Origin: Nitrosopumilaceae archaeon | GTDB taxonomy: Archaea > Thermoproteota > Nitrososphaeria > Nitrososphaerales > Nitrosopumilaceae | Assembly (NCBI GenBank): GCA_965208905.1 | Contig: OZ242365.1 | Coordinates: 1,248,001-1,312,000, forward strand | Direction: 5' to 3' | DNA length: 64,000 nucleotides | In this document: in pieces, positions 1 through 64,000 of the stretch | Numbering within the stretch: position 1 is the stretch's first letter | Layout of the letters: the number at the start of each line of letters is the position of its first letter | Position numbers and translations under genes: made by a program | Notes under the pieces: model-generated | Databases searched by the model: none | Seen by the model: only the letters and a program-made list of their open reading frames with translations | Told to the model about the DNA's origin: nothing

Positions 1-997
1 ACTCTGGTTGCTTCTGCACAAACGTGCTGGTCTGAACCCACTTGGAATAGCCTGGCTCGACCACCTCTTCGGCCGATATGCGGACTGGTCGGCGGACTGC
101 GGCAGGCATATCCTCCAGATCAAGGTTCACCCTAGCCGCCTGCGTAATGCGCACGGCAGTCCTCTCTTTTAATATCAGGTTACGGAATTTTTCCCAGCCC
201 ATCTGCTCAACCAAGTACCTAAGCCGGTTCTTGTGCCTACTCTTGCGGTCTCCCAGCCGGTCATAGACCTTGAGAACGGCTATAAGCGTGTATATGACAT
301 TGTCCTCATCAGTAAAGTCCTCTATCTGTCGAGCTATGCAGGATTTGGCACCCAGCCCGCCACCAGCAAAGAACTTAAAGCCGCGCCTTGCCTGACCGTT
401 CACCGTCCGGATTTGTGGCACCAAACCCACATCCGCCGTCCGGGCCCGACCATGGTTCTCACAGCAGTCGTATGTAATCTTGAACTTGCGAGGAATGTTC
501 TGAGTCATTGTGTTCCTCAGAAAGAAGCGGCTGGTTGCTTCCGCGTACGGCGTAGGGTCAAATACCTCGTCCGGACAGACACCTGCCGTGGGGCTACACA
601 CTACATTGTGAACGGTATCACCGCACGACTCCCGACTGGTCAGATCCACCTCCGCAAGACTTCTCAGTATGTCTGGAACATCCTCCAGTACGACCCAGTG
701 CAGTTGCACGTTCTCACGCGCAGTGATGTGGGCGCTGCCTATCGAGTATTGCTCACTGAGCAATGAGAACCGCCTCAGTTGCTCGGGCGATATGCGGCCC
801 GCCGGTACCTTTACCCGCAACATTGAGTAGTCTGAAGTCAGGCGCGTAACATAACCACCATTATGTATGCGATACTTTACAAATGCATCCGGTGGATACG
901 TGCCCGCCCTGTATCTCTTCACCTTGTCAGCAAAGTCATCAACGTCTCTCACATCTGCCCACCTGAAGGTTGACTGTTGGAGCGGATGGGGACACAT
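1..997 (-). CDS. Nitrite/sulfite reductase (siroheme, 4Fe-4S), 5' part; runs off the window start
   Basis: Hand translation from ATG 997: MCPHPLQQSTFRWADVRDVDDFADKV...SMLRVKVPAGRISPEQL...AHITARENVQLHW...SRESCGDTVHNV...PRKFKI...GGGLG, typical NirA/Sir ferredoxin half-domain motifs. Absent from the ORF track because its stop lies outside the window. Confidence 0.85.
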   Translation of the reverse strand, partial: MCPHPLQQSTFRWADVRDVDDFADKVKRYRAGTYPPDAFVKYRIHNGGYVTRLTSDYSMLRVKVPAGRISPEQLRRFSLLSEQYSIGSAHITARENVQLHWVVLEDVPDILRSLAEVDLTSRESCGDTVHNVVCSPTAGVCPDEVFDPTPYAEATSRFFLRNTMTQNIPRKFKITYDCCENHGRARTADVGLVPQIRTVNGQARRGFKFFAGGGLGAKSCIARQIEDFTDEDNVIYTLIAVLKVYDRLGDRKSRHKNRLRYLVEQMGWEKFRNLILKERTAVRITQAARVNLDLEDMPAAVRRPVRISAEEVVEPGYSKWVQTSTFVQKQPE

Positions 998-1558
998 GAC
1001 TCTAAAATATCCTTTATATCCTATAAAAATATCTTGGTGTGATCGGGACTGTTGTGTAATTCGATACTGATCCCATTGAAGCCCGCCCGTTAGATTTTTT
1101 GATCGCTGATTCCCCACACTCGGCAATGAATAGACGGCCAGACTATTGGACATGCTACCACCTGAGACACAGTAGCAAAATGTCATTCATGATTGACGCC
1201 GTGATAAATTTGGTACGGGGGCACCCGTGCCCGCTCCAAGATAGGAGCAGCCGGGGACGACACCCATTCACTCCAAGGACAAACTAGACTTCATCCGTAT
1301 ACTGATAGTCGCTTGGCACAAGACCTCCCGCGACATGGAGAGACCTGTAGGTGATAAAGTTACAGTCCTTGCCGGCATATGCCGGCAGCACCCATGTTAA
1401 GGGGCGCCTGGATGTGGAGGGTTCTTGCATTGGCTCCCTTGTGAAACATCAAGCACTGACTGGAGAACGGGGGTGCTCCATGTACAATTGTTCCTTGGCG
1501 TGACATGTAATGCTGCAAGCCGGGGAGCTGCGCGCTTGCACAAGAACCTGAGTGGTAT

Positions 1559-3043
1559 CTACTCTGTTGGTGTAGTGGCAGTCTCTCCCTGAATACTGAT
1601 CTTTGGAGAGTTGTCTTTGTATGTGTCATGAACACTACCTTGCAATGTGTCTGCAATGGTCCATCCAGATGCAGTTCCTGCATCTTCAGTATTACTGGCG
1701 GTAAACATGAGGCGATATGCGTTTCCTGGCAAGGGGTTGTCCACACTAAACACCACATGATATGTGGTATCTGCATCCAAACGTATCTCATCGTCGGCGG
1801 TAAATGTGTAATAACCCTTGGAGACAGGATTGTTCCCGTATAGTGTACCTATCAAATCTTTCGGCACACCTGAATCATCAGACGCTATACTTATACGGAT
1901 ATCACCAGGAGATCCCGCCAGAGAGTCAAACCCGGCAGTCAGACTATACAACACATACCCATTGGTGTCTGGACCGGTGTGAAATGCCTGCGATATGCCA
2001 TCTGGAGTATGACCGACAAACAACGAGCCAGGACTACTCTCTTGTGCAAGGTTGCTTACAAGGTATATGCGCTCAAACTGCAGTGTAGCTATGGGACCTC
2101 CAAGGAATTTACCCACATCGCGTATGCTCATTATGGTTTGATGCGGAGTAGTGGCATCATTATTTAGTGAGAACCCATCTCCATTCTCAGTACCTGCATC
2201 ATACGGAAATAACTCGACTAAACCGTGGTCTCTCCAAGAACCGTCACTCTGTAGTAGTGGCATACTCGATACGCCAGCAAACCAATCCGGACTTGGAGCT
2301 ATCATTGTTGCCAGCGTCATTGATGCATGTTTACCAGACATCTCAACCTCAAAGGCTGCAGAAGGCGTAACGCCAAAATCAACACCTGCCTCTATCACAT
2401 CTGATGTATGTGGTTGAGATGCAATAACCTCAGACCTTAACGTACCTGTTGTGCCCAATTCGGCCATTCTTTCGGTACCTGGGCTAGCAAGACCGCCAAC
2501 CTCCCAGAGACTTACTCCAGCATTGTGTACGCCTCCTATTAGGGTGGTGAAGTGGGCATTACCTGGTATGACAACATCTGGTATTAGTACATCTTTTGTA
2601 AATGCACCCTTAAACACAACCCGATAAGCCGCCTCTGTGGGTGGAATCACATTATACGTGACAGTTTCTACAGAGCACTCTGATGTATGTGATGTGTTGT
2701 TATACTTAGCATATATGATATGGGTGCCGACCCCAAGCTCAGCCGTCACATCCACCATATGTGTATCCGTACTATCGGAGATGTTTGTTGGAGGACTGAT
2801 GGCATTGGTACAATTATCCAAGTATAATGTGAGTGTGTCCCCTCCCTCGGGTACCATAACAGATACTGTGGGTGTGGTATCACTCCCCACATACGTTCCA
2901 TCATATAAGGCTCCAGCAGTCACCACTCCGTGAATGGATGGCGGCGCAAGATACATCTTCTGAGTATCCATCTCCAGCCCTGCTGCGGGACTGCCCAGTA
3001 TAACCGCTAATACGACAACCCCCGCAAGCACTACATACATCAT
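1559..3043 (-). CDS. Secreted Spondin_N-domain protein with Ig-like region and C-terminal choice-of-anchor-R-like domain
   Basis: Signal peptide MMYVVLAGVVVLAVILG; Spondin_N motifs AHFTTLIGGVHN, MIAPSPDWF, LFPYDAGTE; C-terminal LVSNLAQ...QAFHTG...YTFTA...TTYHVV. The ORF-track start (3115) lies inside the transposon TIR; TTTAATA at 3070-3064 favours ATG 3043 or 3040. Confidence 0.8.
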   Translation of the reverse strand: MMYVVLAGVVVLAVILGSPAAGLEMDTQKMYLAPPSIHGVVTAGALYDGTYVGSDTTPTVSVMVPEGGDTLTLYLDNCTNAISPPTNISDSTDTHMVDVTAELGVGTHIIYAKYNNTSHTSECSVETVTYNVIPPTEAAYRVVFKGAFTKDVLIPDVVIPGNAHFTTLIGGVHNAGVSLWEVGGLASPGTERMAELGTTGTLRSEVIASQPHTSDVIEAGVDFGVTPSAAFEVEMSGKHASMTLATMIAPSPDWFAGVSSMPLLQSDGSWRDHGLVELFPYDAGTENGDGFSLNNDATTPHQTIMSIRDVGKFLGGPIATLQFERIYLVSNLAQESSPGSLFVGHTPDGISQAFHTGPDTNGYVLYSLTAGFDSLAGSPGDIRISIASDDSGVPKDLIGTLYGNNPVSKGYYTFTADDEIRLDADTTYHVVFSVDNPLPGNAYRLMFTASNTEDAGTASGWTIADTLQGSVHDTYKDNSPKISIQGETATTPTE

Positions 3044-3076
3044 CAAGAGGCACTGTGTCATTCTATTAAAGATTTT

Positions 3077-3084
3077 GATACGTC
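3077..3084. repeat. Left copy of 8-bp target-site duplication GATACGTC
   Basis: Abuts the left TIR; identical to 37966-37973. Confidence 0.92.
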
Positions 3085-3234
3085 TGAACTGTCCCATTAA
3101 TGGCGCCTGTCCCAAAGTGGCGCCTAGAGTAGAAACTGGGGTCTGATTGTTTTGTAGATATTTCCTACGTGGAGTGGAAATGAGGTCGAAACAGTGGAGT
3201 GGAAATGATGGTAGGTGACCTGTATTTCCAGTCC
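3085..3234 (+). repeat. Left end L1: 41-bp TIR plus subterminal GGAGTGGAAA module
   Basis: TIR 3085-3125; motifs at 3126 (AGAGTAGAAA), 3171 and 3196; GACCTGTATTTCCA at ~3217. Confidence 0.9.
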
Positions 3235-3651
3235 AGATCTGTCAACCTTAAAACCTACAAAGTTATTTCTATTTTGATGGACAAGGAACCTTCTGATGCG
3301 CAAGTCAGTTGTAATGCCTCCCAGAATAAATGGCCTCCAGTACACAGATACACACCATATGTGATATGTGGTGACGTTTCTCAACCATACTTTAGTTTAG
3401 ACAGAATCATCATATTCGGAGTGACATTCCTCTGACAGAACAGGTCTTCAATACGACGCTTGGAAAAGCTCTAAGACGCGTCATACCAGAATGGAATGCC
3501 AAAAACGTACTTATACAACAGACCAAGACACTACAGGAATCCTCCTAAGGTTTTGGGGATTAGATACATGAGCATACCACCTTGTGGGGCTAGTGCTCAA
3601 TGACTATCCCGTGCACTGTTAATATATGACCACATGTGTCGGTATAACAAC

Positions 3652-3909
3652 ATGGACGTAGATACACTCAAAAGATCCATAAGTCCCAGGTACGGACCCC
3701 TCTACACTATTGGCATTACCAACGATCCGAAAAAGCGTAAGAAGGAACACGAGCAAGACGGTAAGGATACGAAGTATTGGCATGATTGGGCAGTAGACAG
3801 TAAGAGCGTGGCAGAGGCTGTGGAGAAATACTTCATAGGTAAGAAAACGAAGGGTGGTACCGGCGGAAACGTTGATGGCTCCAAGACCGTTTACGTGTAT
3901 ATATTCTGA
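3652..3909 (+). CDS. Small GIY-YIG-like protein, paralog 1
   Basis: YTIGITNDPKKRKKEH...W...AEAVEKYF...GGTGG...VYVYIF; TTAATATA about 26 nt before ATG 3652; T-run after the stop. Confidence 0.7.
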   Translation: MDVDTLKRSISPRYGPLYTIGITNDPKKRKKEHEQDGKDTKYWHDWAVDSKSVAEAVEKYFIGKKTKGGTGGNVDGSKTVYVYIF

Positions 3910-4003
3910 TTTTTTTTGTAGGTGCTTCCATGTGTTTGAGTTGCTAAAACCAATTGATGTTATGTGTTGTCTACTCGATTATATAATTCCCGAAGTTGGT
4001 TGG

Positions 4004-4090
4004 TACTGGTAAGAAACGCTGACCTGTTGTATGGTTGGGAAGGTGCTGACCCGGAGTGGAAACGGGGGTTTTGCACAATCAGGCATGCAG
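4004..4090 (+). repeat. TIR-less internal site (B-arm plus GGAGTGGAAA)
   Basis: CTGGTAAGAAACGCTGACCTGT...TGGGAAGGTGCTGACCC then GGAGTGGAAA (4053) and GCACAATCAGG, matching the other end modules. Confidence 0.75.
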
Positions 4091-4170
4091 AGCTGAAATT
4101 AATTCGCGTGTAATGTATGACCGGATCCGCCCATCAACTGTAGTATGCGGACATCGGTGGTGAGTTAATA

Positions 4171-5406
4171 TTATGTGCTGGCATAATTTTCCGCCCGCTC
4201 CAACGCAAGCTTTACATCCATATCGCTAGGGTCGTGCTTTTCTGCCTTTTTGAGCCACTCTTTGGCATCCTTGTACTGTTTTAGTTTGAAATACTTCATG
4301 CCGACTTCATACGCGGTGTCAACGGTATCCGCCAACTCATGCGCCTTCTTGGAAAATTTAATTGTCATATCAGGGGTAAACCCAAGCTCCTCCAGCCTGC
4401 TGGTGGCCAACCAATATGCATCTGCTGAGTCGGCGCATATCTCAAAGGCCCTATCCACATGCCCCTGATAATCCTTACCTGCTGCTCTGAACCCGTCCAC
4501 TATATCGCACATGATCCGCGCCGCATCCATGCGTAGCCATTTGGCCTCTTTCTTCTTGCTCGTGGGAATTACCTTCACATGCTCCAAGAGGGAGTTTAGT
4601 GCCTGATGTAATACGTCTCCAGCACCTTTGTTACCGATATGTGCCAATGATCTTCCGTAACACATTAGATACTTCCAGTCGGAGTGACCGCGCACTAATC
4701 TCAGACTGCTCACCGCATCCTTATGCCTACCTGCCTCCGAGAGCTCCCGGCCACTGTAAAAAGCATAGTCGTCGCGACCAAGCACAACCTCAAACAGATC
4801 CTTTGCCAATGCGATGCATACTCTTGGGCTGAGATTCGTGTCTTCCAGTGTGTGGGTATGGGTGTGGCGTCGCTCGAACAGATCATCATATTCTTCCACA
4901 TCGATTTTTCTTTCATCAAGTACACGGTTGGTGACATCTAAACTGTTGACCGCCTCCACACTCTGGAAGTTTAGCGCGGATGCTGCAAGGGACTCTATCA
5001 GCATGGGTTGCCGTATATCACATGCTTCGTCAATCAGGGTATTAAGATCCTTGATACTAATAGTAAAACTACCGTCATTGGCAATGTCCTGAACATGTTT
5101 GCGGAGCACCTCATCATGGCGGCGCGTGTTATCCACACACCAACTGTCTGACCAGTCCAACATATCCATCACCAACAGCACATTGAGTATGAGTTCTTGC
5201 GGCATGGGTTCGCCGTCCCCATACATGAATCTCTTTTTTGTCCTGCAAAACTCCTCGATCATAGTACAGACTGCCACCGGAACCTGCTTTTTGAGAACTG
5301 GAGGGAGTCTGTACGCCTCGATATGCTCCTCAAGACGGTGCAGGTGGCTCAACGTCCGCTCATACGTGAGGTGTGAGAAGATAGTGTTTCTGTTTTTGTG
5401 TCGCAT
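4171..5406 (-). CDS. Putative HEPN-domain plus TPR-repeat protein
   Basis: VAVCTMIEEFCR, NFQS and LFERRHTHTH (R-x4-H) in the N-terminal half; TPR-like helices, e.g. AYEVGMKYFKLKQYKDAKEWLKKAEKHDP, in the C-terminal half. Confidence 0.6.
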   Translation of the reverse strand: MRHKNRNTIFSHLTYERTLSHLHRLEEHIEAYRLPPVLKKQVPVAVCTMIEEFCRTKKRFMYGDGEPMPQELILNVLLVMDMLDWSDSWCVDNTRRHDEVLRKHVQDIANDGSFTISIKDLNTLIDEACDIRQPMLIESLAASALNFQSVEAVNSLDVTNRVLDERKIDVEEYDDLFERRHTHTHTLEDTNLSPRVCIALAKDLFEVVLGRDDYAFYSGRELSEAGRHKDAVSSLRLVRGHSDWKYLMCYGRSLAHIGNKGAGDVLHQALNSLLEHVKVIPTSKKKEAKWLRMDAARIMCDIVDGFRAAGKDYQGHVDRAFEICADSADAYWLATSRLEELGFTPDMTIKFSKKAHELADTVDTAYEVGMKYFKLKQYKDAKEWLKKAEKHDPSDMDVKLALERAENYAST

Positions 5407-5964
5407 TATGGTCTATGATGCGCGCCCCATTGCAAAAATGTTTTGTTCATTTGTCGAATGTTATGGGTACACGTTTAGGCTAAGCGAACTTTGCGTCACA
5501 ATCATACCTGAATACCACATTAACCCATTCCTTTGATAACATAGTTGCAGGCAGACATGGAGTGCGGCGCGGACACATTCTGACAGTTCCCACCCTAGAT
5601 CTCTGTCTTGATGTTGGATTCTGCGACAGTTAACTACTTGGCGGTGGCCATGTACCAGTCGAGTATGGGGTATGCGGACCTCCCAGTACAGGTACATCAC
5701 ACCCACGGCATCCTGGAGCGGGAGCTCACCAGACTGGACGCCCTCTCCACATGCGACCTCCATACGCTGGTGCCGCGCAGACCCATACAGTACGACCCAC
5801 TGCAGGGAGTCTCTACCGAGTGATTAGTGGTTGTTAACTTGTTGTGTGGCAAGGTGCTGGCCACAAGAGGCCGCAATCCGGAGACTTACATAGATGGGTA
5901 GACAGGGATCCGGCCCACATGGGCGTTCAGACGGTTAATATGGCCATCCCATAGTTTTGAGCCA

Positions 5965-6234
5965 ATGGACAAGAACGAACTCAAGGAGTGGATAGAGGCC
6001 ACAAGAGGCAGTGTGCCTTATGGCGCGTGGACTATCGGCATTACCGTCAATCCGGCGGAACGCAAGAAGGCGCATGAGGCTGACAACAAGAATGTGGTGT
6101 TCTGATGGCATCGGGAGGCCAACAGCAAGCAAGTAGCACAAGATGCGGAGACATACTTCCTGGACAAAGGGATGAAGGGCGGCAGAGGCGGCAATATTGG
6201 TGACAACGAGACCGTCTATGTGTACATATTCTGA
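5965..6234 (+). pseudogene. Small GIY-YIG-like protein, paralog 2, with in-frame TGA
   Basis: MDKNELKEWIEATRGSVPYGAWTIGITVNPAERKKAHEADNKNVVF*WHREANSKQVAQDAETYFLDKGMKGGRGGNIGDNETVYVYIF; TGA at 6103-6105 aligns with a Trp of paralog 1. Confidence 0.85.
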
Positions 6235-6335
6235 TTTTTTAGATGGTTAGAGACGGCTAGGACACTCTATAGACGGAACTATGACAGATGTAATGGTCTT
6301 ATAGAGATGATCGATTGAGTGGGTGCGGCGGCGCC

Positions 6336-6830
6336 CTATGATATGGTTATTGGTCGTCTAATCTTTAACTTTGTTGCAATATCAATAAGGTTTCGTGTTT
6401 TGTTTTCAAGTTCGTTGTTTTCACCGTACTTCTTCCACATGTGAGATCGGCTGTTCTTTAGTACTGCCGGATCGTCGAACTTCTCAACCAGCCAAGATTC
6501 TATCTCAATAATTTGGGCAACACCTGTCGTATAGTTATCCTCATCTGGAAGTTGTGTGAGGTTGTTTTCAATATTAAGACGCAACAGTTCTAGCCGCCGT
6601 ACATGCCTTGTGAAATATAGTTCGAGCATCATCGCCTTCTCGTCACTGTCATGCATGTCCATGGATTTGGAGTTAATCGTGCTTGTAATTTTTATCAGTT
6701 CACGTACGTTGTTGTTTATTGTTTTTTTCACATACCTTTGCCGTTTATTTTCATCTGACCTTCTACTCCACCATACATATAGGCCAAATCCAACACTAAA
6801 CAAGGAGAAGTATGGTATAATTTCCTCCAT
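6336..6830 (-). CDS. Hypothetical protein with N-terminal membrane anchor
   Basis: 164-aa ORF; hydrophobic YFSLFSVGFGLYVWW followed by a basic coiled segment. Confidence 0.6.
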   Translation of the reverse strand: MEEIIPYFSLFSVGFGLYVWWSRRSDENKRQRYVKKTINNNVRELIKITSTINSKSMDMHDSDEKAMMLELYFTRHVRRLELLRLNIENNLTQLPDEDNYTTGVAQIIEIESWLVEKFDDPAVLKNSRSHMWKKYGENNELENKTRNLIDIATKLKIRRPITIS

Positions 6831-6851
6831 GATCTGTCCATCTACCGTATA

Positions 6852-7544
6852 TTATTTAGGTGTTTCAGGATCAAAAGTCAGATCATCCAACATGCGATAC
6901 CAGTCTGAGTCCTCAATATCAAGATAAAACGAAATTGTAAAATCTGTACGCATATTCATGGATGCCGGCTTATTCCGTTTTATTGGGCCAAATTCGAAAA
7001 TACCAAATCTTACCTTGACGGTCTCGGCCACGTTTACAAATTCATCAAACTTGTCATGGGTTGAGCCGCACGTGTTTTGGATTAGTTCGTAGTCCAGTCG
7101 GAGGAGATTTGTGCTGTTATGATATCTGATTCCATCCAGTCCAAACTCTAAACTCATTTTTTTAATAAAATTATACCGATTCACCCGAGTCAATTTCTCT
7201 CTGATATCATTTACTAATTGATGATTTGTTAGTGGCATTTCATCTATGGGTCCTTCCAAACCATGCAGGTTTTTTAACAGCACGTATGCATCCTCTCTCG
7301 CCTCCGTTATTCCGAGCAAATACAATTTCCTTGTTTTGGTACGAAAGAGAAAATTGCATAATGCCGTTCCTATCTTTGGCTTTTGTATCCACACTTTTCC
7401 GTGTATGTTACCCTCTTTCAATTTTACATCTCCTATTCTAGGGAATCGCGATTCGTCATTATTCTCTACTTCTTTAAGCGCATTAAAAATTACATCAGCA
7501 TCATTAGTCACTATTTCGTAAACCTTGGCTGAGCGACTTATCAT
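6852..7544 (-). CDS. Hypothetical protein
   Basis: 230-aa ORF, 21 bp upstream of 6336..6830 on the same strand. Confidence 0.6.
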   Translation of the reverse strand: MISRSAKVYEIVTNDADVIFNALKEVENNDESRFPRIGDVKLKEGNIHGKVWIQKPKIGTALCNFLFRTKTRKLYLLGITEAREDAYVLLKNLHGLEGPIDEMPLTNHQLVNDIREKLTRVNRYNFIKKMSLEFGLDGIRYHNSTNLLRLDYELIQNTCGSTHDKFDEFVNVAETVKVRFGIFEFGPIKRNKPASMNMRTDFTISFYLDIEDSDWYRMLDDLTFDPETPK

Positions 7545-7970
7545 TCACAAGCCTCCGTTATTTAGCCTGCCGAACATGAAGCACCGACCATTCAGCCGCC
7601 TCCCGCTCTTCATATCCAATGCATCTGACATGGGCAAGACCATGGTGTGGATCCGTTCCATGGCGTGGTCTCACAGCATGCCTACATAACCCCACAACTC
7701 TTATCTGGTTCACTATTCGTCAAATTAAGTGGACTAGGGTTGGGCACTTAAGTGTATGGGTCCCTGACGGCTGTTAAGTTAGTGTGACCTGGGATCTGTT
7801 GTTAAATCTGTGACTTGGGTGTTAAAGGAGTGATCTGGGGGGGGGGGGGGGACAGTGTTAAATCTGCGAGGTCGTGTCGGGGGCGGTGCTTGTGCTAAGC
7901 CTAAACGCGTACGACGGCGCGGCCAGATGATATAAATAGCCACGCTGCCGATCACGCCCAATGAACAGAA

Positions 7971-8228
7971 ATGAATAGTAAGGGCATAATTGACGGCATA
8001 CTGGATGTTATAAGGCAGGACAGTGGGCCAATATGGTCCGTTGGAACCACATCAGATCCGGAGGCATGTAGGAAAAAACACAATGCCAAAGGATGGCATG
8101 TATGGGTAGCAGACGATTTGGATACCGCCTTATACGTCGAAGCCCATTTCAACCATACGAAACTAACTGGACATGGTTTGGGTTGTCCAATGAATGGCCC
8201 GAGCATCTTTGTGTATCTGTTTTGGTGA
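7971..8228 (+). CDS. Small GIY-YIG-like protein, paralog 3
   Basis: WSVGTTSDPEACRKKH...WHVW...ALYVEAHF...GHGLG...IFVYLF aligns with paralogs 1 and 2; TATAAATA upstream. Confidence 0.65.
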   Translation: MNSKGIIDGILDVIRQDSGPIWSVGTTSDPEACRKKHNAKGWHVWVADDLDTALYVEAHFNHTKLTGHGLGCPMNGPSIFVYLFW

Positions 8229-8360
8229 GTAGGATACTCTGTACTGGTCCCGATTCTCGGCCCTACACCCTAGGAGCCGAACCCTTGGCAACTGGAAAGT
8301 TAGTGGGGGATGAGATCTCTTGAAAAGTTGGGAGATGGCGGCTCGACGGATACAATATAG

Positions 8361-8623
8361 TGAACTGTTCAGTTAACAGCGCCTGTTCAATTATAGCGCC
8401 CGGAGTGGAAACGTCGGTAGTGCACGATCAGGTGTGCGGAGTGGAGATGAGGTCAAAATGGTGGGGTGGAAATGGTGGCCGTATACCTAGGTTTCTAGTC
8501 TAGGGGAGCTGGGAAGATACGGTGACCTGTACAAAAGTGGGAAATGTGTGACCTAGAATCTGGGAAATGTGTGACCTACCTACATTTCCACTCCGCTCAA
8601 TCAACCACCATTTCCACTCCAGG
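8361..8623 (+). repeat. Internal left-end variant L2 with motif module, B-arm and an inverted motif pair
   Basis: TGAACTGTTCAGTTAACAGCGCCTGTTCAATTATAGCGCCC (29/41 to TIR); motifs at 8402, 8438, 8463; B-arm 8506-8554; TTTCCACTCC at 8585 and 8611. Confidence 0.85.
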
Positions 8624-8658
8624 TGTAATTGGTTACCACGAAGCATTACGTAATATTA

Positions 8659-9273
8659 CTAATCACCATCATAAGCACGAAACAGCTTCAGGAGCCACCG
8701 TTTGTTACACTCATTCTCTTTGATAAACTTCTTGACGGATTTTATTAGATTCTCTAAACTAGCCTCCATAGGTTCAGACATTGAACCAGGTAAGCGATAA
8801 AACGGTCTCAACACATCTGGATCCGACTCCCTCATAAGCTTACGGTTGTATGAATCGACAGCTCTATGTAAGTGGTGAACATCTTTCTGCAATTTGTGAC
8901 TCAGATATGAGATTCCACCGGAGTTGGCTAAACCCTCATAACCACTCTTTTGTAATGGTAGAAGGACATCCCGTAATGTCCTCGGTTGTGTAGTGTGAGG
9001 TCCCACTTGTAATGGTAGAAAGATGTCCTTACCTGAACCAAGTATATTTTTGGAGACTCTCATGGTCTCATACATTACGTCAAGATCTGCAAGCAACATC
9101 TTCGCAAAGCGTATACGATGTAATACATTGCGTACATGCCAGTGGAGGATGAAGAATACAAGTCCCACACCAATAGCAACGACTTCAATAATTGTCGGCA
9201 ACCAGTCAGGAGGTAACATCACTATACATGGTGTAATGGTTACGTAAATACCCCCGCTACACACAATCGACAA
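8659..9273 (-). CDS. Hypothetical membrane-anchored protein
   Basis: TM segment TIIEVVAIGVGLVFFILHW; the true start may be the internal MLPPDW. Confidence 0.55.
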   Translation of the reverse strand: MSIVCSGGIYVTITPCIVMLPPDWLPTIIEVVAIGVGLVFFILHWHVRNVLHRIRFAKMLLADLDVMYETMRVSKNILGSGKDIFLPLQVGPHTTQPRTLRDVLLPLQKSGYEGLANSGGISYLSHKLQKDVHHLHRAVDSYNRKLMRESDPDVLRPFYRLPGSMSEPMEASLENLIKSVKKFIKENECNKRWLLKLFRAYDGD

Positions 9274-9325
9274 TCATAAATTAGATGTTACAACACCCAT
9301 CAAAAATTAAAAAATGAAAAGTTGT

Positions 9326-10627
9326 TTACTCTCTTTGAGCCTTTGTTGCTACCTCTATGAGGGTCTTCCACTTGTTTGTACCATCTATGATAATACCCGC
9401 GGCTTCAGCTGGAGTTTGACCATCTGCTAGTCCAAGGTGTGGGCGTACACAGTTATGATATATCTTCAAGCCACTTACTATGGGGGAGTCCTCGCGCTTG
9501 AGACCACGCGCTGCCTCCTCGCGATACCTGAGTGTATTACCATTGAATGATTCCATTTGGTTGTTGTGGTGGATGCCGTCAAACGCGACATCGTTTACAT
9601 GTTGGGTTTCTTTGTGTAGGAAGTTCTTGGACTTGTACTGTTTCTCCCATGCGTTGTGAAAGTTGGCCGCACCATCCGATATCAGAGTATCTGGAACTTT
9701 ACCTGCAATCTCCTTTGCATGTGCAAACATGGGCGCGACATCATCATTTCCTTTGTGTTCTGCAACCATCTTTGAAATCCAATACCTTGTACCAGAGTCC
9801 AGCATAGCGAATAGATATCTCTTCCTTCCCTTGACCTTCATGTGTAACTCATCAGTACGCCATGCCTCACTGAGCCGTGGGTGGACTGTATCGATATATG
9901 ACTCCATTAGTTCTGCATACGTAGAGCCCCAGTTCTGTATAGTCCTGTAGGTTATCTTTAGTCCCTTCTGCTTTAGATGGTTTGCCACCTTCCTAGATGA
10001 TAGTCCGGCAAAGTACATTCCTACTGCTGCGCAGACATCATCAGGCGTAGCGCGCTTCCTCTCGAATCCAAGGTTTTGGATGAATCGTTTCCCACATGTC
10101 TTGCATCCATACTGTTGCTTCTTGCCTCGTACACCCTTCTTGATGATGTGTATGGAGTCGCAGAACTTGCATCTGGTATGGTTATGTGGCTGTATTATAC
10201 GTCGTTCCCCATTATGCCACTGTACTGCCTGAATGTGCTTACATGTACTGCCCGTATGCATATGGTCTGGGCATGAACATATCCATCCATTGCCAAAGTC
10301 GCGTACTTCATAGGATTCATCCTTGCTTTGTGATTTCACTAAATAGTGGTCTGATGCGATACGTTCAACCTGTCCGGCGGCTTGATGTATCATCATACCG
10401 CGGTCAGCGCGTGCCTTCATTCCAAGCCGCTCTTCCAGCGCGTATGCGTGCTTACAATATTGTGTATTATCCGGACAGTTACAATCCCAGCCGGCCGTAG
10501 TACGGCATAGTGTATATTGTACATCTGGTGTGGTCTGTGAACAAACCTGATACGTAGACTCATCCATACGATACATCTGATGTTTCTTTTTTGTTATGTT
10601 TATTCCTCGTTGTTTTCTATAATTCAT
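9326..10627 (-). CDS. SWIM-Zn-finger / Zn-ribbon / HTH / IS6-like DDE transposase, copy 1 (433 aa)
   Basis: Start MNYRKQRG set by homology to copy 2 and the shared promoter. SWIM motifs CNCPD..CKH and CSCPDH..CKH; CKFC..CKTC; WRTDE, LISDG, NNQMESFN (DDE triad). Confidence 0.88.
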   Translation of the reverse strand: MNYRKQRGINITKKKHQMYRMDESTYQVCSQTTPDVQYTLCRTTAGWDCNCPDNTQYCKHAYALEERLGMKARADRGMMIHQAAGQVERIASDHYLVKSQSKDESYEVRDFGNGWICSCPDHMHTGSTCKHIQAVQWHNGERRIIQPHNHTRCKFCDSIHIIKKGVRGKKQQYGCKTCGKRFIQNLGFERKRATPDDVCAAVGMYFAGLSSRKVANHLKQKGLKITYRTIQNWGSTYAELMESYIDTVHPRLSEAWRTDELHMKVKGRKRYLFAMLDSGTRYWISKMVAEHKGNDDVAPMFAHAKEIAGKVPDTLISDGAANFHNAWEKQYKSKNFLHKETQHVNDVAFDGIHHNNQMESFNGNTLRYREEAARGLKREDSPIVSGLKIYHNCVRPHLGLADGQTPAEAAGIIIDGTNKWKTLIEVATKAQRE

Positions 10628-10662
10628 TTGTGTGGTAACGTATCGGTAGTATTTAAGGTGGT
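10628..10662 (-). promoter_or_regulatory. Promoter of transposase copy 1
   Basis: ACCACCTTAAATACTACCGATACGTTACCACACAA-ATG, 33/35 identical to 36470-36504; contains TTAAATA box. Confidence 0.75.
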
Positions 10663-10835
10663 AAAAGTCAATCTTAAGGTATGGAAGTACGCCTGTGAAA
10701 GTTGTGGCCATACACGGACTACGCAGAACGAAGTTTATTCCAGTATGGAAGTTAACATTCCGTACAGTTGCCAGATAGTTGGGACTAGATGACTGGAGGT
10801 TGCCAATCGATTGGTTTGACACTGCTTGAAATTAT

Positions 10836-11552
10836 TCAGTTTTTACACTCTACATACTTGGACATCTGTAAGCCGACAACAACAGATGTGAAAAAAATGA
10901 ATCCTGCTATACACCCAAACATCAAGGCCTGTGGTATGTTATTCAGACCTACACCAAACAGTGCTCCAAAATACGACATAACACCTGTAAATAACGAGCA
11001 ACCAAACAACTTAGTCCATTGCTTGGTAGGTAGTTGTAGTCTAAACATAGTATATGTCAAACAATGTGATCCGTTGTGTGATTTGGTAAGGTTATCCAAA
11101 TTCTTTTGTAGTTTGGCGCACATCTGTTCTGCATCATCTTGTAGTTTCATGTAGTTTGCCATGATGAATGGGTTTGGCTTACCGTTTGCCAACGCAGACA
11201 TGCCCAATGTGTCCTTCTTTAACAAATCAAGATATATGGAGAACGTCTCACTCGTCAACAAATTACCTGATTGCTCAAAGTGTTTACGCAGCCATTCGTA
11301 AGAGTCCAGCGTAAACCAGTGTGTATACTGCTTTATTCCAGTGGATGCAGGGTGTGCCTGCCACCTGTTGTTGCACTCCTTTAGGAATCGCCACAACGTG
11401 TCGTATGCCATCAACTGGTCTTGGATATGTTTTTGGCGCTCCTCACTCTTCTGTCTTCGTGTTTGGTCTAGGAATATCCACCTACTACCAAACACACCAA
11501 TTATACTTCCACCCAAGCCTGCTATAATTGGTATCAGAATGTCAAGAACCAT
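10836..11552 (-). CDS. Hypothetical membrane protein (paralog of 26425..26943)
   Basis: N-terminal TM; YEWLRKHFEQSGNLLTSETFSIY resembles IDWLRQHFHKNGHLLSAEIHEAY; two C-terminal TMs. Confidence 0.6.
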   Translation of the reverse strand: MVLDILIPIIAGLGGSIIGVFGSRWIFLDQTRRQKSEERQKHIQDQLMAYDTLWRFLKECNNRWQAHPASTGIKQYTHWFTLDSYEWLRKHFEQSGNLLTSETFSIYLDLLKKDTLGMSALANGKPNPFIMANYMKLQDDAEQMCAKLQKNLDNLTKSHNGSHCLTYTMFRLQLPTKQWTKLFGCSLFTGVMSYFGALFGVGLNNIPQALMFGCIAGFIFFTSVVVGLQMSKYVECKN

Positions 11553-11555
11553 TAA

Positions 11556-11823
11556 TCATATCCTCATACCCCTCCAATAAGAATTCTCGATCCGACTATT
11601 ATCAGACCTGAATGACTTCTTCCGATATAGTTTGTCGACCTTCATGTCGAGCTTGTGATGAGCCTTGAATAAATCTGGAGGCATTGTATTAGTATCATAT
11701 AGGTCTGCAAGAGTGGATTCCGGGCGTGCATTACGCGCGTCTAATACTACCTGCGCATATGATTCCAACACATCCAATGGTTTGTCCGGGATGGGGAATG
11801 TGTTATAAACCATGCCTCCCACA
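11556..11823 (-). pseudogene. C-terminal remnant of an MmeI-like type IIL restriction-modification enzyme
   Basis: VYNTFP...AQVVLDAR...STLADLYDTNTMPPDLFKAHHKLD..VDKLY is the MmeI C-terminal pattern; the 5' part is cut off exactly at end copy L3. Confidence 0.8.
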
Positions 11824-11965
11824 TGAACTGTCCCATTAATGGCGCCTGTCCCAAAATAGCGCTTGGAGTGGAAGTGGTGGTCCTGTACGATCAGGAGTGT
11901 GGAGTGGAAATGAAGTTTGTTTTAGCGGGGTAGAAATAGCGGTCTTCACACGTTTCCACTCCACT
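11824..11965 (+). repeat. Internal left-end copy L3 with motif module
   Basis: 38/41 to TIR; motifs at 11865, 11901, 11927; inverted TTTCCACTCC at 11953. Confidence 0.9.
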
Positions 11966-12011
11966 CAAATAGACTGGTTGTACACCTACTGATGTGTGAT
12001 TGGCATCCTCT

Positions 12012-14530
12012 TTACTTAACCGGGAGCATGTCGATTGCATTCGCGGAAGATCCGTCTGTCAGTCCGGTTTTGTGTTCCTTATCTATTTCATCATCAAACA
12101 CAATCTTAAAGTCGCCCTTCAAGACACCGCCTATTACCTTCAGGTTGCCAGCGTTAAGTGTCTCACCAAGCAATCCCAATACCTTCTCCTTGTATGCAGT
12201 ATCGGGGTTTTCAAGATGCCGTCCCTTGGTTTCGTATATGCGTAATTCTCTCTCATCCTTTCTGCTGAATACGGCAACGAAATCAGGGTATATTTTGTGC
12301 TCCTGCCAGCCGCGCAGATAGTACTCGCCGCGCCCTTTGGCGGCCACCCTGTGCCACCACTCTATTGCTTTGGCATCATCCAGATAGCATGCAAACTGAC
12401 GTTCCGTATTAGTGCCAAAGTCCTCCTTATATACGGGTTCAAACAGACTCCTCTGTACCGGCTTCCCTCTCTTCTTTTCCAATAGACGACCATCATCACG
12501 CAAGGCCTTATACTCGCCCCTCATTTCGAATACACCCATTGGTGCATGCATGTCAAACCGGATGGTCTTACTTTTTAGTTTTGCTTTGAACACTCCCTCG
12601 GCCTTCTCAATGACTTGGGTCTTCAAACCTTCAAGCAGCATATCCTGCAACTCTGCTTCATTTGAGAGAATCTCACCCTCGGACATTCCGGTATCGTTCC
12701 AGAACGACTGTACTATCCTTGCAGCCTGCCATGCGTTGGGAACCAAATCATCGACTATTGATACCCATTCGGCCAGATTTGGTCTATCTGGAATAACACC
12801 ATCTTCATGTACATAGTCCCATCCACCATCTACCGTACCGATTTTGACTGTGTCTGATATAGGTTTTGAATTCCCCCCAACGGTATCCACCTGAACTGTT
12901 ATGTCGTTCCAGTCTATACTGTGCAGTATGTGCTTGTCATAGTCAATATCAATCCATTTTTTACTGTCCTTATGAAGTACTGTTGGAAGGCGTATCTTCA
13001 GTTTTTCAAATTTGGAACGTCGTTTGTTGATTGGCCTGTCCGCTTCCTGCCCACTGTTGGTGTGACGTATTGGTACTTCTGTAAGACCCTCATTATCGAG
13101 TTGTTTCTGTATCCACTCGATCAGTTTTTTGATGTCATCATACATACAAGTCACATAACAACTGTCCAGAGACTCATTACCAGTAAATTCCGTGTACGGT
13201 TGGCGCAATATGCGGCCAAGCAGTTGCGTAAGAGATGTCGGACTCTTTATGTTGTCCAGAATCACCAACATGTATGCGAACGGACAGTCCCAACCCTCCT
13301 TGAGTGCATCTTTGGTTATTATGTACTGTATTACTGTGTCACAACTCATCAAATCTTTGTCACGTAGGTCGTCATCTTCCGATGTCTTTATCGCAACCTG
13401 TTCTGGCGGTATGCCAAGTTCGCGTATGAGATAGTCTTTTACGTCATAAGCGTGTATGTTTGCACCGTCATGCTGTTTCTCACTGGTACGTTCCACACGT
13501 ATTACCATTATAGGCCTGATGTATCGGTACCCCCGAGCTGCAACATCCAATTTTCGTAGTTTGACAACCGACTGCCTGAGCGTACCCTGCCAGTTTAAGT
13601 TGCTGGTTGTCACCTGAATCTGTTTCTTGATCATTGCTTCGTTTTGCAGATCCATCCCGCTGACTACACACAGTATGTTGCTCTTCTCTAGATTCGGCGT
13701 TGCAGACAATTCAATTACCAGTCTTGGTCCCAATCTGTTGACTTGTTCCGCCCACTTGCCAAAGTTTCTAGCGGATGCCTTGTGTGATTCATCTAGTATT
13801 ATTACAGGTTGTATGATACGGAGTACGTTCATCAGACTTTTGCGCGGTATGTCTGTACCATTGATCATGTCCAGCCCTGGATTGTCCCTCTTTAATTTGG
13901 AGATCTTGTCATTCTCATCGGCATCCGGAAAGAACTCACATACATTCTCATTGTCGCGGGTCATTCTTAAAAAATCATTACTAATCCGATTGGTAGCCTG
14001 TAGCGTCAAGGGCATTATACAGAGGTTGTCGCGCAGCACGTTCTTCGCAATTCTATCATCCTTTGTCACTATCTCCACCCTATTACCACTGATAATGTCA
14101 AGCAGTTGTCGTATCGGATGTGTCTTGTCCTTGAGTATGGTTATAGTCTGTTCTTTTATGGTCGTACTAGGTACCATCCACAGTACCAAACCCCGGCTGC
14201 TTCCAATCCTTTTCAGTATGGCGGCGGCCATTCTGGTCTTGCCACCACCGGTCGGGACCTGTATGCACACATGTGGTATAGGCCTACCACCCGGGCCCTT
14301 GCGGTCATGCCATTCTATAGGGGCATTTCCATGAAAATCTCGCCACACACGGGCTAAATTGATTTCTGAGTCATTGCGCATGTGTTTAATCTGATCTTCA
14401 TCAACCCAATCTGTTCCATTTTATGGATAGTGGCTTTTCTATCAGCGACCTGCTTATATTCTTCCTTCAACATGCTGTACCATCGCTCAAACTCTTCAAC
14501 TACCTCTAGTTGATACTCCTTGAGCGGCAT
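12012..14530 (-). pseudogene. res: Type III restriction subunit Res 1, with a 1-nt frameshift near the 5' end
   Basis: QVPTGGGKT, DESH, EGWDCP, PDF..YETKG. ATG 14530 overlaps the mod stop (MPLKEYQLEV...) but is out of frame with 12012..14381; one extra A in the run at 14419-14422 fuses them. Confidence 0.75.
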
Positions 14531-16305
14531 CACACACTGCCCCCCGATATGGTATCTGGCAACCTACAGAAGTCTATATTGAGTTTGGACAGTTCGCGCT
14601 GACTCATCTCTTTGTCCGCCGCGAATACTACTGCGTGCCGTTTCTTGGCGCATATATTGTTGGCCGCTGTGGCAGTAAGAGTCGATTCTGCACTCTGTAA
14701 GTATTTGATATCGGGTTTGTACTTCAAATAATAATCTGTGTCTTTACTGGACCAGAACAACCAATCGCGCCTTGGTGATAGTGGTTTCGTAGTCGCGGTC
14801 CCGGCCGCCACGTACAGTAGGTGGGATGCAAGTGTAGGATAGTCTGGAAGGGATTTGCCAGTTAACATCTCCTCTACATCCAGGGGGTTGCCAAGCGTGC
14901 AGTACGTGAAAGAACCGCCAGTACCTTCCTGTAATAACTTGCTTTTGGATTCCGGTATGCCTTTGATAACACATCGAACACGCTCGGTAGTTACCGTATC
15001 AACATATTTGTCCTCACATTCTACCAAGATGAACTTGCGATTACCGCCATCTTGTTTGTTTAAATCAAGAACCACATGGGCAGTGGTACCGGAGCCGGCG
15101 AAGGAGTCAAGAACTATGGCATCCTTACTGGTCGCTGTTCTTATCAACCTCTTGACAAATTCAGATGGCTTGGGTGTCGGAAAAATAAACTTGATTTCAC
15201 GCGTCCCCTTTATACCAAATATGTCTCCCAACTCGGTCGTGGCATCATTGTTGTAAATTCCCTCCATGACACTGGGATTGACAAACATTGTTTTCAGGAA
15301 CAGGTCTACTTGCGAATCCGTGGCTTTTCCCCGTATCTCGGTGACAATCCGTCGTATCTTTACACCGTACTGTTTTTTCAGATCGTCAAGCACTATATCT
15401 GATGCTTCGTCAATAATGGTGGGAAACATGACCTGCCCCTTCCCCTCCTTCTCATAGTACTTCACGTAGACGGCATATTTGCCGGTTTTTAGCTTTTTGA
15501 AAAATACCTTGCCCCCTTTTTTCCATTCTTCAAACTTTTCTTGACCGGCAATCCATTGCATTGTCACCGTCTTGCCGTCAGGCAACGTTATGGGGTATAC
15601 CAGTGTCTTCCTAGAATCTAAGTTGGACTTGAATGGTCGATCATAATAGCGGCCCAACTCCGAGAAATTTTCGTCCTTTTTGGTAAACTTCCTACCCTCA
15701 CTTTCCGGCCTCTCTATCATAAACTTGTCAACTTCTTTCCTGTTCCCGTATACAAGGACATATTCGTGAAGATCAACAAAGTGGCCAGAATGCTTTCCAC
15801 CCGTATACTTTTTTTTCCAAACCAACTGCGCGATAAAGTTAGAATCTCCAAAAATCTCGTCCATTATCATACGCAGTCGGTGCTGTTCATTGTCGTCTAT
15901 GGACACAAAAATCACACCATCATCCGCCAACAACTCTTTTAGCAACTGCAGTCGCGGCCACATCATGCAACACCACTTGTCGTGCCGTTCCAGATCCTCC
16001 GAATCTACTGTCTTCCTAAGCCATTGCTTGATTGCAGGACTGTTTACGTTGTAGTTGTAGACCCACCCCTCGTTGCCGGTGTTGTACGGCGGATCGATGT
16101 AGATACAGTTAACCATACCACCATACTTTGGTAGTAGTGCTTTGAGTGCGTCTAGATTGTCTCCATGTATTATCAGGTTGTCATCAAGTGGGTTGTCCTT
16201 GTCGTGTTTGAATGACTTTTTTTGGTCCGGCTTGAGCGGCCTAGGTGACACCTGTAGATGGTGTGATGCGACGACCTCCTTGTAGGCAAACTGAAGGCTG
16301 GTCAA
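14530..16305 (-). CDS. mod: Type III modification methyltransferase Mod 1
   Basis: IIHGDNL, IYIDPPYNTG, IFVSIDDNE, FPTPKP, DSFAGSGTT. Confidence 0.92.
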   Translation of the reverse strand: MTSLQFAYKEVVASHHLQVSPRPLKPDQKKSFKHDKDNPLDDNLIIHGDNLDALKALLPKYGGMVNCIYIDPPYNTGNEGWVYNYNVNSPAIKQWLRKTVDSEDLERHDKWCCMMWPRLQLLKELLADDGVIFVSIDDNEQHRLRMIMDEIFGDSNFIAQLVWKKKYTGGKHSGHFVDLHEYVLVYGNRKEVDKFMIERPESEGRKFTKKDENFSELGRYYDRPFKSNLDSRKTLVYPITLPDGKTVTMQWIAGQEKFEEWKKGGKVFFKKLKTGKYAVYVKYYEKEGKGQVMFPTIIDEASDIVLDDLKKQYGVKIRRIVTEIRGKATDSQVDLFLKTMFVNPSVMEGIYNNDATTELGDIFGIKGTREIKFIFPTPKPSEFVKRLIRTATSKDAIVLDSFAGSGTTAHVVLDLNKQDGGNRKFILVECEDKYVDTVTTERVRCVIKGIPESKSKLLQEGTGGSFTYCTLGNPLDVEEMLTGKSLPDYPTLASHLLYVAAGTATTKPLSPRRDWLFWSSKDTDYYLKYKPDIKYLQSAESTLTATAANNICAKKRHAVVFAADKEMSQRELSKLNIDFCRLPDTISGGSV

Positions 16306-16419
16306 AGAGGTAGTCTCCCGGCATGTCTAATACACTCCTCTGCGCGGATGGCCCCTTTTCGAAACCATGAAATTGTGGTGGAGATCCATTGGATCGATGG
16401 CCCCAGACTTGTAGATCTA

Positions 16420-16472
16420 GCGTAGCGACCACATCGTCGCGTAGCGACCACATCGTCGCGTAGCGACCACAT
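16420..16472 (-). repeat. 19-bp tandem repeat (~2.8 copies) upstream of mod 1
   Basis: Top-strand unit GCGTAGCGACCACATCGTC. Confidence 0.9.
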
Positions 16473-16827
16473 ACACACGCTACGATCAGACAGCATACTG
16501 TATGATTTACTATTCATCGAATAGGACATCTGAAGTGTGTGGACACCACAATTCTTCATACAGAAGTATCGTAAGTGGTGTCGTATAAACATTGAACATC
16601 TCAGTTCACCTAGAGTTGGACCATCAAGATATGTGGGGGTGAGTCTGTGTGCCAAAAAGAACAACAACTCCGGGTCAGCAATTATACAGTCTCGGTAGGT
16701 CAGCAGGATCATACAGCCATTCTTGAGAAGATCCGTAGGTGACGCGTGTTACACTATACAACAGGTGACGTAGATGTTACAGCCCCTTCATCTCAACACA
16801 CCTTTATAAAACAATTTATTCAAAACA

Positions 16828-18900
16828 GTGTTGAGCTCTACAGTATTTGTCTTAATAGCGGCACTGATATTGGGCTCAACGAGTCTGGTGTATGGCCAGA
16901 GTACAGACCTAGTAGTACTATACACATCTCAAGGCCCACTAGTTATAGAATTTTTCCCTGAAGATGCGCCAAATCATGTAGCAAATTTTATTGAACTATC
17001 TCGTAGCGGCTTTTATGACAACACCGCATTTCATCGCATCATATCTGGCTTTATGATACAGGGTGGAGATCCGCACACAAAGCCCGATTCCGGAGTCGGA
17101 CAAGACCGGTGGGGTATGGGCGGACCCGGTACCACTATAGATGCAGAGTTTAATGATATAATGCACAATCGTGGCATAGTATCCATGGCCCGCTCCAGTG
17201 ACCCAAATAGTGCAGGTTCACAGTTCTTTATAGTACATCAGGACTCTAACTTTTTAGATGCATCATATACGGTCTTTGGTCGTTTAGCTACTGCTGAGAG
17301 TTATGAAACATTGGATGCCATAGCTGGTATAGAGGTGGATGTCATAGACCGTCCCGTATCGCCAGACTTGGTTCGAATATTTTTTGCACAAGTATTAACT
17401 CGTGATCAGGTTGTAAACGTGCAAGACATGGACCCGTCCATGCGAATACAATCAGGTTTTGAGGAATCCTCGTCCGGTGAAGAGTACACAAGTGAGGTAT
17501 ACAACTTTTCCATTAAATTTCCTGAAGGGTGGGTAGTACAAAATATCGATAGTGAAGGCGGACCAAACCTAGCAGCAGTAAGTTCTAGTGATGCTCCGAT
17601 ACCTCCAAGTATCGCTGTATACATCGAAGAGGCTAATGGTCATACAATAGATACTGTTCGGGAGAGCAAACTCGCAGATGTAGAGGCAATGGGGGACAGT
17701 CTTCAGATTGTAAATCATGAGCTGACGACCATAAACAACTTTGATATTTTTGTATTAGATGCCACTGGTATATTTGATATAGGTACTGGGCCTTTTGATA
17801 TTGGATATAGTGAAGTGACTATAGTATCATCAGGTAAAATCTATACTTTGCTGTTCAGTGCAACATTGAGGGATTATGACTCGGGTGTACGATTATTTTC
17901 TGAATCATTGGAATCCTTTGATATCTTGGAACGCAGTGATCATACAGTAGATGATTATACAGTACCTGACTTTGTACGGATATCTCAGTTTTTCTTTCTG
18001 GGACTGAATGTAAACAGTGATCTAAGAGAACAGTTTGGAGGAGTCAGTATTTATTCTGTGGCCAGTGGCAGTATGGTTCCAGTTCTTGATGTTGGTGACT
18101 TGATCGTATCATCACCACTTGAAACATTTGAAGATGTGGCCGTTGGCGATATTATAGTGTTCAATCGTCCTTCGGATCATGACCGTGTCATAGTACACCG
18201 TGTTGATTCGGTCTTAAATGACAACCCATATACACTGCGTGCCAAGGGGGATGCCAACCCTGCGTCAATCCCAGGAACTGACTCTCCTATCACTGAAGAT
18301 GAATACATTGGCAATGTCGTCAAGATATTAGAATATCATCAAAGTATTGATACTGGAGATAATCCAGTTCTGGGAAGTGTAAGCACTCCAGTTGAAATAA
18401 TCATGTTTACTAATTTCCAGTGTCTTGAATGTAAACAATTCCATGATGATGTTTTACCATTACTTGAGACACGATACGTAGATTCAGGTTTAGCCCATGT
18501 TGTGTACAGGGACTTTTTAGACAACCATCCAAACGTAATTACGGCGGCAGTAGCATCACATTGTGCTCATGAGCAGGGAGCCTATTGGAATTATAGTGAT
18601 AGACTTTTTGAGCGTATGAGTTCATGGAGAAGTTTAGATTCTGTAGTGCAAACATTCCAAGCATATGCTACTGGTTTAGGACTTGATAGTAGTGCATTTA
18701 GCCAATGTCTTAGAACTGGCACATACACATCTGAAGTAGTAGGTGATCATGCAGAGGGTATCTCATATGGTATACATGAACCTGGGGTACTGTTTGTTGG
18801 GAGTGAAAGTACTGGGTACTATGAACTGTCAGGTGATACCTCTTATGAAGTGATTCGTAATGTGGTAGATGCGGTGTTGTTCGCCAACCTAGTACCTTAG
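16828..18900 (+). CDS. Secreted fusion: cyclophilin PPIase, PsbP-like domain, S26 signal-peptidase-like domain and DsbA thioredoxin
   Basis: Signal peptide; FHRIISGFMIQGGDP and SAGSQFFI; FSIKFPEGWVV; VASGSMVP..GDLI..IVHRV..KGDAN; FQCLECKQF. Confidence 0.82.
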   Translation: MLSSTVFVLIAALILGSTSLVYGQSTDLVVLYTSQGPLVIEFFPEDAPNHVANFIELSRSGFYDNTAFHRIISGFMIQGGDPHTKPDSGVGQDRWGMGGPGTTIDAEFNDIMHNRGIVSMARSSDPNSAGSQFFIVHQDSNFLDASYTVFGRLATAESYETLDAIAGIEVDVIDRPVSPDLVRIFFAQVLTRDQVVNVQDMDPSMRIQSGFEESSSGEEYTSEVYNFSIKFPEGWVVQNIDSEGGPNLAAVSSSDAPIPPSIAVYIEEANGHTIDTVRESKLADVEAMGDSLQIVNHELTTINNFDIFVLDATGIFDIGTGPFDIGYSEVTIVSSGKIYTLLFSATLRDYDSGVRLFSESLESFDILERSDHTVDDYTVPDFVRISQFFFLGLNVNSDLREQFGGVSIYSVASGSMVPVLDVGDLIVSSPLETFEDVAVGDIIVFNRPSDHDRVIVHRVDSVLNDNPYTLRAKGDANPASIPGTDSPITEDEYIGNVVKILEYHQSIDTGDNPVLGSVSTPVEIIMFTNFQCLECKQFHDDVLPLLETRYVDSGLAHVVYRDFLDNHPNVITAAVASHCAHEQGAYWNYSDRLFERMSSWRSLDSVVQTFQAYATGLGLDSSAFSQCLRTGTYTSEVVGDHAEGISYGIHEPGVLFVGSESTGYYELSGDTSYEVIRNVVDAVLFANLVP

Positions 18901-19359
18901 GATGAGTAATTCGGTATTATTTGGGGTGTGTAACTGCATCCACAAGCTTCTTAATATTGGATGCAAATCCATATGGCAGCCCAGCAAATGCAGCAACTAC
19001 GGCTGGCCAGAAATATACGGGTGTATCATGGAGAAGGTATCAACTATATACGAAACTGTCAAAAAAGTTGCCGGGTGGAAATCGACGTATATGTTAATGG
19101 GACAGGGGGTTGTCGTATACTTATAAACACTGCAGAAAACCAACATACCGTGAACAAACTAACAACAATGATACTAATCGTAGCACTAGTACCAGTCATA
19201 ACAGCGTATGGTGTTCATGTAGACAACAACATATGGATGGAAACGGCGGAAGGAAGTTTTACGCCGCATATAATAAAACCAGATCGATACACCGGCATTG
19301 ATTGGAGTGGACCCCATAGAATGTTACTGTTTTCGGCATGATTTTACATACATCTTCCA

Positions 19360-20220
19360 TCATTTATTTGTCATCTCCAACTGTTCGGCAAATTCTACTG
19401 GTGTCATGTATCCGATAGAGGAATGAATCCTCTCGGTGTTGTAATCTACAAAGGCCTTTGCAATGATCGTCTCTGCCTCCTGATAGTTCGCAAACTCGTG
19501 CGGCCAGATGTATTCCTTTTTCAGCGTCTTGTGAAATGATTCGACATGTCCGTTCTGCTCCGGCGTATTCTTGTAGATGAATTCATGTTTGCCGATGCCA
19601 AGGGCCTGGACCGCATGTCTAAAGTCGTGGCTTGTATACTGGTTGCCGTTGTCCGTACGCAATCGTAATTGTGAGCAGTCAGGTTTCTCTGCGGCAACCG
19701 CGTTGGTGATTGAGGTGATTGCAATGTCTCGTGTGGCATTGACATCAAACGCGTAGGCGATCCACTTGCGCGTAAAGCAGTCAATTACGTTGAAGCAGTA
19801 GCACCAGCCGTCTATACCGCACCAGATGTATGTGATGTCCGTCTCCCACAACTGGTGTGGGGCTTTGGGTTTGAAGAGCTTTTGACCCGCTCGAATGATG
19901 TCGTTTTTGGTATTTTGTGGCTGGATGTAGCCCATTTTGCGATATATCCGCTGTATCTGCTTGCGGTTCACCACAATTCCCGTATCGCGCGTTATCTGGG
20001 CCGCCATGCGCCGTGTGCCGTACGTGGGCCTCTTTCTGCTCGTATCTAGCACAGTGCTCAATATATCCGGATTCAATCCCATGTCTCTGGGCTTGGGTTT
20101 GTAGTACCATTGGCGCCTGGATACGCCCGCATACCCTAGCGACTTGCGCAGGCTCAAATGTTGTTCCTGCATGATTTTTACCGCGTTCAATCGTTGCTTG
20201 CCTCCAAGGTTTTTTTTAAA
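19360..20220 (-). CDS. IS3 OrfB integrase (DDE), expressed by -1 frameshift from OrfA
   Basis: PTYGTRRM, WETDITYI, LRTDNG, PEQNGHVESFH; slippery TTTAAAAAAAAC on the minus strand at ~20209-20220. Confidence 0.88.
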   Translation of the reverse strand, partial: FKKNLGGKQRLNAVKIMQEQHLSLRKSLGYAGVSRRQWYYKPKPRDMGLNPDILSTVLDTSRKRPTYGTRRMAAQITRDTGIVVNRKQIQRIYRKMGYIQPQNTKNDIIRAGQKLFKPKAPHQLWETDITYIWCGIDGWCYCFNVIDCFTRKWIAYAFDVNATRDIAITSITNAVAAEKPDCSQLRLRTDNGNQYTSHDFRHAVQALGIGKHEFIYKNTPEQNGHVESFHKTLKKEYIWPHEFANYQEAETIIAKAFVDYNTERIHSSIGYMTPVEFAEQLEMTNK

Positions 20221-20477
20221 GCGTCGTTTGCGATTGTCAGATCCCCTATGATTCGCTTTAGGTCGCCGTTCTCCTTTTTGATGGCCTTTATCGGATCCTT
20301 CTTTCCGTGATGGGTCAGTCCGGACTTGCCTGCGTCCATGAACTTTTGCCGCCAGGCTTGAAACGTTTGGGGATGAACGTTGTGCTTGCGGCACAGCTCG
20401 GCCGTGCCAATATTGGTCTTGATTGATTCCAAAACGATCTGGATCTTTTGGTCTGGAGTAAACTTTGTTCTTACCAT
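20187..20477 (-). CDS. IS3 OrfA (HTH)
   Basis: MVRTKFTPDQKIQIVLE...AELCRKHNV...W..KF...LKRIIGDLTIANDALKK. Confidence 0.88.
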   Translation of the reverse strand: MVRTKFTPDQKIQIVLESIKTNIGTAELCRKHNVHPQTFQAWRQKFMDAGKSGLTHHGKKDPIKAIKKENGDLKRIIGDLTIANDALKKTLEASND

Positions 20478-21778
20478 GGCATCATCCCTCCCATTACGAC
20501 TTTAAGCTGTATGAACGTGAGTGTTCTCATTCTAGCGGGGTCCCCACCAGAAAATGTCGTAAAACTAGGTGTACAAGACGGTTTAAACCAATGGAGTAAA
20601 ATCAATGACATTAAATTCACATACACGAAGAACAAACTAGACGCTGACATCATTGTACAACAACAAATAGGAGATGCAACATCTTTTGGTAATGCAATAT
20701 CTGGGTGCCTATTCGAACAACAACAATGCACTATTCAATTATTCAGTGATGTGAATGTTGAGAACAAACAGACACTTGTAAACCGTAAATCAATAGAATT
20801 TACAATAGCCCACGAATTTGGACATCTTATAGGACTGCCACACCATATAGACCCTGGACATGTCATGAGGACTACACATGCTGACAATGTCAGAACATAT
20901 TATGAAGCCAGAGGTGTCAATGTACCAGAGTTATACGAGCCAAGAAACTATGAACGTGTATTAGCTAATAACCCACCAGACACAAGAACATCAAACTCAG
21001 AACCCGGTACATCGGACACACAAACACCAACTGCCATAGGCAGTTCACAGACCTTACACACCCTGAAAATACATTGGCTGGGTATCAAACAGTCACATAC
21101 CGAATTAACTGCAGGGGATATAGAAATAGTAAAACTGTACGCCGTATCACTTGTAAATGATATAATAGACACAATATGGAATCTACCATCAACGGCACAA
21201 ACTAAAATTGGTGGGCTAACAACAATGATAGACGGACTCACAACAATACATGAAACAGTGAAGACAATTTCAGGTCCCATTACCACCACAACCCCTGATA
21301 CTGTTATCGTACTACATCAGGAAGGATCATCTGTACCTGGTTGTGAAAATTTCGATAACTGTCTTGTACCCAGTACAGTTACCATAAATGCAGGCGGAAC
21401 CGTAGTTTGGAAGAATGTTGATAACGCAGCCCACACTGTCACCAGTGGTGTATTATTTGATGGTGGTCCAGATGGTCTATTTGATAGTGGTCTGTTTGTT
21501 CCAGACACCGAATTCTCTCTCATATTTAACACACCAGGCGAATATCCATACTTCTGTCTTGTCCATCCTTGGAAATCAGGTATGGTGATTGTACTAGACT
21601 AAATTTCATACAACGTATAATACTGTTCAAGATGAGGCTAAGGTAGGTTAGAGAGGTAGATCAGTGTTAGGTATCTTAATGCCTCTGGATGCCATGGCAG
21701 CCTTAGCACACATGTGCCATACATCTAAGTCGAGAACCCCCCGCATGGTTAAAAACAACTAACAACACACAAACTACA

Positions 21779-22114
21779 ATGATAACACAATCAGCAATAT
21801 TAGCCATAACAGGTTTAGTACTATTTGGTATAACCAACGCATATGCAGATCACGGATGGTACGTATCTGCTGAAAGTGAAGTGTTCGAGAATCACTTTTC
21901 AGGTGCTCAGATTATTGAAGTCATAATTCACGGAGGTTCATTAAACACACCTATTGTAACTGTGGACGATAATCCGCTTCCAATGTTTCAAGGACAAAGT
22001 GGTAACTGGTACGGTTACTTTGTAGAGAAAGATAAGGCAAGTGAGGCACAAGACCTAGGTCTGTTTGACTTTGGTATGAAGGCCGAGTTAAATACTTATG
22101 AGTGTCCTACAATT
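21779..22114 (+). pseudogene. 5' fragment of a secreted thaumarchaeal surface protein, truncated by end copy L4
   Basis: Signal peptide, then VSAESEVFENHFSGAQIIEVII...MFQGQSGNWYGYF; the reading frame runs into the TIR at 22115. Confidence 0.65.
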
Positions 22115-22256
22115 TGGACTGTCCCATTAATGGCGCCTGTCCCAAAGTGGCGCCTAGAGTGGAAACGGTGGTCTAGTGAGATCAGGAGTGCGGAGTAGAA
22201 ACGAGGTCAAAATTCTGGAGTGGAAATAGTGGTCGTAGACCTATATTTCTAGTCCA
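22115..22256 (+). repeat. Internal left-end copy L4 with motif module
   Basis: 40/41 to TIR (TGGACT start); motifs at 22156, 22192, 22217; GACCTATATTTCTA follows. Confidence 0.92.
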
Positions 22257-22333
22257 GGTGTAGATTGCTCTCTACAACCATGAGGTAACGGCGCGTTGTT
22301 CGATTTATATATCACACACACATCAAGGCTCAC

Positions 22334-22846
22334 ATGAAATTTGAGGAGTTGGATGCCGAAACCAGAAAGTGGATGCTGATCGAATTTGAAGCCGAAGAGA
22401 GTAGTAAGCCCTTCCGTCCCCGCACCCTAGATCACACAGGTCTAGCGAAGTTTGCGGAGATCATGAGGAAGGCGATTCAGACTGGAGACATACAGAGTCT
22501 AGAGGGCGATTTGTCACCATATGTAGTGCACTCCCCTGTTAACGCCGCCCACCGATTAGCCCACTCCGAGTTCACCACTTGGTACACAAGAGGGTTCGCA
22601 AGGCGGCTTATAGCGGAAGGTGTTGAACAATGTGAGGTTTACCGGGGAGAGGGGGCGCGGCAGCCTAGATGTGCCTGCTCACGTCTTGAAGGTAGTGTAG
22701 TGAGTGTAAAGGCTGTCTATGCCGGGCACCGGGTACCGTACCATCACAATGAGTGCAAGACGTCTAACTATGACGGTCCGCCAATCACAATCCCCAATGG
22801 TCCGCTATGCCATCACACAATTAGGCGCGCTCATAAATGCGAGTAG
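22334..22846 (+). CDS. Hypothetical protein, Cys/His-rich C-terminus
   Basis: 170 aa; TTTATATA ~24 nt upstream; EFTTWYTRG, CACS, IPNGPLCHHTI. Confidence 0.7.
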   Translation: MKFEELDAETRKWMLIEFEAEESSKPFRPRTLDHTGLAKFAEIMRKAIQTGDIQSLEGDLSPYVVHSPVNAAHRLAHSEFTTWYTRGFARRLIAEGVEQCEVYRGEGARQPRCACSRLEGSVVSVKAVYAGHRVPYHHNECKTSNYDGPPITIPNGPLCHHTIRRAHKCE

Positions 22847-22922
22847 ATGCATGGGCTGTAACAACTTTGCATGCTGAGACCTAGTGTAACATCTGCGTGC
22901 TGAGTGGCCGGAGTCAGATCTT

Positions 22923-23246
22923 CTATCTAATTCTACCAAACTTGACCGGTTTGAAGCCCTTACTACCACAACTTCGCCGTTTGTTTTTTGATCTCCTAAA
23001 CGGTGGTGATATGTCTATCCACCGCACAGCCGGTCTTGTGTGGTATATCACGCGTGGTTTGGTTATCTGGGCCTCTACTTCATCCATACGCTGGAGCAGC
23101 TCCATGTCTATCTCGCCACCCTCGCTGACCGCAGCAACCACCTTGTCTAGCAGGTTGCGGGTGTTTTTCAACTCCTGTTCCATCTTGGTGATTTGTTCGG
23201 TGAATTGTTCTAGTCTTGTCTCAATACCTACATCATCATTTGACAT
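22923..23246 (-). CDS. Hypothetical coiled-coil protein
   Basis: Heptad-like N-terminus; TTTAAAA box about 22 nt upstream on the minus strand. Confidence 0.5.
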   Translation of the reverse strand: MSNDDVGIETRLEQFTEQITKMEQELKNTRNLLDKVVAAVSEGGEIDMELLQRMDEVEAQITKPRVIYHTRPAVRWIDISPPFRRSKNKRRSCGSKGFKPVKFGRIR

Positions 23247-23383
23247 GCTAGCTCAACGGGCGTGACCATTTTAAAGATTGAGGTTTGATGAAGATTCCCA
23301 CCACACAAACTTTCTACCGGATCCCATCACACAGTAAGTTTCCAGTTCTTCCCCATTTCTTCATTTTTTAGAATTCATTCGGC

Positions 23384-23480
23384 TGAACTGTCCCATCTAC
23401 AGCGCGTATCCCAAAACAGCGTGTGGAGTGGAAATATGGGGTAGAACTGATCAACCATCGATCAGGTGTGCGGAGTTAGG
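23384..23480 (+). repeat. Internal left-end variant L5
   Basis: TGAACTGTCCCATCTACAGCGCGTATCCCAAAACAGCGTGT (30/41), then GGAGTGGAAA at 23425 and CGATCAGGTGTGCGGAGT. Confidence 0.85.
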
Positions 23481-23598
23481 GTTGAACTGGGAATATACGT
23501 CAAGCCGGTGTCGGGTCACTTTTTGTCGAAGTCAACTCCTGACACCACCAGAGTTTCAATTCAGAAGTTTTATTAAACCCACTACCTTATTATACATA

Positions 23599-23648
23599 CG
23601 GATCCCGTCAGCCGTTGCTGGCTACGAAATCTAGAATTTCAGGGACCG
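23599..23648 (-). ncRNA. Candidate DUF3800-associated structured RNA (three-way junction)
   Basis: CGGTCCC/GGGATCCG outer stem, GAAAT/ATTTC hairpin, GTAGCC-AGCAAC-GGCTGAC hairpin; starts 6 nt after the DUF3800 stop. Confidence 0.55.
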
Positions 23649-23654
23649 ACATTC

Positions 23655-24410
23655 TTATCTAACCACGTACCCAGTGGAATAGAAGCTTCCATCCAGCCGA
23701 AAGTACTTTGATTTGATTGACTTCCATCGATTCTGCTTCTCATTGTTGGATACTGCCTTGATTTGAACCGCATAGGCAAAAAAGTCCGCAAGTTGCAAGA
23801 TTGGGTGGTCGGCTGGTTCACCACTTTTGATGTTACCGAGTATGTTGTTCAATTCAACATGATGTCTTCTCGACAATGCCCATCTCAACATCCTCATTCC
23901 CCTTTGAACTCTGGCACGATCAGCATGAGTGAACCGTTCATAGATGACAGAGCCGGTTGATTTTTCATCAACCAAAAAGTCTTGGAATCTCTCCAACATC
24001 ATCAACATGGTGTATTCTTTGGGGTGTGCAGGTTCTATGTACTGTTTATAGTGGGCATCCAAGTCCAGCGTGACTGACAGGAGTGTGCAAGGCGACTGAA
24101 TGATTATGTTGAATATGTCATCGGCTAGGCGGAGTCTACTTTCACCACTTATTATACTGTATTGTGATGCTCCTTGGATGAGGTCATGATAGTGGAGTTT
24201 GAAATCTGGAGCCAATACCTTCGGTTTCAGGTATTTCTTTATCACTGACTGTATCTGCTTCTCCACCTCACCCACATCCGCATCAGGCACTATGATTCCG
24301 GCCAAGGTAAAGAATGCGGAACTGTTTTTGTATTTGGGTCGGTCTTTGACATAAGGTCCTGGATCTCCAGACTCGTCAATGTACAGAGAGTGTGTCATAT
24401 ACCCGCGCAT
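23655..24410 (-). CDS. DUF3800-domain protein
   Basis: N-terminal LYIDESG and C-terminal ILQLADFFAYA signatures. Confidence 0.85.
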   Translation of the reverse strand: MRGYMTHSLYIDESGDPGPYVKDRPKYKNSSAFFTLAGIIVPDADVGEVEKQIQSVIKKYLKPKVLAPDFKLHYHDLIQGASQYSIISGESRLRLADDIFNIIIQSPCTLLSVTLDLDAHYKQYIEPAHPKEYTMLMMLERFQDFLVDEKSTGSVIYERFTHADRARVQRGMRMLRWALSRRHHVELNNILGNIKSGEPADHPILQLADFFAYAVQIKAVSNNEKQNRWKSIKSKYFRLDGSFYSTGYVVR

Positions 24411-24632
24411 TAACCTGCTTTCTATATAGTGTTTATGATGTATGAGTTTTCCCGTAATGGATTTAGGGTGGAAACATAGGCGATACGAGTGGGGCAGAAA
24501 TAATAGTCAGGTGAAACACATGCCTAAACGTCATTCTGAGGTAAGCGCCATATTTGTGGGACGGTTCATCAAAAGTGAACAGTTGCAAGTCTTTAGCGAG
24601 GACATCAAGCTCCGCAAAACTCAGTGCGTTCT

Positions 24633-26240
24633 TTACATCCACATGATGGTGCAGTCAAGAGATTCAGAGATGAGTTGTACAGTTATAGCCATGCGTTCGT
24701 TGTTCTTGCACCCCACAAGTGCATTTGGAGGCATCACCTGCATAACACAGATGTTGTCTTTCAAGTCCACCCCGTCCATGCTTTGCCATACGAGTTCGTT
24801 ATACGGGCGTTGCGCAATCACAAAATTCCGCCCGGTTGGGGGAAGTTGTTTTATCTTGCCGTTGAGCCATTTTAGGGCATGCTTCCATTCAAAAACACCA
24901 TCCTCGTCCCCACATCGTCCTAGATTGTTTATGTTGAATCGCTCACCCCATTGTAGTGATTTCTGTATATTATAGGACATTTCCGTCATGCCGTCCCACG
25001 CCTCAATGTGGATATCCTTCCCATACTCGTCCTCCAATAAGATATCTACCGTTTTGTCAGATACCTTTCGTTCCACCCCTACCGATTTGAACATGCCGGA
25101 CTCATAAAACAACTTGGCCAACTTCGTGTGCCAAACATTCCCCTCTTTCCGCCGTTTCCAATCCCTAACCGTGTGCAACTTGTGCACCAGTATACACTTT
25201 CCTACTATCTTGGTATTTGGATCCTCAAGCCATGCTTCTAAGCCATCTCTCTCCTTTTTCTCGGCGGCTGTCTCAATAAACCCTATCTTGAATGTGTTAT
25301 TGCCACGCCTCCAAAACATATGATGGATCTTGGCATGAATACGAGCGATGTAGAGGTCCAACCAAGCATCCACCAAACTGATAGCATTCGCACGCTTTTG
25401 ATCAGACACCACGCTTGCATGTTCAAGATCCAACCAAGCATCCACCAAATCGGCAGTTTTTTGTTTGACTTTACTCGCCTCGTCTAGTTTGGACTGCCAG
25501 TGGTCGATGCCGAATGGACCCTCACCCATTACAAACATCATGTTGGCAAGAAGTTTTAACGCTACATCTGTTTTTTGCTTCTCACAGAGGAACATCCATT
25601 GCAGCGCCACCGGTAGGTCGTTGGGCAATACGGCAGCCACGCGCGGCGCTAAAAACCTTGGCTCTCTCGTCTTCACCAACTCATGTATGTGCCGTACACC
25701 CTCGGCGTCGAAGTGATCTCTGCATTTCCGCAACCCAAATAATATCGCCGTAAGATCTTTTGCACCTGCCTGTTTGATGGCCAAAACCAGCGCTCCCCAC
25801 ACTTTTGCTTGATTGGTCTCCATCATCTTGCCAAATACATCTTGTAGACAAGTGGTACTAGCAGCTTTCAGAATAAGAGTACAGCCTTGTTGTACCGAAA
25901 TTTTATGCTCACTGAGATATAGTTGTACTACCTCTACCCACAACCCGTCGTCCGATCGGATCGGCGTTTCTGACAGCGCTTTGATTAATCTTACTGGTGG
26001 TTTGTCTTTCCTATACCGCTCATAACACAGTTCTAACGCATCCTCCACCATGTCATATCCGCCTTTTTGAGCCTCCCTTATTTTTTCCACAAACTCGTCT
26101 GGTGGGATATCTCTGTACTCTCCTGTCTGGTTCCACCGTTTCAACATGGATTTCAAGTCTTTCATTTCACCACCTAGCTTAGCATCAAATATTAACATTC
26201 GATGTATTTGAAATAAAACCACATTGAGACTCAGGGTCAT
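24633..26240 (-). CDS. Hypothetical protein, helical N-terminus and possible C-terminal PD-(D/E)XK-like nuclease
   Basis: 535-aa ORF; VERKVSDKTVDILLEDEYGKDIHIEAW pattern; start uncertain. Confidence 0.55.
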   Translation of the reverse strand: MTLSLNVVLFQIHRMLIFDAKLGGEMKDLKSMLKRWNQTGEYRDIPPDEFVEKIREAQKGGYDMVEDALELCYERYRKDKPPVRLIKALSETPIRSDDGLWVEVVQLYLSEHKISVQQGCTLILKAASTTCLQDVFGKMMETNQAKVWGALVLAIKQAGAKDLTAILFGLRKCRDHFDAEGVRHIHELVKTREPRFLAPRVAAVLPNDLPVALQWMFLCEKQKTDVALKLLANMMFVMGEGPFGIDHWQSKLDEASKVKQKTADLVDAWLDLEHASVVSDQKRANAISLVDAWLDLYIARIHAKIHHMFWRRGNNTFKIGFIETAAEKKERDGLEAWLEDPNTKIVGKCILVHKLHTVRDWKRRKEGNVWHTKLAKLFYESGMFKSVGVERKVSDKTVDILLEDEYGKDIHIEAWDGMTEMSYNIQKSLQWGERFNINNLGRCGDEDGVFEWKHALKWLNGKIKQLPPTGRNFVIAQRPYNELVWQSMDGVDLKDNICVMQVMPPNALVGCKNNERMAITVQLISESLDCTIMWM

Positions 26241-26424
26241 ATTTTTGGAGAGTCATAGTTCTTGACTCCTTGGAAACCTCAATACCATCAAGCCTTAGTC
26301 ACTTTTTTGAGGTCATCATATCTCACACCTCCAACCACTTTTTTTGACCCTTACTTCTCATCTCCCATCTCAACACCACTGCAACCCATTAACACCCATA
26401 TGTCCCCCACCGATTTAGGTACTT

Positions 26425-26943
26425 GTGATTGAATCCTGGGGGCCTGTGATCGGGGCTGGCATCATTGTAGTGGGAGCGGTGGCGATGCAGTTGTTTATCT
26501 ATCGTCGTACCATCAGTGAACGCCGTAAGGAACGGGAGCGCGGGCGGGTAAATGCCGTCAAGGACCTGTATTGGGGGCTACGCGCAATATATTCCCAGAG
26601 GGTGTTCACCAGTCATAAAGGCATTAAGATAGACCCGTTCTACAATTTTCTGATATACCCAGAAGACATTGACTGGCTACGGCAACACTTCCACAAGAAC
26701 GGCCACCTTCTCTCTGCCGAAATACATGAAGCATACCATGCTGAAATATCAAACACACAAACCCGACCAAGATTGCTGAACCCAGACAATATTCCCCCTG
26801 ACATTAGGAAGTTTGTTTTGTCCGGCCCGGTTTCTGGCGGCAACCTACCACTACTCTTTCTGACTACCAAGAAAGATCTATTCTCTCTAGACTCAGACAC
26901 GAAGCTACCAAACGATGCGGTACTTATCCCGAAAGACCAATGA
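26425..26943 (+). CDS. Hypothetical membrane-anchored protein (paralog of 10836..11552)
   Basis: N-terminal TM, basic coil, WLRxHF..G.LL motif. Confidence 0.6.
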   Translation: MIESWGPVIGAGIIVVGAVAMQLFIYRRTISERRKERERGRVNAVKDLYWGLRAIYSQRVFTSHKGIKIDPFYNFLIYPEDIDWLRQHFHKNGHLLSAEIHEAYHAEISNTQTRPRLLNPDNIPPDIRKFVLSGPVSGGNLPLLFLTTKKDLFSLDSDTKLPNDAVLIPKDQ

Positions 26944-27097
26944 TGCCATGAACCTTCTGCATTCTGCTAGGTAATCTCGGCCTCTGTTTCTCACGACGAG
27001 AGCAGGTGTTGTGAGAAGATCCCTACCTGACATACTGGCGGATGTTCTATCAGGGTCATGTCCGGGATCATCCCCAGAAAACTCCAGCCCATTAGGC

Positions 27098-27340
27098 CTA
27101 AGAGTCACCACTTGGTATCTGAGTCTTTATGTTGCTCCCAAACAAATAACCGCCGATTGCGCTCATCATGGAGAGTAGTATATGACTAAAAATCAGATAG
27201 TCCGACGACACGATGCCGGCTGCCTGCAAGCACACCATCACGAAGGAACCTGCTATGATGATACCTATGAGACGCATGAAAAATTTCTGCATCGGAGTTA
27301 TTCGTTGCTCTCGTATTCTGCGAACCAAAGTCAACCCCAC
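27098..27340 (-). CDS. Small two-TM membrane protein
   Basis: Two hydrophobic helices ending AIGGYLFG; overlaps the upstream mini-gene. Confidence 0.55.
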   Translation of the reverse strand: MGLTLVRRIREQRITPMQKFFMRLIGIIIAGSFVMVCLQAAGIVSSDYLIFSHILLSMMSAIGGYLFGSNIKTQIPSGDS

Positions 27341-27495
27341 GATATTGGTCCTCTACATCTGGGGCAGGGGTTGGTCCCCTTCTTCACCACTAGATTACAG
27401 TATGGACAACGATAAATTTTGGTCTTGGAGTCAGTTATGGCCTTCGCCAACGCGATACCCAGTATAATCGCACCTGCTACCGCAACCCATGCCAC
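27331..27495 (-). CDS. 54-aa TM plus zinc-ribbon mini-protein (not in ORF track)
   Basis: MAWVAVAGAIILGIALAKAITDSKTKIYRCPYCNLVVKKGTNPCPRCRGPISWG; TTAAATA ~22 nt before GTG. Confidence 0.7.
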   Translation of the reverse strand: MAWVAVAGAIILGIALAKAITDSKTKIYRCPYCNLVVKKGTNPCPRCRGPISWG

Positions 27496-27647
27496 GGAAC
27501 CTGTCTTACGGAGAACTATTTAACTTCTTGCGTGCACAGGTTCTGGGAAATCTGCGTGTGATGGGTGAGCCTGGGAAATGCGTGTGATGAGGTCAAGAGT
27601 GGATCTCCTCAAGAACGTTCGTTGACCGACTGGGGAGCTGTCAAAAG

Positions 27648-27715
27648 GAGCTGGGAAGAAATGCTGACCTGTAGAAAAGTGGAAAAGATCTGACCTAGAG
27701 TGGAAACGTAGGTTA
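27648..27715 (+). repeat. TIR-less internal site (B-arm plus motif)
   Basis: GAGCTGGGAAGAAATGCTGACCTGTAGAAAAGTGGAAAAGATCTGACCT then AGAGTGGAAACGTAGGT. Confidence 0.75.
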
Positions 27716-27804
27716 CACCAAGCCGGTCAGAGTAGGCATAGTGAAGCGGTCCCGCGTGAGGGACGGATGTCGTCAAAGTGGATGGTACATAATGAGATGA
27801 GCAG

Positions 27805-29124
27805 CTACGGGGAGTTGTCTGCCGGTACCAGAAATCCAGATTCCCAAGAAACACCATCATCCTCATAATTCTTTGAAAATATCACAATGGGTATATCATC
27901 ATTAGGTCGTTCCTCCCGTATCTTGACTTGCTCTTTTTTTATCGCCGCGCGTTGGTCTGCCTTGGTTGAGTTGTGGTTGACGATGACGGTTATCCAGATT
28001 GTGTTTGCTCTCAGGCGGTATTCTGTACTGCGACCGGTTGTTTGCAACCAGCGGAAGGCTCCCCAGGCATCCCCCTCAAATGCAGTAGCCTCTTCCTCTG
28101 ATAGATCCGCAAGAGCTTCAAATATTTTTTTGGACGTCAGGATATTGGTCACTGTCTCCGCCCGGGTGTCGGCCACTTGATTCTCGATGACATCAACCAG
28201 TTCGACTACAGATGGTGGCATACCGGCCATCCTTTGCCTGTATCTCGAAATCATCTGGCCCATCTCAATTTGGATGGAGTCTGATTCAAGAACCCTCTTG
28301 CGGTCCTTTTGGACTGCTTTTTGAAACCTTCTCTCCCGTGCCGGTGAGGGCCGGAGTGAATATGGAAATGTAATCTCAACACGACTCTGTAGGAGCCCCC
28401 AGAAGTCGCCGTCGTCGATTGTGTGCGGACTTGCAATAGCCCCGCTCTTGTTGATACGCGTTCCCGTCCAGCCCTTCAGGACATGGGGGTGAACGGTTGT
28501 GACGAAAACCATGTCTGCAAGCTTGGCATATGTGTATATTCTAGTGTTGCTAGTGACCATCGTACCATCGGTGGCGCGACGCATGTACCAGTTGGTCTTT
28601 TCATGTATGCCGTCTGTAATATCCATACTTCCCAAGATGAGAAGGTGGCTCTCATAGGGATGTACGGCCTGCCTATTATCCAACAAGAACTCCCGCCATG
28701 TTGCTTCCGCCGACTCTATCTGCGGACCAAATTTAGGGTGGTTTGATTTGAATGCTTCATATTCCATCCTCAAGACTCTCCAACCCAGTGATATGGCAAA
28801 CCGCTCCAACCAACTGCCGTATTCAAGGCGGCTGTTACTGCCATTGTGGAATGGATAGAATATCTTGTCCGCGAATAATGTCTCAAGACTGGAAAATCGT
28901 TGCTCACAACTACTACACAGCATACGATATCTAAGAAGATCCTGAGCATGTTCTGCATTGTTACCGTCAACTCGTGCAAGGGTTTTGGTCGCGGATGTGT
29001 CCTTAAGCCACTTGCCTACGAATTTGGGTATTATGTGGCTTGCCTGAAGATCGCCGCTGCGTCCGCACAGAGCACATGTTTCGATGCTACGGTCCTGTGC
29101 ATCCTTGGAGATCACGTCTACCAA
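27805..29124 (-). CDS. HNH-like Zn-binding domain protein
   Basis: CALC...SHIIPKF...LCSSCEQRFS N-terminal pattern. Confidence 0.65.
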   Translation of the reverse strand: MVDVISKDAQDRSIETCALCGRSGDLQASHIIPKFVGKWLKDTSATKTLARVDGNNAEHAQDLLRYRMLCSSCEQRFSSLETLFADKIFYPFHNGSNSRLEYGSWLERFAISLGWRVLRMEYEAFKSNHPKFGPQIESAEATWREFLLDNRQAVHPYESHLLILGSMDITDGIHEKTNWYMRRATDGTMVTSNTRIYTYAKLADMVFVTTVHPHVLKGWTGTRINKSGAIASPHTIDDGDFWGLLQSRVEITFPYSLRPSPARERRFQKAVQKDRKRVLESDSIQIEMGQMISRYRQRMAGMPPSVVELVDVIENQVADTRAETVTNILTSKKIFEALADLSEEEATAFEGDAWGAFRWLQTTGRSTEYRLRANTIWITVIVNHNSTKADQRAAIKKEQVKIREERPNDDIPIVIFSKNYEDDGVSWESGFLVPADNSP

Positions 29125-29160
29125 TGGCCTTCACCACTTATATTATACGCGGTTAGGTGG

Positions 29161-29295
29161 GAGTGGGAAAACACGGTGACCTCGTGAAATTTGTGACCCG
29201 GAGTGGAAATGGAGGTTTGCAGAATGTACTGCGTGGAGTGGAAATGAGGTCTAGTATGATGAAGTGGAAATACAGTAGATGACCTATGTTTCCGG
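29161..29295 (+). repeat. TIR-less internal site with full three-motif module
   Basis: Short B-arm ending TGACCC; motifs at 29200, 29235, 29261; GACCTATGTTTCC follows. Confidence 0.85.
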
Positions 29296-29327
29296 TCCGC
29301 AGACAGTCCGGATGGATGCCCTGGCCG

Positions 29328-30449
29328 TTAATTACAGTCGGGCAAGAGACTGTTGTCCTCTTGCAGGAATTTGAAGGCCGCACTCAACGAGGCCCGTACC
29401 GCGCCTATATTGTCCGGCTCAAATCGCTGTTTCACCAACACGATTCCATTGCCGGCAGTCTGGAGGGTCTGGCCGTCAACCTCCACTGTTTCAATATTGG
29501 CATCGAACACGCGTTTTATATCGGCCGCGGGTTCTAGCGAAACCGAGATCAGCGCCATTCCGTCTTCCATCCTGTCTTTGATGATTTTCACCATCTCTTT
29601 GTCTCTATATGAGAACCCGATCACCAACAACACGTCAACCTTCTCAATCTTCTCCTCAAAGCGTTTCCACAAAGTAGAGAACGGCTCCCTGCCATAATCC
29701 TTCGCGCCCTCGGTGGGGGCTACCATAACATCCTTCTTGTTATCCCTTGCCGCAACCATTGTACCCTCCACGATGTCCCCGTCAACATTCTCATGCCAGA
29801 ATATGGAGCCGTGTAGTTTTATCAGGTGCATGTAGTTGTCCGCGTCGGTTGACCACTCGTCTCTCCAGACAAAAACCCCGCGGCCTTCCTGTCTGAAACC
29901 ATTGACTACAACAAGATCCTTCTTGTCGCAGTATTCCTCCATCACACGATCATAGTTAGTCGTAAACACCAGAAATTCACCCATCCCACCATCACCAATA
30001 ACCGACCAAACCATGTCGTACATCTGCCTAATCGAGTTACGGGAATCCGATTTGATAATGAATGATTCAAGCAGGACATCGCGGATGACGAGGTGGACAC
30101 GCCTCAAGGCATTGATTGTGTTCGTTAATAGACCATTTGCATTCATCACCAGAAAGACCGGCCTGATGTTGGACACATCGTCACGCAGGTGCAACATCCG
30201 CTCTATCCCATCGTATAATTTCTCAACATCTTTGTAGTGGTCGTGGTTAATGATGGTTTCTGTAATGCTATCCAGATTGTATGCATCTTTACCCGTATTT
30301 TTGACACGCGCCCGTACCTCGTCCATCAACTCCGTGGTGGTAGGCAGGTCCACAAACGCCGAAGCCCCGGCTCCCAGAAAAAGGGCGGTGCGCATATGCG
30401 GCATGTGGTGCAGACCATAATAAACCATTCTGCCGCATGGATCTGTCAA
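29328..30449 (-). CDS. SIR2-like (SIR2_2) protein
   Basis: LFLGAGAS, FTTNYD, LIKLHGSI, LLVIGFSYRD; the true start is probably near MRTALF. Confidence 0.88.
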   Translation of the reverse strand: MTDPCGRMVYYGLHHMPHMRTALFLGAGASAFVDLPTTTELMDEVRARVKNTGKDAYNLDSITETIINHDHYKDVEKLYDGIERMLHLRDDVSNIRPVFLVMNANGLLTNTINALRRVHLVIRDVLLESFIIKSDSRNSIRQMYDMVWSVIGDGGMGEFLVFTTNYDRVMEEYCDKKDLVVVNGFRQEGRGVFVWRDEWSTDADNYMHLIKLHGSIFWHENVDGDIVEGTMVAARDNKKDVMVAPTEGAKDYGREPFSTLWKRFEEKIEKVDVLLVIGFSYRDKEMVKIIKDRMEDGMALISVSLEPAADIKRVFDANIETVEVDGQTLQTAGNGIVLVKQRFEPDNIGAVRASLSAAFKFLQEDNSLLPDCN

Positions 30450-30482
30450 AAACCAGAGTCCTATACAACGCTGTCAAAAAAG

Positions 30483-30525
30483 TGACTTGGGGTGGAAATG
30501 GTGGTTGTATACCTACGTTTCCAGC
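30483..30525 (+). repeat. Partial internal site
   Basis: TGACTT-GGGGTGGAAATGGTGGTTGTATACCTACGTTTCCA, close to 8463-8497. Confidence 0.75.
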
Positions 30526-30712
30526 GTACAGTACTCAACTCAATAAACCTTAAAACAGCACCGCCACTACGTTTTATACAGGATGGTAATTTGAATGAAA
30601 TGTCAGGAATTTGTATTTGAACCGACTCTGAAGGACATTATACATCGGGGACTTGTGTGTGTTGGAGTCAATATGGGCGCAGCCATCGCCAAAGGCAGAC
30701 GTCCGAATAGTC

Positions 30713-30767
30713 CGATATAGTCGCCGCACGACGATATAGTCGCCGCACGACGATATAGTCGCCGCAC
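30713..30767 (+). repeat. 19-bp tandem repeat (~2.9 copies) upstream of mod 2
   Basis: Unit CGATATAGTCGCCGCACGA. Confidence 0.9.
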
Positions 30768-30937
30768 TCAATCTAACGAAGCTCGGTCATCATGTTCACC
30801 GTGGCAGATATTCACAATTTCAAGGTTTTGGGATGAGTTTGTAGGGGATGATATTGTAGATCATCCACACACATTCAAGGTAATACCGCGGTGTTACACC
30901 GGGAAAATCAAGTGTTTAGTAAGACGGGTGGTGGAGT

Positions 30938-33337
30938 TTGGGTAGACGGCGCACCAAACAATCGGGTAGTGGTCCAGTTGGTGAATACAAGCACGAGAAA
31001 TTCAAGCGTAAGAACACCCCACCTGCCGGGCTGGTCAAAGGAGAGAAAGACGTAGAATCCTACAAATCATACTATCCTGAAATCGATCCGCATGACTCAC
31101 CATTTCTGATGTTCAAGAACAGGCACGAGTCTGACCAAATTAATGTCCAGACGGTCTCACTACACACACATGAATCAATACACCCACCCACAATAGTAGA
31201 ACCGATTCTCAAAGGGCGGCAACACGTACTGGATGACTTTTTTGAGATAACGCGACCACGCAACGAGGCCGTTGAGTTTTACAAGCATAATGATGACTGG
31301 ACCAACCGCCTAATTGCCGGTGACAATCTACTGGTAATGAACTCGTTATTGGAAAAGGAGAATAAGGCTGGCCAGGTAAAGATGATATACTTTGACCCAC
31401 CATATGGTATCAAGTTTAACAGCAACTTTCAACCCAAAGTTTTTGATACAAGTGTAAGAGACCGTGTAGATTCCATAGAGGAGCGACCAGAGAGTATCAA
31501 AGCATTCCGTGACACATGGATGTTAGGCGTTCACTCATATCTATCTGCAACACGAAAGCGATTGGAGTTGGCACGGCGCCTATTGTCTGATACAGGCTCT
31601 ATATTCGTACAGATATCTAATACAAATCAACACTTCATGAGAGTACTGCTTGATGAAATATTTGGTCCTGAGAATCTTGTGTGGCAGATTTTGTTTAGGA
31701 CGAAGGGTGGCGCAGGTGTTGGTGCTTGGCCTCATGCATACGACTACATATTATGGTACGCCAAGGACAAAAAGCAAGCCATTGAATCTGGACATTTACA
31801 CCAATTATGGGAAGATCGTACAGATGAGAGTATTAAAAAAACATTTGGAGGTATGGAGTTAAAGGATGGGACAGTAAAATCGCATGGTGGAAAAGTGTTA
31901 CCACCGGGAGCCAGATATTGTAAAATTATGCCTCTGCACTCACAGGGAGAATCGACAACAGATAGATCAAAACCACACACATTCCCAAATAATGAGACAG
32001 TATCCATACCAAGCGGTAGACAGTGGATAGTGGGTCATGACGAATTGGATGTTTTATATCATAAAAAACGAATACGTTTCACAGAGAAAAGAGCAGATTG
32101 GATATACTATCCAGAAGATGCTCCAAGAATAATAACAAATGTCTGGGAAGGGATGCAAATAAATCAGAAAAACTATGTGATTGAAACAAAAGACAAGGTA
32201 CTGGAACGGTGCATACAACTAACCACGGATGTGGGTGATTTAGTACTAGACATTACCGGTGGAAGTGGCGTGACCGCATATGCTGCCGAAAAGTGGGGCA
32301 GGCGTTGGATAACATGTGATGTATCACGTGTGTCTATTGCAACCATAAAATGGCGCCTACAAACTGCTTCATTTCTCTGGTATAAACTGACCAATGATGT
32401 CGAAGGTGTGGATAGTGGTTTTGAATACGAGACGTTCTTCAAACGATCCGCAAAGACTCTATCAAACACTGAAGATTTGGATGAGAGCATTCGGTATGAC
32501 AAACCCAAGATAGTAAAGGAGAGGAGTCGCGTAACAGGACCATTTACAATAGATGCCATACCGGCACCCACAATATCAAACGATACCGTCAAGACTTCTG
32601 TACGAAGCGACTGGTTAACAAAACTGGCTGACTCTGGTATTGTGACAAATACCGGACAGCGACTGGTGTTTGATAGAGTAGAGCGAAACACGGATGTAAA
32701 GTCCCCAATACACGCCTCTGCATTTACGGGAAAGAAAAAGACTGCCATCTCCTTTGGGTCGGAACATGGGCCCATGAGTGTGTATCAAGTGGAGTCTGTC
32801 TTGAACGATGTTAGTACTGATGCTATCTTTATTGCATTTGTCTTTGATCCACACGCACAGTCTCTTATAGGCAATACAGAGAATGCATTTGCCGTTAGCA
32901 TGAACAACGACATATTGATTGAGGATCTTAAATCCAAATCCACTGACCAACCATTTAGCATCATCGGTGAGCCAGACATTAAAATCCGCCACAACAACGA
33001 CAAATTCACAGTAGAGTTGTTGGGCTATAATTACTACGACCCACATAAAGGGAAGAACATAGTCGGCAACACACAGAATGTGGCAATGTGGATGCTGGAT
33101 ACTGATTATGACGGAAGAACATTACGAGTTAAGCAGTTCTTCTTTCCAAATAAACAAGATGCGTGGAAAGATCTAGAAAAAACACTGCGCAGTAGTGTAA
33201 ATACCGAACTGTTGGAAAAGTATCTTGGCACAGAATCTATCCCATTTGAAAGTGGAAATTATAAAAAAATTGCCATCAAGGTGATTGATATGGATGGTAA
33301 CGAGTCTATGAAGGTGGAAGGATTAGAAGAATGGTAA
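30938..33337 (+). CDS. mod: Type III modification methyltransferase Mod 2
   Basis: WTNRLIAGDNL, IYFDPPYGIKF, AFRDTW, DITGGSGVTA..AEKWGRRWI, WMLDTDYDG. Confidence 0.9.
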   Translation: MGRRRTKQSGSGPVGEYKHEKFKRKNTPPAGLVKGEKDVESYKSYYPEIDPHDSPFLMFKNRHESDQINVQTVSLHTHESIHPPTIVEPILKGRQHVLDDFFEITRPRNEAVEFYKHNDDWTNRLIAGDNLLVMNSLLEKENKAGQVKMIYFDPPYGIKFNSNFQPKVFDTSVRDRVDSIEERPESIKAFRDTWMLGVHSYLSATRKRLELARRLLSDTGSIFVQISNTNQHFMRVLLDEIFGPENLVWQILFRTKGGAGVGAWPHAYDYILWYAKDKKQAIESGHLHQLWEDRTDESIKKTFGGMELKDGTVKSHGGKVLPPGARYCKIMPLHSQGESTTDRSKPHTFPNNETVSIPSGRQWIVGHDELDVLYHKKRIRFTEKRADWIYYPEDAPRIITNVWEGMQINQKNYVIETKDKVLERCIQLTTDVGDLVLDITGGSGVTAYAAEKWGRRWITCDVSRVSIATIKWRLQTASFLWYKLTNDVEGVDSGFEYETFFKRSAKTLSNTEDLDESIRYDKPKIVKERSRVTGPFTIDAIPAPTISNDTVKTSVRSDWLTKLADSGIVTNTGQRLVFDRVERNTDVKSPIHASAFTGKKKTAISFGSEHGPMSVYQVESVLNDVSTDAIFIAFVFDPHAQSLIGNTENAFAVSMNNDILIEDLKSKSTDQPFSIIGEPDIKIRHNNDKFTVELLGYNYYDPHKGKNIVGNTQNVAMWMLDTDYDGRTLRVKQFFFPNKQDAWKDLEKTLRSSVNTELLEKYLGTESIPFESGNYKKIAIKVIDMDGNESMKVEGLEEW

Positions 33338-36075
33338 AAGGTATAGACAAGCTCATAATCTGCAACCCATATGAAAAGCCCAACCAATACTACAAGTACG
33401 ACTCGGAACTTGACGGTTATCACAAGATGACTGGGAGGCGTCCATCCGGATACCAAAGCATGAATGAAAATGGTGTATATGGCATACATAGGGAAATACA
33501 CACTGTCAATAAAATACGAAAACTTGTTGATGAGTGGCGGGATGCTGGTTATCCAGATACTACCAAAACCACCAAAAAACTACTAAATCACTGGAAAAGC
33601 AAGAAAGAGATGAGATTGTTTTTCTGCCAGATGGAGGCTATAGAGACCATCATATATGCAATGGAACATCGAGATAAAGTCAACAAAATAATACAGGGGG
33701 ATGATGGTCCATTCAGCCGTTATTGTACCAAGATGGCTACCGGTACTGGCAAGACAATCATAATGGGGCTGTTGATTGCATGGCAGGTTCTAAACTCCGG
33801 TTCAAGATACACAAAAAATATTCTGGTTGTAACCCCCAACCTAACAGTCAAGGATAGACTACAAGTACTACATCCTGGCAATCCCAAGAACATCTATGAT
33901 GAGTTTGACATGATGCCACCGGGAATGAAGCGTGAAATGTTGGGCAGTGCCCGCATCACTATAACCAATTTTCAGCAGTTTAAACCAAAAGAGGGAAGTA
34001 AGAACAGTGTAGTAAAACTTGGTAGACAAGGTGCAAAGTCATTTGCCGCATCCATTGTAGGTAGGCAGACGAAAAACATTCTGGTCATAAATGATGAGGG
34101 GCATCATGCGTGGAGACCATCATTTTATTCTAATGCAGATAAAAAAGAGGGTAAAGAGGCGGGAATGTGGACAAACGGTCTGGACCTCATACACGGTATT
34201 TGTAAAATCACCCAGTGTTGTGATTTTTCAGCCACACCATTCGTTCCAACCGGTAAGAGTGCTACAGAAGACACTTTGTTTGGGTGGATTATATCAGACT
34301 TTTCACTTAGTGATGCAATAGAGTCGGGCCTTGTCAAGACTCCTAAAACACCTAAAACCGGTGATAGTTTTTACCGCCTGTATGATGAAGATGTTGCAAA
34401 AGCCCTTGGCTCAACAAAGATGGATAGACTGCCAGACAAGGTTGAAAGAGCATACAGCCTTCTTGGTAAAGGATGGGAGAAAGTTAACAAGTTATGGAGA
34501 GAAAACAGGCGGCCCACACCACCTGCCATGATTACTGTTTGTAACAACACACGTCATGCCAAACGCATAGCAGATAATCTTGAGCGAAACACGGTTGGAC
34601 TGAATACAGATCTTGTCAAGTCTGAATCCCTTCTACATATTGATTCAACAACCATAGAAGATGATACAAGTATGCGGGACAAAGTAGCTACAGTTGGAAA
34701 AAGTGGCGAGTCGGGTGAAAAAATCTGCAATATTGTATCTGTTGATATGCTGACTGAGGGATGGGACGCGAGAACAGTCACCCATATTATGGGACTTCGG
34801 GCCTTCAAATCACAACTTCTATGCGAGCAGGTGATTGGCAGAGGTCTGCGCCGCACCAGTTACGATGTAAATGAAGACGGATATTTTGAAACGGAGCATG
34901 TTGACATATTAGGTGTTCCCTTTGCCGGCATATTGTCAGAAGAGGCAGAACAACTTGGAGGAGGGACGACAGTAATACCGGTGGATATTTATCCAGACAA
35001 GCCGGAACATATTATCGCGTGGCCCATCATAACGGAGATCCGCGAGACCGTTACGTATAAGACTGAAATAGACTGGGAAAAAATCACACCACTTGACTTT
35101 GACAAAACAATACCTTCGTCAGTGTCACTAGGCCCTCTTATTGATGGATGGGTTTCCAAAGACAGTGTGACCTTTGAACTCAAAAACCGAAAGCAGACGG
35201 TCATGTATGGTATTTTGCAGAGTATAATGAGTAACTACCACCAGCTCGAAAGGGAGCAGATAATTGCAGAGTATAGTCCATATGTCAATAATCCACAGGG
35301 GCTGACTATATCCATACTTTACAACATCAAAGAGTATGTGAGAAGATTCATTGATATGAAATTTCCAGACAGATCTGAACAGGTATTGTTTGACCACCGC
35401 GATGATGTTGCGCGACATATTTACAAAAATCTCGTAACTGCTGAGCCACTAACAAAGCCCAAAGTAGAAGTCGATGGTACAGATAACACAGACATACCGC
35501 GTAGGGCGACTACGAATCAAAGGCGCTTTGCTCCAAAAAAGACGCATCTTAACTTAATTACCGCGGCCAGAGATTTTGAGATACGTATAGGTAAGATGCT
35601 TGACAAGGATCAGCATGTACATTCTTGGATCAAGTCGGATATGGTGAGATTTTCCATACAATACGAGCATCCCGACGGTTCAAGACGCAACTATCTGCCA
35701 GACTTTATTGCACATTTGAATACTGGTGTTCAACTAGTCATAGAAGGTAAGGGCAAAGAAGATGATGTTGATATTGCCAAGAAAAAAGCATTAAGACGAT
35801 GGGTAGATGCAGTTAATCAAGATGGGAGGTATGGTGTATGGGATTCTACTACACTATATTCAGACAAGGATCTCCAAGCCAGCCTAACAGATGCCATACA
35901 GGCTTCATCGGATAGGCCATATACAGTAGTATGTGAGAGGTGTGGTTTCACCGCTAGCACGCTTGCCGAATCAGTTGGTGTATTTGGTGTTGAGAATAAC
36001 AGGGGAATACTCAAGGTATCTACACTATGCGTTGACTGTCAAAAGGTGATTAAAAACACATCAAGCAACAACTAG
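33331..36075 (+). CDS. res: Type III restriction subunit Res 2
   Basis: FFCQMEAIET, KMATGTGKT, NDEGHH, LTEGWD, EQVIGRGLRR, YLPDF..IEGKG; overlaps the mod 2 stop. Confidence 0.9.
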   Translation: MVKGIDKLIICNPYEKPNQYYKYDSELDGYHKMTGRRPSGYQSMNENGVYGIHREIHTVNKIRKLVDEWRDAGYPDTTKTTKKLLNHWKSKKEMRLFFCQMEAIETIIYAMEHRDKVNKIIQGDDGPFSRYCTKMATGTGKTIIMGLLIAWQVLNSGSRYTKNILVVTPNLTVKDRLQVLHPGNPKNIYDEFDMMPPGMKREMLGSARITITNFQQFKPKEGSKNSVVKLGRQGAKSFAASIVGRQTKNILVINDEGHHAWRPSFYSNADKKEGKEAGMWTNGLDLIHGICKITQCCDFSATPFVPTGKSATEDTLFGWIISDFSLSDAIESGLVKTPKTPKTGDSFYRLYDEDVAKALGSTKMDRLPDKVERAYSLLGKGWEKVNKLWRENRRPTPPAMITVCNNTRHAKRIADNLERNTVGLNTDLVKSESLLHIDSTTIEDDTSMRDKVATVGKSGESGEKICNIVSVDMLTEGWDARTVTHIMGLRAFKSQLLCEQVIGRGLRRTSYDVNEDGYFETEHVDILGVPFAGILSEEAEQLGGGTTVIPVDIYPDKPEHIIAWPIITEIRETVTYKTEIDWEKITPLDFDKTIPSSVSLGPLIDGWVSKDSVTFELKNRKQTVMYGILQSIMSNYHQLEREQIIAEYSPYVNNPQGLTISILYNIKEYVRRFIDMKFPDRSEQVLFDHRDDVARHIYKNLVTAEPLTKPKVEVDGTDNTDIPRRATTNQRRFAPKKTHLNLITAARDFEIRIGKMLDKDQHVHSWIKSDMVRFSIQYEHPDGSRRNYLPDFIAHLNTGVQLVIEGKGKEDDVDIAKKKALRRWVDAVNQDGRYGVWDSTTLYSDKDLQASLTDAIQASSDRPYTVVCERCGFTASTLAESVGVFGVENNRGILKVSTLCVDCQKVIKNTSSNN

Positions 36076-36291
36076 ACATAACACTAACAACATAGGTAAA
36101 AAAGTATCTGCAACACAGTTACCTTCTCCCAAAACACTTGAGAAGTGATAATAGTTCAACTAGTTTCCTTCTAGATGAACATCATCCCTGAGCGACAACT
36201 TCGTACTGACAATGACTGACATAACGAAGAGAAATGTGAGAACACCAAATGTTACCACATTTCCCACATTTTTCTAGGTTGCTGTAACTTT

Positions 36292-36327
36292 CCAGTGCCT
36301 CCCAGTGCCTCCCAGTGCCTCCCAGTG
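36292..36327. repeat. 10-bp tandem repeat (CCAGTGCCTC, ~3.6 copies)
   Basis: Seen directly, about 180 bp upstream of transposase copy 2. Confidence 0.85.
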
Positions 36328-36469
36328 TGTATGTTTATGCTTAGGATACTGAATTTCCCAGAAAACCACATGAATGGGAACTTCAATTGAAAATCTTGAT
36401 CAAATACAGAGGCAAAATTAAGAGGGTTTAGTCATGAAGGGCACATTCCCTCCAGTCATACCGTAAATC

Positions 36470-36504
36470 ACCACCTTAAATAGTGCCGATACGTTACCAC
36501 ACAA
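36470..36504 (+). promoter_or_regulatory. Promoter of transposase copy 2
   Basis: TTAAATA at 36476-36482, ATG at 36505; conserved with copy 1. Confidence 0.75.
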
Positions 36505-37806
36505 ATGAATTACAGAAAACAGAGAGGCATATTGATAACAAAACAAAAGAATCAGATTCGTCAAGTAGATGATTCTACATACGAGGTGTGTTCACAGACT
36601 GAACCTGGCATCAAGTATACGTTGACACGTACATCCCGTAGTTGGGATTGTAACTGTCCTGATGATGCGATATATTGCAAGCATGCGTATGCTCTGGAAG
36701 AACACCTTGGCATGAAACCACGCGTAGACAGGGGCCGTTTAATACACGAGATGGGAGGTCAGGTGGAGTGCATATCACTAGACCACTATCTAGTCAAATC
36801 ACAGAGTATTGATGAATCATACGAAGTACGTGATTTTGGTAGTGGTTGGATATGTTCATGTCCAGACCACATACATACAGGGAGTACATGCAAACACATT
36901 CAAGCCGTACAGTGGAGCAATAGAGAACGGCGTGTAATAGAAGAACCAAGGCAGATTTTATGTCTGCGCTGCGGTTCATCCGACATTATACAGAAGGGGG
37001 TGCGCAGCGGCAATCACCGGTTCCAATGCAAATCATGCGGCAAATACTTTACAGACAATCTTGGATTTGAGGGGCGGCGTTCCGCCCCAGAGTACATTAC
37101 AGTCGCTGTAGAACTGGTGTATGCGGGACTGTCCATACGAAAAACCGTAAAGGCACTACACTCAATATACTGCAAGGTTGGCCGCTCTACCATACATCGC
37201 TGGGCAGACCAGTACGGCCATATGATGGATGAATATCTTGATGGGATAACTCCACTGGTGGGGGAGGAGTGGCGTACCGACGAAATATACGTAAAGATAC
37301 GCGGGAAGCGAAAGTACCTGTTCGCGATGCTGGATTCAGAGACAAGATATTGGATTGCCAGACAGGTTGCCACACACAAAGGTACTGATGATGTACGACC
37401 GATGTTTAAGCAGGCCAAAGACATAACAGGTAAAATTCCATCCAAACTGATATCTGATGGTGCATCCAACTTTGCCGAGGCTCACAAAGATGAGTACGCT
37501 CCCAAGAACTACCTGTGGAAGAGTTCCGTGCATGAGTCACACATACGCATGGATGGCGATATACACAACAACCAGATGGAGTCTTTCAATGGAAATACCA
37601 TACGGCTGCGCGAGAAGATTGTACGCGGTTTGAAGAAGGAGGATGCGGCACTGCTTGCAGGTTTGAAGGTGTATCATAACCATGTAAGGCCACATCTGGG
37701 ACTGCCTGACGGACAGACTCCAGGCGAGGCATCAGGTATACATGTTGATGGTGTAAACAAGATACTCACGATTATACGCGCTGCTGCCAAGGCGCGTAAC
37801 AACTAG
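36505..37806 (+). CDS. SWIM-Zn-finger / Zn-ribbon / HTH / IS6-like DDE transposase, copy 2 (433 aa)
   Basis: Same architecture as copy 1: WRTDE, LISDG, NNQMESFN; ends 118 bp before the right TIR. Confidence 0.9.
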   Translation: MNYRKQRGILITKQKNQIRQVDDSTYEVCSQTEPGIKYTLTRTSRSWDCNCPDDAIYCKHAYALEEHLGMKPRVDRGRLIHEMGGQVECISLDHYLVKSQSIDESYEVRDFGSGWICSCPDHIHTGSTCKHIQAVQWSNRERRVIEEPRQILCLRCGSSDIIQKGVRSGNHRFQCKSCGKYFTDNLGFEGRRSAPEYITVAVELVYAGLSIRKTVKALHSIYCKVGRSTIHRWADQYGHMMDEYLDGITPLVGEEWRTDEIYVKIRGKRKYLFAMLDSETRYWIARQVATHKGTDDVRPMFKQAKDITGKIPSKLISDGASNFAEAHKDEYAPKNYLWKSSVHESHIRMDGDIHNNQMESFNGNTIRLREKIVRGLKKEDAALLAGLKVYHNHVRPHLGLPDGQTPGEASGIHVDGVNKILTIIRAAAKARNN

Positions 37807-37830
37807 CTTTTTCATTTTTTATTCATTCGG
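37807..37830 (+). terminator. Oligo-T terminator of transposase copy 2
   Basis: CTTTTTCATTTTTT right after the stop; copy 1 has CTTTTCATTTTTT. Confidence 0.6.
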
Positions 37831-37850
37831 TATCTGGGCCTTTTATGCCT

Positions 37851-37965
37851 GGAGTAGAAACGTAGGTTGTCTTGGCGGAGTGGAAATATGGGTCTGGAGT
37901 GGAAACGTAGGTCAGGCAGATGTCAGGCGCCACTTTGGGACAGGCGCCATTAATGGGACAGTTCA
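37851..37965 (-). repeat. Right end: three motifs plus 41-bp TIR
   Basis: GGAGT(A/G)GAAA at 37851, 37877, 37896 (top strand); TIR 37925-37965. Confidence 0.92.
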
Positions 37966-37973
37966 GATACGTC
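37966..37973. repeat. Right copy of 8-bp TSD GATACGTC
   Basis: Identical to 3077-3084. Confidence 0.92.
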
Positions 37974-38174
37974 TGCAAAGATGTACATCTGTATATCTAC
38001 TTTCTGACTGCAAGTATACCTTGAAATATCACATATGTGTGATTTTACACCATGCTGATACTGCATATGGTTAACCCCAAAATCTCCAAAGAACGAGGAT
38101 CGGCCAGTTGATATGGAGTCCTTCAAGATTATATAACAAAAGTAATATGTAACAAAAGCGTAGTAAAACCAATC

Positions 38175-38561
38175 TTGGCTGAGAGGTTGTATCGTTATAC
38201 GCAATTGTGCGAACAGGTGTTGAGTTTAGATGAACAGATACGGTTTGCAGGAGTTATAAGCGAGAGGGGACGTTTGGTTGCTGGCGGAATGCGCGAGGGT
38301 GTAAAACCATTAGAAAAAGAGAAAGATGATGAGGTTCTGTTTATGGAGTTGGCTCTACGAGTTCGCATGCGCCGAGAATTTGATCGACAACTTGGCCCTG
38401 TAAACTTTGCCATGGCATCTAGGCGACGTGCAATAACTATGAGCTTTAGAGTGAACAACGACATATTGTATGTGGCCGCCGAACCTGATGCAGACTATTG
38501 TAATCTTCCTCGTATGATACTAGACACAATGAAAGACTCCTCCCATAAAGACCACAAATAG
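38175..38561 (+). CDS. Roadblock-like thaumarchaeal protein (DUF6659-like)
   Basis: IRFAGVISERGRLVAGG...FMELALRVRMRREFD..LGPV. Confidence 0.65.
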   Translation: MAERLYRYTQLCEQVLSLDEQIRFAGVISERGRLVAGGMREGVKPLEKEKDDEVLFMELALRVRMRREFDRQLGPVNFAMASRRRAITMSFRVNNDILYVAAEPDADYCNLPRMILDTMKDSSHKDHK

Positions 38562-38855
38562 AACATCATAATGTCCGTCTCCCTAAGTGGAGCTATATGA
38601 TGATCTTTTAGATTGGCCGATATCATATTACTCAGACTGACATCATTAGTCTAGGTTACATACAGTAGTGGGTATCCGAATAATCATACAAGTGTTATAT
38701 AACAAACACCCAAGGTTTACTGCAAAATCATAACTTATCTATAGAACAGTTCTTGATAAATTCCACATGTGTAGTATTATCAAAAAACCCTATGGGTTTA
38801 GGCTAAATTTGGAACATTTTGGTCTTGCTGGCTGAGAACACAACAAAATGACACA

Positions 38856-39110
38856 TCATACCATTGAAAACTCTGCTATACTAACCAGTGGATTGTATAT
38901 GCGCAACTCATCACAAATTTGTTTTACCTTCTCCATGGCTACCTGTGAACTCTCTGCACTCACAGAAAAACGTAATCCCTTACTGCAACGTATCTCTGTT
39001 ATGTCATCAGTACCACTCCGTAATACTAAATCGGTGAGTATTGTACTGCCCTCAGGATCACTTATTTCAGGTTTGTTCTGTATGGTTACAAGTACTTTGT
39101 AGGTGCCCAC
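38856..39110 (-). CDS. purS: Phosphoribosylformylglycinamidine synthase subunit PurS
   Basis: NKPEISDPEG...IYNPLV. Confidence 0.85.
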   Translation of the reverse strand: MGTYKVLVTIQNKPEISDPEGSTILTDLVLRSGTDDITEIRCSKGLRFSVSAESSQVAMEKVKQICDELRIYNPLVSIAEFSMV

Positions 39111-39294
39111 ACATTTTACTTCATTTCAAATTATATATAGATAGTTTTTTGTCATATTGTTGTACTGTAATACGATACGGCAGCAGACTCTTGGATAAAC
39201 CTGCATGTTGATATCTGAGTCACTCTCAGATTCTATAATTCAGGTTTGCCGTAGAATACTTACCTATAATTATGTGATACTTTATTCGAATACC

Positions 39295-39759
39295 ATGGCT
39301 CGCGCGCGATACTGGAAGATGACGCCTGAAGAGGTGGCTGATTTAACATACGATGAGCAGTTTCTGTTAAACTGGGACATAAAATGTGTGCGCCAGCCCG
39401 AGGAGGATGCTATATTCATAGGGGTCTTTATGTATAGGCGCGGCACTCCGTTGGACTATACGCCAATACAGGGCGTAGTGTTTTATCACAATCACATATC
39501 TAATGATGAGGTATCTCGTATAATTCAGCATCTGAAGAGTAGGTACGGCGGCAAAGAGACTAAAAAGGGTGATAGGGTGTTTTTAACAGGATCTAAAGAG
39601 TTCTATGATCCTGCAGGCATATCGTCATTGGCGCTATCCATGGAAGAGTCCTTTAATACCAAATCCGTGATTACCTTGGAGTTTGAGGGTATGAGTCAAG
39701 AGGCGATGCGCATTGCCGGTCTACCAGACTCTAAACTATTACCTATACCGGGCAAGTAA
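39295..39759 (+). CDS. Hypothetical protein
   Basis: Likely start MARARYWKM (39295) within ORF 39205..39759. Confidence 0.65.
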   Translation: MARARYWKMTPEEVADLTYDEQFLLNWDIKCVRQPEEDAIFIGVFMYRRGTPLDYTPIQGVVFYHNHISNDEVSRIIQHLKSRYGGKETKKGDRVFLTGSKEFYDPAGISSLALSMEESFNTKSVITLEFEGMSQEAMRIAGLPDSKLLPIPGK

Positions 39760-39787
39760 TATGAATCAGCAAACGTAGTATGAAATT

Positions 39788-40573
39788 ATGTCAGGTCTAG
39801 ACGGCATAAGCGATCATCTTGAGGAGCTGCGCAAGAGAGTAATACGCATATCTGTATCTGTGATGGCTGTAACTGTATTTGCTATGACGTTTCATATTGA
39901 GCCAGGTGTCTTGTGGGGCTTTCCTGTATACTACCCATTGCCAGAACCCATGAACAACCTGGCGGCCCAGATTACAGACTTTATGAGCGAGCAGTTAGTG
40001 CCCGAAGGTGTAGAACTAATACAGACCGCACCAGGCCAAGCATTCTTCTCTCAGGTGTATATTGCAGCCCTGCTGGGAATCGTGGTATCTGTACCCGTTA
40101 TAATACGAGAGGCAGTGGCATTCATATCGCCGGCCCTTCGGCAGGCTGAGATACATACTGGAAGATTCATAACATTTCCCGCCTTGTGCCTATTTGCTGT
40201 AGGCTGCATATTTTCGTATTTGATGGTCGTCCCATTCATATTGGATTTTTTGTACCAGTATGGTGATTCTGCTGGGCTGATAACATTTCTAAATATCATG
40301 GATTTTGTGGCGTTTGTATTACAATTTTTGATAGCGTTTGGACTCTCTTTTCAACTACCTTTGATAATGTATGCTGCATCATATTCGGGTATAGTAGATG
40401 TAAAATTTTGGCGGAAGAATATACGATACGCCTTGGTAGCCATAATAGTATTTGGTGCCATAATAACACCAGATGGTAGCGGAATTACAATGTGGTTTGT
40501 AGCTGGGCCCATGATAGCATTGTACCTTGCAGGCATGTTGATAATCGAACGAAAGAAAAAGTCCCTAACGTGA
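39788..40573 (+). CDS. tatC: Twin-arginine translocase TatC
   Basis: HLEELRKR, FISPAL, FQLP, AIITPD. Confidence 0.95.
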   Translation: MSGLDGISDHLEELRKRVIRISVSVMAVTVFAMTFHIEPGVLWGFPVYYPLPEPMNNLAAQITDFMSEQLVPEGVELIQTAPGQAFFSQVYIAALLGIVVSVPVIIREAVAFISPALRQAEIHTGRFITFPALCLFAVGCIFSYLMVVPFILDFLYQYGDSAGLITFLNIMDFVAFVLQFLIAFGLSFQLPLIMYAASYSGIVDVKFWRKNIRYALVAIIVFGAIITPDGSGITMWFVAGPMIALYLAGMLIIERKKKSLT

Positions 40574-40717
40574 AGCACCCAGTTTATGTGCGCAACAGCA
40601 TAAGCTATTTTTGACTAGCTGATTATACGTATTCAGCATTTGGTGCATGGTCACAAGCATGAATCTCCAAAACTAAAAGTCAAAGATTTAAATCACTTAT
40701 TATATAATATAGTAATA

Positions 40718-40912
40718 ATGTTTGAAAATCTGGCATTGTTTATCGCAGGTCAGGAATGGATTATACTTATTGTAGTCGTGGTTGTGCTGATATTTGGCGC
40801 CCGCAAGATACCCGAATTGGCCCGCACGTTCGGCAAGGCCAAAGGTGAGTTTGAAAAAGGCAAGATAGAGGGTGAAAAAGAACTCAACAAATACAAAGAT
40901 GAAAAATCCTAA
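40718..40912 (+). CDS. tatA: Twin-arginine translocase TatA
   Basis: EWIILIVVVVVLIFGARKIPELARTFGKAKGEF. Confidence 0.92.
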   Translation: MFENLALFIAGQEWIILIVVVVVLIFGARKIPELARTFGKAKGEFEKGKIEGEKELNKYKDEKS

Positions 40913-41331
40913 AACTCTAACTGTAATTTGACATCATTCAGCAAGGCTGTATAGTCACTTAGTATACCTTTACTTCTAAATCCAAATAAACTAACTTTCC
41001 AGTCTATGGACATATTTACTCGTGTACCATCTGGTATCTCTTCAAGCCTTTGAACTACACTACTGCCCTTGGCATCGCCGCCTATTACGGTGTATGTGTG
41101 TACTGATGGTGCCTCAAAGAGGTGCTTTACCATACACTTGTATGTCTTGCCGTTCAAATACATGGTCTCTTCATTGACCGCAGATTCCGGACGTTCAGAA
41201 CGCATCTTGACTTTTACTATTGTATTATTTATCTTGGACAATTCAGCATGATTCGATAATAATTCATAGACTGAACCAATACTTGCCTGTATGTCCATGG
41301 ATATTGTGCCCTTCAGGAACCCTCGCCCCAT
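40909..41331 (-). CDS. SRPBCC / polyketide-cyclase-like protein
   Basis: Length and pattern (VYELLSN..., LEEIPDGTRV). Confidence 0.55.
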   Translation of the reverse strand: MGRGFLKGTISMDIQASIGSVYELLSNHAELSKINNTIVKVKMRSERPESAVNEETMYLNGKTYKCMVKHLFEAPSVHTYTVIGGDAKGSSVVQRLEEIPDGTRVNMSIDWKVSLFGFRSKGILSDYTALLNDVKLQLEF

Positions 41332-41885
41332 CTCTTGTAGAGATCATGGTCAATGTCAAACTGATCCAAGCACTTGCCAACTGCATGGTTTACCATATCT
41401 GATATGCTCTGGGGTTTGGTGTAGAACTCTGTCATTGGAGGAAGCATAACCACGCTCAGTCGGGCCAGTTTTAACATGTTCTCTAGATGAATTGCCGAGA
41501 GGGGTGACTCCCGCACCATGAGAACCAACCTTCTCGACTCTTTTATGGTGACGCCGGCTGCGCGCGCCACCAATGTGTCGTCATATCCGTTTGATATTGC
41601 TGCAAGTGTCTTCATACTGCAAGGTGCCACGATCATACCACCAGTCTTATGAGTGCCACTAGATACACTAGCTGCCATATTGGTATCCTTGGATGTGACA
41701 CTGGCTAATCCATACACGTCCTTGAGATCATAATTGGTCTCCATGAGTATACACTTCTCTCCCCACTTTGTGACTATGAGGTGTGTATCATGACCTAGTC
41801 GCTTTAGCTCCTCTAGTAGACGTATGCCATATATCGCTCCTGTGCTACCAGTTATGCCGATAGTTAGTATGTTTTTGTTGCTCAA
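41313..41885 (-). CDS. ubiX: Flavin prenyltransferase UbiX
   Basis: IGITGSTG, APCSMKTLA, RAAGVTIKE, RESPL. Confidence 0.93.
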   Translation of the reverse strand: MSNKNILTIGITGSTGAIYGIRLLEELKRLGHDTHLIVTKWGEKCILMETNYDLKDVYGLASVTSKDTNMAASVSSGTHKTGGMIVAPCSMKTLAAISNGYDDTLVARAAGVTIKESRRLVLMVRESPLSAIHLENMLKLARLSVVMLPPMTEFYTKPQSISDMVNHAVGKCLDQFDIDHDLYKRWGEGS

Positions 41886-42024
41886 CTAAAACCACTTACA
41901 CATTACGAATAAAAAAACTGTACGATGACTAGTGCCATTTTTGTAATGCACACACATGGCATCTTGGAGAAGACTGACACATCAAATAAAAGAGTTATAA
42001 GGATTTTCAATTGAATTACAACAC

Positions 42025-42098
42025 GCTTCGATAGCTCAGCCTGGTAGAGCGTTACCTTGGTAAGGTAAAGGTCGCGGGTTCGGATCCCGCTCGAAGCT
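42025..42098 (+). tRNA. tRNA-Thr(GGT)
   Basis: Acceptor GCTTCGA/TCGAAGC; D arm GCTC..GAGC; anticodon arm TTACC-TTGGTAA-GGTAA; T arm GCGGG-TTCGGAT-CCCGC. Confidence 0.96.
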
Positions 42099-42200
42099 CC
42101 TTATGTTTAATGAAACTCTTCTCAATGGTACGAGTGTAATGGGTATGGTGCTCCCTCAATACCTGTGACTTTTAAATGATGTACTTTAATCACATGGCAG

Positions 42201-43016
42201 TTGAAGATAGAAAAGATTGTAATTGGAGCTAAATTCGGATCTGCAGAGGCAGAAGTGGCGGCACGTGATGTGGCGCAGACGTTTATACAGCGGGGATGTT
42301 GCGTATATGCCCTATCACCAATATCGGTGGATGGAGCCATACCCATAGAGGTAATTGAAGACTTGGGAGATGTACAACTGGATCTGGCCGTAACACTAGG
42401 TGGTGATGGCACCACTCTACGTACACTGCGATACCTCTCAGACGAGACGCCAATACTCACCATAAACGTTGGGGGGAACAGGGGAATATTATCTGAAATT
42501 ACACTGGAACAGCTCCCTCAAGCCATATGTCAGATGGAGTCTGATGACATAATACTGGAGAAGCGAATTAGGGTTGTGGCATCATACAATGGTGAGGAGT
42601 TTCCACCGGCGTTAAATGAGATATACATTACCAGATCCAACCTCACCCGTACTGCAAATATGATGATAAAATTCCAAAACGACACTGTAACACAAAAGAT
42701 GGATGGCGTAATGATATCTACGCCCAGTGGTTCTACGGGCCACTCTTTCTCCTTGGGAGGGCCCATACTACACGAGAGCCTTGATGTATTGATAATCACC
42801 CCCGTGGCCCCAATGTATAGATTGGCGTCCATCGTTGTCCCTGATGATATCATAGAGATAATACCATCTCATGACTGTAGTATTGTAATGGATGCTCAGG
42901 TAATAAAGTATGCAGGATTCAACGAAACTATAACAATAAAAAAGTATGATAAGAGGGCGGTCTTCGTACGACTCAAAAAGAGAGGACTACGACAGATGAG
43001 CAAGATGGGATTTTAG
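42201..43016 (+). CDS. nadK: NAD(+) kinase
   Basis: LGGDGT, ALNE, DGVMISTPSGSTGHSFSLGGP. Confidence 0.93.
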   Translation: MKIEKIVIGAKFGSAEAEVAARDVAQTFIQRGCCVYALSPISVDGAIPIEVIEDLGDVQLDLAVTLGGDGTTLRTLRYLSDETPILTINVGGNRGILSEITLEQLPQAICQMESDDIILEKRIRVVASYNGEEFPPALNEIYITRSNLTRTANMMIKFQNDTVTQKMDGVMISTPSGSTGHSFSLGGPILHESLDVLIITPVAPMYRLASIVVPDDIIEIIPSHDCSIVMDAQVIKYAGFNETITIKKYDKRAVFVRLKKRGLRQMSKMGF

Positions 43017-43504
43017 TCTCTATTTACTAACTTTTTGCGCAAGACGCTGCCACAGATGCTACATATGCGTCCTGGTGGTCGCTGTGTGCGACATGCCGGA
43101 CATCTATATCTCCATATGCCTACTGTCTTTACTCCAGAGGTCATAACCGGAAACACTGACAGTCCTAGATGTCTGGCGGTATTGGAGATGGCATAATCAT
43201 CAGTTATTATGGATTGTTTCATCTGTAACGCCAGTGCTATAACAGAGATATCTGCCTCTGACAGTTGTGGTCTATCGCCAGCTCTTTGTGCAAAACCCAG
43301 TACCTGTTTTACATACATGTGATCTGGCGAATATATGGCAAGCCTGCCCAAATTTACTAATGTACCTATGGCATCCTGCCTCTTTTTAATGTGTGATATC
43401 TCATCGTATATCTGCGGTGTCGTACAATAAGACTCCAAAGAACCAAAAGGTACGCCAGCATAAAAGGCACTTGCATCCAATATGACACGACTAGAGTCAA
43501 TCAA
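43013..43504 (-). CDS. nob1: NOB1-family PIN endonuclease
   Basis: ILDASAF, LSEADISVIALA, TDDYAI, C-terminal CPAC..CSICG. Confidence 0.88.
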   Translation of the reverse strand: MIDSSRVILDASAFYAGVPFGSLESYCTTPQIYDEISHIKKRQDAIGTLVNLGRLAIYSPDHMYVKQVLGFAQRAGDRPQLSEADISVIALALQMKQSIITDDYAISNTARHLGLSVFPVMTSGVKTVGIWRYRCPACRTQRPPGRICSICGSVLRKKLVNRD

Positions 43505-43511
43505 GCAAACA

Positions 43512-44051
43512 TCACTCCTCTATGGGCGCCCAACCATCACCACGAAACAGATACTCTGTGTCAGCAATAGCCCGATATAATCGCCATCTAACAGTCTTGG
43601 AGTCAAAACGATACGATATGGTGGCAGTATTAGGAGGAATCTTGTCTTTATCAAGATGGTATGGTAGTAACTCCAATACAAAGTCTATCTTTTCGACAGA
43701 GTTGTCAAACCACTGTTTGTCCTCTGAATCCATGGTAAAAGTGATGGTGGGCTCTCCAGAAAATATCAAATTCACCTTTAGGGCATTACCCGAACCCCGC
43801 CGCCTCTTTATCTCCTTGAATAGCGACTTTACCTTCTCCCAGCGTCTATAGTCGAACCAGATAAAGAACTCTTCACTAAATGCAACAGGTATGTACAGTG
43901 ATAGTTTGCTGACAAACTCAACATCGTCAGGCTCTATCTCATCTTGTACTACATCAAAACGGGATCTAAAGTAGCCATACAAAACCTCTATCTCCCAAGG
44001 CGAGATGCCATAGTATCGAAATACTGTCTGTGCCATTACTACATAATGCAA
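43512..44051 (-). CDS. Hypothetical protein
   Basis: 179-aa ORF immediately upstream of nob1. Confidence 0.7.
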   Translation of the reverse strand: MHYVVMAQTVFRYYGISPWEIEVLYGYFRSRFDVVQDEIEPDDVEFVSKLSLYIPVAFSEEFFIWFDYRRWEKVKSLFKEIKRRRGSGNALKVNLIFSGEPTITFTMDSEDKQWFDNSVEKIDFVLELLPYHLDKDKIPPNTATISYRFDSKTVRWRLYRAIADTEYLFRGDGWAPIEE

Positions 44052-44088
44052 GTACCAAATATATATTACAGATTGTGGTTATGATGTT

Positions 44089-44409
44089 GTGAAGAAAGAG
44101 TTTGTTGTGAAGAGCATAGATGCAGCTCCAGATGGTTCTCCCTATGTTGTAGTATCTCTCTCCTCACTAAAGGATGTGAATGAGGGTAACGTCTCACCCA
44201 TGTCGCCGTTTGGACAGCAACCTAAAATGATGGAGTTCACCAACATGAATGATATGGTAAAAGACATAAACAGAATGTTTGCCGGTATGAGTGGATCTGC
44301 AGGACTTACTCAAATAAAGATAGACATGCACGAGTACAAAGATATGGGCCTTTCGGTAGGTGACAAAGTATATCTGGAGTTGACCAAAGCCGAGACACTA
44401 GGCATTTAG
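44089..44409 (+). CDS. Hypothetical protein
   Basis: 106-aa ORF; TATATTA about 23 nt upstream. Confidence 0.7.
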   Translation: MKKEFVVKSIDAAPDGSPYVVVSLSSLKDVNEGNVSPMSPFGQQPKMMEFTNMNDMVKDINRMFAGMSGSAGLTQIKIDMHEYKDMGLSVGDKVYLELTKAETLGI

Positions 44410-44957
44410 AGAGTATGCACATACTTCCACAGATAAAATACACCTACTGTACCTATCACAAACAACATGGGCTTCCATGCTAATACAGGTATGCTGGGCG
44501 TAGAAAGTTTCACCTTATAATCATCATAGATGGAGCGCACGTATCTCTTTATGCTATCATTCCAGACCTTGTGGTCGATATTATACTTATTTAACACATC
44601 TTGAATCTCGTATATTACAGGCGTCCTCTGGCTGAATAAGTGTTGAAGGTAGTCTCTTGAAACTTCGACCTCTGCATGAATGCCTATTAGGCCCTCCTTT
44701 ATCTGCACCATGCGCACGTGTAACTCCCAGGGCTTCTTTAATTTCAAGTTGAAGCCTCGTCCTAACTGATTGGGCTGCTTGTGCTCAAACTTTACTTTGG
44801 TAAACCCCTCCTTGGAGAATATGCGGCTTATCTCTTCAAAGCTATTCTGTACCACCACGTGCAGCTGTTCAAGCCCTTCATAAGCGTCAATTCCAATACG
44901 CCGGCGTACTCCATCTACCATAAATACCGTCTTTGGATATCGGGTCGCATACTCCAT
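44406..44957 (-). CDS. Hypothetical protein with C-terminal TM
   Basis: 183-aa ORF; PWELHVRM, HAEVEVSRDY. Confidence 0.7.
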   Translation of the reverse strand: MEYATRYPKTVFMVDGVRRRIGIDAYEGLEQLHVVVQNSFEEISRIFSKEGFTKVKFEHKQPNQLGRGFNLKLKKPWELHVRMVQIKEGLIGIHAEVEVSRDYLQHLFSQRTPVIYEIQDVLNKYNIDHKVWNDSIKRYVRSIYDDYKVKLSTPSIPVLAWKPMLFVIGTVGVFYLWKYVHTL

Positions 44958-45116
44958 GGTCTAAAAATTAAATTTTTATATTTAAATTCGTTACGTTGCA
45001 GGGTTCCCCTCCAAGTGGAATAGCGAGCTAAACGCCCTCTAAATTATACAATATGGGCGATGAATATGGATAGATGTGCTCCTGACACATCAGTATAATT
45101 ATTATTTGGTTAATGG

Positions 45117-45311
45117 ATGCCAACTGTTATGGCAGTCTTGGAAGGATTGGTAATATTGACTATAATACTGGTGGGGGTCTGGGTAGGATATGCCTACTGG
45201 GATGGTTATACACACAGCGATGACTATGGAGAATCACATCACCACATGCCTGATGTATTACCTGCGTCGCATTATCCATCACCACTACAGATACATACAT
45301 CATGGCACTAA
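45117..45311 (+). CDS. Small membrane protein
   Basis: Single TM and His-rich tail. Confidence 0.45.
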   Translation: MPTVMAVLEGLVILTIILVGVWVGYAYWDGYTHSDDYGESHHHMPDVLPASHYPSPLQIHTSWH

Positions 45312-45505
45312 CCCAACGTGAAAGAGTAATAGTTGCAGTATCCAATGCTCTAACAGTATATGCAATCAAACGCAGTGAGAATGCTATACCGTCCAATGTA
45401 ACACCTCATAAATTTGTTCTGGACCATGTACAAGAGAGTATTCGTCCCTTGGTGTCAGTGGATATAATCGATGATACGTATGTTGCACTAACAAACGGTT
45501 CATAA
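45302..45505 (+). CDS. Small hypothetical protein
   Basis: 67-aa ORF directly before purP. Confidence 0.55.
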   Translation: MALTQRERVIVAVSNALTVYAIKRSENAIPSNVTPHKFVLDHVQESIRPLVSVDIIDDTYVALTNGS

Positions 45506-45522
45506 AAGGCTCACACTTTGCT

Positions 45523-46545
45523 ATGGTTATGGTTACAGTATCCACCTTGGGATCTCATTGCGCATTACAACTCCTGAAGGGTGCAAAAGATGAGGGACTA
45601 GACACATTACTGGTATGTGAGAAACGACGATTGAGTCTGTATAGCCGATTTTCATTCATAGACAAGATTGTGCCGGTGGACTCTTTTACTGACATATTGC
45701 AAGAACCATGCGCTTCTGAGATACAAGATACAATATTGATACCTCACGGAACACTGATATCACAACTAGATAGTGAGAAGATTGAGAGTATACAGACGCC
45801 AATCTTCGGCAACAAATACATACTGAAGTGGGAGTCGGATCGTGAACTAAAGGAGCAGATGATGAGGAAGGCCGACTTGCCTGTGCCAAAGGCAATAAAC
45901 TCACCAGATGATATAGATGATATGGTAATTGTAAAACGCCAAGGCGCAGCCGGCGGCAAGGGCTACTTTATGGCATCAACTACTCAAGAGTATCATACAC
46001 GTCGAAAATCTCTAATAGCAGATGGTGTGATATCGCCAGATGAACCATTATACATACAAAGATACGTCTCTGGAGTTTTGGCATATCTGCAGTTCTTTTA
46101 CTCACCAATACGTGATGAGGTGGAGTTTTTTGGATGTGACCAGCGTCATGAATCTGACATAGAGGGTATCTCCCGCATACCCGCTTCGAACCAAATTACT
46201 TCAAGTACTCCATCATTCAATGTTATAGGTAATAGTCCACTAGTTCTCCGAGAGTCTTTATTGGATGAGGCATACAAGATGGCTGAAAGATTTGTAGATG
46301 CTGCTAGGAGATTAGCAAGTCCGGGTATGAACGGACCCTTCTGTATAGAAGGAGTGTATGATGCTGATGCCAAGTTCAGCGCCTTTGAGTTCTCTGCTCG
46401 TATTGTCGCGGGTACCAACATATACATGAACGGCTCGCCATACTACAATCTACTGTTTAACGAACCCATAAGTATGGGGAGGCGTATATGTCGCGAAATT
46501 AAAGATGCTATTGCAGTGAATAGTCTAAAGAACGTAATTACATAG
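45523..46545 (+). CDS. purP: Formate--phosphoribosylaminoimidazolecarboxamide ligase
   Basis: TLGSHCALQ..GAKDEG, GGKGYF, RESLL, GPFCIE, FEFSARIVAGTN. Confidence 0.93.
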   Translation: MVMVTVSTLGSHCALQLLKGAKDEGLDTLLVCEKRRLSLYSRFSFIDKIVPVDSFTDILQEPCASEIQDTILIPHGTLISQLDSEKIESIQTPIFGNKYILKWESDRELKEQMMRKADLPVPKAINSPDDIDDMVIVKRQGAAGGKGYFMASTTQEYHTRRKSLIADGVISPDEPLYIQRYVSGVLAYLQFFYSPIRDEVEFFGCDQRHESDIEGISRIPASNQITSSTPSFNVIGNSPLVLRESLLDEAYKMAERFVDAARRLASPGMNGPFCIEGVYDADAKFSAFEFSARIVAGTNIYMNGSPYYNLLFNEPISMGRRICREIKDAIAVNSLKNVIT

Positions 46546-46950
46546 TCAATCATTCCAGTGGACAGCACTCATTACTCCACGTTGTGACTTTATCACATAT
46601 CTATCTCGAAGTTTGACACTTATCAAGTCGATCACCAATACGGCCAACAATACAACCAACATGAAGAATGCCGCCTTACCCAGTCAGGGATTGTTGTTAC
46701 TGCATAAGCGTATTGTGCAATTGGAACATAACCATCACAGCCAGCAGCACTAAACCTAATAGTATATTTTTATCGTTGTAATTTGGTTCGTGGCAAACCA
46801 TTATGCAAGTGACTACACATTACATAATTACGTTATAAAACGTGATAGTTTTGATTCCATTCTATATGATGTACTCTGAGACCAGACCTGCATCGCTATC
46901 TGGAAACCACCACACTGTAATAATATAAGATACCTTGTCTGTATATTGGT

Positions 46951-47280
46951 GTGTCAAAAAGGAACATAAATGTAAAAGTATCATCTACCGCAACACCTGA
47001 TGATGTAACACAACTACAGGAGTATCTGGACGAACTACCAACCGCTATAGTACTATCAGGATTAAGTTTCGCTCAAGCTAGATGGCGTCGACAAAACTCA
47101 GGTACCTTGAAGGTGGGACGTAAAGGAGTCGTTGACATGGAGGTGGATGCGGTAACTCCAGAGCAGGCAGCGTGGCGTTTGAGTAATTGGAAGATGATGA
47201 TATCCGAATACAAACAACGTGGCTATAGTTACCCTACAATATCAAGAATTAAAAAGAGATTATGTAAAATATCAAACTAA
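46951..47280 (+). CDS. Hypothetical protein
   Basis: 109-aa ORF; TATAAG upstream; RGYSYPTISRI HTH-like tail. Confidence 0.65.
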   Translation: MSKRNINVKVSSTATPDDVTQLQEYLDELPTAIVLSGLSFAQARWRRQNSGTLKVGRKGVVDMEVDAVTPEQAAWRLSNWKMMISEYKQRGYSYPTISRIKKRLCKISN

Positions 47281-47967
47281 TCATGCCAGTTCACTTTGGC
47301 GTTTTGGTGGTTCCCGTTGCTGTATCTGTGCAGATACGATATTGGACTCTGCAAGTAAATCTTGTGGTACAGCCGGTATGGTTGCCTCAGCTTCACGAGT
47401 CAACACGGTGTGTGCTTCATCCAATATATCCATGGCCTCACGGTTTCGGGGCATATTTGGAGCAAGTAGGTCTTCAGAAGTTATGCGTGACTGACTCATC
47501 ATATCGCCCATTATCTCTGATAAGTCATTCATGGCATTGGATGCTTCGGGGATCATGCCTGATATGGTAGGCCCTAGGTCTCGTATTATCGACATACATG
47601 GACTTAGTGTTACTACTATGTCTCCCAACTCTGAGACGGTATTGAGACGTATTTTCACCTGCTCCATAGAGAGCTTTGCTGTAGTTACCATACTCTTCAT
47701 CTTGCGGACATGACTTAGTTCATTGGCATACATTTCGGCATATCGGTTGTTGCGGGCACGTTGTGCAGCTATAATGCGCTCAAATATCTGTTCCTCTTTT
47801 ATACGCAACTTTTCATCAATGGCCTGCAAGCGAGTTATGGGAATCTCCAAGGTCTTTTGTGCTTCCGCTATCTTTCTGGGCGTTAATGCATCTTGGTTTT
47901 TACGTTTTAGTATGTTTGAGAATCGTTCACCTTTTTTATTATTATCATTCCAGTAATCCGTTATCAT
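47281..47967 (-). CDS. ESCRT-III / Snf7 family protein (CdvB paralog)
   Basis: YANELSHVRKM...EQVKIRLNTVSELGDIVVTLSP...ILDEA. Confidence 0.88.
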   Translation of the reverse strand: MITDYWNDNNKKGERFSNILKRKNQDALTPRKIAEAQKTLEIPITRLQAIDEKLRIKEEQIFERIIAAQRARNNRYAEMYANELSHVRKMKSMVTTAKLSMEQVKIRLNTVSELGDIVVTLSPCMSIIRDLGPTISGMIPEASNAMNDLSEIMGDMMSQSRITSEDLLAPNMPRNREAMDILDEAHTVLTREAEATIPAVPQDLLAESNIVSAQIQQREPPKRQSELA

Positions 47968-48077
47968 AAGTATATGAATAGTTCAATATATCGTTAAAAA
48001 CTAGCATGTAACTGCCCCCTCATTTACCACGGTGACAGATGTGCAGGGTGACAAATTTACACCATACATTACAAGGA

Positions 48078-49169
48078 CTAACCAAAAGTATATGTGAATA
48101 TCTCTACACCTGGAGTTGTAATTCGTAACTCCAACATATGTGTGCCGGCAACATCTGACGTCACTATGTTGTATAGTCCAGGCTCTGACACCTCTAATAT
48201 GTAATCGTCTAAACTATATCCCTGATAATTGGTAGCGATGGGTTCGCCATCAAGATAGACCTCTATGGTTCCTACACCTTCAGTAACTATATTCACCTCT
48301 TTTGCAAAGTATTGTAGATGGATTGCACCTGAATCTGACTCCAACTTCATACTTTCCGGACCATTCTGCCATGTTCCCACCATGTAGAATTTGTGTGTAT
48401 CTAGCGTATCTGGGATACTACTATACGTGATGGATTGGTTGGGGCGAAATCCTTCATCATTTCCCAACTGTGAGCGTCCAGCTGCCAGCTTGTATCCAAG
48501 ATATAGTTCGGGTGTCCGGGATGACGTGTGCTGGAAAGACTCTAGTTCCACAAGGTCCTGTGAAGGCATACTTGACTGCATTGCAAAAGCCCGCTCTGCT
48601 AACAACTCTTGTATTACTCGTTCGGTCTCCTGATATGCGCCCTCGCCTATGTGATCATACCTGATGTATCCTTCATGATCTGCGATATATTTACGAGGCC
48701 AATACCTATTTTCAAACGCCTTCCAAGTATCCATGTCGTTGTCCATAACTACCGGATACTCTATACCATGCTTTTCCATGGCCGCCATTACATTTACTGG
48801 ATCTTTCTCAAACTCAAACTCGGGACTATGTATGCCAATTATCAACAAACCTTGATCAGAATATTTGTCATCCCAGGCGGTTATGAACGGTAGTGTGCGT
48901 ATGCAATTGATACATGAATATGTCCAAATATCATATAACACAACACTATCTTGAATTTTAGTATTTAATTCCTCTGGAGTGGTATTGATGTATTCTGCAA
49001 TACCTACAATCTCTGGAGCCACCCTAAAGTTGGACTTGTCCACGGGGGATACTGTAAACTCTTGTACTGCCTCTTGCTCTATACTGCCTAGGTAGACCGA
49101 CACCAGACTCACGCCAGCAGCTATTACGATACCTAGTATTATGGCAGTCTTTATCTCACTCTTCATCAT
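48078..49169 (-). CDS. DipZ-like thiol-disulfide oxidoreductase
   Basis: WTYSCINC, GIHSPEFEFEK, NRYWP, TPELYLG, FTYTFG. Confidence 0.88.
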   Translation of the reverse strand: MMKSEIKTAIILGIVIAAGVSLVSVYLGSIEQEAVQEFTVSPVDKSNFRVAPEIVGIAEYINTTPEELNTKIQDSVVLYDIWTYSCINCIRTLPFITAWDDKYSDQGLLIIGIHSPEFEFEKDPVNVMAAMEKHGIEYPVVMDNDMDTWKAFENRYWPRKYIADHEGYIRYDHIGEGAYQETERVIQELLAERAFAMQSSMPSQDLVELESFQHTSSRTPELYLGYKLAAGRSQLGNDEGFRPNQSITYSSIPDTLDTHKFYMVGTWQNGPESMKLESDSGAIHLQYFAKEVNIVTEGVGTIEVYLDGEPIATNYQGYSLDDYILEVSEPGLYNIVTSDVAGTHMLELRITTPGVEIFTYTFG

Positions 49170-49172
49170 ACA

Positions 49173-49904
49173 TCATCCTAAAGCGATCAACTCATTTAGT
49201 AGTGGAAAATTAGCTAAATATGCCAGCTGGTTGGTATATACCAATATACCTAGTATTATTATGAATGCACCTAACATTATGGAATAATACTTCAAATGTC
49301 TGCCCATGGCCCGAATTATTCTCTGGGCTCTTGAAAAGAATATGGCCATCAGTATGAATGGAATTCCGAGACTTAGCGAATATACTAATAATAGATTAAA
49401 GGCGATTGCGGGAGTTGTAGCCGCCAATGTTAGAATTGTTCCCAATATTGGACCTACACATGGAGTCCATCCTACAGCAAATGCCAAACCAAACACAAAC
49501 GACAGTGGATATGATGCCTTCTCCCGGCGTACTAGAATCTTTTTTTCCATATTTAATGCATTTATTTTTGTAGAGAGAATTAAAAATGCACCAAAACCGA
49601 TTATTATAATACCGCCTATTTGATTTAATAAATTAATGACCTCTCCGCCTACTCCGACAAATATACTGTTTATGGTCACTCCGATCACGGAAAACACCAC
49701 CGAAAAGCCTAAGACAAAGAATACTGAATTTAATATAATGTTAGTTCTATTGACCACAACCGTACCCTCTTGGGATTTATTGATGTCTGCCAGTGTGGTC
49801 CCTGATATATATGCCAAGAACGCCGGTATCATGGGTAGAATACACGGTGCCCAAAACGAGCCTAGTCCTGCTAATGCTGCTATGGCCAATGTAACTTCTA
49901 CCAT
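49173..49904 (-). CDS. ccdA: CcdA / DsbD-beta membrane protein
   Basis: SFWAPCILP, GWTPCVGPILG. Confidence 0.9.
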   Translation of the reverse strand: MVEVTLAIAALAGLGSFWAPCILPMIPAFLAYISGTTLADINKSQEGTVVVNRTNIILNSVFFVLGFSVVFSVIGVTINSIFVGVGGEVINLLNQIGGIIIIGFGAFLILSTKINALNMEKKILVRREKASYPLSFVFGLAFAVGWTPCVGPILGTILTLAATTPAIAFNLLLVYSLSLGIPFILMAIFFSRAQRIIRAMGRHLKYYSIMLGAFIIILGILVYTNQLAYLANFPLLNELIALG

Positions 49905-49947
49905 GATATTATAACTACTACCTAATGTAAAAACCTACTGCATAATT

Positions 49948-50066
49948 GACAGTGTTTCATAATTCGCATGTCTTTCGACTGCGGATCGGCATCCCGCACG
50001 GTCCGGGATCCACATGGCGGCCGGCCTGTCCAGATTGCGTTAGATCACGAATTATGAAATACTGTC
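49948..50066. mobile_element. 119-bp MITE-like element
   Basis: 19-bp IRs GACAGT(G/A)TTTCATAATTCG (18/19) around a GC-rich core; no clear TSD. Confidence 0.55.
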
Positions 50067-50109
50067 GCTTAATTTTTCAAAGTATTTTATTATACATGGT
50101 AAAAAAATG

Positions 50110-50727
50110 CTATTTTATACCAACAATAAATAGAGTTCCGTGTTCTCTCTTCCATTTAATTGGACTGTCCGGCTGTCGCACCCTATAATACGATGCATCA
50201 AAGCCAGATTTAACAAACATCTCCACCCACTCAGACTCGGAGTGCAGATGCATAGTTATGGGCATCGAGTCCGCCCAACATTTAGTATCTGGATTTTCGG
50301 TATAATAATCTGTACCGCACACAAATCGACCACCTGTAAGTAGCATTGAGTATATCTTTGATATGGACCTTGACACAGATTCAGTATAGTATAATGACTC
50401 CATTGAAAATATCAGGTCAAATGGAGCAGACGTCCATCTATCTAGGGACATGATGTGATATTGCTCATGCGGACGTCTTTGTAATTTTTTGGCATTTTGT
50501 ATCATGAGACTACTTTTATCTATACCTACTGCTCGTGTACAGTGTGGGTTGGCCGCCATGCGCCGCACCACCCATCCGTTTCCACACCCCACATCCATAA
50601 ATGAGAATGATTTATCCATGCGTATTGTATTTAAAATCGCATCTACACTGTATTGGTGTCCTGTCGCCATAGTTTTATCGCGCCCACTAGTGACAAATTC
50701 ATCAAATACCCGGGATATGTCATCCAT
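50110..50727 (-). CDS. Class I SAM-dependent methyltransferase
   Basis: MDVGCGNGW, GIDKS, FSMESLYY. Confidence 0.88.
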   Translation of the reverse strand: MDDISRVFDEFVTSGRDKTMATGHQYSVDAILNTIRMDKSFSFMDVGCGNGWVVRRMAANPHCTRAVGIDKSSLMIQNAKKLQRRPHEQYHIMSLDRWTSAPFDLIFSMESLYYTESVSRSISKIYSMLLTGGRFVCGTDYYTENPDTKCWADSMPITMHLHSESEWVEMFVKSGFDASYYRVRQPDSPIKWKREHGTLFIVGIK

Positions 50728-50768
50728 ACATTTCTGATAATATTGTACTGTATTTTAATTACACAAAT

Positions 50769-51605
50769 TTAAGTTGAAATATGTGGTAACAACGCCTTAT
50801 GAACATCTTGTAGTTCAGTCTGCATCTGTGTAATTATGCGTGATGATATTTTATTGGGAATGGATTGGCGAACCTTTCCTTTCATATACTCTACATCAAA
50901 ACTGCACAAATACCCTTCCTCACCGGTCACTAATCGAGCATCATCTATCATCGTGGGCGTGGTCTGATATGTCTCTATTAGCAGACTGTCTAACTCGTTG
51001 AACAGTTTGGCCTTCTGTTCGTCAAGCTGGCGTATATTACTTCCCCGAATATCATCGGTCTTATCTTCTAAATCTCGACGAAGCTCATCATTTTGATACA
51101 TCTTCTCGAACAATTCCTGAGGTTGCAGCTCCCCATACATGGATATTAGTTTGTCTGCAATTATCTTGTCAGATATTTTTGCAAACTCTGACTCATGCGA
51201 TTTGGTCTTGTCAATTATGCGGGACAACTCCAATTGACAATCTATTACGCGTTGGTCCAGCTTGTAATACAGTAACACATGAAACTGTATGGAGAGGTGG
51301 GCAGATATTATGTAGTTGCCCACCATGGTGCTAAACTTGACAAAGATACGCCGTATATCCTCATTATTGGTGGTGGTGACACCATCACTACTCCATCGCG
51401 GCAAGCGTCCAATAACACCAGCAAATATCTGTTCTATGGGTGCAAGATCAAATGTGGACTGCTCTGTAACTGTGGCATCGCCCAGCATCACAGGCACCTT
51501 TGTCATTGTTACACGATTACTCATTATGGTATTGTATGTTGCACTGATATCTTCTACAATACCAGACAGTTCATCCAACGGACCTGTGGATACTCCTATG
51601 CGCAT
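50769..51605 (-). CDS. Hypothetical coiled-coil protein
   Basis: 278-aa ORF with upstream TATA. Confidence 0.7.
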   Translation of the reverse strand: MRIGVSTGPLDELSGIVEDISATYNTIMSNRVTMTKVPVMLGDATVTEQSTFDLAPIEQIFAGVIGRLPRWSSDGVTTTNNEDIRRIFVKFSTMVGNYIISAHLSIQFHVLLYYKLDQRVIDCQLELSRIIDKTKSHESEFAKISDKIIADKLISMYGELQPQELFEKMYQNDELRRDLEDKTDDIRGSNIRQLDEQKAKLFNELDSLLIETYQTTPTMIDDARLVTGEEGYLCSFDVEYMKGKVRQSIPNKISSRIITQMQTELQDVHKALLPHIST

Positions 51606-51657
51606 ATTCTAACAGTATGCCACTATCTTATATATTGACATCAATATTTTATTTCTC

Positions 51658-51774
51658 GTGACGACAATACGATGCGACCATTGCGGAGGTGAGATATCGT
51701 GTTATTATGACAAGGAATATGAGGGTATCCGCGGCAAATGCAAACGTTGTAAAGTGGATTTTCCATTGGAGTAG
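51658..51774 (+). CDS. 38-aa zinc-finger mini-protein (not in ORF track)
   Basis: MTTIRCDHCGGEISCYYDKEYEGIRGKCKRCKVDFPLE; TTATATA ~24 nt upstream. Confidence 0.7.
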   Translation: MTTIRCDHCGGEISCYYDKEYEGIRGKCKRCKVDFPLE

Positions 51775-51836
51775 ACTGTCAGACTGTATAACCGCATCTA
51801 TAAATTAATTATGAGGTATATTGTATTATCATCAAT

Positions 51837-52820
51837 ATGGCAGGGGACATACAAAACTTGGTTGAGCGGTGCTACAAAACGGCTCATAACAGACAACAGA
51901 TACAGTATAGTGACTTGGAGATGCTCTTTGATATTCCACATGAGTACATACATGTACTGACAAAAGCGGCGGGCAGACTAACTATTGATGCGCAAGGTAA
52001 GTCGGTGGATGTTGAGCAACTGAACAACATAAAGAAGAACGCATGCAGTGAGGACTGCTCATTCTGTGGACAGTCTGCGTTCTTTGACACCGGCATAGAG
52101 ACGTATAGCCTACCACCATCCGAACAGATACTATCTGATGCGCAGAGGGCAAAGGAGCAAGGAGCCTCATCATACTGTCTGGTGGCGGCCTGGAGAGAAC
52201 CACCTTTGAGGGACTTTGAACGAATATGTGATATAGTAAGAAAAATACGTCAGGAAGTTGACATATCTGTGGAGTGTAGTCTGGGTTTTCTCACTGAACA
52301 ACAGGCTCGGGCTCTCAAAGAGGCGGGTGTCAAAAGATATAATCACAATCTTGAGACGGCGCCATCAAAGTTTCCTGATATATGTACAACACATACATTT
52401 CAAGATAGGGTAAATACACTAAATGTTGCCCGAGAAGCGGGTTTGGAACTGTGTACTGGCGGCATAATTGGTCTGGGGGAGAGCCGTCAACAAAGAATGG
52501 AGTTGTCTTGGGAGATAAATAAATTAAATCCTGAAGAAGTAACCATAAATATTTTAGTACCAATACCCGGGACTCCTTTGGAGCTGCAGACTCCCTTATC
52601 ACAATACGAGATAGCTAGAATGTTTGCTGTGCTGAGATTATTACTGCCAGACTCAATCATAAAGATATCTGGTGGCCGGGAACGCGCCACAAATGATTCT
52701 GGCGAGTCCCTCCTACTTGGAGGCGCTAATGGAATTATTACCAACGGATACCTGACCATGCCCGGCAACAGTTCGGATAATGATGTATCCATGATACGAC
52801 GCGCTGGACTTGAAGCATAA
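51837..52820 (+). CDS. bioB: Biotin synthase
   Basis: CSEDCSFCGQS, YNHNLET, CTGGIIGLGE, GGRE. Confidence 0.95.
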   Translation: MAGDIQNLVERCYKTAHNRQQIQYSDLEMLFDIPHEYIHVLTKAAGRLTIDAQGKSVDVEQLNNIKKNACSEDCSFCGQSAFFDTGIETYSLPPSEQILSDAQRAKEQGASSYCLVAAWREPPLRDFERICDIVRKIRQEVDISVECSLGFLTEQQARALKEAGVKRYNHNLETAPSKFPDICTTHTFQDRVNTLNVAREAGLELCTGGIIGLGESRQQRMELSWEINKLNPEEVTINILVPIPGTPLELQTPLSQYEIARMFAVLRLLLPDSIIKISGGRERATNDSGESLLLGGANGIITNGYLTMPGNSSDNDVSMIRRAGLEA

Positions 52821-53928
52821 TCTGTCCCATCTGGGACCTCATCTGAATAATTTAAGATATAATGGAATATATCGTACACTACAACATGGACAAACCAAAG
52901 GAACTCGTATTATAATAGATGGAAAGAGTATGATAAATTTAGGTTCCAACAATTATCTGGGAATATCATTAAATGATGATATTGGTGAACATTCGTCCAG
53001 TTCTAGATTGATATCTGGCAACCACACATCATATGATACACTTGAAAACATATTGGCATCGAATCATTCTCATGAACGGGCACTTGTATATCCAACTGGA
53101 TACATGGCAGTGTTAGGTGCGATCACATCTTTGGGCGCATCAAACTGTACCATACTCAGCGATCAACTAAATCATGCTAGTATAATAGATGGTTGTAGGC
53201 TGTCTAATAGTAAAATTCGTATATTTGAGCATAATGATATGGATGATCTACGAATCAAAATACGTGATATCGATACTGAGGATATACTGATAGTTACTGA
53301 GGGGATATTTAGTATGGACGGCGACTACTCTTTGCTACCAGAGATTGTGGAGGTGGCAGAAGAACATAACGCATTCATATTGTTGGATGATGCTCATGGG
53401 GACTTTGTGGTGGGGAATGGACATGGAACAGCTGCTGAACTCTCGGTGGAGGGTACCATATATGCCACGGTAAGTAGTCTGAGTAAAGGGTTGGGGGCTC
53501 TTGGTGGCTATGTCTCTAGCAATAACGAAGTTGCAGATGTTCAGGTGAATAGTTCTAGACCATTTGTATATACATCCGCCTTGCCACAGGGCCTCATATG
53601 TAATGCCATAAGAAGACTGGAGATGGACTTGGATCTACGCCGACAGCAACTATGCCGCAACGTACGTCGATTAAGCAAGGGTTTGGAGAGTCTGGGGCTG
53701 TGTTCTGGAAGCCAGTCTCATATAATACCAATAGTGATCGGAGATGAACAACGTGCAGTTAGATTTGCAGAAAAGTTGGCTGCCTCGGGCATATATGCAA
53801 AAGCCATACGATACCCCACTGTGCCATACAACTCGGCAAGAATTCGAGTATCTGTTACGGCAACCATGTCCGACCAAGATATGGAAGATATACTGTCGGG
53901 TTTTGAGTCTGCTCAGAGATTAACGTAA
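52810..53928 (+). CDS. bioF: 8-amino-7-oxononanoate synthase
   Basis: SNNYLG, SDQLNHASIIDG, FSMDG, DDAHG, SLSKGLG, IRYPTVP. Confidence 0.9.
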   Translation: MKHNLSHLGPHLNNLRYNGIYRTLQHGQTKGTRIIIDGKSMINLGSNNYLGISLNDDIGEHSSSSRLISGNHTSYDTLENILASNHSHERALVYPTGYMAVLGAITSLGASNCTILSDQLNHASIIDGCRLSNSKIRIFEHNDMDDLRIKIRDIDTEDILIVTEGIFSMDGDYSLLPEIVEVAEEHNAFILLDDAHGDFVVGNGHGTAAELSVEGTIYATVSSLSKGLGALGGYVSSNNEVADVQVNSSRPFVYTSALPQGLICNAIRRLEMDLDLRRQQLCRNVRRLSKGLESLGLCSGSQSHIIPIVIGDEQRAVRFAEKLAASGIYAKAIRYPTVPYNSARIRVSVTATMSDQDMEDILSGFESAQRLT

Positions 53929-54036
53929 CTGATCAAAGTTACCAAACATGGGAGAACCCACAAAGAATGCTGCCACAATTATTGCGCCTAGCACCACGCC
54001 AATTATAATAAACCGCTTATTCAATAATATTGCCAT
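53920..54036 (-). CDS. 38-aa membrane peptide (not in ORF track)
   Basis: MAILLNKRFIIIGVVLGAIIVAAFFVGSPMFGNFDQLR. Confidence 0.5.
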   Translation of the reverse strand: MAILLNKRFIIIGVVLGAIIVAAFFVGSPMFGNFDQLR

Positions 54037-54105
54037 TTAATTGCTAAAATAAAACGTTTCTATGACAGCAATATCTATTTAGCAAGCTAACTTATACATC
54101 ATGTA

Positions 54106-54765
54106 ATGCCGCAGATTGGTGAAAAGGCTCCCGAACTTGCTATATCTGAGTGGGTACAGGGACTCCCCACTACTTTTGCCGACGAGAGGGATCATGTAGT
54201 CTTAGTGGAGGTCTTTCAGGTGAACTGCCCGGGCTGTTTTCTGTACGGAATACCCGAGGCAATAAACATATACAACCAATATGCTGATGATGGTATTCGT
54301 GTAATGGGTGTAGCTACTGCCTTTGAAGATTATGACAAGAACACGTTAGAGAATTTACATGCCCTAGCAGAGCATGGGACCGTTATAGGTGAGACTCACC
54401 GTGCACTAAAACAGTACGGACAACTAGAGAACGGCACCCTTCCTTACAAGATCCCCTTTCCATTGGGTATGGATGAGTTGACACGGGTCAATGGGCAGGT
54501 GAGTGATGATTATATAATGGCATACATCAAAGCTCAACTTCCAGACTTTGATAATGAGAGTTTAAGTCGTCGTCAGGATATAATACAGAGAGTTCGAAAC
54601 TATATGTCGACAAAAGAGTACTCGGCCAAAACATTTGAGATGTATGCACTGCGCGGAACACCATCTACAATACTGATTGACCGGCGGGGTATACTTCGTG
54701 ATGTCGCTTTTGGACAGACTGGTACAATAGAGAGCAAAGTTGTAAAACTTCTTCAAGAAGACTAG
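54106..54765 (+). CDS. Thioredoxin-like (TlpA/redoxin) protein
   Basis: FQVNCPGC, LRGTPSTILID. Confidence 0.82.
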   Translation: MPQIGEKAPELAISEWVQGLPTTFADERDHVVLVEVFQVNCPGCFLYGIPEAINIYNQYADDGIRVMGVATAFEDYDKNTLENLHALAEHGTVIGETHRALKQYGQLENGTLPYKIPFPLGMDELTRVNGQVSDDYIMAYIKAQLPDFDNESLSRRQDIIQRVRNYMSTKEYSAKTFEMYALRGTPSTILIDRRGILRDVAFGQTGTIESKVVKLLQED

Positions 54766-54877
54766 TGCTCCAATGCATCCTATTGTATATAATATCATAA
54801 ACCTCCAAATTTTACTACGACATCGCAATCTGTTCATGATACAATTCTGGTAAACCTTGACTCTTGCCTGGAAAGCC

Positions 54878-55330
54878 CTATTTCATAGAAAATCGTTTTT
54901 TCATGCTGGGGTCTTTGTATATTCGAGGGTGCATTACATCAGCCAATATCACCTCAAACCAATAATGCACTCCGTCTTTGTAAACAAAGTATGAGCCTAC
55001 CAGACGCATATTGGGATATCTCTCTAGGACTCTATTTTCGGCGACTGTGCGCATGTTGATGGCAGCCTTTATTTTGGTCACACCAAGATGTTTGGGCCTA
55101 CGGCCTCCCTGAGGCCTCTTCTTTCGCATACCACCGGTACCAACCCTCATTCTAACTACTACGATTCCTTGTTTGGCTTTATAGCCCAAACGTCGGGCCC
55201 GCTCTATTCTACTGGGACGGTCTATTCGTGTAATGGCGTTCTGTTTTCTCCAAGACACAATTCGCTGCCTAATGTCTAGCGAATTCTTTCGCCATAACTG
55301 TACCCATTGTGCGTCTTGATGGTTTACCAT
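54878..55330 (-). CDS. rpl15e: 50S ribosomal protein L15e
   Basis: ARRLGYKAKQG, RRPKHLG, WFEVIL.D. Confidence 0.95.
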   Translation of the reverse strand: MVNHQDAQWVQLWRKNSLDIRQRIVSWRKQNAITRIDRPSRIERARRLGYKAKQGIVVVRMRVGTGGMRKKRPQGGRRPKHLGVTKIKAAINMRTVAENRVLERYPNMRLVGSYFVYKDGVHYWFEVILADVMHPRIYKDPSMKKRFSMK

Positions 55331-55644
55331 ATACGCAGTACAGTAAAACCCCCTTTATTAACTAGTACTTTGGTGAATCCGATACTACTAAAGTTCACGT
55401 ATCCAAAAACCCAAAGTAAATGTTGAGGATTGGTATGTTTGATCATGATGTGCACCACATTCTAAACTGTGTAATTTGAGAGTGCATAATCCGTAGAATG
55501 TCTAGACTAATGTCAGTTTTTGGCATATGCGACTTGTATAACTTTGATGTATCATAGACGGGAGTCAGGTGATGTTGGTTGATTGCCTAGTTTGATGGAC
55601 AGTTTAGATGCAAGATGTAGATTCTTTTTTAAATTGGCTTTGTA

Positions 55645-56271
55645 ATGTATGTTAAAATGGTAATTCAATACATGTTTATTTTGATTCTGTGTATATCTGG
55701 TATATCTTATGCGTTTGCTGAACCATTGATGGTATACACGGATAAGCAGATATACAATCATGGTGATCATATCGTAATAACCATAACTGTTCAGGACGTA
55801 ACTGGAAACAACGCCATCATGTATATTCGAGACTCTTACAACGTGACTAGCTCACCCATCCCCATACCTGTATCTGACAGTAACACCGTGTGGTCAGCAC
55901 CATTTCCGTTTGAGCGTGAAGTATTCGCCGAAGATACATATCATGTCGATGTGACATATGGAGACTTGTTTGCCAGTACATCATTTCAGATAGTGGATAT
56001 TGGTAATGTTGTAGTTCCGATATGGGTAAAACAAGTAGCATACTTATGGGCAAATGGTGAGGTCTCTACTTCTCATTACATTGATGCCCTCGAAAATTTA
56101 CAAAACCTTGGCATAATGCAGACTAGCAGTGATTATTATGAGGATGATCCATTCATACCATATTGGTTAAGCGGTATAACCATGTGGTGGCTAGGTGGGC
56201 TGGTTAGCGATGATGAGTATGTTACAATGATGCAATACTTGGCCAATAATGGTATAATTCACGGTCTATGA
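55645..56271 (+). CDS. Secreted protein with thaumarchaeal PxW surface repeats
   Basis: Signal peptide; [15 protein letters not shown] and [19 protein letters not shown] repeats. Confidence 0.7.
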
Positions 56272-57186
56272 ACTTTTTTGTCTATTTCTATATCTGTTGC
56301 GCAGTCTACCAGGTAGCCAGAGTACTAACAGAATGCCCACGGCTAGTGAGAACCCTGCCGTAGCTGCAACTCCAAGTTGCAGTCCAGCACCCTGAGTTTT
56401 ATACTCCACAGCACCACTTGTAGTGGGAGTTGTTCCACCTGATGATGTGGCTACACATTGATTATCAACAAGAGTTGTACCTGGACCACATGTCAACTCT
56501 TTTTGTACACATTGACCATCCATGACTTCTGCACCACTTGGACACTCTAGTGTTACTGCATCTGCTAAGGCCTGATACTCTGATTCTGTTATGCCCAAAC
56601 CTTCGTAGAATGGTATATCTGAATAGTACTCGTTGTACCACGCAGTAAATGTATTATCATTCAGATATCTGTCTACGTATGTACTCAACTCCACACCAGG
56701 CTCGACAAAGCTTAACGGTCCAACATCCATGGCAGTATCGGTTATTGCAGGCGATATTGTAATCGGCTCTACTACAGCCGGCTCTACCACAACAGATTCT
56801 ACGTCGGACATGCCTGTAGATTCAACTACAAAGACTAGACCAGTTAGAGTTAACGTAACTTCGCCGATGGGGACATTTATCTGCAATGTAGTATCCGTAT
56901 CAGATTGGTCTTGCTCAAACTCTACCGAAGTACCATCAACAAGAGCATCAAAACTATCTCCCAGCATTAACAGGGAGTTGTCCATAGTTATTGTGATTGT
57001 CTCATCATAGGTTAACAGATCAAAGACTACCATATCCTCAAAGTCATCAACCGTGACAGATATGGTATCGCCACCATCCAGCATAATGCCGGGTACCTCT
57101 TGAGCCATCACATCGCCAACAACTACAGTGGAGATCCCGATCAAGAGTAAGAGTACGGCTGATTGTAACTTTGCGTTATTCAACAT
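56266..57186 (-). CDS. Cell-surface protein (signal peptide and C-terminal TM)
   Basis: Acidic body, YVDRY motif, [14 protein letters not shown] plus basic tail. Confidence 0.7.
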
Positions 57187-57226
57187 ATGGCATACAAACT
57201 TCCTAAATTAAAACGATTACTAAACA

Positions 57227-58153
57227 TTAAATTACTCCACGTTCAATTTGAACCAATTTTTCTGCTATTACGTGGGCCGCTAACTTTTGTGCTTCGACAG
57301 TCTGTGCCCCCAAGTGAGGAGTCATTACTACATTATCGAGATTAGATAGTGGCGTATTGTCGGGAGGTTCGGTCTCAAAGACATCAAGTGCCGCGCCACC
57401 CAAATCTCCATTCTTTAATGCTGTATATAGGGCCGCCTCGTCAATTATTCCGCCTCGAGATGTGTTTATTAGACAAGCCGTCTTCTTCATTAGAGACAAC
57501 TTTTCGGCATTTATCATGTATCTGGTAGATTCTAGCAGTGGTACATGCAACGACACATAATCTGAACTCTGCAAGAGGGTACCCAGATCAGTCTTTATCA
57601 ATCCCACCTCCTGCACAAACTCGGGATTGATTGGTACTACATCATATCCAATGATATTCATGTTGAATGCTCGAGCCAACCGACCCAGTCGTTGCCCAAT
57701 ATTTCCCAAACCAACAATTCCTAAATACTTGCCTTTCAACTCGGTCCCCTTGAGACCCTTCTTCTCCCACACTCCTTCTCGCATGGTTCTATCTGCCCGG
57801 GGTACATGTCTGGCCAGAGACAGCATCAATGACATCACCAGCTCAGCTACTGCATTCATGGCGCCCTCTGCGGCGTTTATAACACGTATTCCCTTTAACT
57901 TTGCAGCTTCTTGATCAATATTATCCAAGCCAACCCCTACACGAGCTATAATTTTGCAGTCTTTGGCGGAGTCTATTATCTCGGCAGTTACTTTAGTCCT
58001 GCTGCGGACCACTAGGGTATCATACTGTTTTGCAATGCGCAATAGTTCATCCTGAGTTACTTCGGGCTTGTAGTTGACTTCCATCCCGTTATCCTTTAGG
58101 ATTTTTGGTAGTATGCCATCCACAGCATCACACACCAACACCCTCTGTGCCAT
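57227..58153 (-). CDS. serA: D-3-phosphoglycerate dehydrogenase
   Basis: ARVGVGLDNID, GLGNIG, INTSRGG, LDVFETEP, TPHLGAQT. Confidence 0.88.
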   Translation of the reverse strand: MAQRVLVCDAVDGILPKILKDNGMEVNYKPEVTQDELLRIAKQYDTLVVRSRTKVTAEIIDSAKDCKIIARVGVGLDNIDQEAAKLKGIRVINAAEGAMNAVAELVMSLMLSLARHVPRADRTMREGVWEKKGLKGTELKGKYLGIVGLGNIGQRLGRLARAFNMNIIGYDVVPINPEFVQEVGLIKTDLGTLLQSSDYVSLHVPLLESTRYMINAEKLSLMKKTACLINTSRGGIIDEAALYTALKNGDLGGAALDVFETEPPDNTPLSNLDNVVMTPHLGAQTVEAQKLAAHVIAEKLVQIERGVI

Positions 58154-58305
58154 GAATTGCGTGTATAGTACACCTCATATATGGATATTGGGTAAATCTC
58201 TGATATGTCGTACCCAGACCTTTTGTGGTGCCAAAGAGTTGCATATACTGTTGATAGGGACTGCAACAATAAAGCATATTCAAAAAATGAAAATAAAAAA
58301 AGTTT

Positions 58306-59694
58306 CTAAGATGGTAATCCTAAGCTTTCAAAGGCTGTCCAAAGAGCAATTGCTCCTTCGTCAATCTTTTGCTGAGCAGCTTCGTCAGTGTACAATCCGT
58401 GTACGTTTATTGCTGGATGAGCAATGCTGTTCATGCCCATGGGTGGAACCGCATCACTGGGGTTGCCTATTGCATAAGCATAAGATGGTCCTGTACCCAA
58501 CCCTGCACCTTCAAGTGTCGGGTTTAGGCCAAAGTAGTCCCCAGCCACAAACACTGTGGCAGCTCCGGTGTAGATTGCAGCATAATCGTGGTTGACTGCG
58601 GCATATGTACCAGGTTCATCAAAGACAAGATCTACGATCATGTTCTGTGAACCGCCCAATAACCATGTCTCAGTTGCAGCCGACTGTACTCTGTTGCCTT
58701 GTATCACTCTGTCTAGTATCTCACCCACTATGTGGAAGTATACTGGCTCATTGCCTTGGTTCTCTACGAAGATTCTTACGTGTTGGTCAGTCTCAACATA
58801 CAGTAACTGGGATTGATACTGCTTAAACTCAGACTCATTCCATGGCTGAGCCACGAATATGTTTGAGTTTGCGTCACCCTTGATCAAGTAGTTATGAACT
58901 CCGTTGGGCACATACCCAAATTGCATGCCGTTAACAACGGTTGCAGTGTTTTGGTGTTTGTGCATTGCAACTGCATCATATGTACCTGCATCAGTAAGGT
59001 ATAGTTGGTTATACTGTAGTTGGAACTCCAATGCATCAGCACTGTAGTACTGTCTATCTAGAACAACTTCTCCGTTTTCGACTTTGGTCTTTTCTACCAT
59101 TAATCTGTCGTAGCCGTCAATTGGATCAACAATTGCTATACCATACATACCAGACAGTACGTGCTGGTCCATGGCTAACAAGTCTACACCAGAACAGTGA
59201 TACTTGAAGACACCTGCAGATTCGGCAATGTAGCAGTAGGTAGCAGACTCACCTGGTTGTACTGCGCCAAAGTAGGCAGAGGACATCTGAGATGAGTGCA
59301 TGTCGTTACCGTGTGCGGTCATTTCCTCAGCTGGTATTGTGAGTGTCATCTTTACAACATCACCTTGTGTAACACGAAGCGTTGGTCCTGGTACTTGACC
59401 ATTAAAGACCATGGCATAGTACTCACCACCACCCATTATTGGCAACATTACAGATTCGCCAATTAGGTTAAACTCTACCACGTTACGGCCACTATTCTCC
59501 AATGCACCGCAGTCTGTTTCGGCAAATGCTTCTGGCATTACCAATTGAAGACCGCCCATGGCATGGATTTGTTCAATAATAGGATCGACTTCCATGGCTT
59601 GTAGTTGAGATGTACTATAGTTACTACCAAGTAATATTGCTCCAACAATGGCGACTGTTGCCACTGAAAGAATTAAACTAGTAGTCTTTTTCAT
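58306..59694 (-). CDS. nirK: Copper-containing nitrite reductase (AOA type)
   Basis: HGNDMH, KYHCSG...HVLSGMYG, YFHIVGEILD, AAVNHD. Confidence 0.9.
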   Translation of the reverse strand: MKKTTSLILSVATVAIVGAILLGSNYSTSQLQAMEVDPIIEQIHAMGGLQLVMPEAFAETDCGALENSGRNVVEFNLIGESVMLPIMGGGEYYAMVFNGQVPGPTLRVTQGDVVKMTLTIPAEEMTAHGNDMHSSQMSSAYFGAVQPGESATYCYIAESAGVFKYHCSGVDLLAMDQHVLSGMYGIAIVDPIDGYDRLMVEKTKVENGEVVLDRQYYSADALEFQLQYNQLYLTDAGTYDAVAMHKHQNTATVVNGMQFGYVPNGVHNYLIKGDANSNIFVAQPWNESEFKQYQSQLLYVETDQHVRIFVENQGNEPVYFHIVGEILDRVIQGNRVQSAATETWLLGGSQNMIVDLVFDEPGTYAAVNHDYAAIYTGAATVFVAGDYFGLNPTLEGAGLGTGPSYAYAIGNPSDAVPPMGMNSIAHPAINVHGLYTDEAAQQKIDEGAIALWTAFESLGLPS

Positions 59695-60112
59695 TGCGTA
59701 TAAAGCAATATTGTAATTATATATTTGTTTATCGTATCAACATTTGTTGGTGCAAAAGTCGTACTTATCAGAGTGACCCACCACAGTATATTGTCTCTTA
59801 TTGGTGCTTTTGGCTCCGCCTATGCCTAGCTTGAAGATCAATTTTATTTTAGTATATTTAAGGTAAGACCTGAAAATTTTTCTGATTTAGGATGTCAATG
59901 AGTATATCCTCACACTATGTGTATGCCTATCTAAATCAGAAGTGATTGCAGTCCAAGTCTGCACCTGAGGTCTGCGTAAGTTGTAACAATGATGGTTGTG
60001 ACCTGACATATGATATCTTAATTATGTGAGCAGTTGGATTATTCGTATCTTAGATTTGAAGTGTACGCGATACAACTACAAATTCAAATAATGGAATATG
60101 TCATGCAAAACA

Positions 60113-61508
60113 ATGTCAGTTAGATATGACGAGGACTCTTTGGGGAAGGTAGAGGTGCCCAGTGAGGCATACTATGGAGCATTCACTGCTAGGGCTTTAA
60201 AACAGTACCAAGTAACAGGCCTATAGGGCTTTAAAACAGTACCAAGTAACAGGCCATGCATCACATCCAGCACTGAGAGACTCGTTTGTCATGATAAAAC
60301 GATCTGCTGCAATAGCAAATATGCGTACCAACTCCTTGGATACTGTAAAGGGGGATGCCATCACTCAAGCATGTGATGATATACTGAATGGCAATCTAAC
60401 TGAGTGGTTTGTTGTAGATATGATAAACTCTGGAGCCGGTACTGCATTTAATATGAATACAAATGAGGTCATTGCAAATGCAGCCCTGCGCATATTGGGC
60501 AAAAACTTAGGTGAGTATCAGCATTTACATCCAAACGATCATGTAAACATGTCTCAGTCAAGCAACGATACATATCCCACCGCTATGCATATGTCAATTT
60601 TGATGGGTGCAAACAAGCTGATACCTGAACTGAATCTACTGATAAGATCCCTACAAAGTAAGGCTGAAGAGTTCAGCAAATTTCGTAAGATAGGACGGAC
60701 TCACCTTATGGATGCATTACCACTTACACTGGGCGATGAGTTTGCAGCATATGTTGTTGCAGTGACCAAGTGTACTAAATTGGTACAATATACAATAAAA
60801 GAGTTGTACCCGGTGGCGCTAGGTGGGACGGCAGTGGGTAGTGGGGCCAATACACCAGATGGTTATCGCAGTATTGTGATATCTGAGTTGGCAAACATAT
60901 CATCATTGCCTCTGGTTATGGAACCCGATATGCGACATGGACTACAGAGTCGGTTTGCCGCAGCCGCATTCTCTGGAGCACTACGGGGCCTGGCAGCTGA
61001 GTTGGGCAAGATATCCAACGATATACGGCTTATGGCATCTGGACCCATGGCAGGCCTCTCGGAGATTGGAATTCCTGCTGTACATGCAGGTTCATCCATA
61101 ATGCCCGGCAAGGTAAACCCGTCACTGGCAGAATGTATGAATATGATATGCTACAATGTTATGGGAAACGATGCATCCGTATCGATGGCTGCAGGCGCCG
61201 GTCAGTTTGAGTTGAATGTAATGCTACCAGGTATGCTAAAGTGCATCTTGGAATCTACAGACATGTTGTATAGGTTTATCCCTGTATTTCGTGCCAATTT
61301 AATAGAGGGCTTGACAGCAAATACTGCGCGATTACAGAGTGATATGCAGCGCAGCCCAGTTATAGTGACTCTTTTGGCACCTAAAATAGGCTACCAAAAA
61401 TCTGCACAATTATACAAAGAGTCTCTGGCTACCGGCAAGACAATACGCGACTTGGTAATATCTTTGAATTTAATGACCGCCGATGAGGTGGATGAGTTAC
61501 TATCCTGA
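60113..61508 (+). pseudogene. Class II fumarase / aspartate ammonia-lyase, frame broken by a 34-nt insertion
   Basis: MSVRYDEDSLGKVEVPSEAYYGAFTARA...; GRTHLMDA, GSSIMPGKVNP; 32-bp duplication at 60190-60221 and 60224-60255 creates TAG. Confidence 0.8.
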
Positions 61509-62770
61509 TGGCTCGCATATACGTTGAAGCTCATGGATGTGCCGCCAGTTATTCGGATTCTGAGATGATATCAGGTATATTGTCTGGAGCGGGTCATACA
61601 CTTACCGGTGATAGGAGTGAATCTGACATAGGCGTGTTGGTCACATGCTCGGTCAAGGATGCGACTGCGAACAAGATGATACATCGAATTAAGACCATGG
61701 GAGATCGACCTTTGGTGGTGGCAGGATGTATGCCCAAAGCAGAACAAAAGACTGTGGAGAAGTTTGCAGACAATGCTAGTTTAATGGGCCCTAACTCTAT
61801 AGGGAGTACTCTTGATGTGGTGAATGATACACTAGTTGGTATACGTCGAGAGGAGCTGAATGTTGATAAATCTGACAAACTTACTCTTCCCAGAGTACGA
61901 ATAAATCAGTCCATATCCATAGTGCAGATAGCAACAGGATGCATGAGCGACTGCTCATTCTGTCAAACTAAATTGGCCAAGGGCGACATATCCAGTCATC
62001 GTATAGGTGATATAGTTAGGCAAGTACGTCATGATGTACAGGATGGCTGTAAAGAGATATGGTTGAGCAGTACAGATAATGGGTGCTACGGATTAGACAT
62101 AGGTACTGACCTGCCTAGCCTGATCAATGCTATAGTGAAGATAGATGGTGATTTTATGATACGTGTGGGAATGATGAACCCAATGTATATGCCTCGTATA
62201 CGGGACTCTTTGTTAAAGTCGTATGAGTCAGAGAAAGTGTACAAATTTTTACACCTACCCGTACAGAGTGGAAGTGATGATACGCTGATGGGAATGCGTC
62301 GTGGCCATACCAGTAAAACCTTTCGTAGTGTAGTTGAACAGTTCCGACGTAAGTTTCCACGCAGTACCATCTCCACAGACATAATAGTGGGATTTCCCAC
62401 AGAGACCGATGAGGATTTTGCTGGCACTGTATCATTAATCAAAGATATGCGTCCAGATATGGTAAATCTGTCTCGGTATGCTGCAAGACCCGGCACCGAA
62501 GCTGCACAGATGACCCAAATCAGTCCGGATATCGTAAAACAGAGGAGTCGCACACTACATGACATTACTAGGAGGCTATCTCTAGAGTCAAACAAACAAT
62601 GGATTGGATGGCAAGGCGAGGTGTTATTCTCGGAGATGTCCTCAGGCGGAGTACGAGGGCGCAACAAAGCGTACAGACCCATACATGTTGATGGAGCAGA
62701 ACTATCTGTATGCCAGAATGTTTTGGTAAATAATGCCACCGAACATGGCTTAGCTGGGATAATTGTATAA
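61508..62770 (+). CDS. tRNA methylthiotransferase (MiaB/MtaB family radical SAM)
   Basis: HGCAAS, TCSVK, AGCMP, GCMSDCSFC, HLPVQSG, DIIVGFPTE. Confidence 0.9.
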   Translation: MARIYVEAHGCAASYSDSEMISGILSGAGHTLTGDRSESDIGVLVTCSVKDATANKMIHRIKTMGDRPLVVAGCMPKAEQKTVEKFADNASLMGPNSIGSTLDVVNDTLVGIRREELNVDKSDKLTLPRVRINQSISIVQIATGCMSDCSFCQTKLAKGDISSHRIGDIVRQVRHDVQDGCKEIWLSSTDNGCYGLDIGTDLPSLINAIVKIDGDFMIRVGMMNPMYMPRIRDSLLKSYESEKVYKFLHLPVQSGSDDTLMGMRRGHTSKTFRSVVEQFRRKFPRSTISTDIIVGFPTETDEDFAGTVSLIKDMRPDMVNLSRYAARPGTEAAQMTQISPDIVKQRSRTLHDITRRLSLESNKQWIGWQGEVLFSEMSSGGVRGRNKAYRPIHVDGAELSVCQNVLVNNATEHGLAGIIV

Positions 62771-62841
62771 AATACACTATTCTCAAAGATCACAAGATGG
62801 ATTGGCATAATAATTATGCCTTCTTAAGCTTCTGTAGGGAA

Positions 62842-64000
62842 TTATGTACAAAAGTACACAGCCTCGGCTGTACACTCATGCCTTTTCTGACGACCTCGTT
62901 GTATAGAACGGAGCATGGCGGGTGTTGGCTTGTAGCCCTTCTTATGCCCCGGCCGTCTAAGGACGACGTTCCCCGCCGCCCGATGCAAAATATTCCAGGC
63001 GGCATTGACATCCGCGTGAAACACTCTGGTACAGTTAGTGCAAATGAATTTGTCGCACGTGATACGCGACTCCGAGTCTACGTGACCACACATATGGCAC
63101 GTCTGGTTTGTATATTTGGCCATCACCCCGCATAGCGGAATTCCCTCCCTCTCGCATCGCTGCGCCAACTTCCGTAGAAACTCACCAAGTCTATTCTCCC
63201 GCATGGAGCGATTCATGTGTCTTTTATAATTCCCGCCATGTGTAGTCATGCCCTGTATAGATAATATCTCGGCTATGATGGCATCCGCGCCTTGTACGAT
63301 ACACGATACGGTCTGATTTATGGTGTTTACGGCGATGCCATCAGCCTTCCTGTATAGTTGCTTTATTTGGTCGTTCAATATGTGCCACTTCCGGCCATGC
63401 CGTACCTTGTGGTCGCGCAGGCTCTTGAGAGCGTCTATCTCCCGCAGGATTTCTCTATGGCGTGTGTTGTGTATTATTACATTGCCGTTTGTATCGACCG
63501 TAACTGCAAGGTGCTTGCCTCCCACATCAACACCCCGTACTATACCCGTATTACGGTGCGGTTTTACCGGTATATGCACTGCAATATGCAATTCAAACAT
63601 GTGGTCTGACGGCTTGGTGTATTTGGTTACCTTCTTGGTGACATCGACTATCTTGAATGACCGCATATCCCATGATACGTCAATGGGCTTGGCGGTCTTT
63701 ACTGTGCCGTATCCGGGGATATGTATGGTATGCTCATCCTTCCGTACAGGCGGTGTAACGGAACTAAGTATAATGCGGCCGTCTTTACGGCGGTATGGCG
63801 CGTGGTTGGAGTTGTCATCCATAACTCTTCTACATGCAACCGAGGCATCCTGTATGGCGCCGCGTCCAAATACCATAGGTAAGTCAGATATCCAATCTGA
63901 CTCTGCGCGCCACTCCGTAAGTTGTTTGTACATGCCGTACTTTAGTTTCCTCTTTGATGGCCCAAAGTCATATACCTGGTAGTCATCTTCCAGTGTAGCT
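62842..64000 (-). CDS. tnpB: TnpB RNA-guided nuclease (IS200/IS605 or IS607 type); 5' end beyond the window
   Basis: RuvC GVDVG, IIAEIL, HADVNAAWNI; Zn ribbon CHMC..CTNC; the frame stays open from 63933 to the window edge. Confidence 0.88.
   Translation of the reverse strand, partial: ATLEDDYQVYDFGPSKRKLKYGMYKQLTEWRAESDWISDLPMVFGRGAIQDASVACRRVMDDNSNHAPYRRKDGRIILSSVTPPVRKDEHTIHIPGYGTVKTAKPIDVSWDMRSFKIVDVTKKVTKYTKPSDHMFELHIAVHIPVKPHRNTGIVRGVDVGGKHLAVTVDTNGNVIIHNTRHREILREIDALKSLRDHKVRHGRKWHILNDQIKQLYRKADGIAVNTINQTVSCIVQGADAIIAEILSIQGMTTHGGNYKRHMNRSMRENRLGEFLRKLAQRCEREGIPLCGVMAKYTNQTCHMCGHVDSESRITCDKFICTNCTRVFHADVNAAWNILHRAAGNVVLRRPGHKKGYKPTPAMLRSIQRGRQKRHECTAEAVYFCT

Follow-up and report, generated by a model that had tools for sequence, protein, structure and literature searches.

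In bacteria, the movement of defence islands by large DDE transposons is well documented; in archaea, to our knowledge, there is hardly any record of it. Tn7 and Mu have TG...CA termini, several subterminal repeats per end, a transposase with an RNase H fold, and a 5-bp target duplication, and the Tn7-like hallmark is this 5-bp duplication together with TnsB, TnsC, and a target selector. Tn7-like cargo is rich in defence systems (PMC8649781). Thaumarchaeal IS-like transposons have been described with one or two genes (Krupovic et al. 2019, PMC6563490), and the part of that survey available to us reports no large DDE cargo transposon. For sponge-associated ammonia oxidisers, an enrichment of transposases and restriction-modification (R-M) genes has been reported, in the available part of the source without a mechanism (PMC7848895).

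The IS6 family has the tip consensus GGTTCTGTTGCAAA (PMC6807381) and a canonical size far below 35 kb (Varani 2021, PMC7986276), with a single ISfinder member reported to carry one passenger gene (PMC7986276). Long clostridial IS6-like elements have N-terminal zinc-finger extensions, and those of clade i have a further N-terminal domain and a transposase of about 450 aa (PMC7986276). The ISCpe7 group corresponds to clades h/i of Varani 2021 (PMC7986276) and VII/VIII of Harmer and Hall 2019 (PMC6807381), and the latter authors hold that long IS6-like elements do not belong in IS6/IS26 proper (PMC6807381).

Our window, i.e., the whole 64,000-nt stretch that was analysed (contig OZ242365.1 of assembly GCA_965208905.1, a Nitrosopumilaceae archaeon), contains a 34,881-bp element with more than 20 ORFs at 3085–37965 (Table 1). 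Its terminal inverted repeats (TIRs; TGAACTG... and ...CAGTTCA) are identical at 41/41 positions as reverse complements, and an exact GATACGTC flanks both, so the perfect 41-bp TIRs and 8-bp duplication of the original prediction are real. The raw complementary arms (3083–3125 and 37925–37967) are 43 nt long at 100% with a spacing of 34,799 nt; their two extra bases are part of the 8-bp duplication and not of the TIR. Each tip consists of two CTGTCCCA-N5-GGCGC(C) repeats, and no transposase gene adjoins the left end, both as originally described. Exact copies of the tip repeat lie at 3089, 11828, and 22119 on the plus strand and at 37944 on the minus strand, and allowing up to three mismatches gives 21 matches vs 9.35 ± 2.99 in shuffled sequence. 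For the subterminal GGAGTGGAAAT repeats there are 20 matches vs 1.08 ± 0.90 expected. These repeats are on the plus strand at both ends of the element, i.e., direct rather than inverted between the ends, which is unusual for transposase binding sites. These repeats, the second transposase paralogue, and the seven internal left-end modules were not part of the original prediction.

Table 1. Features of the element and its flanks, in window coordinates (TSD: target-site duplication).
Feature	Position	Strand	Evidence
Left TSD copy, GATACGTC	3077–3084	.	Single copy in the empty sites of G005 and the X19 contig
Left-end tip, type A, 41 bp, two CTGTCCCA-N5-GGCGCC repeats	3085–3125	+	
Left subterminal module: three GGAGTGGAAAT-like repeats on +, one inverted copy (3224–3234)	3126–3235	+	
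Partial left-end module, type C-like tip (CTGGTAAGAAACGCTGACC...) plus GGAGTGGAAAC	4003–4100	+	
Cargo ORF, 411 aa, TPR matches weak and under the Pfam cut-offs	4171–5406	-	
Left-end module, type B tip (TGAACTGTTCAGTTAACAGCGCC...)	8361–8505	+	
Right-end module, type C tip (GGAGCTGGGAAG...), of an inverted, truncated tnp2 element	8506–8625	-	
tnp2, second transposase paralogue, 59% identical to tnpR	9326–10822	-	
Left-end module, type A tip, 38/41 to right tip	11824–11965	+	
Type III R-M system 1: Res 12012–14381, Mod 14530–16305	12012–16305	-	REase_III 437.8 bits, MTase_III 460.5 bits
Cargo ORF with cyclophilin, S26 peptidase-like, and thioredoxin domains	16828–18900	+	
IS3-family insertion sequence, ends known to within a few bases	19303–20549	.	
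Left-end module, type A tip, 40/41, third base G instead of A	22115–22260	+	
Left-end module, diverged type A tip, 30/41	23384–23480	+	
Cargo ORF with DUF3800	23655–24410	-	
Left-end module, type C tip	29160–29300	+	
SIR2-family defence-type gene	29328–30449	-	PADLOC SIR2, 86.4 bits
Partial left-end module, type D tip (CTGTCAAAAA...GTGAC)	30442–30530	+	
Type III R-M system 2: Mod 30938–33337, Res 33331–36075	30938–36075	+	
Type C right-tip remnant, then short CCAGTGCCTC tandem repeat	36256–36295	+	
tnpR, 433 aa, two SWIM fingers, CxxC...CxxC zinc ribbon, HTH, DDE core	36505–37806	+	Intact, adjoins right end
Right subterminal module: three GGAGTGGAAAT-like repeats, strand as at left end	37850–37906	+	
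Right-end tip, type A, 41 bp	37925–37965	-	
Right TSD copy, GATACGTC	37966–37973	.	

The original prediction also included an empty site with a single GATACGTC between the flanks, and such sites exist. In a genome of the same genus (G005), the left flank is 98% and the right flank 96% identical, the two overlap by exactly 8 bases, and the joined site reads ...TTAAAGATTTTGATACGTCTGCAAAGATG... with one GATACGTC. From an unrelated sequencing run (X19) comes a 47-kb contig that aligns with positions 1000–3086 and then continues as CAAAGATGTACATCTG..., which is the right flank, again joined through one GATACGTC. Because both join the flanks in this way, the 34,881-bp block is a true, recent transposition insert. 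A 10-kb contig from run X1 has only 6 differences in 2,087 bases of flank (99.7% identical); its match ends at the same base, 3086, and its next 2,687 bases are unlike the island, so judging from that end point it also appears to be an empty site. Contigs from the source sample (X15) are identical across the left junction. The target was intergenic DNA upstream of a gene with a Spondin_N domain, and what the junctions show is a simple insertion. The element has the features of a unit transposon: one TIR pair surrounds the transposase and the cargo, the target is duplicated, and relatives have the site empty.

None of the 9 other genomes of the genus has the island as a block, and nowhere did we find the complete 35-kb unit a second time. 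Of 10 genus genomes, two have type A tips, and beyond these such tips turned up only in contigs of one further species record. Type A tips are wholly missing from G005, so type A material is recent in this lineage.

The transposase gene next to the right end, tnpR, encodes the SWIM-finger DDE enzyme that had been proposed, oriented towards that end, with Pfam scores above the gathering thresholds: DDE_Tnp_IS240 (PF13610) at 48.4 bits (cut-off 27), rve at 33.3 (cut-off 32.6), and SWIM (PF04434, CxCxnCxH) at 29.4 (cut-off 19.6). The catalytic residues D259, D318, and E359 are invariant in 27 relatives, as are the SWIM residues C49, C51, C58, H60 and C117, C119, C129, H131. The HTH stands in front of the DDE core, and a structure model predicts an RNase H-like core whose best PDB matches are DDE transposases and integrases, TnsB and MuA among them. 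The conserved part of tnp2 starts at an internal MNYRKQRG and matches PF13610 at 43.2 bits (cut-off 27).

The suggested IS6 relationship holds up, both in the DDE_Tnp_IS240 match and in the nearest annotated relatives found by tblastn, which are labelled 'IS6-like element ISCpe7 family transposase' (25–29% identity, E down to 2e-16). These alignments span tnpR residues 129/183 to about 419, and none of 3,644 tblastn records covers at least 80% of the query, so the SWIM region is not common to the ISCpe7-type relatives. The best NCBIfam model is transpos_IS6 (tnpR 92.5 bits, tnp2 84.8 bits), and because these scores are below the equivalog cut-off of 125, a mechanistic analogy with IS26 is weak. 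All 79 of the 79 tnpR-family loci that we found are in Nitrosopumilaceae/Thaumarchaeota records.

PADLOC identifies two type III Mod + Res pairs and one SIR2 protein in the cargo, which is a defence island in the sense of at least two systems side by side. The original prediction spoke of a large archaeal defence transposon, but cargo is not solely defence: large surface Ig-like proteins are encoded by a relative of 10.26 kb. The IS3-family element in the island has a transposase with rve / rve_3 / HTH_21 domains (19360–20394, minus strand) and occurs in 13 copies in the genome at at least 99.7% identity. Among the ORFs scanned, we recognised no AAA+ regulator (TnsC/MuB-type), TniQ/TnsD, or other target selector. 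Tn7-like membership was considered and rejected, given this lack of a TnsC-type ATPase or target selector and a duplication of 8 rather than 5 bp.

Could the island be a plasmid or virus that an IS6-type cointegrate event fused to the chromosome? Cointegrate formation is reported for the IS6 family (PMC7986276), and the GC content of the island (45.4% vs 45.6% for the genome) is what one would expect of an element circulating in close relatives. However, a cointegrate needs two directly repeated full copies, and here there are inverted left and right ends and a single tnpR. Domain scans of the element's ORFs recognised no replication, conjugation, capsid, or integrase genes, there is no tRNA gene in positions 1–42000, and no tnpR relative was found in the viral contigs searched. 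We consider an integrated replicon very improbable.

Mosaic in structure, the element combines at least eight left-end modules with two transposases. Seven of these left-end modules are internal and all are on the plus strand, and no matching right end was found for any of the seven; those with type B, C, or D tips fail to match the right end, which is type A. The type B tip at 8361–8505 is the tip type of an element at 1708–1710 kb in the genome. From outer to inner, the type A left tips agree with the right tip at 41, 38, 40, and 30 of 41 positions, i.e., the outermost is perfect and the innermost most decayed, with decay that is not monotonic. The remnant at 36256–36295 shows that something ends there, just upstream of tnpR.

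We think it likely that this is an IS6-related unit transposon whose cargo accreted before its last jump and which then used its outer left end. The TnpR protein, or a paralogue in trans, would bind the multi-repeat tips and the subterminal GGAGTGGAAAT repeats and bring together the type A left end that lies outermost and the only type A right end. These ends would be joined to a target cut with an 8-bp stagger, and repair of the stagger would produce the GATACGTC duplication. The cargo (two type III R-M systems, SIR2, DUF3800, the cyclophilin-thioredoxin protein, and others) would have been gathered earlier, as elements nested into one another's only permissive zone, from the left end to the transposase gene. 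Using the outer left end with an inner right end would then leave a stack of superseded left ends that all face the same way. The uniform orientation of the internal left ends is not predicted by nested insertion alone. Of the original proposal that the unit moved recently in one step, the recency is established by the empty sites in G005 and X19. Since no second whole copy was found, we infer one-event movement of all 35 kb from the ends; as a mosaic, the element probably grew in several earlier rounds before that jump.

Alternatively, a small type A element may have inserted at GATACGTC and grown in place, with the cargo and other end modules arriving later and separately. A mosaic of pieces from several elements would fit this, the 13-copy IS3-family element is a separate insertion, and all family members examined hold their cargo between the left end and the transposase gene. 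Complete nested insertions, however, would not look like seven left ends without matching right ends, and the X1 flank is 99.7% identical yet island-free, which leaves little time for eight or more events. The lack of any type A tip in G005 also counts against growth in place, and we regard it as improbable.

Family members help to put the preferred reading, accretion before the last jump, in context. Duplications of 8 bp recur at other TIR pairs: 12/47 loci examined in other genomes have TIR pairs with exact 8-bp duplications, enclosing elements of 2.6–10.3 kb with cargo, and this genome has two more, an 8,983-bp element (ACCATATC) with an Eco57I-like enzyme as cargo and a non-autonomous 2,075-bp element (GTTTTAGG), for 14 other family elements in all. 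At loci L035 and L037, the 10.26-kb element is 99.96% identical at two sites with different duplications. A 3.6-kb element of this genome, which begins GGAACTGGTGCA, has two copies with exchanged 8-bp flanks, which recombination between the copies can also explain; one relative's tip begins GGTTCTG. The 35-kb element is the largest member seen, and cargo members of 2.6–10.3 kb are common in Nitrosopumilaceae genomes.

The 8,983-bp element has one internal left end and L025 has two left-end modules upstream of its transposase, so that with the seven in the island, all ten additional left ends are oriented as their element. This suggests another reading, in which left ends are docking sites to which an IS26-like targeted reaction, catalysed by the transposase, would add 'left end plus cargo' units, circular or excised, in head-to-tail order, with no need for nested transposition. 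IS26 is reported to build arrays of directly oriented copies in a conservative, targeted reaction (Harmer and Hall 2019, PMC6807381; Varani 2021, PMC7986276). Different tip types occur on otherwise similar elements, and in run X4 a type A tip is joined to a region that bears a type C tip here, suggesting exchange at common subterminal repeats. Against such cassette capture, no circular unit or precise series of left-end-to-left-end junctions was seen, the stacked left ends differ in tip type (not what a site-specific reaction that joins like ends would produce), and the transposase is only 25–29% identical to IS6-like enzymes. We find it quite unlikely.

More speculatively, the double-SWIM branch might be an undescribed 'accretive' archaeal transposon. 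Left ends would serve as directional capture points, the extra SWIM finger would read GGAGTGGAAAT, and the variable tips (CTGTCCCA, CTGTTCAG, CTGTAACA, CTGGCACA, CTGGGAAG) would determine the specificity of the ends and could be swapped from one lineage to another. We hold this as a tentative possibility, on the doubtful side. If it were true, defence, surface-protein, and other cassettes would be stacked head-to-tail before one transposase, which would be the archaeal equivalent of the way genes accumulate with IS26 or in integrons.

The host is a sponge ammonia-oxidising archaeon, and the block holds defence and other genes. As a 35-kb example it has clean boundaries, a recent move, and a known empty site; it is set in a family of 2.6–10 kb cargo elements with 8-bp duplications and carries a legible record of cargo build-up. 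It offers a concrete route by which R-M, SIR2, and surface-protein genes could spread among sponge-associated ammonia oxidisers. The ends and a single transposase gene make a compact system that is suited to a mini-transposon assay.

Several known systems resemble the element in part. Casposons and other thaumarchaeal integrated elements share the host phylum, multiple genes, TIRs, target duplications, and R-M genes, but casposons use a Cas1 integrase rather than a DDE transposase (PMC6563490). Tn7- and Mu-like elements share TG...CA termini, subterminal repeats, a large defence-rich cargo, and an RNase H-fold transposase; they differ from our element in its 8-bp duplication, single transposase gene, and repeats that are direct between ends. 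The ISCpe7 group includes the nearest annotated relatives of tnpR and also has N-terminal zinc-finger extensions, but its members are bacterial, 1.2–1.8 kb long, and without reported cargo, and the SWIM region is absent from the matches. With IS6/IS26 (IS26, IS257, IS6100), the element shares an IS240-type DDE core, an HTH before the core, and the 8-bp duplication. IS6 elements are 0.7–0.9 kb and at most 1.76 kb, whereas this one is 34.9 kb (relatives 2.6–10.3 kb), far above canonical size as had been noted. IS6 tips are 14–20 bp, start with GG, and have G7 and a CTGTT...CAAA motif, whereas here they are 41 bp with two tandem repeats, plus three subterminal repeats. IS6 elements normally carry the transposase gene only; here the transposase has two SWIM fingers and a zinc ribbon, and cargo is the rule. 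The tip (TGAACTGTCCCATT...) retains G2, C5, T6, G7, and T8 of the IS6 consensus, with T as its first base and CAAA in the inner repeat only. Given G2 and C5-T6-G7-T8 in its tips, a duplication of 8 bp, and ISCpe7-type transposases as nearest annotated relatives, the element does not form the undescribed class that had been suggested; we class it as a unit transposon of IS6-like type whose ends are complex.

A perfect inverted repeat of 43 nt pairs window positions 3083-3125 with 37925-37967, and base-by-base reading resolves it into a 41-bp TIR: positions 3085-3125 read TGAACTGTCCCATTAATGGCGCCTGTCCCAAAGTGGCGCCT, and 37925-37965 its reverse complement. Both ends of the island directly abut an exact GATACGTC (3077-3084 and 37966-37973), and within each tip there are two CTGTCCCA-N5-GGCGC(C) units. 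The factual statements of the original prediction, i.e., a 41-bp TIR, exact GATACGTC flanks, a transposase ORF at the right end and two-unit tips, all hold. The island is an insertion with the signature of an 8-bp staggered cut, its ends are matched and its transposase gene is intact.

The unoccupied target that had been predicted, ...TTAAAGATTTT-GATACGTC-TGCAAAGATG..., is present in another genome of the genus (G005), where the left flank (98% identical) and right flank (96%) are adjacent and overlap by exactly 8 bases. We also compared contigs from public sequencing runs with window 1000-19000 for junction evidence. A 47-kb contig from run X19, which comes from a different study and carries a different organism label, matches 1000-3086 and then continues into right-flank sequence, so it is a second, independent empty site. 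Another is probably represented in run X1, judging from where the match ends: its 10-kb contig has 6 differences in 2,087 bases up to 3086, followed by a further 2,687 bases unlike the island. Over the left junction, the window is matched without differences by contigs from run X15, which is probably the source sample. For X1 and a further run, X4, island stretches without contig cover were not counted as absent.

Each of the 9 further genus genomes lacks the island as a block, and type A tips (see table) occur in 2 of the 10 genus genomes. The exact type A tip was not found outside its own genome in the genome-contig collection, and a looser pattern gave three contigs (one Cenarchaeum MAG) as the sole matches beyond the genus genomes. 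We conclude that the island is a recent insertion. GC content gives no sign of a foreign origin, as the island (45.4%) equals the genome (45.6%), and window 1-42000 contains no tRNA genes.

The insertion is placed just 5' of a gene whose product has a Spondin_N domain (window 1559-3060, minus strand; 120 bits), and it may affect that gene's promoter. A domain typical of extracellular matrix proteins in animals is notable in a sponge-associated archaeon.

Layout of the island, with the tip types of the family and two further bounded elements of the same genome (window positions unless a contig is named; R-M, restriction-modification)
Feature	Position	Strand	Details
Left end, type A, outermost	from 3085		
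Left end, partial, type C-like	4003		
TPR-like ORF and ORFs of no known function	between 4003 and 8361 modules		
Left end, type B	8361		
Inverted element without left end, abutting type B module	right end 8506-8625		right end, 204-aa ORF, tnp2, 238-aa ORF
Left end, type A	11824		
Type III R-M system 1, cyclophilin-thioredoxin protein, IS3-family element, M10-like peptidase ORF	between 11824 and 22115 modules		
Left end, type A	22115		
Left end, type A, diverged	23384		
DUF3800 and ORFs of no known function	between 23384 and 29160 modules		
Left end, type C, then SIR2	29160		
Left end, partial, type D, then type III R-M system 2	30442		
Right-tip remnant, type C	36256-36295		before tnpR and type A right end
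tnpR	36505-37806	+	433 aa; above Pfam thresholds for DDE_Tnp_IS240, rve and SWIM
Tip type A			CTGTCCCA
Tip type B			CTGTTCAG
Tip type C			CTGGGAAG...GTGACC
Tip type D			CTGTCAA...GTGACC
Two further tips	L025		CTGTAACA, CTGGCACA
8,983-bp element	own genome		duplication ACCATATC; type C tips; own transposase; Eco57I-like enzyme
2,075-bp element	G000:C1:1903198-1905272		duplication GTTTTAGG; without transposase

Few of the unassigned cargo genes could be matched to families. ORF 27805-29124 matches one PHROGs family whose function is not known, ORF 22334-22846 weakly matches one such family, and ORF 3634-3909 has a weak GIY-YIG match below the Pfam cut-off; the other small or unassigned cargo ORFs scanned matched nothing in PHROGs or Pfam. 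Two tandem repeats lie in the right-hand part of the island: CCAGTGCCTC x3 just upstream of tnpR (36296-36330) and, ahead of R-M system 2 (30700-30770), one with a unit of about 21 bp (CGCCGCACGACGATATAGT...). The IS3-family element (19303-20549; rve, rve_3, HTH_21) has 13 copies of at least 99.7% identity in the 2.2-Mb genome, one within the island and another beside the 8,983-bp element, which looks like a recent burst.

The transposase at the right end, tnpR, has two SWIM fingers (C49, C51, C58, H60; C117, C119, C129, H131), then a CxxC...CxxC zinc ribbon (C153, C156, C175, C178) that scores 33 bits with the NCBIfam IS1/IS1595 zinc-domain model (cut-off 28). The HTH region of tnpR is helical, and the core is RNase H-like, with D259, D318 and E359 invariant. 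Its internal paralogue, tnp2, is 59% identical. The best family model for tnpR is NCBIfam transpos_IS6, at 92.5, below the cut-off of 125. Fold searching returned generic DDE/integrase cores at TM ~0.3 (ISCth4, retroviral integrases, TnsB, MuA), and a PDB sequence search gave no useful match. Among 72,556 plasmid records, the best-ranked matches, except two, were Clostridium transposases of the IS6 family or 'IS6-like element ISCpe7 family'. Their identity is 25-29% and confined to the zinc ribbon, HTH and core; query coverage stays below 80% in all 3,644 records with a match.

A protein search found 646 relatives, few of them named, as 'IS1/IS6 family transposase' or 'DDE-type integrase/transposase/recombinase' from Thaumarchaeota or Cenarchaeum. 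In the representative-genome collection, all 79 loci with relatives are in Thaumarchaeota/Nitrosopumilaceae records (Nitrosopumilus, Cenarchaeum and other MAGs), no relatives were found in viral contigs, and the island's own genome has 13 loci matching tnpR over at least 355 aa.

Elements whose transposase has two SWIM fingers (double-SWIM) share complex ends. Every left end consists of a tip of 2-3 tandem repeats, three GGAGTGGAAAT-like repeats and one inverted copy, while at every right end three GGAGTGGAAAT-like repeats, in the strand orientation of those at the left, precede the inverted tip. The GGAGTGGAAAT repeats go with double-SWIM transposases: they lie <500 nt after the gene at three loci in the own genome, follow tnp2 past an intervening ORF, and occur at two loci in other genomes, about 860 nt past the gene at L025 and as one copy at L027. 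None of 40 single-SWIM loci has them within 350 nt downstream of the gene. The second SWIM finger may read these repeats. When genome contigs were scanned with the GGAGTGGAAAT pattern, the matches listed were mostly chance ones in unrelated bacteria. In two double-SWIM elements (window 8659-9273; L025:11300-12100), the right-end repeats are separated from the transposase gene by an ORF of no known family, which may be an accessory gene.

Tips come in several types, all of which retain G at position 2 and CTG at 5-7. Run X4 shows a type A tip attached to a region that bears a type C tip in the island, so tips seem exchangeable between lineages.

To find other elements of the family, we searched for inverted repeats around the transposase gene at the 47 of 79 loci with near-full-length matches. 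Twelve have both a TIR pair (24-67 bp) and an exact 8-bp duplication, delimiting elements of 2,557 to about 10,260 bp; these duplications are not accidental, because the chance is 1 in 65,536 per offset tried. In one genome record, two 10.26-kb copies (L035 and L037) are 99.96% identical, have different flanks and carry different duplications (TTAGAAAA vs CAAAATTC), which demonstrates that a cargo-bearing member of this family moves as a whole. This element encodes two large proteins (998 and 762 aa; L035:1340-6585) with bacterial surface Ig-like domains, so that in sponge-associated archaea candidate host-interaction genes, too, are moved by the family.

Scanning the own genome (G000; contig C1) for all end modules gave three bounded elements: the island, at 34,881 bp, and those of 8,983 and 2,075 bp. 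The outer flanks of the 8,983-bp element are ~1.7 kb apart in G005 with other repeats between them, giving no clean junction. A type A miniature element (genome 1903319-1903576) has no 8-bp duplication and was not counted. The GTTTTAGG duplication also flanks an unrelated element at L043, in a Nitrosopumilus MAG record, which may be chance or target preference.

The same genome contains a 3,602-bp single-SWIM element with 50-bp TIRs starting GGAACTGG and a DNA-methylase-like ORF. It has two identical copies, both outside the window (G000:C1:1337692-1341644 and G000:C1:1851328-1854929), whose 8-bp flanks are swapped: one runs from CAACGGAC at its left to GTTATTTT at its right, the other the opposite way. 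In front of one copy, its left end is duplicated in tandem (358 bp). Either recombination between the copies plus a later inversion or a cointegrate-type history would fit this.

The seven internal left ends of the island share the orientation of the outer one. The 8,983-bp element, with one internal left end, and L025, with two modules upstream of its transposase, follow the same rule. This makes 10 of 10 extra left ends oriented with their element, ~0.001 if random, though the cases are few and not fully independent. The island probably grew by nested insertion. Extra DNA would be tolerated only between the left-end module and the transposase gene, and elsewhere it would destroy the element. 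If a second element landed in that zone pointing the same way, a larger transposon would arise, bounded by the outer left end and the inner right end, and its next jump would leave the outer transposase and right end behind. Repeated rounds would pile up left ends in front of a single transposase and a single right end, as observed.

The nested model agrees with the internal left ends, none of which has a partner right end, and with the innermost type A tip being the most decayed. However, from outer to inner the type A tips match 41, 38, 40 and 30 of the 41 tip bases, so decay is not monotonic, and the other tip types are co-oriented without obvious reason. These two misfits leave capture of DNA at left ends, instead of nested insertion, as a less probable alternative. 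The island may have moved by cut-and-paste or by replicative transposition with resolution.

The original prediction was that the whole unit moved recently in one step and may represent an undescribed class of large archaeal defence transposon. This was largely right, but 'class' is too wide a term: what is new is a double-SWIM branch of the IS6-like superfamily that carries cargo and, as far as searched, is restricted to Nitrosopumilaceae. We found no large IS6-like cargo transposon in archaea in the available text of two IS6 reviews (PMC7986276, PMC6807381), a thaumarchaeal mobilome survey (PMC6563490) and a sponge-thaumarchaeon comparison (PMC7848895), or by full-text literature searching, though supplementary tables might list some of the genes as IS. 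In the available text of the survey, four 'IS6' text matches are IS605, IS607 and IS630 (PMC6563490).

Compared with IS6, the island shares the Pfam core and 8-bp duplication, but differs in size and content and falls below the NCBIfam cut-off. The published IS6/IS26 end consensus is GGTTCTGTTGCAAA (PMC6807381); some relatives' tips start with its first seven bases, GGTTCTG, and the tips here keep G2 and CTG at 5-7, an ambiguous match. Because two of these comparisons favour IS6, two do not and the TIR is ambiguous, we file the element under an IS6-like (ISCpe7-like) transposase lineage that now drives unit transposons, whose complex ends are Tn7- or Mu-like.

Follow-up and report, generated by a model that had tools for sequence, protein, structure and literature searches.

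An IS6-related archaeal transposon with cargo and multi-site ends forms a 35-kb defence island in a Nitrosopumilaceae genome

Results

Gene content and repeated modules of the island

Analysis of a 64-kb window (the whole stretch of DNA examined) from the 2.2-Mb genome of an ammonia-oxidising Nitrosopumilaceae archaeon, hereafter G000, revealed a 35-kb defence island containing two transposase genes, two type III restriction-modification systems, a SIR2-like defence gene and a group of captured chromosome-like genes (Table 1). The first restriction-modification system matches REase_III and MTase_III (2.1e-131 and 2.1e-138, respectively), and DNA ~94% similar to the second was found in another sample (run X5). 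The captured segment includes a cyclophilin-thioredoxin fusion, a matrixin/cupredoxin protein and a truncated surface-protein gene (21779-22114). Language-model neighbours of the 439-aa cargo protein were named HNH endonucleases (scores 0.93-0.94), a lead only. DUF3800 is a further member of the island cargo. Cargo genes occupy both strands and are distributed over about nine blocks delimited by repeated modules.

Table 1. Features of the island and its borders, in window coordinates
Feature	Position	Strand	Remarks
Target-site duplication, left copy	3077..3084	.	GATACGTC; single copy at the empty site of genome G005
Outer left end L-A	3085..3235	+	41-bp terminal repeat 3085-3125, two tandem a-sites; B 3126, 3171, 3196; inverted B 3216-3235
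L-b, truncated left end	4002..4099	+	terminal site GGTACTGGTAAGAAACGCTGACC, second b site; B 4053; degenerate B 4089
L-A'	8361..8503	+	variant terminal repeat TGAACTGTTCAGTTAACAGCGCC...; B 8402/8438/8463; inverted B 8485-8503; 89% identical to left end at G000 1695225-1695364
R-b, right end of inverted inner element	8507..8620	-	B 8611-8620, 8585-8594, then three inverted b sites ending near 8507; architecture as R-b of verified element (G000 1100770-1100895)
Inner transposase gene	9326..10627	-	433 aa from conserved MNYRKQRG start
Internal L-A	11824..11962	+	B 11865/11901/11927; inverted B within 11945-11962; terminal repeat 93% complementary to right arm
Type III restriction-modification	12012..16712	-	Res 12012-14381, Mod 14530-16305, and a 136-aa ORF
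Captured chromosome-like genes	16828..22114	.	paralogues at 72-91% elsewhere in G000
IS3-type insertion sequence	19297-20551	.	13 near-identical copies in G000
Internal L-A	22115..22255	+	B 22156/22192/22217; inverted B 22238-22255; terminal repeat 95% complementary to right arm
Diverged truncated left end	23384..23490	+	A-like terminal repeat; B 23425
Truncated b-type left end	27647..27714	+	GGAGCTGGGAAGAAATGCTGACC, second b site; B 27697
439-aa cargo protein	27805..29124	-	no Pfam family matched
b-type left end	29160..29300	+	two b sites; B 29200/29235/29261; inverted B 29283-29299
SIR2-like defence protein	29328..30449	-	PF13289 2.2e-10; PADLOC SIR2 4e-25
Truncated b'-type left end	30440..30524	+	CTGTCAAAAA... 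sites, also at G000 1773528 and 1703773; B 30489; inverted B
Second type III restriction-modification	30938..36075	+	Mod 30938-33337, Res 33331-36075
b-type right-end remnant	36256..36295	+	inverted b sites ending ...CTTTCCAGTGCC, then three 10-bp tandem copies
Outer transposase gene	36505..37806	+	433 aa
Outer right end R-A	37851..37965	+	B 37851/37877/37896, then inverted repeat 37925-37965
Target-site duplication, right copy	37966..37973	.	GATACGTC

The modules share an 18-bp site, B (GGAGTGGAAAYRnnGGTC), whose core GGAGTGGAAA, with at most one mismatch, has 30 matches in the window, compared with an expectation of 3.4; the mean count in 100 shuffles was 3.40 +/- 1.91, with a maximum of 9, and none reached 30. 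All but two of these matches (28/30) fall within 3171-37905, and all 21 clustered B sites of the window belong to the island. Same-strand spacings of the 84 clustered sites found genome-wide peak at 18-19 (10), 25-26 (16), 35-37 (7) and 45 bp (3). The motif with fixed spacing described in the original prediction is therefore real: its four triplets (beginning at 8402, 11865, 22156 and 29200; the copy at 11927 has two mismatches), four partial copies (4053, 23425, 27697 and 30489), right-end trio and trailing inverted copy (GACCTAnnTTTC..., in the five modules for which Table 1 gives its position) were all recovered. A fifth triplet lies at the left edge of the island, and minus-strand copies of GGAGTGGAAA at 8585, 8611 and 11953.

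B arrays are placed directly inside transposon termini, which are of two main types: in type A, a 41-bp inverted repeat is composed of two a-sites (TGTCCCAn3-4TGGCGCC) in tandem, and type b consists of two or three copies of a second site, sTGGGAArN4-6GTGACC. In left-end arrays, three direct B sites at intervals of 36 and 25 bp are accompanied by one inverted B; right-end arrays have three direct B sites at intervals of 26 and 19 bp. A left end reads terminal module (A or b), B-36-B-25-B and one inverted B, and a right end B-26-B-19-B and then a terminal module in inverted orientation. B has the same direction at left and right ends, so that relative to the terminus its orientation is reversed between the two. 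The arrays are very probably protein-binding sites at transposon ends, in agreement with the binding sites tied to DNA mobility that had been proposed.

The island is a single transposon

The region 3085-37965 is one transposon of 34,881 bp that was inserted as a unit. Its terminal inverted repeats are perfect over 41 bp (3083-3125 and 37925-37967 are complementary at 43/43 positions, including two chance bases from the target duplication), and the 8-bp GATACGTC lies directly outside both ends as a target-site duplication. The sister genome G005 retains the empty site, with the flanks joined through one GATACGTC (97.3% identity on the left, and 96% over 2,633 bp on the right), and in contigs of other samples similarity either extends up to 37965 and no further or sets in precisely at 37966.

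These results bear on the integron-like layout with single-gene cassette capture that had been postulated. In a true system of this kind, an unrecognised site-specific recombinase would collect the cassettes. Two blocks (27647-29159 and 29160-30439) indeed hold one gene each between modules, and, as in integrons, repeated sites separate accessory blocks with many defence genes; however, the remaining blocks contain 0-8 ORFs on both strands, so that the cassette description applies to two of about nine. The absence of tyrosine and serine recombinases noted for the window extends to the whole genome, which is 99.6% complete and contains no match to PF00589 or PF00239 (controls match in 14 and 12 of 14 genomes, respectively), and a scan of 30 ORFs found no unexplained recombinase candidate beside the array. 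Integrons rely on IntI, attI and folded attC sites, whereas the modules here are arrays of direct 18-bp sites, with no hairpin-type attC, that adjoin the terminal repeats of transposons, and the array moves in its entirety as a DDE transposon that duplicates its target. An integron-like system is thus extremely improbable and was rejected for practical purposes on the missing recombinase, the transposon repeats, the 8-bp duplication and the empty site.

Transposases and their relation to the B sites

The outer transposase contains two CxC..CxH motifs, assigned to SWIM modules (residues 49-60 and 117-131), followed by an IS1/IS1595-type zinc ribbon (153-184) and an IS6-type DDE core (188-394). 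PF13610 scored 48.4 bits (cut-off 27) and SWIM 29.4 bits (cut-off 19.6). The IS6 model NF033587 was matched over positions 1-201 of 202, with the IS1/IS1595 zinc domain present, at an NCBIfam score of 92.5 bits, below the equivalog cut-off of 125. Aligned with each other, the two SWIM modules score 68, versus 24.3 +/- 4.4 for shuffles, and are thus paralogous. The inner transposase has the order SWIM-SWIM-zinc ribbon-HTH-DDE and shares 59% identity with the outer one and 79% with that of an 8,983-bp element described below.

B arrays were found 45-706 bp downstream of all four double-SWIM transposase genes, and within 4 kb of none of nine single-SWIM relatives, which agrees with the proposal that the modules belong with the SWIM-finger transposase. 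One single-SWIM element of 3.6 kb, present in two identical copies, has b-like terminal repeats without B. Comparison of the four long transposases shows the strongest conservation in the SWIM regions (68-91% identity); the zinc-ribbon/HTH regions are only 37-46% identical, except for 76% between two proteins whose elements have b-type right ends in common. The SWIM modules may therefore read the invariant B sites, an assignment based on co-occurrence in one clade and on conservation patterns; the earlier suggestion that SWIM fingers read the modules gains this indirect support. By analogy with the HTH of IS26 Tnp26, the variable zinc-ribbon/HTH region would read the variable terminal sites.

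Related elements in this and other genomes

G000 contains 29 clusters of at least two B sites, with 84 sites in all. These genomic clusters, the perfect inverted repeat, the 8-bp duplication, the minus-strand copies and the b sites had been missed in the original prediction. Another element is also complete and measures 8,983 bp (G000 1100770-1109752). Its b-type ends match at 22/23 positions, it is flanked by an 8-bp duplication ACCATATC, and genome G002 has the empty site; it also contains a co-oriented internal L-A module. A 14.7-kb region with matching A' ends (G000 1695226-1709895) shows no duplication and has no orthologous flanks in three relatives. The same end architecture occurs in other Nitrosopumilaceae assemblies and at all six thaumarchaeal-type loci examined from 34 pattern hits, and L020 carries a pair of co-oriented left ends with a single right end.

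Gene-less miniature elements of ~200-300 bp consist of a terminal module, 3-4 B sites and an inverted terminal module; inspection by eye of the flanks of six found no 8-bp duplication. In G000 and four other assemblies they keep 3-4 B sites at the same spacings although they have nothing to regulate, which makes it highly improbable that the B arrays are regulatory or architectural (operators, road-blocks against outside transcription or host nucleoid-protein sites) and that the transposase needs the terminal repeats alone. The invariance of B beside freely swapped terminal modules, and the confinement of the arrays to the double-SWIM clade, point the same way. What such a role would explain is the same polarity at both ends, odd for transposase sites, the operator-like palindrome formed by the third B and the inverted B, and the movement of single-SWIM relatives with terminal sites only, as in the duplicated 3.6-kb element.

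Internal modules are ends of related elements

The internal modules are ends, whole or truncated, of related elements trapped in the large transposon. Eight are of left type, most of them truncated, and all eight are co-oriented with the outer left end; their terminal types are mixed (A, A', b and b'), and their pairwise likeness is only 68-95%. Internal right ends are scarce, with two remnants, one of which abuts the preceding left end (8503/8507, a gap of ~3 bp). DNA upstream of the 11824 module resembles G000 1623888-1624623, and the similarity stops at 11817. The ORF at 21779-22198 aligns with the N-terminal ~135 residues of a G000 protein of 1,627 aa. The alignment ends at the 22115 terminal repeat, and the remainder of the gene is missing. 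This module is an insertion junction within a gene. The modules, which had been described as all intergenic, are thus intergenic in nearly all cases, but this one truncates a gene instead of lying behind an intact one.

Very probably, the island and its relatives are IS6-related DDE transposons of Nitrosopumilaceae with B arrays inside their termini and with nested relatives trapped as left ends; the 35-kb defence island as a whole is a giant transposon that has taken up ends and cargo from its relatives. Nested insertion may account for the trapping, or alternatively the pairing of a more distal left end with the shared right end, and the trapped elements would afterwards have lost their own right ends and transposase genes. 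Since related elements were trapped, the modules probably separate cargo blocks of different arrival times (the two type III systems, SIR2, DUF3800, the HNH-like gene and the captured chromosomal genes), consistent with the original view of them as boundaries of separately acquired cargo. The scarcity of internal right ends means that a nested-insertion history requires repeated right-end loss. Random nesting does not predict eight co-oriented left modules out of eight.

That orientation bias, which recurs in the 8,983-bp element and in L020, would fit a reaction of the kind called 'targeted conservative' in IS26. Here the IS6-type transposase would catalyse strand exchange between a left end on one molecule and a left end on another, and circles of one module with adjacent cargo would be stitched in beside a resident module. 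The outcome, a co-oriented array with cargo, would be a functional counterpart of an integron driven by a DDE enzyme. An IS6-like catalytic core is present, and there is a precedent in the IS26 family, whose elements carry out this reaction at one end and produce gene clusters in which copies in direct orientation are interspersed (PMC7885326). The rarity of internal right ends points in the same direction, as does a 1,457-bp contig from another sample that matches 29186-30500 (the SIR2 block) at ~96%, with both ends of similarity inside modules. Ends also frequently abut other ends (8503/8507, G000 1658200-1658290 and the X6 joint 37965->22118), but the X6 boundaries are weak evidence because short Logan contigs break at repeats. 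The IS26 reaction requires identical DNA at the reacting end (PMC7885326), whereas the modules are unlike enough to fall short of identity, differ in terminal type together with the transposase HTH region, and are mostly truncated, and the 22115 module is an insertion junction within a gene. Contigs of the source sample contain no joint between internal modules, an absence that carries no weight, as contigs cannot show rare forms. Such a reaction is unlikely here, and trapping of related elements is preferred.

Comparison with known mobile elements

Overall, the element is a cargo-carrying IS6-related archaeal transposon with multi-site ends similar to those of Tn7 and Mu. With IS6/IS26 it shares a DDE core matching IS6 models and preceded by an HTH region, target duplications of 8 bp (three or four insertion sites show them here), termini beginning with GG or TG and containing CTGT (GG tips and a cTGTt motif in the family), and miniature derivatives. 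Members of IS6 are, however, ~0.7-1.8 kb long with terminal repeats of 15-20 bp, and a passenger gene is found in only one, whereas the elements described here span 3.6-35 kb with many cargo genes and have ends of 115-150 bp with 3-4 subterminal sites at fixed spacing and interchangeable terminal modules. Their transposase adds one or two SWIM fingers and an IS1-type zinc ribbon, and its NCBIfam score lies below the equivalog cut-off.

The ends of Tn7 and Mu carry several copies of one binding site at fixed spacing, with unlike left and right patterns. By this comparison, the spread left (36 + 25 bp) and compact right (26 + 19 bp) arrays suggest element polarity. The duplication here is 8 bp and not 5 bp, and the 30 scanned ORFs include neither a TnsB/MuA-type large rve transposase nor an AAA+ partner. 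B sites keep the same absolute orientation at both ends, unlike the Tn7/Mu sites, which are arranged per terminus, a point against the preferred explanation.

Like compound and nested bacterial transposons and tIS, the island carries cargo between functional ends and nests related elements, and, like tIS with MITE/MIC derivatives, the family includes non-autonomous miniature copies, presumably mobilised in trans. The host in this case is a thaumarchaeon, whereas Krupovic et al. (2019; PMC6563490) count passenger-carrying DNA transposons and integrons among the element classes 'not detected in archaea, including thaumarchaea'. A further difference from compound and nested transposons is that only left ends accumulate, all co-oriented.

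Mutator-like (MULE) elements likewise combine a SWIM CxCxnCxH zinc finger in a DDE transposase with long complex ends, and no MULE family match was obtained among the island ORFs scanned. In MULE transposases the SWIM finger follows a catalytic domain of MULE/IS256 type, whereas the SWIM modules here are N-terminal and the core is IS6-like. The SWIM finger takes its name from the MULE transposases.

The outer element and its cargo

Inspection of the island boundaries revealed that positions 3083-3125 and 37925-37967 of the window are complementary at 43 of 43 nucleotides, and that the octamer GATACGTC lies directly outside both 41-bp repeats (3077-3084 and 37966-37973), forming an 8-bp duplication. 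In G005, the closest genome compared, both flanks are contiguous through a single GATACGTC (97.3% identity on the left and 96% over 2,633 bp on the right), and in contigs from other samples the similarity to the window ends at 37965 or begins at 37966. Because the inverted repeats and the GATACGTC duplication coincide with an empty site in G005, the 34,881 bp between 3085 and 37965 are one transposon insertion. The left ends found inside the island lack GATACGTC, which shows that 3085 and 37965 were the termini of the most recent jump. The original prediction had described motif modules in this region as integron-like sites; the modules are real, although the terminal inverted repeat preceding the full ones had been overlooked. 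The insertion lies just upstream of a Spondin_N gene (1559-3115, minus strand) and may have an effect on its promoter; the listed TTG start of this gene falls within the transposon terminal repeat and cannot be the true one, which must lie further inward.

Scans with Pfam, NCBIfam and PADLOC covered 30 ORFs. In addition to two transposase genes, the island carries two type III restriction-modification systems, a SIR2 protein, a DUF3800 protein and several unknowns; for a cargo protein of 439 aa, the sole lead comes from its "HNH endonuclease" neighbours in a protein atlas. A chromosome-like gene stretch at 16828-22114 includes a recent IS3-type insertion (19297-20551; rve, rve_3 and HTH_21), with 13 other copies in the source genome at 99.7-100% identity, which is, judging by these copies, very active and a recent arrival inside the island. 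Samples from other studies contain parts of the cargo with 94-96% identity, namely the restriction-modification system at 30808-36165 in run X5 and the SIR2 block at 29186-30500 in run X6. The samples behind X5-X7 are labelled as sponge metagenomes or coded organisms, and around their cargo matches the flanking DNA is different or the insertion site seems to be empty. In five congeneric genomes, the shared cargo was too diverged or absent for mapping block breakpoints. A second SIR2 locus of the source genome, at 2127-2131 kb, is too decayed to be informative.

Features of the island, with position and strand in the window
Feature	Position	Strand	Type or state
Transposase gene	36505-37806	+	SWIM-SWIM-IS1/IS1595-type zinc ribbon-HTH-DDE core
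Transposase gene	9326-10627	-	SWIM-SWIM-IS1/IS1595-type zinc ribbon-HTH-DDE core
Left-type module	4002	+	b, truncated
Left-type module	8361	+	A', full
Left-type module	11824	+	A, full
Left-type module	22115	+	A, full
Left-type module	23384	+	A-like, truncated
Left-type module	27647	+	b, truncated
Left-type module	29160	+	b, full
Left-type module	30440	+	b', truncated
Right end of an inverted inner element	8507-8620		b-type, retained
Right-end remnant	36256-36295		b-type

Architecture of the transposon ends

At up to one mismatch, the motif GGAGTGGAAA occurs 30 times in the 64-kb window, against 3.40 ± 1.91 in shuffled sequences (0 of 100 shuffles reached 30), and 28 of the 30 matches fall between positions 3171 and 37905. 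Every triplet and partial copy first proposed was confirmed on reading the sequence, including the inverted copy closing most triplets; a fifth triplet (3126/3171/3196) and minus-strand copies at 8585, 8611 and 11953 were found in addition. A consensus of 18 bp, GGAGTGGAAA[T/C][G/A]nnGGT[C], with GGAGTGGAAA as its core, was derived from 84 clustered sites and defines a putative protein-binding site, hereafter B, whose same-strand spacing peaks at 18-19, 25-26, 35-37 and 45 bp. Reading of all 29 B clusters of the source genome revealed a common grammar, in which left ends consist of a terminal module followed by B-36(45)-B-25-B and an inverted B, and right ends of B-26-B-19-B followed by an inverted terminal module.

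The terminal modules belong to two types, A and b. Full modules each have in front a unit A of ~41 bp (TGAACTGTCCCATTAATGGCGCCTGTCCCAAAGTGGCGCCT) made up of two tandem a-sites, whose 4-nt core (TCCC, TTCA, TAAA, GCAC or TAAC in the source genome and in assemblies L020, L139 and L141) is element-specific and usually identical between both tandem sites of one end. This variation suggests that the transposase, through its variable HTH region, may recognise the 4-nt core as a code for specificity. The b variants contain GGRRCTGGGAAGAn4GGTGACC plus one or two more sites, or take the form CTGTCAAAAA, and GRRCTG near the tip is common to all termini. The Rfam scan of the window returned a tRNA at 42025-42098 only, and the modules match no known RNA or CRISPR repeat. 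A separate repeat was observed in the core region at 60190-60255, upstream of the gene at 60291, where two perfect 32-bp direct repeats are spaced 34 bp start to start (TAGGGCTTTAAAACAGTACCAAGTAACAGGCC).

Domain composition of the transposases

The transposase core matches PF13610 (DDE_Tnp_IS240) with 48.4 bits (cut-off 27) and covers positions 1-201 of 202 of the IS6 model NF033587 with 92.5 bits, below the cut-off of 125; its relatives are named "IS1/IS6 family transposase" in their sources. N-terminal to this IS6-like core lie SWIM motifs at residues 49-60 and 117-131, and the two SWIM modules of the double-SWIM transposase are paralogous. In the source genome, B arrays are located beside four of four double-SWIM genes, the first B being found 45-706 bp past the stop codon, and within 4 kb of none of the nine single-SWIM relatives. 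The SWIM regions of the four long transposases are 68-91% identical, whereas their zinc-ribbon/HTH regions are only 37-46% identical, except in the pair sharing b-type right ends (76%); conservation of the B site is thus paired with conservation of the SWIM domain, and variation of the termini with variation of the zinc-ribbon/HTH domain. This pattern, drawn from four genes that all form one clade, fits the initial guess that the SWIM fingers may read the B motif. The outer gene shares a 90% identical first SWIM module with the gene of an 8,983-bp element, and its DDE core is closest to that of a third gene (80%). Such sequence affinities point to the four long transposases being mosaics, probably arisen by domain shuffling between family members.

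Family members in the source genome and in other assemblies

The source genome harbors four double-SWIM transposase genes, nine near-full-length single-SWIM relatives and 29 clusters of B sites. Miniature elements of ~200-300 bp without genes consist of a left terminal module, three to four B sites and a right terminal module, with all four terminal combinations (A/A, b/b, b/A and A/b) present. A second complete element of 8,983 bp (source genome 1100770-1109752) has b-type ends matching at 22 of 23 positions and the duplication ACCATATC, and the related genome G002 has an uninterrupted site at this position. Both the 35-kb and the 9-kb elements are proven by target duplication and empty site. 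A candidate region of 14.7 kb (source genome 1695226-1709895) has flanks without orthologues in the related genomes G005, G008 and G002.

A single-SWIM transposon of 3,602 bp, with ~2.2 kb of cargo and b-like terminal sites but without B, is present as two identical copies in the source genome (1851328-1854929 and 1337692-1341293). The copies hold halves of two different 8-bp duplications, with GTCCGTTG on one side and AAAATAAC on the other, and the AAAATAAC flanks are contiguous on a separate 88.7-kb contig (C2) of G005. The arrangement looks like the product of a cointegrate or of copy-to-copy recombination that rearranged ~510 kb. An extra left-end fragment of 351 bp adjoins copy 2.

Outside the source genome, L020 contains co-oriented left ends at ~3000 and 3880 and a right end at 12145-12290, and the B core and end grammar are the same in six of six thaumarchaeal-type loci examined. 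A search of 596 Gb of genomes with the pattern GGAGTGGAAAN{8,9}GGAGTGGAAA gave 34 hits, of which six are thaumarchaeal-type, one is the L020 contig itself and 27 lie on bacterial contigs; motif counts covered all 34, and were the sole analysis of the bacterial ones. The double-SWIM N-terminus was detected in three of the 151 family genomes searched, all of one genus, and roughly 45 double-SWIM homologues occur in ENA/Logan assemblies only. Scans of genome contigs returned 2 loci with a single-protein query and 56 with an alignment query, most of the latter being single-SWIM relatives that lack B arrays. In metagenome contigs, the alignment of the N-terminal SWIM region had 585 matching stretches, but no confirmed relative.

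Relation to known transposon families

Tn7 and Mu have several transposase sites per end, left and right ends that are unlike, a TnsB/MuA-type transposase with an AAA+ partner, and a 5-bp duplication. The multi-site, unlike ends are found here as well (left B-36-B-25-B with inverted B, right B-26-B-19-B), but a TnsB/MuA-type transposase and an AAA+ partner are absent among the 30 ORFs, and the duplication is 8 bp. MULE/Mutator elements combine a MULE-type DDE core with a C-terminal SWIM domain, whereas here SWIM is N-terminal and the core IS6-like. A Tn7-like, Mu-like or MULE identity was rejected on transposase type, duplication length and SWIM position.

According to PMC7986276, members of the IS6/IS26 family produce an 8-bp target-site duplication, have short terminal repeats of 15-20 bp with GG tips and a cTGTt motif, and are small (0.7-1.8 kb), with one gene and without passengers. 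The duplication length is shared by GATACGTC, by ACCATATC with its empty site in G002, and by AAAATAAC and GTCCGTTG of the 3.6-kb relative. At the tips, b-type ends begin with GGAACTGGG or GGGACTGGG and A-type ends with TGAACTGTCCCA, but the terminal repeats are 23-41 bp long and followed by further site arrays, and the elements measure 34,881, 8,983 and 3,602 bp and carry cargo. IS6/IS26 elements move only via cointegrates (copy-in or targeted conservative), of which the split 8-bp duplications of the 3.6-kb copies give no more than a hint. Judging from core homology and the 8-bp duplication, the outer element would work in the manner of IS6-type DDE transposons. It falls outside the regular membership of IS6, however: compared with the family as described in the accessible part of PMC7986276, it is too large, carries cargo, and has long composite ends and additional N-terminal domains. 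The end design, with an invariant subterminal array, swappable terminal modules and duplicated SWIM, is likewise not described in that part of the review, and would be well suited to studying how extra DNA-binding modules alter the recognition of transposon ends.

The part of a thaumarchaeal mobile-element survey available to us (PMC6563490) reports only small IS-like transposons of one to two genes, and states that neither integrons nor DNA transposons with passenger genes had been detected in archaea. The 35-kb and 9-kb elements with their defence systems (two type III restriction-modification systems, SIR2 and others) occur in a Nitrosopumilaceae genome and provide a tangible means by which defence islands of ammonia-oxidising archaea can be moved. 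Full-text literature searches found no description of this transposon family, and the supplementary IS tables of PMC6563490 may list its transposases under IS6 or IS1.

Internal modules and proposed growth of the island

The eight internal left-type modules are all on the plus strand, as is the outer left end. The ORF before the module at 22115 corresponds to a homologue of a genomic protein of 1,627 aa, cut off after ~135 residues; the similarity ends at the terminal repeat and the rest of the gene is absent from the window. By this alignment, the module at 22115 is evidently an insertion junction, and since it cuts a gene, the claim that the sites are wholly intergenic does not hold. The similarity of the DNA ahead of 11824 to another genomic region ends 7 bp short of the repeat. 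The b-type right-end remnant is followed at 36296-36325 by three tandem 10-bp copies (TCCCAGTGCC, TCCCAGTGCC and TCCCAGTGTG) repeating its tip.

The original view of the modules as delimiters of single-gene cassettes in an integron-like layout is not borne out: there is no integrase and no attC-type site, one site lies inside a gene, and the whole array has transposon junctions. IntI-type tyrosine recombinases are absent among the 30 scanned ORFs, and PF00589 and PF00239 gave no match across the 2.21-Mb, 99.6%-complete source genome, which extends the absence of tyrosine and serine recombinases, first noted for the window, to the whole genome; a control search with PF00589 found matches in 14 of 14 reference genomes. 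With no PF00589 (Phage_integrase) match, the genome lacks even an Xer-type recombinase. In contrast to attC sites, which are imperfect palindromes following each of a series of promoterless, co-oriented cassettes, the modules are direct arrays of 18-bp sites behind a transposon terminal repeat. Two of about nine blocks do contain a single gene, but blocks are mostly multi-gene, and cargo lies on both strands. What stands is that the modules mark boundaries of acquired blocks and are putative binding sites associated with the SWIM transposase. The island moves by transposition; site-specific recombination that captures cassettes is not the mechanism.

For the island itself, we infer a history in which related elements would have inserted into or next to each other, and/or a left end lying farther out would have acted together with the same right end, so that the DNA between was captured, chromosomal genes included; redundant right ends and transposase genes would have been lost afterwards. 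Only survivorship arguments would account for the small number of internal right ends and for the shared orientation. Internal left ends are co-oriented in eight of eight cases in the window, one of one in the 8,983-bp element and one of one in L020, and in none of one in the candidate 14.7-kb region; the candidate nested element at 30440-36295 has no matching 8-bp flanks. The IS26-family transposases, according to PMC7885326, can join two molecules by one single strand transfer event at one end, giving co-oriented arrays, and the left-end modules could be working sites of such a conservative exchange, collecting and shuffling units of module plus cargo. An exchange of this kind would leave modules in one orientation, separated by cargo, with right ends being rare, and the island would then be a gene-cassette platform driven by a DDE transposase, a functional counterpart of the integron in a lineage without tyrosine recombinases. 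We regard this exchange as improbable, as the modules are only 68-95% alike, whereas the partners of the IS26 reaction must be identical at the end that reacts, and they are of several terminal types and mostly truncated.

Contigs of the source sample (X1) contained no joints between internal modules, and the joints in X5-X7 have sides of only 21-50 letters at repeated modules, indistinguishable from unrelated miniature elements. Ends of different elements often abut, as at 8503/8507 of the window, at 1658139-1658300 of the source genome and at a joint of 37965 to 22118 in X6; among these examples, ~8 bp separate a right end from the left end that comes next, and in another sample a right-end tip is fused to a left-end tip. 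Abutted ends of this kind suggest insertion beside resident ends, or tandem or dimer forms.

Follow-up and report, generated by a model that had tools for sequence, protein, structure and literature searches.

In integrons, co-oriented repeated sites separate blocks of cargo, and the attC sites are imperfect inverted repeats that fold. The ends of Tn7/Mu-type transposons contain several repeated protein-binding units and are unequal on the left and right; these elements carry large cargo, often defence genes, and use a TnsB/MuA-type transposase together with an ATPase partner, generating a target duplication (TSD) of 5 bp. The IS6 family is characterised, in the part of PMC7986276 that describes it, by an 8-bp TSD, GG tips with an internal cTGT motif and a DDE domain of the IS240/IS6 type. 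Known members are given there as 0.7-0.9 kb long, a few up to 1.76 kb, with inverted repeats of 15-20 bp, and only one member is reported to have a passenger gene; also mentioned are longer clades that possess a zinc finger and, beyond it, an additional N-terminal extension, and the family is known for conservative, IS-targeted cointegration (PMC7986276).

The window analysed here is the whole stretch of 64,000 nucleotides at positions 1,248,001-1,312,000 of contig OZ242365.1 (GCA_965208905.1), from an ammonia-oxidising archaeon of the Nitrosopumilaceae with a genome of 2.21 Mb (G000 in the coordinates below). It contains a TIR-type transposon of 34,881 bp (3085-37965) with the TSD GATACGTC, encoding a SWIM, zinc-ribbon and IS6-like DDE transposase plus a cargo of defence genes. 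Within this element a second conserved arm, the B-arm, stands at sites that the original prediction had called TIR-less and compared to attI and attC. Our main reading, to which we give a probability of about 0.8, is that the B-arm is the transposon terminus of sister lineages in an IS6-related family that also owns the TIR. With the B-arm as the terminal repeat of sister elements, the sites would be stacked transposon ends and not integron-like recombination sites; since the B-arm is itself a terminal repeat, "TIR-less" is a misnomer. The features of the element are as follows.

3077-3084, unstranded: left copy (8 bp) of the TSD GATACGTC; single copy at the G083 empty site.
3085-3125, plus strand: T-type terminal arm of the left end, two 17-18-nt units (CTGTCCCA-n-GGCGCC); 100% complementary to 37925-37965; TRF period 17, 2.1 copies.
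3127-3237, plus strand: left-end subterminal module m1-m2-m3, three GGAGTGGAAA motifs, m3 paired with an inverted copy (nhmmer E 2e-21).
4002-4052, plus strand: B-arm, solo left-end terminus, units CTGGTAAG..GCTGACC and TTGGGAAG..GCTGACC; a paralogous unit, G000:1767781(-), is homologous from the arm tip onward.
4054-4104, plus strand: module truncated to m1 and spacer, following the 4002 B-arm, nhmmer model positions 1-52.
7767-7830, plus strand: arm of the TGTTAA subtype, matching the TSD-flanked 589-bp element G000:1755517-1756105.
8361-8503, plus strand: T'-type arm (CTGTTCAG..AGCGCC, two units) and full module, an internal left end.
8505-8628, plus strand: three-unit B-arm (8505-8577), then two inverted GGAGTGGAAA motifs (8578-8628); transposase-proximal end of the second-transposase element, laid out as the TSD-verified end G000:1100770.
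9326-10822, minus strand: second transposase copy, likely start MNYRKQRG at 10627; identity 59% with the 36505 copy, 79% with the B-type copy G000:1100973-1102244.
11824-11965, plus strand: T-type arm and full module, an internal left end; it cuts into the MmeI_C gene fragment at 11556-11822.
16660-16720, minus strand: arm of the TGTATA/TGTATG subtype, then only GGAGT; subtype also at G000:2130796.
22115-22258, plus strand: T-type arm (95% identical to 3085) and full module, an internal left end.
23384-23443, plus strand: T-like arm (GCGCG/GCGTG halves) and m1.
27539-27646, plus strand: another arm of two units (CTGGGAAAT..GTGTGAT), plus unit 1 of a TGTCAA arm in truncated form; the counterpart in G018:C152, 90% identical, stands before different DNA.
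27647-27715, plus strand: B-arm (27647-27696) with m1 only.
29158-29300, plus strand: B-arm (29158-29199) with full module (29201-29300).
30439-30524, plus strand: TGTCAA-type arm of two units that runs straight into an m3-type hairpin, model positions 60-97.
36256-36327, minus strand: B-like arm upstream of the transposase gene, its tip reiterated as CCAGTGCCTC x3.6.
36505-37806, plus strand: transposase of 433 aa with two SWIM-like CxC..CxH motifs, an IS1/IS1595-type zinc ribbon and an IS6/IS240-type DDE domain.
37843-37965, minus strand: right end, made up of three plus-strand GGAGTGGAAA motifs (37851-37913) and, outside them, the T-type arm in inverted orientation (37925-37965).
37966-37973, unstranded: right copy of the TSD GATACGTC.

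B-arm copies had been noted at five window positions, and all five were located there. The copy at 8506-8554 is present, but the arm at 8505-8577 spans three units, and what comes after it is not motif 1 but inverted motifs; the supposed TGACTT remnant at 30483 turned out to be unit 2 of an arm (CTGTCAA...GTGACT, 30439-30488) that is complete, is of a different subtype and adjoins a motif-3-type hairpin. An nhmmer profile built from four window copies matched 38 places genome-wide (E<0.01), four of them the seeds, so that 34 additional matches give support independent of the seeds. The first B-arm unit, CTGGKAAGAWAYGSTGACCT, has four window matches with up to 3 mismatches (0.02 expected; four reached in 0 of 100 shuffles), a test that is circular since the pattern was taken from the same copies. 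For GAGTGGAAA, at which motif 1 begins, 46 matches with up to 1 mismatch compare with 14.6 +/- 3.8 expected, and 46 was reached in 0 of 100 shuffles. The B-arm is an IS6-type terminal inverted repeat, built from a GGnnCTG tip and two to three reiterated bipartite units.

As termini, the B-arms are mobile and come with an 8-bp TSD. Among 172 candidate pairs of inverted ends separated by less than 60 kb, five have perfectly identical 8-bp flanks, compared to none in 20 shifted-flank controls, and four of the five are B-like (G000:1100770-1109752, 1471027-1472847, 1755517-1756105 and 1903198-1905272). That B-arms are element ends with TSDs of their own is the very finding that the original prediction had named as speaking against it. 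The pair at 1100770-1109752 encloses 8,983 bp including a transposase; the one at 1755517-1756105 is a MITE or non-autonomous derivative of the family, 589 bp with inverted family termini and the TSD TATGACAT, without a transposase. Empty sites with a single TSD copy are found in the sister genome G083 for two of the four B-like elements, the 1,821-bp B element and the 589-bp TGTTAA element, and for the 34.9-kb element. Speaking against the main reading, no TSD was found in several short arm-module-arm structures with inverted, unlike arms (e.g. G000:1695225-1695414, 1587848-1587978 and 1776911-1777056), and simple MITE transposition fails to explain these; three short homotypic elements (1698519-1698704, 1746621-1746793 and 959930-960141) have no TSD either.

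The two window transposases match PF13610 with 48.4 bits (36505 copy) and 43.2 bits (second copy; cut-off 27), and PF04434 is found in the 36505 transposase with 29.4 bits (cut-off 19.6). The scores for the NCBIfam equivalog NF033587 (92.5 and 84.8 bits) are both under its cut-off of 125, and the IS6 match therefore holds at domain level only. The 8-bp TSD of IS6 is present (five perfect pairs; three G083 empty sites with a single copy), and so is the GG tip/cTGT feature, B-type and related arms starting with GGnnCTG(G/T) and T-type arms with TGAACTGT or GGAACTGT. The small size, short repeats and lack of passengers of that family are not found here: elements range from 589 to 34,881 bp, with arms of 41-75 bp plus modules and many cargo genes. 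Transposase and arm type go together. TGTCCCA/GCGCC arms accompany the 36505 copy, TGTTCAG/GCGCC arms the transposase at G000:1708421 (70% identical) and TGGGAAG/GTGACC arms the transposases at G000:1100973 and window 9326, which share 79% identity; at G043:C73 (65% identical) the arms of both ends are TGTAACA/GCGCC. A 3.6-kb relative carries GGTGCA/GTGACC arms, and two identical copies of it are flanked a-IS-b ... b-IS-a, the pattern expected of a cointegrate and thus a hint at a replicative cointegrate pathway. Between transposase gene and terminus, at least two module motifs occur in 5/7 and at least one in 6/7 of the long-transposase copies; such clusters occur at none of 16 short-transposase loci, among them L014 from the unpublished genome G077.

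As predicted, B-arm and TIR both abut motif 1 in one register, ...CCYR/GAGTGGAAA. The genome has 24 module starts (nhmmer E<0.01, model start <=6), of which 6 follow a TIR arm of the GCGCC type, 15 a B-arm of the GTGACC/CTGACC type and 3 no arm of either kind; ...CCYR is the end of every one of the 21 arms, immediately 5' of GAGTGGAAA. The same register is seen at 23 module starts fetched from other genomes of the genus, and the boundary between left arm and module is sharp and in register. In our main reading, this boundary probably parts a fast-diversifying recognition arm from a conserved module. A right half common to sites with different left halves, as had been claimed, is borne out by the GGAGTGGAAA module; the left halves are many, not two, with at least 10 core types combined with several 3' halves across the genus. 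Similarity of arms and of modules is uncorrelated (Spearman rho -0.08; 171 pairs from 19 sites) and, judged from these comparisons, arms and modules do have unlinked histories. Units within an arm co-vary, with identical 4-nt cores in units 1 and 2 in 22 of 39 parsed arms (47 sites), a value reached in 0 of 10,000 shuffles.

Mosaics exist, the left end at 3085 being a clear one: its m1-m2 part is 87-89% like the modules of GGGTA-type ends and its arm 95% like that at 22115. The 5' breakpoint lies within a 10-12 nt stretch, CCYRGAGTGGAAAC, in the motif-1 core, and the similarity that begins at the junction at 3127 stops again ~70 nt further on. This mosaic is a ~70-nt patch and not a crossover taking the cassette along. 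Other breakpoints lie just before the motif 2 core (G018 versus G000:1109710) and at 30489, where an arm is fused straight to motif 3. One module with its cargo (445 nt, 92% identical) follows a B-arm and m1 in G000:1109752 but another stack of arms in G018:C152, the breakpoint lying immediately 5' of the m2 core, and in the two paralogous arm and cargo units (4002 and G000:1767781(-)) homology begins at the outer arm tip, not at the junction. Of the predicted crossover just 5' of motif 1 there remains one clear mosaic boundary in the motif-1 core; the others lie at other motif cores, and a dedicated site is not supported. Eight internal left ends of the window are co-oriented with the outer left end and one is opposite, and co-oriented internal left ends recur in three elements (the window element, G000:1100770-1109752 and G043:C73). 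Genes between the sites occur on both strands.

According to the terminus reading, each end would consist of a lineage-specific arm with the tip (GG/TG)nnCTG and two to three reiterated bipartite units, CTG-xxxx-A..N3-6..G(C/T)G(A/C)CC, and in lineages with the long two-SWIM-motif transposase a common subterminal GGAGTGGAAA module would follow the arm. The order would be arm, m1, m2, m3 at the left end and transposase gene, three motifs, inverted arm at the right end; the two ends are unequal because the module motifs lie on the strand of the transposase gene at both. We infer a pairing of protein parts and repeats, in which the DDE transposase would read the arm units, cut at the tip and insert with an 8-bp staggered cut, while the module would provide putative accessory binding sites, probably aiding complex assembly and left/right discrimination. 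The B-arms inside the T-type element would be ends of other family members, nested or accreted: the 8505 arm would be the right end of the second transposase copy, and the remaining ones solo left ends, nearly all in the direction of the outer left end. No recognisable partner end or TSD was found for any internal B-arm of the window, a point against this reading, and their origin by insertion is therefore presumptive. The arm/module mosaics may stem from recombination, or from deletion, between co-oriented ends at their short conserved motif cores.

Two other origins of the sites are highly improbable. An attI/attC-like system, in which TIR-type and B-type site classes recombine at one set position immediately 5' of motif 1, would account for the in-register boundary at 21/24 module starts and for the 5' breakpoint of one mosaic inside CCYRGAGTGGAAAC, but B-arms form inverted-repeat termini that have both 8-bp TSDs and empty sites, the arms are of at least 10 types and not two, they are direct repeats without attC-like folding, and the genes between the sites lie on both strands. 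In addition, the tyrosine recombinase PF00589 had no match at E<=0.001 in the genome, whereas the control found it in 14/14 named genomes, and it is absent from the 31 ORFs of the Pfam-scanned region. The B-arms might instead bound the members of some unrelated family of MITEs whose insertion beside the module is a coincidence, and short B-bounded elements such as the 589-bp one with TSD and empty site do exist; however, B-arms also bound elements encoding the same transposase family (G000:1100770-1109752; window 8505 with transposase 9326), tip, unit architecture and 8-bp TSD are common to B-arms and the T-type arm, and the module junctions are in register, not scattered.

Unlikely, too, is an exchange mediated by the module, with the GGAGTGGAAA module as a recombination site at which units of arm/module plus cargo would be excised and re-inserted between family members. 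The work of the transposase, as in IS26 targeted-conservative cointegration, or of another factor, this would lead to co-oriented arrays in which arms are exchanged relative to the cargo. Consistent with this are the 8 to 1 co-orientation in the window and the same layout in G000:1100770-1109752 and G043:C73, internal ends without TSDs, the 445-nt module and cargo behind different arms in G000:1109752 and G018:C152 with the breakpoint before the m2 core, the unlinked histories of arm and module, and the conservative IS-targeted cointegration that PMC7986276, in its part on the IS6 family, reports. Yet the breakpoints are scattered (m1 core, before m2, arm joined to m3), the 3085 mosaic is a ~70-nt patch whose downstream DNA was not carried along, and the same arrays would result from known processes, namely nested insertion and, after it, either deletion between repeats of like orientation or the pairing of an outer left end with an inner right end. 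Co-orientation and repeated motif-core breakpoints could nevertheless reflect active protein-mediated exchange and not passive deletion. We consider it a rather doubtful idea that the module is an exchange platform on which members trade blocks of end and cargo by recombination at motif cores, growing co-oriented cassette-like defence arrays. If true, it would allow cargo to be fitted with another terminal arm and thereby with another transposase specificity, and would amount to integron-like gene accretion without a tyrosine recombinase, in archaea.

Taken as stacked termini, the sites resemble an integron in that co-oriented repeated sites stand between cargo blocks and one half of the site is common while the other differs. 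Unlike integron sites they are transposon termini with TSDs and of many types, B-arms and TIR arms are tandem direct repeats without a hairpin-forming attC layout, no tyrosine recombinase was found, and genes lie in both orientations. With Tn7/Mu they have in common ends of several repeated units, unequal left and right, and a large defence cargo; here, however, the absolute orientation of the module motifs does not change from one end to the other, the TSD measures 8 bp and not 5 bp, and instead of a TnsB/MuA-type transposase with ATPase partner, of which there is none among the scanned ORFs, a single IS6-like transposase is found. The IS240/IS6-type DDE domain, the 8-bp TSD and the GG/CTGT tips are as in IS6/IS26, the flanks of the 3.6-kb relative hint at cointegrates, and the sizes of 0.6-34.9 kb, the reiterated 41-75-bp arms and the defence-gene cargo set our elements apart from the members described in that part of PMC7986276. 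One subfamily here also differs in adding a ~100-bp motif module and unequal ends, and the transposase in having two SWIM-like motifs and scoring under the NCBIfam IS6 cut-off. Like the translocatable units and pseudo-compound transposons of IS26, as PMC7986276 presents them there, the locus has arrays of directly oriented family ends with cargo in between and internal copies without TSDs, although the repeat here is an end of ~50-150 bp without a transposase gene, and the arm types are mixed.

A single insertion, 34,881 bp long and flanked by an 8-bp target-site duplication (TSD), occupies positions 3085 to 37965 of the window. Its GCGCC-type terminal arms (TIR or T-type arms, 3085-3125 and 37925-37965) are 100% complementary and are both flanked by GATACGTC. 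We consider it as one insertion because the sister genome G083 joins both flanks across one GATACGTC; at a single locus there, the left flank aligns with positions 650-710 and the right one with 702-762. The gene for a 433-aa transposase lies at 36505-37806, at the right end of the element. This protein combines an IS240/IS6-type DDE domain with a SWIM zinc finger and an IS1/IS1595-type zinc ribbon; PF13610 scored 48.4 bits (cut-off 27) and the NCBIfam IS6 model 92.5 bits, under its cut-off of 125. The sequence also shows a second SWIM-like motif, CxC..CxH. Homologues of this transposase were found in 58 of 151 family genomes (E<=1e-30), a tally that includes the genome holding the window (G000) and the unpublished G077, G092 and G093.

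Cargo of the 34.9-kb element (window positions)
9326-10822, minus strand: second transposase copy
19302-20551: multicopy IS3-type element inserted in the transposon, 344-aa rve transposase at 19360-20394
Two type III restriction-modification pairs
SIR2-like gene
DUF3800
MmeI C-terminal fragment

At least 12 further 100%-identical copies of the IS3-type element are present in G000. The transposon also contains a cyclophilin-thioredoxin gene (16843-17919), apparently a host gene of which a copy was captured as cargo; copies at G000:366943-368022 and in G083 match it at 91% identity. Each of the two N6_N4 methylase genes (14530-16305, minus strand; 30938-33337, plus strand) is preceded, at a distance of about 130-170 nt, by a perfect 19-nt tandem repeat (16420-16472 with 2.8 copies and 30713-30767 with 2.9 copies). 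All four long transposase genes compared have a conserved leader of about 60 nt with a TTAAATA box immediately in front of them (36445-36504 in the window), and the DNA further upstream differs. Upstream of the transposase gene, a B-like arm on the minus strand has its tip reiterated as the 10-nt repeat CCAGTGCCTC (3.6 times, 36292-36327). No Rfam family reached its gathering score in window positions 1-40000.

The second arm type, the B-arm with GTGACC or CTGACC, is built of a few bipartite units in tandem, CTGG(G/T)AAG-n4-G(C/G)TGACC followed by (T/G)TGGGAA(A/G)-n3-4-(G/C)TGACC, with a third unit in the copy at 8505-8577. All five copies that had been proposed for the window are in place. 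The first unit has four matches in the window against 0.02 expected from shuffling, the pattern having been taken from those same copies, and a profile built on four window B-arms gave 38 matches at E<0.01 in the 2.21-Mb genome, 34 of which were not seeds. The GGAGTGGAAA motif, which occurs three times (m1-m2-m3) in the module behind the arms, is likewise enriched (46 matches with at most one mismatch, 14.6 +/- 3.8 expected). Using a profile of the module of about 100 nt, 24 module starts were detected in G000, preceded by a T-type arm in six cases, by a B-arm in 15 and by neither in three. The in-register boundary between arm and module that had been noted was borne out, since all 21 arms end in ...CCYR immediately before GAGTGGAAA. 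The same register was found at 23 module starts retrieved from eight other genus genomes, and the module model matches nine of ten genus genomes, the one without a match being 87% complete.

To identify element ends genome-wide, G000 was scanned for (G/T/A)G..CTG followed by a bipartite unit, and plus-oriented ends were paired with minus-oriented ends less than 60 kb apart. Among the resulting 172 pairs, the outer 8-bp flanks were identical in five and differed at one base in two, compared to no perfect and three one-mismatch pairs in twenty shifted-flank controls taken together. One of the five perfect pairs is the T-type element of the window, the other four have B-like arms.

Elements with B-like arms and perfect TSDs (G000 positions)
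1100770-1109752: 8,983 bp, TSD GATATGGT
1471027-1472847: 1,821 bp, TSD TAATTTTT, empty site in G083 with one 8-mer copy
1755517-1756105: TGTTAA subtype, 589 bp, TSD TATGACAT, empty site in G083 with one 8-mer copy
1903198-1905272: TGGGTA subtype, 2,075 bp, TSD CCTAAAAC

The 8,983-bp element carries, at 1100973-1102244, a transposase 79% identical to the second copy in the window together with an Eco57I-like restriction-modification gene; for this element and the 2,075-bp one, only one flank each was matched in G083. Since pairs of B-like arms have 8-bp TSDs and two of them have empty sites in G083, B-arms are termini of mobile elements. The original prediction had likened the two site types to attI and attC, and had held that B-arms proving to be ends of an unrelated MITE with TSDs of their own would contradict it; this is what was obtained, except that the elements concerned are related to the TIR-type element. 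Six short or hybrid structures with a module between two inverted arms were considered as MITEs and rejected, inspection of the flanks by eye having revealed no TSDs at 1698519-1698704, 1746621-1746793, 959930-960141, 1695225-1695414, 1587848-1587978 and 1776911-1777056.

In the TSD-verified elements the arm at the left end is followed inward by m1, m2 and m3, and at the right end the transposase gene is followed by two to four same-strand motifs and the inverted arm. These layouts make the two ends unequal, and the absolute orientation of the motifs does not change from one to the other. Between transposase gene and terminus, motifs were present in six of seven long two-SWIM transposase copies (two or more in five of seven) and in none of the 16 loci of shorter one-SWIM relatives, which include L014 from the unpublished G077 and the loci L001 and L004, seemingly one contig. 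The module would thus be a putative set of accessory binding sites that goes with the extra N-terminal repeat of the transposase.

Arms are more variable than two classes. The T-type arm also consists of two units in tandem, CTGTCCCA-n-GGCGCC (TRF period 17), with an architecture like that of the B-arm units. A relative of 3.6 kb, of which G000 has two identical copies, carries the arms GGAACTGGTGCA..GGTGACC and GGTGGTGCG..GGTGACC without a module. Across the genus, arms preceding modules combine many 5' cores (TGTCCCA, TGTTCAG, TGTTCCA, TGTAACA, TGTAAAG, TGGTAAG, TGGGAAG, TGGGTAG, TGGGGCA, TGTCAAG and TGTTAAG, among others) with differing 3' halves (GCGCC; GTGACC/CTGACC; CGATACA), and one core, for example TGTAACA or TGGTAAG, can occur with either 3' half. 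Every arm starts with (G/T)GnnCTG, which matches the GG tips and cTGT motif described for IS6 (PMC7986276). Units within one arm share their core, with identical 4-nt cores in 22 of 39 parsed arms (47 sites); the observed mean was reached in none of 10,000 shuffles, although the parser is crude and related copies are non-independent. Arm type tracks transposase lineage in all six cases in which both are known. The arms are a diversifying recognition system and not a two-class attI/attC pair.

Two further groups of elements were observed in G000. TnpB-like elements of 1.44-1.47 kb (C1:250605-252075, 394383-395826, 402423-403864 and near 1691404) encode only a protein of about 440 aa with Cas12f1-like_TNB and OrfB_IS605 domains; they have T-like inverted arms (GGAACTGTCCCA..GCGCG, two units) and 8-bp flanks that differ at one base, and two have empty sites in G083. 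TnpB appears to ride as a passenger on IS6-type ends. The identical 3.6-kb copies (C1:1337692-1341293 and 1851328-1854929) are flanked in the order a-IS-(358-bp partial duplicate)-b ... b-IS-a, with a being GTCCGTTG and b AAAATAAC, which is the pattern expected of a cointegrate. The approximately 510 kb between them contain most of the arm and module copies of the genome.

The junction between arm and m1 had also been proposed as an attI/attC-like crossover point. No correlation was seen between arm identity and module identity (rho -0.08, 171 pairs of 19 sites), and the clearest mosaic is the end at 3085, whose 5' breakpoint lies inside CCYRGAGTGGAAAC.

Identity of the 3085 end to the T-type end at 22115 and to the GGGTA-type ends at G000:1447773 and 1905274
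Arm: 95% to 22115, 57% to GGGTA-type ends
m1-m2: 65% to 22115, 87-89% to GGGTA-type ends
m3: 79% to 22115, 62% to GGGTA-type ends
Next 100 nt: 56% to 22115, 56-57% to GGGTA-type ends

The position of this breakpoint agrees with the proposal, but the exchanged segment is a patch of about 70 nt and the downstream cassette was not carried along. Other sites switch elsewhere: in G018:C152, the module and cargo of G000:1109752 (445 nt, 92% identical) stand behind a different arm stack with the change just before the m2 core, and at 30489 the arm directly abuts m3. For the paralogous arm and cargo units at window position 4002 onward and G000:1767781 (minus strand), homology begins at the outer arm tip and the upstream DNA is unrelated. 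In G135:C1, a T-like left end is followed after 134 bp by a homologue of ORF172 (window 26425-26943), a weak link. The mosaics probably arose by recombination or deletion between short conserved motif cores of co-oriented ends, the arm/m1 boundary being just the first of these cores. In addition, tyrosine recombinase PF00589 gave no match at E<=0.001 in the 99.6% complete G000, the control being positive in 14 of 14 named genomes. With TSD-flanked termini, many arm types and no PF00589 in G000, the attI/attC analogy fails. What remains of the original prediction is that the sites have a right half in common, that its boundary is sharp and that mosaics exist; the B-arm serves sister transposons as an alternative terminal repeat and is not an attC-like partner.

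Inside the 34.9-kb element, the second transposase copy has its right end at 8505, where three B units are followed by inverted motifs as at the verified end G000:1100770. The other internal ends are solo left ends.

Solo left ends (window positions)
4002, 27647, 29158: B-arms
30439: TGTCAA arm
7767: TGTTAA arm
27539: further arm
8361, 11824, 22115, 23384: T-type arms

No partner and no TSD was found for any solo left end in the window, including a search of 4002, 27647, 29158 and 30439, nor for 8505 with 36299. Eight internal arms with module motifs are co-oriented with the outer left end and one (16720) is opposed; the same co-orientation of internal left ends was observed in G000:1100770-1109752 and in G043:C73, the latter with a TGTAACA arm outside and a TGTAAAG arm inside. 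Such stacks could result from insertion of one element into another in the same orientation, with later transposition from the outer left end and the inner right end, or from deletion between duplicated transposase/right-end segments. An active exchange process may also stand behind the stacked ends; known processes suffice, however, to account for them. Public reads from four runs of a single sample, from which the assembly was probably made, gave contigs that are colinear over 22000-38100, one of 8,607 nt spanning 22131-30742. They contained no joint, two apparent in-between entries being contigs of other module copies, and as contigs lose rare variants they are uninformative on excision or exchange.

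Against the integron analogy, the arms described here are direct repeats and not attC-like hairpins, and the genes between sites lie on both strands. An attractive but wrong analogy can be replaced by a tested reading. IS6 elements are known as small and simple: according to a review of the family, members duplicate 8 bp of their target, have inverted repeats of 15-20 bp and measure 0.7-0.9 kb (a few up to 1.76 kb), a passenger gene is reported there for one member only, and some clades have a zinc finger and further N-terminal extensions (PMC7986276). The archaeal branch, in contrast, reaches 35 kb, has compound unequal ends and carries defence-type genes, among them restriction-modification and SIR2. 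In a survey of mobile elements in Thaumarchaeota, IS are treated as elements of one or two genes (PMC6563490; its supplementary tables may list IS6 members), and our literature search revealed no description of such compound ends, or of large IS6-type transposons with cargo, in this group. New are the arm/module architecture, the arm diversity with co-variation of units, the stacked co-oriented ends and the 35-kb member with a verified empty site. Arm types with co-varying units that track transposase lineage provide a natural series for changes in the end specificity of DDE transposases. Joint enrichment of transposases and restriction-modification systems has been described in sponge-associated ammonia-oxidising archaea (PMC7848895), and an IS6-related cargo transposon is a concrete vehicle for it.
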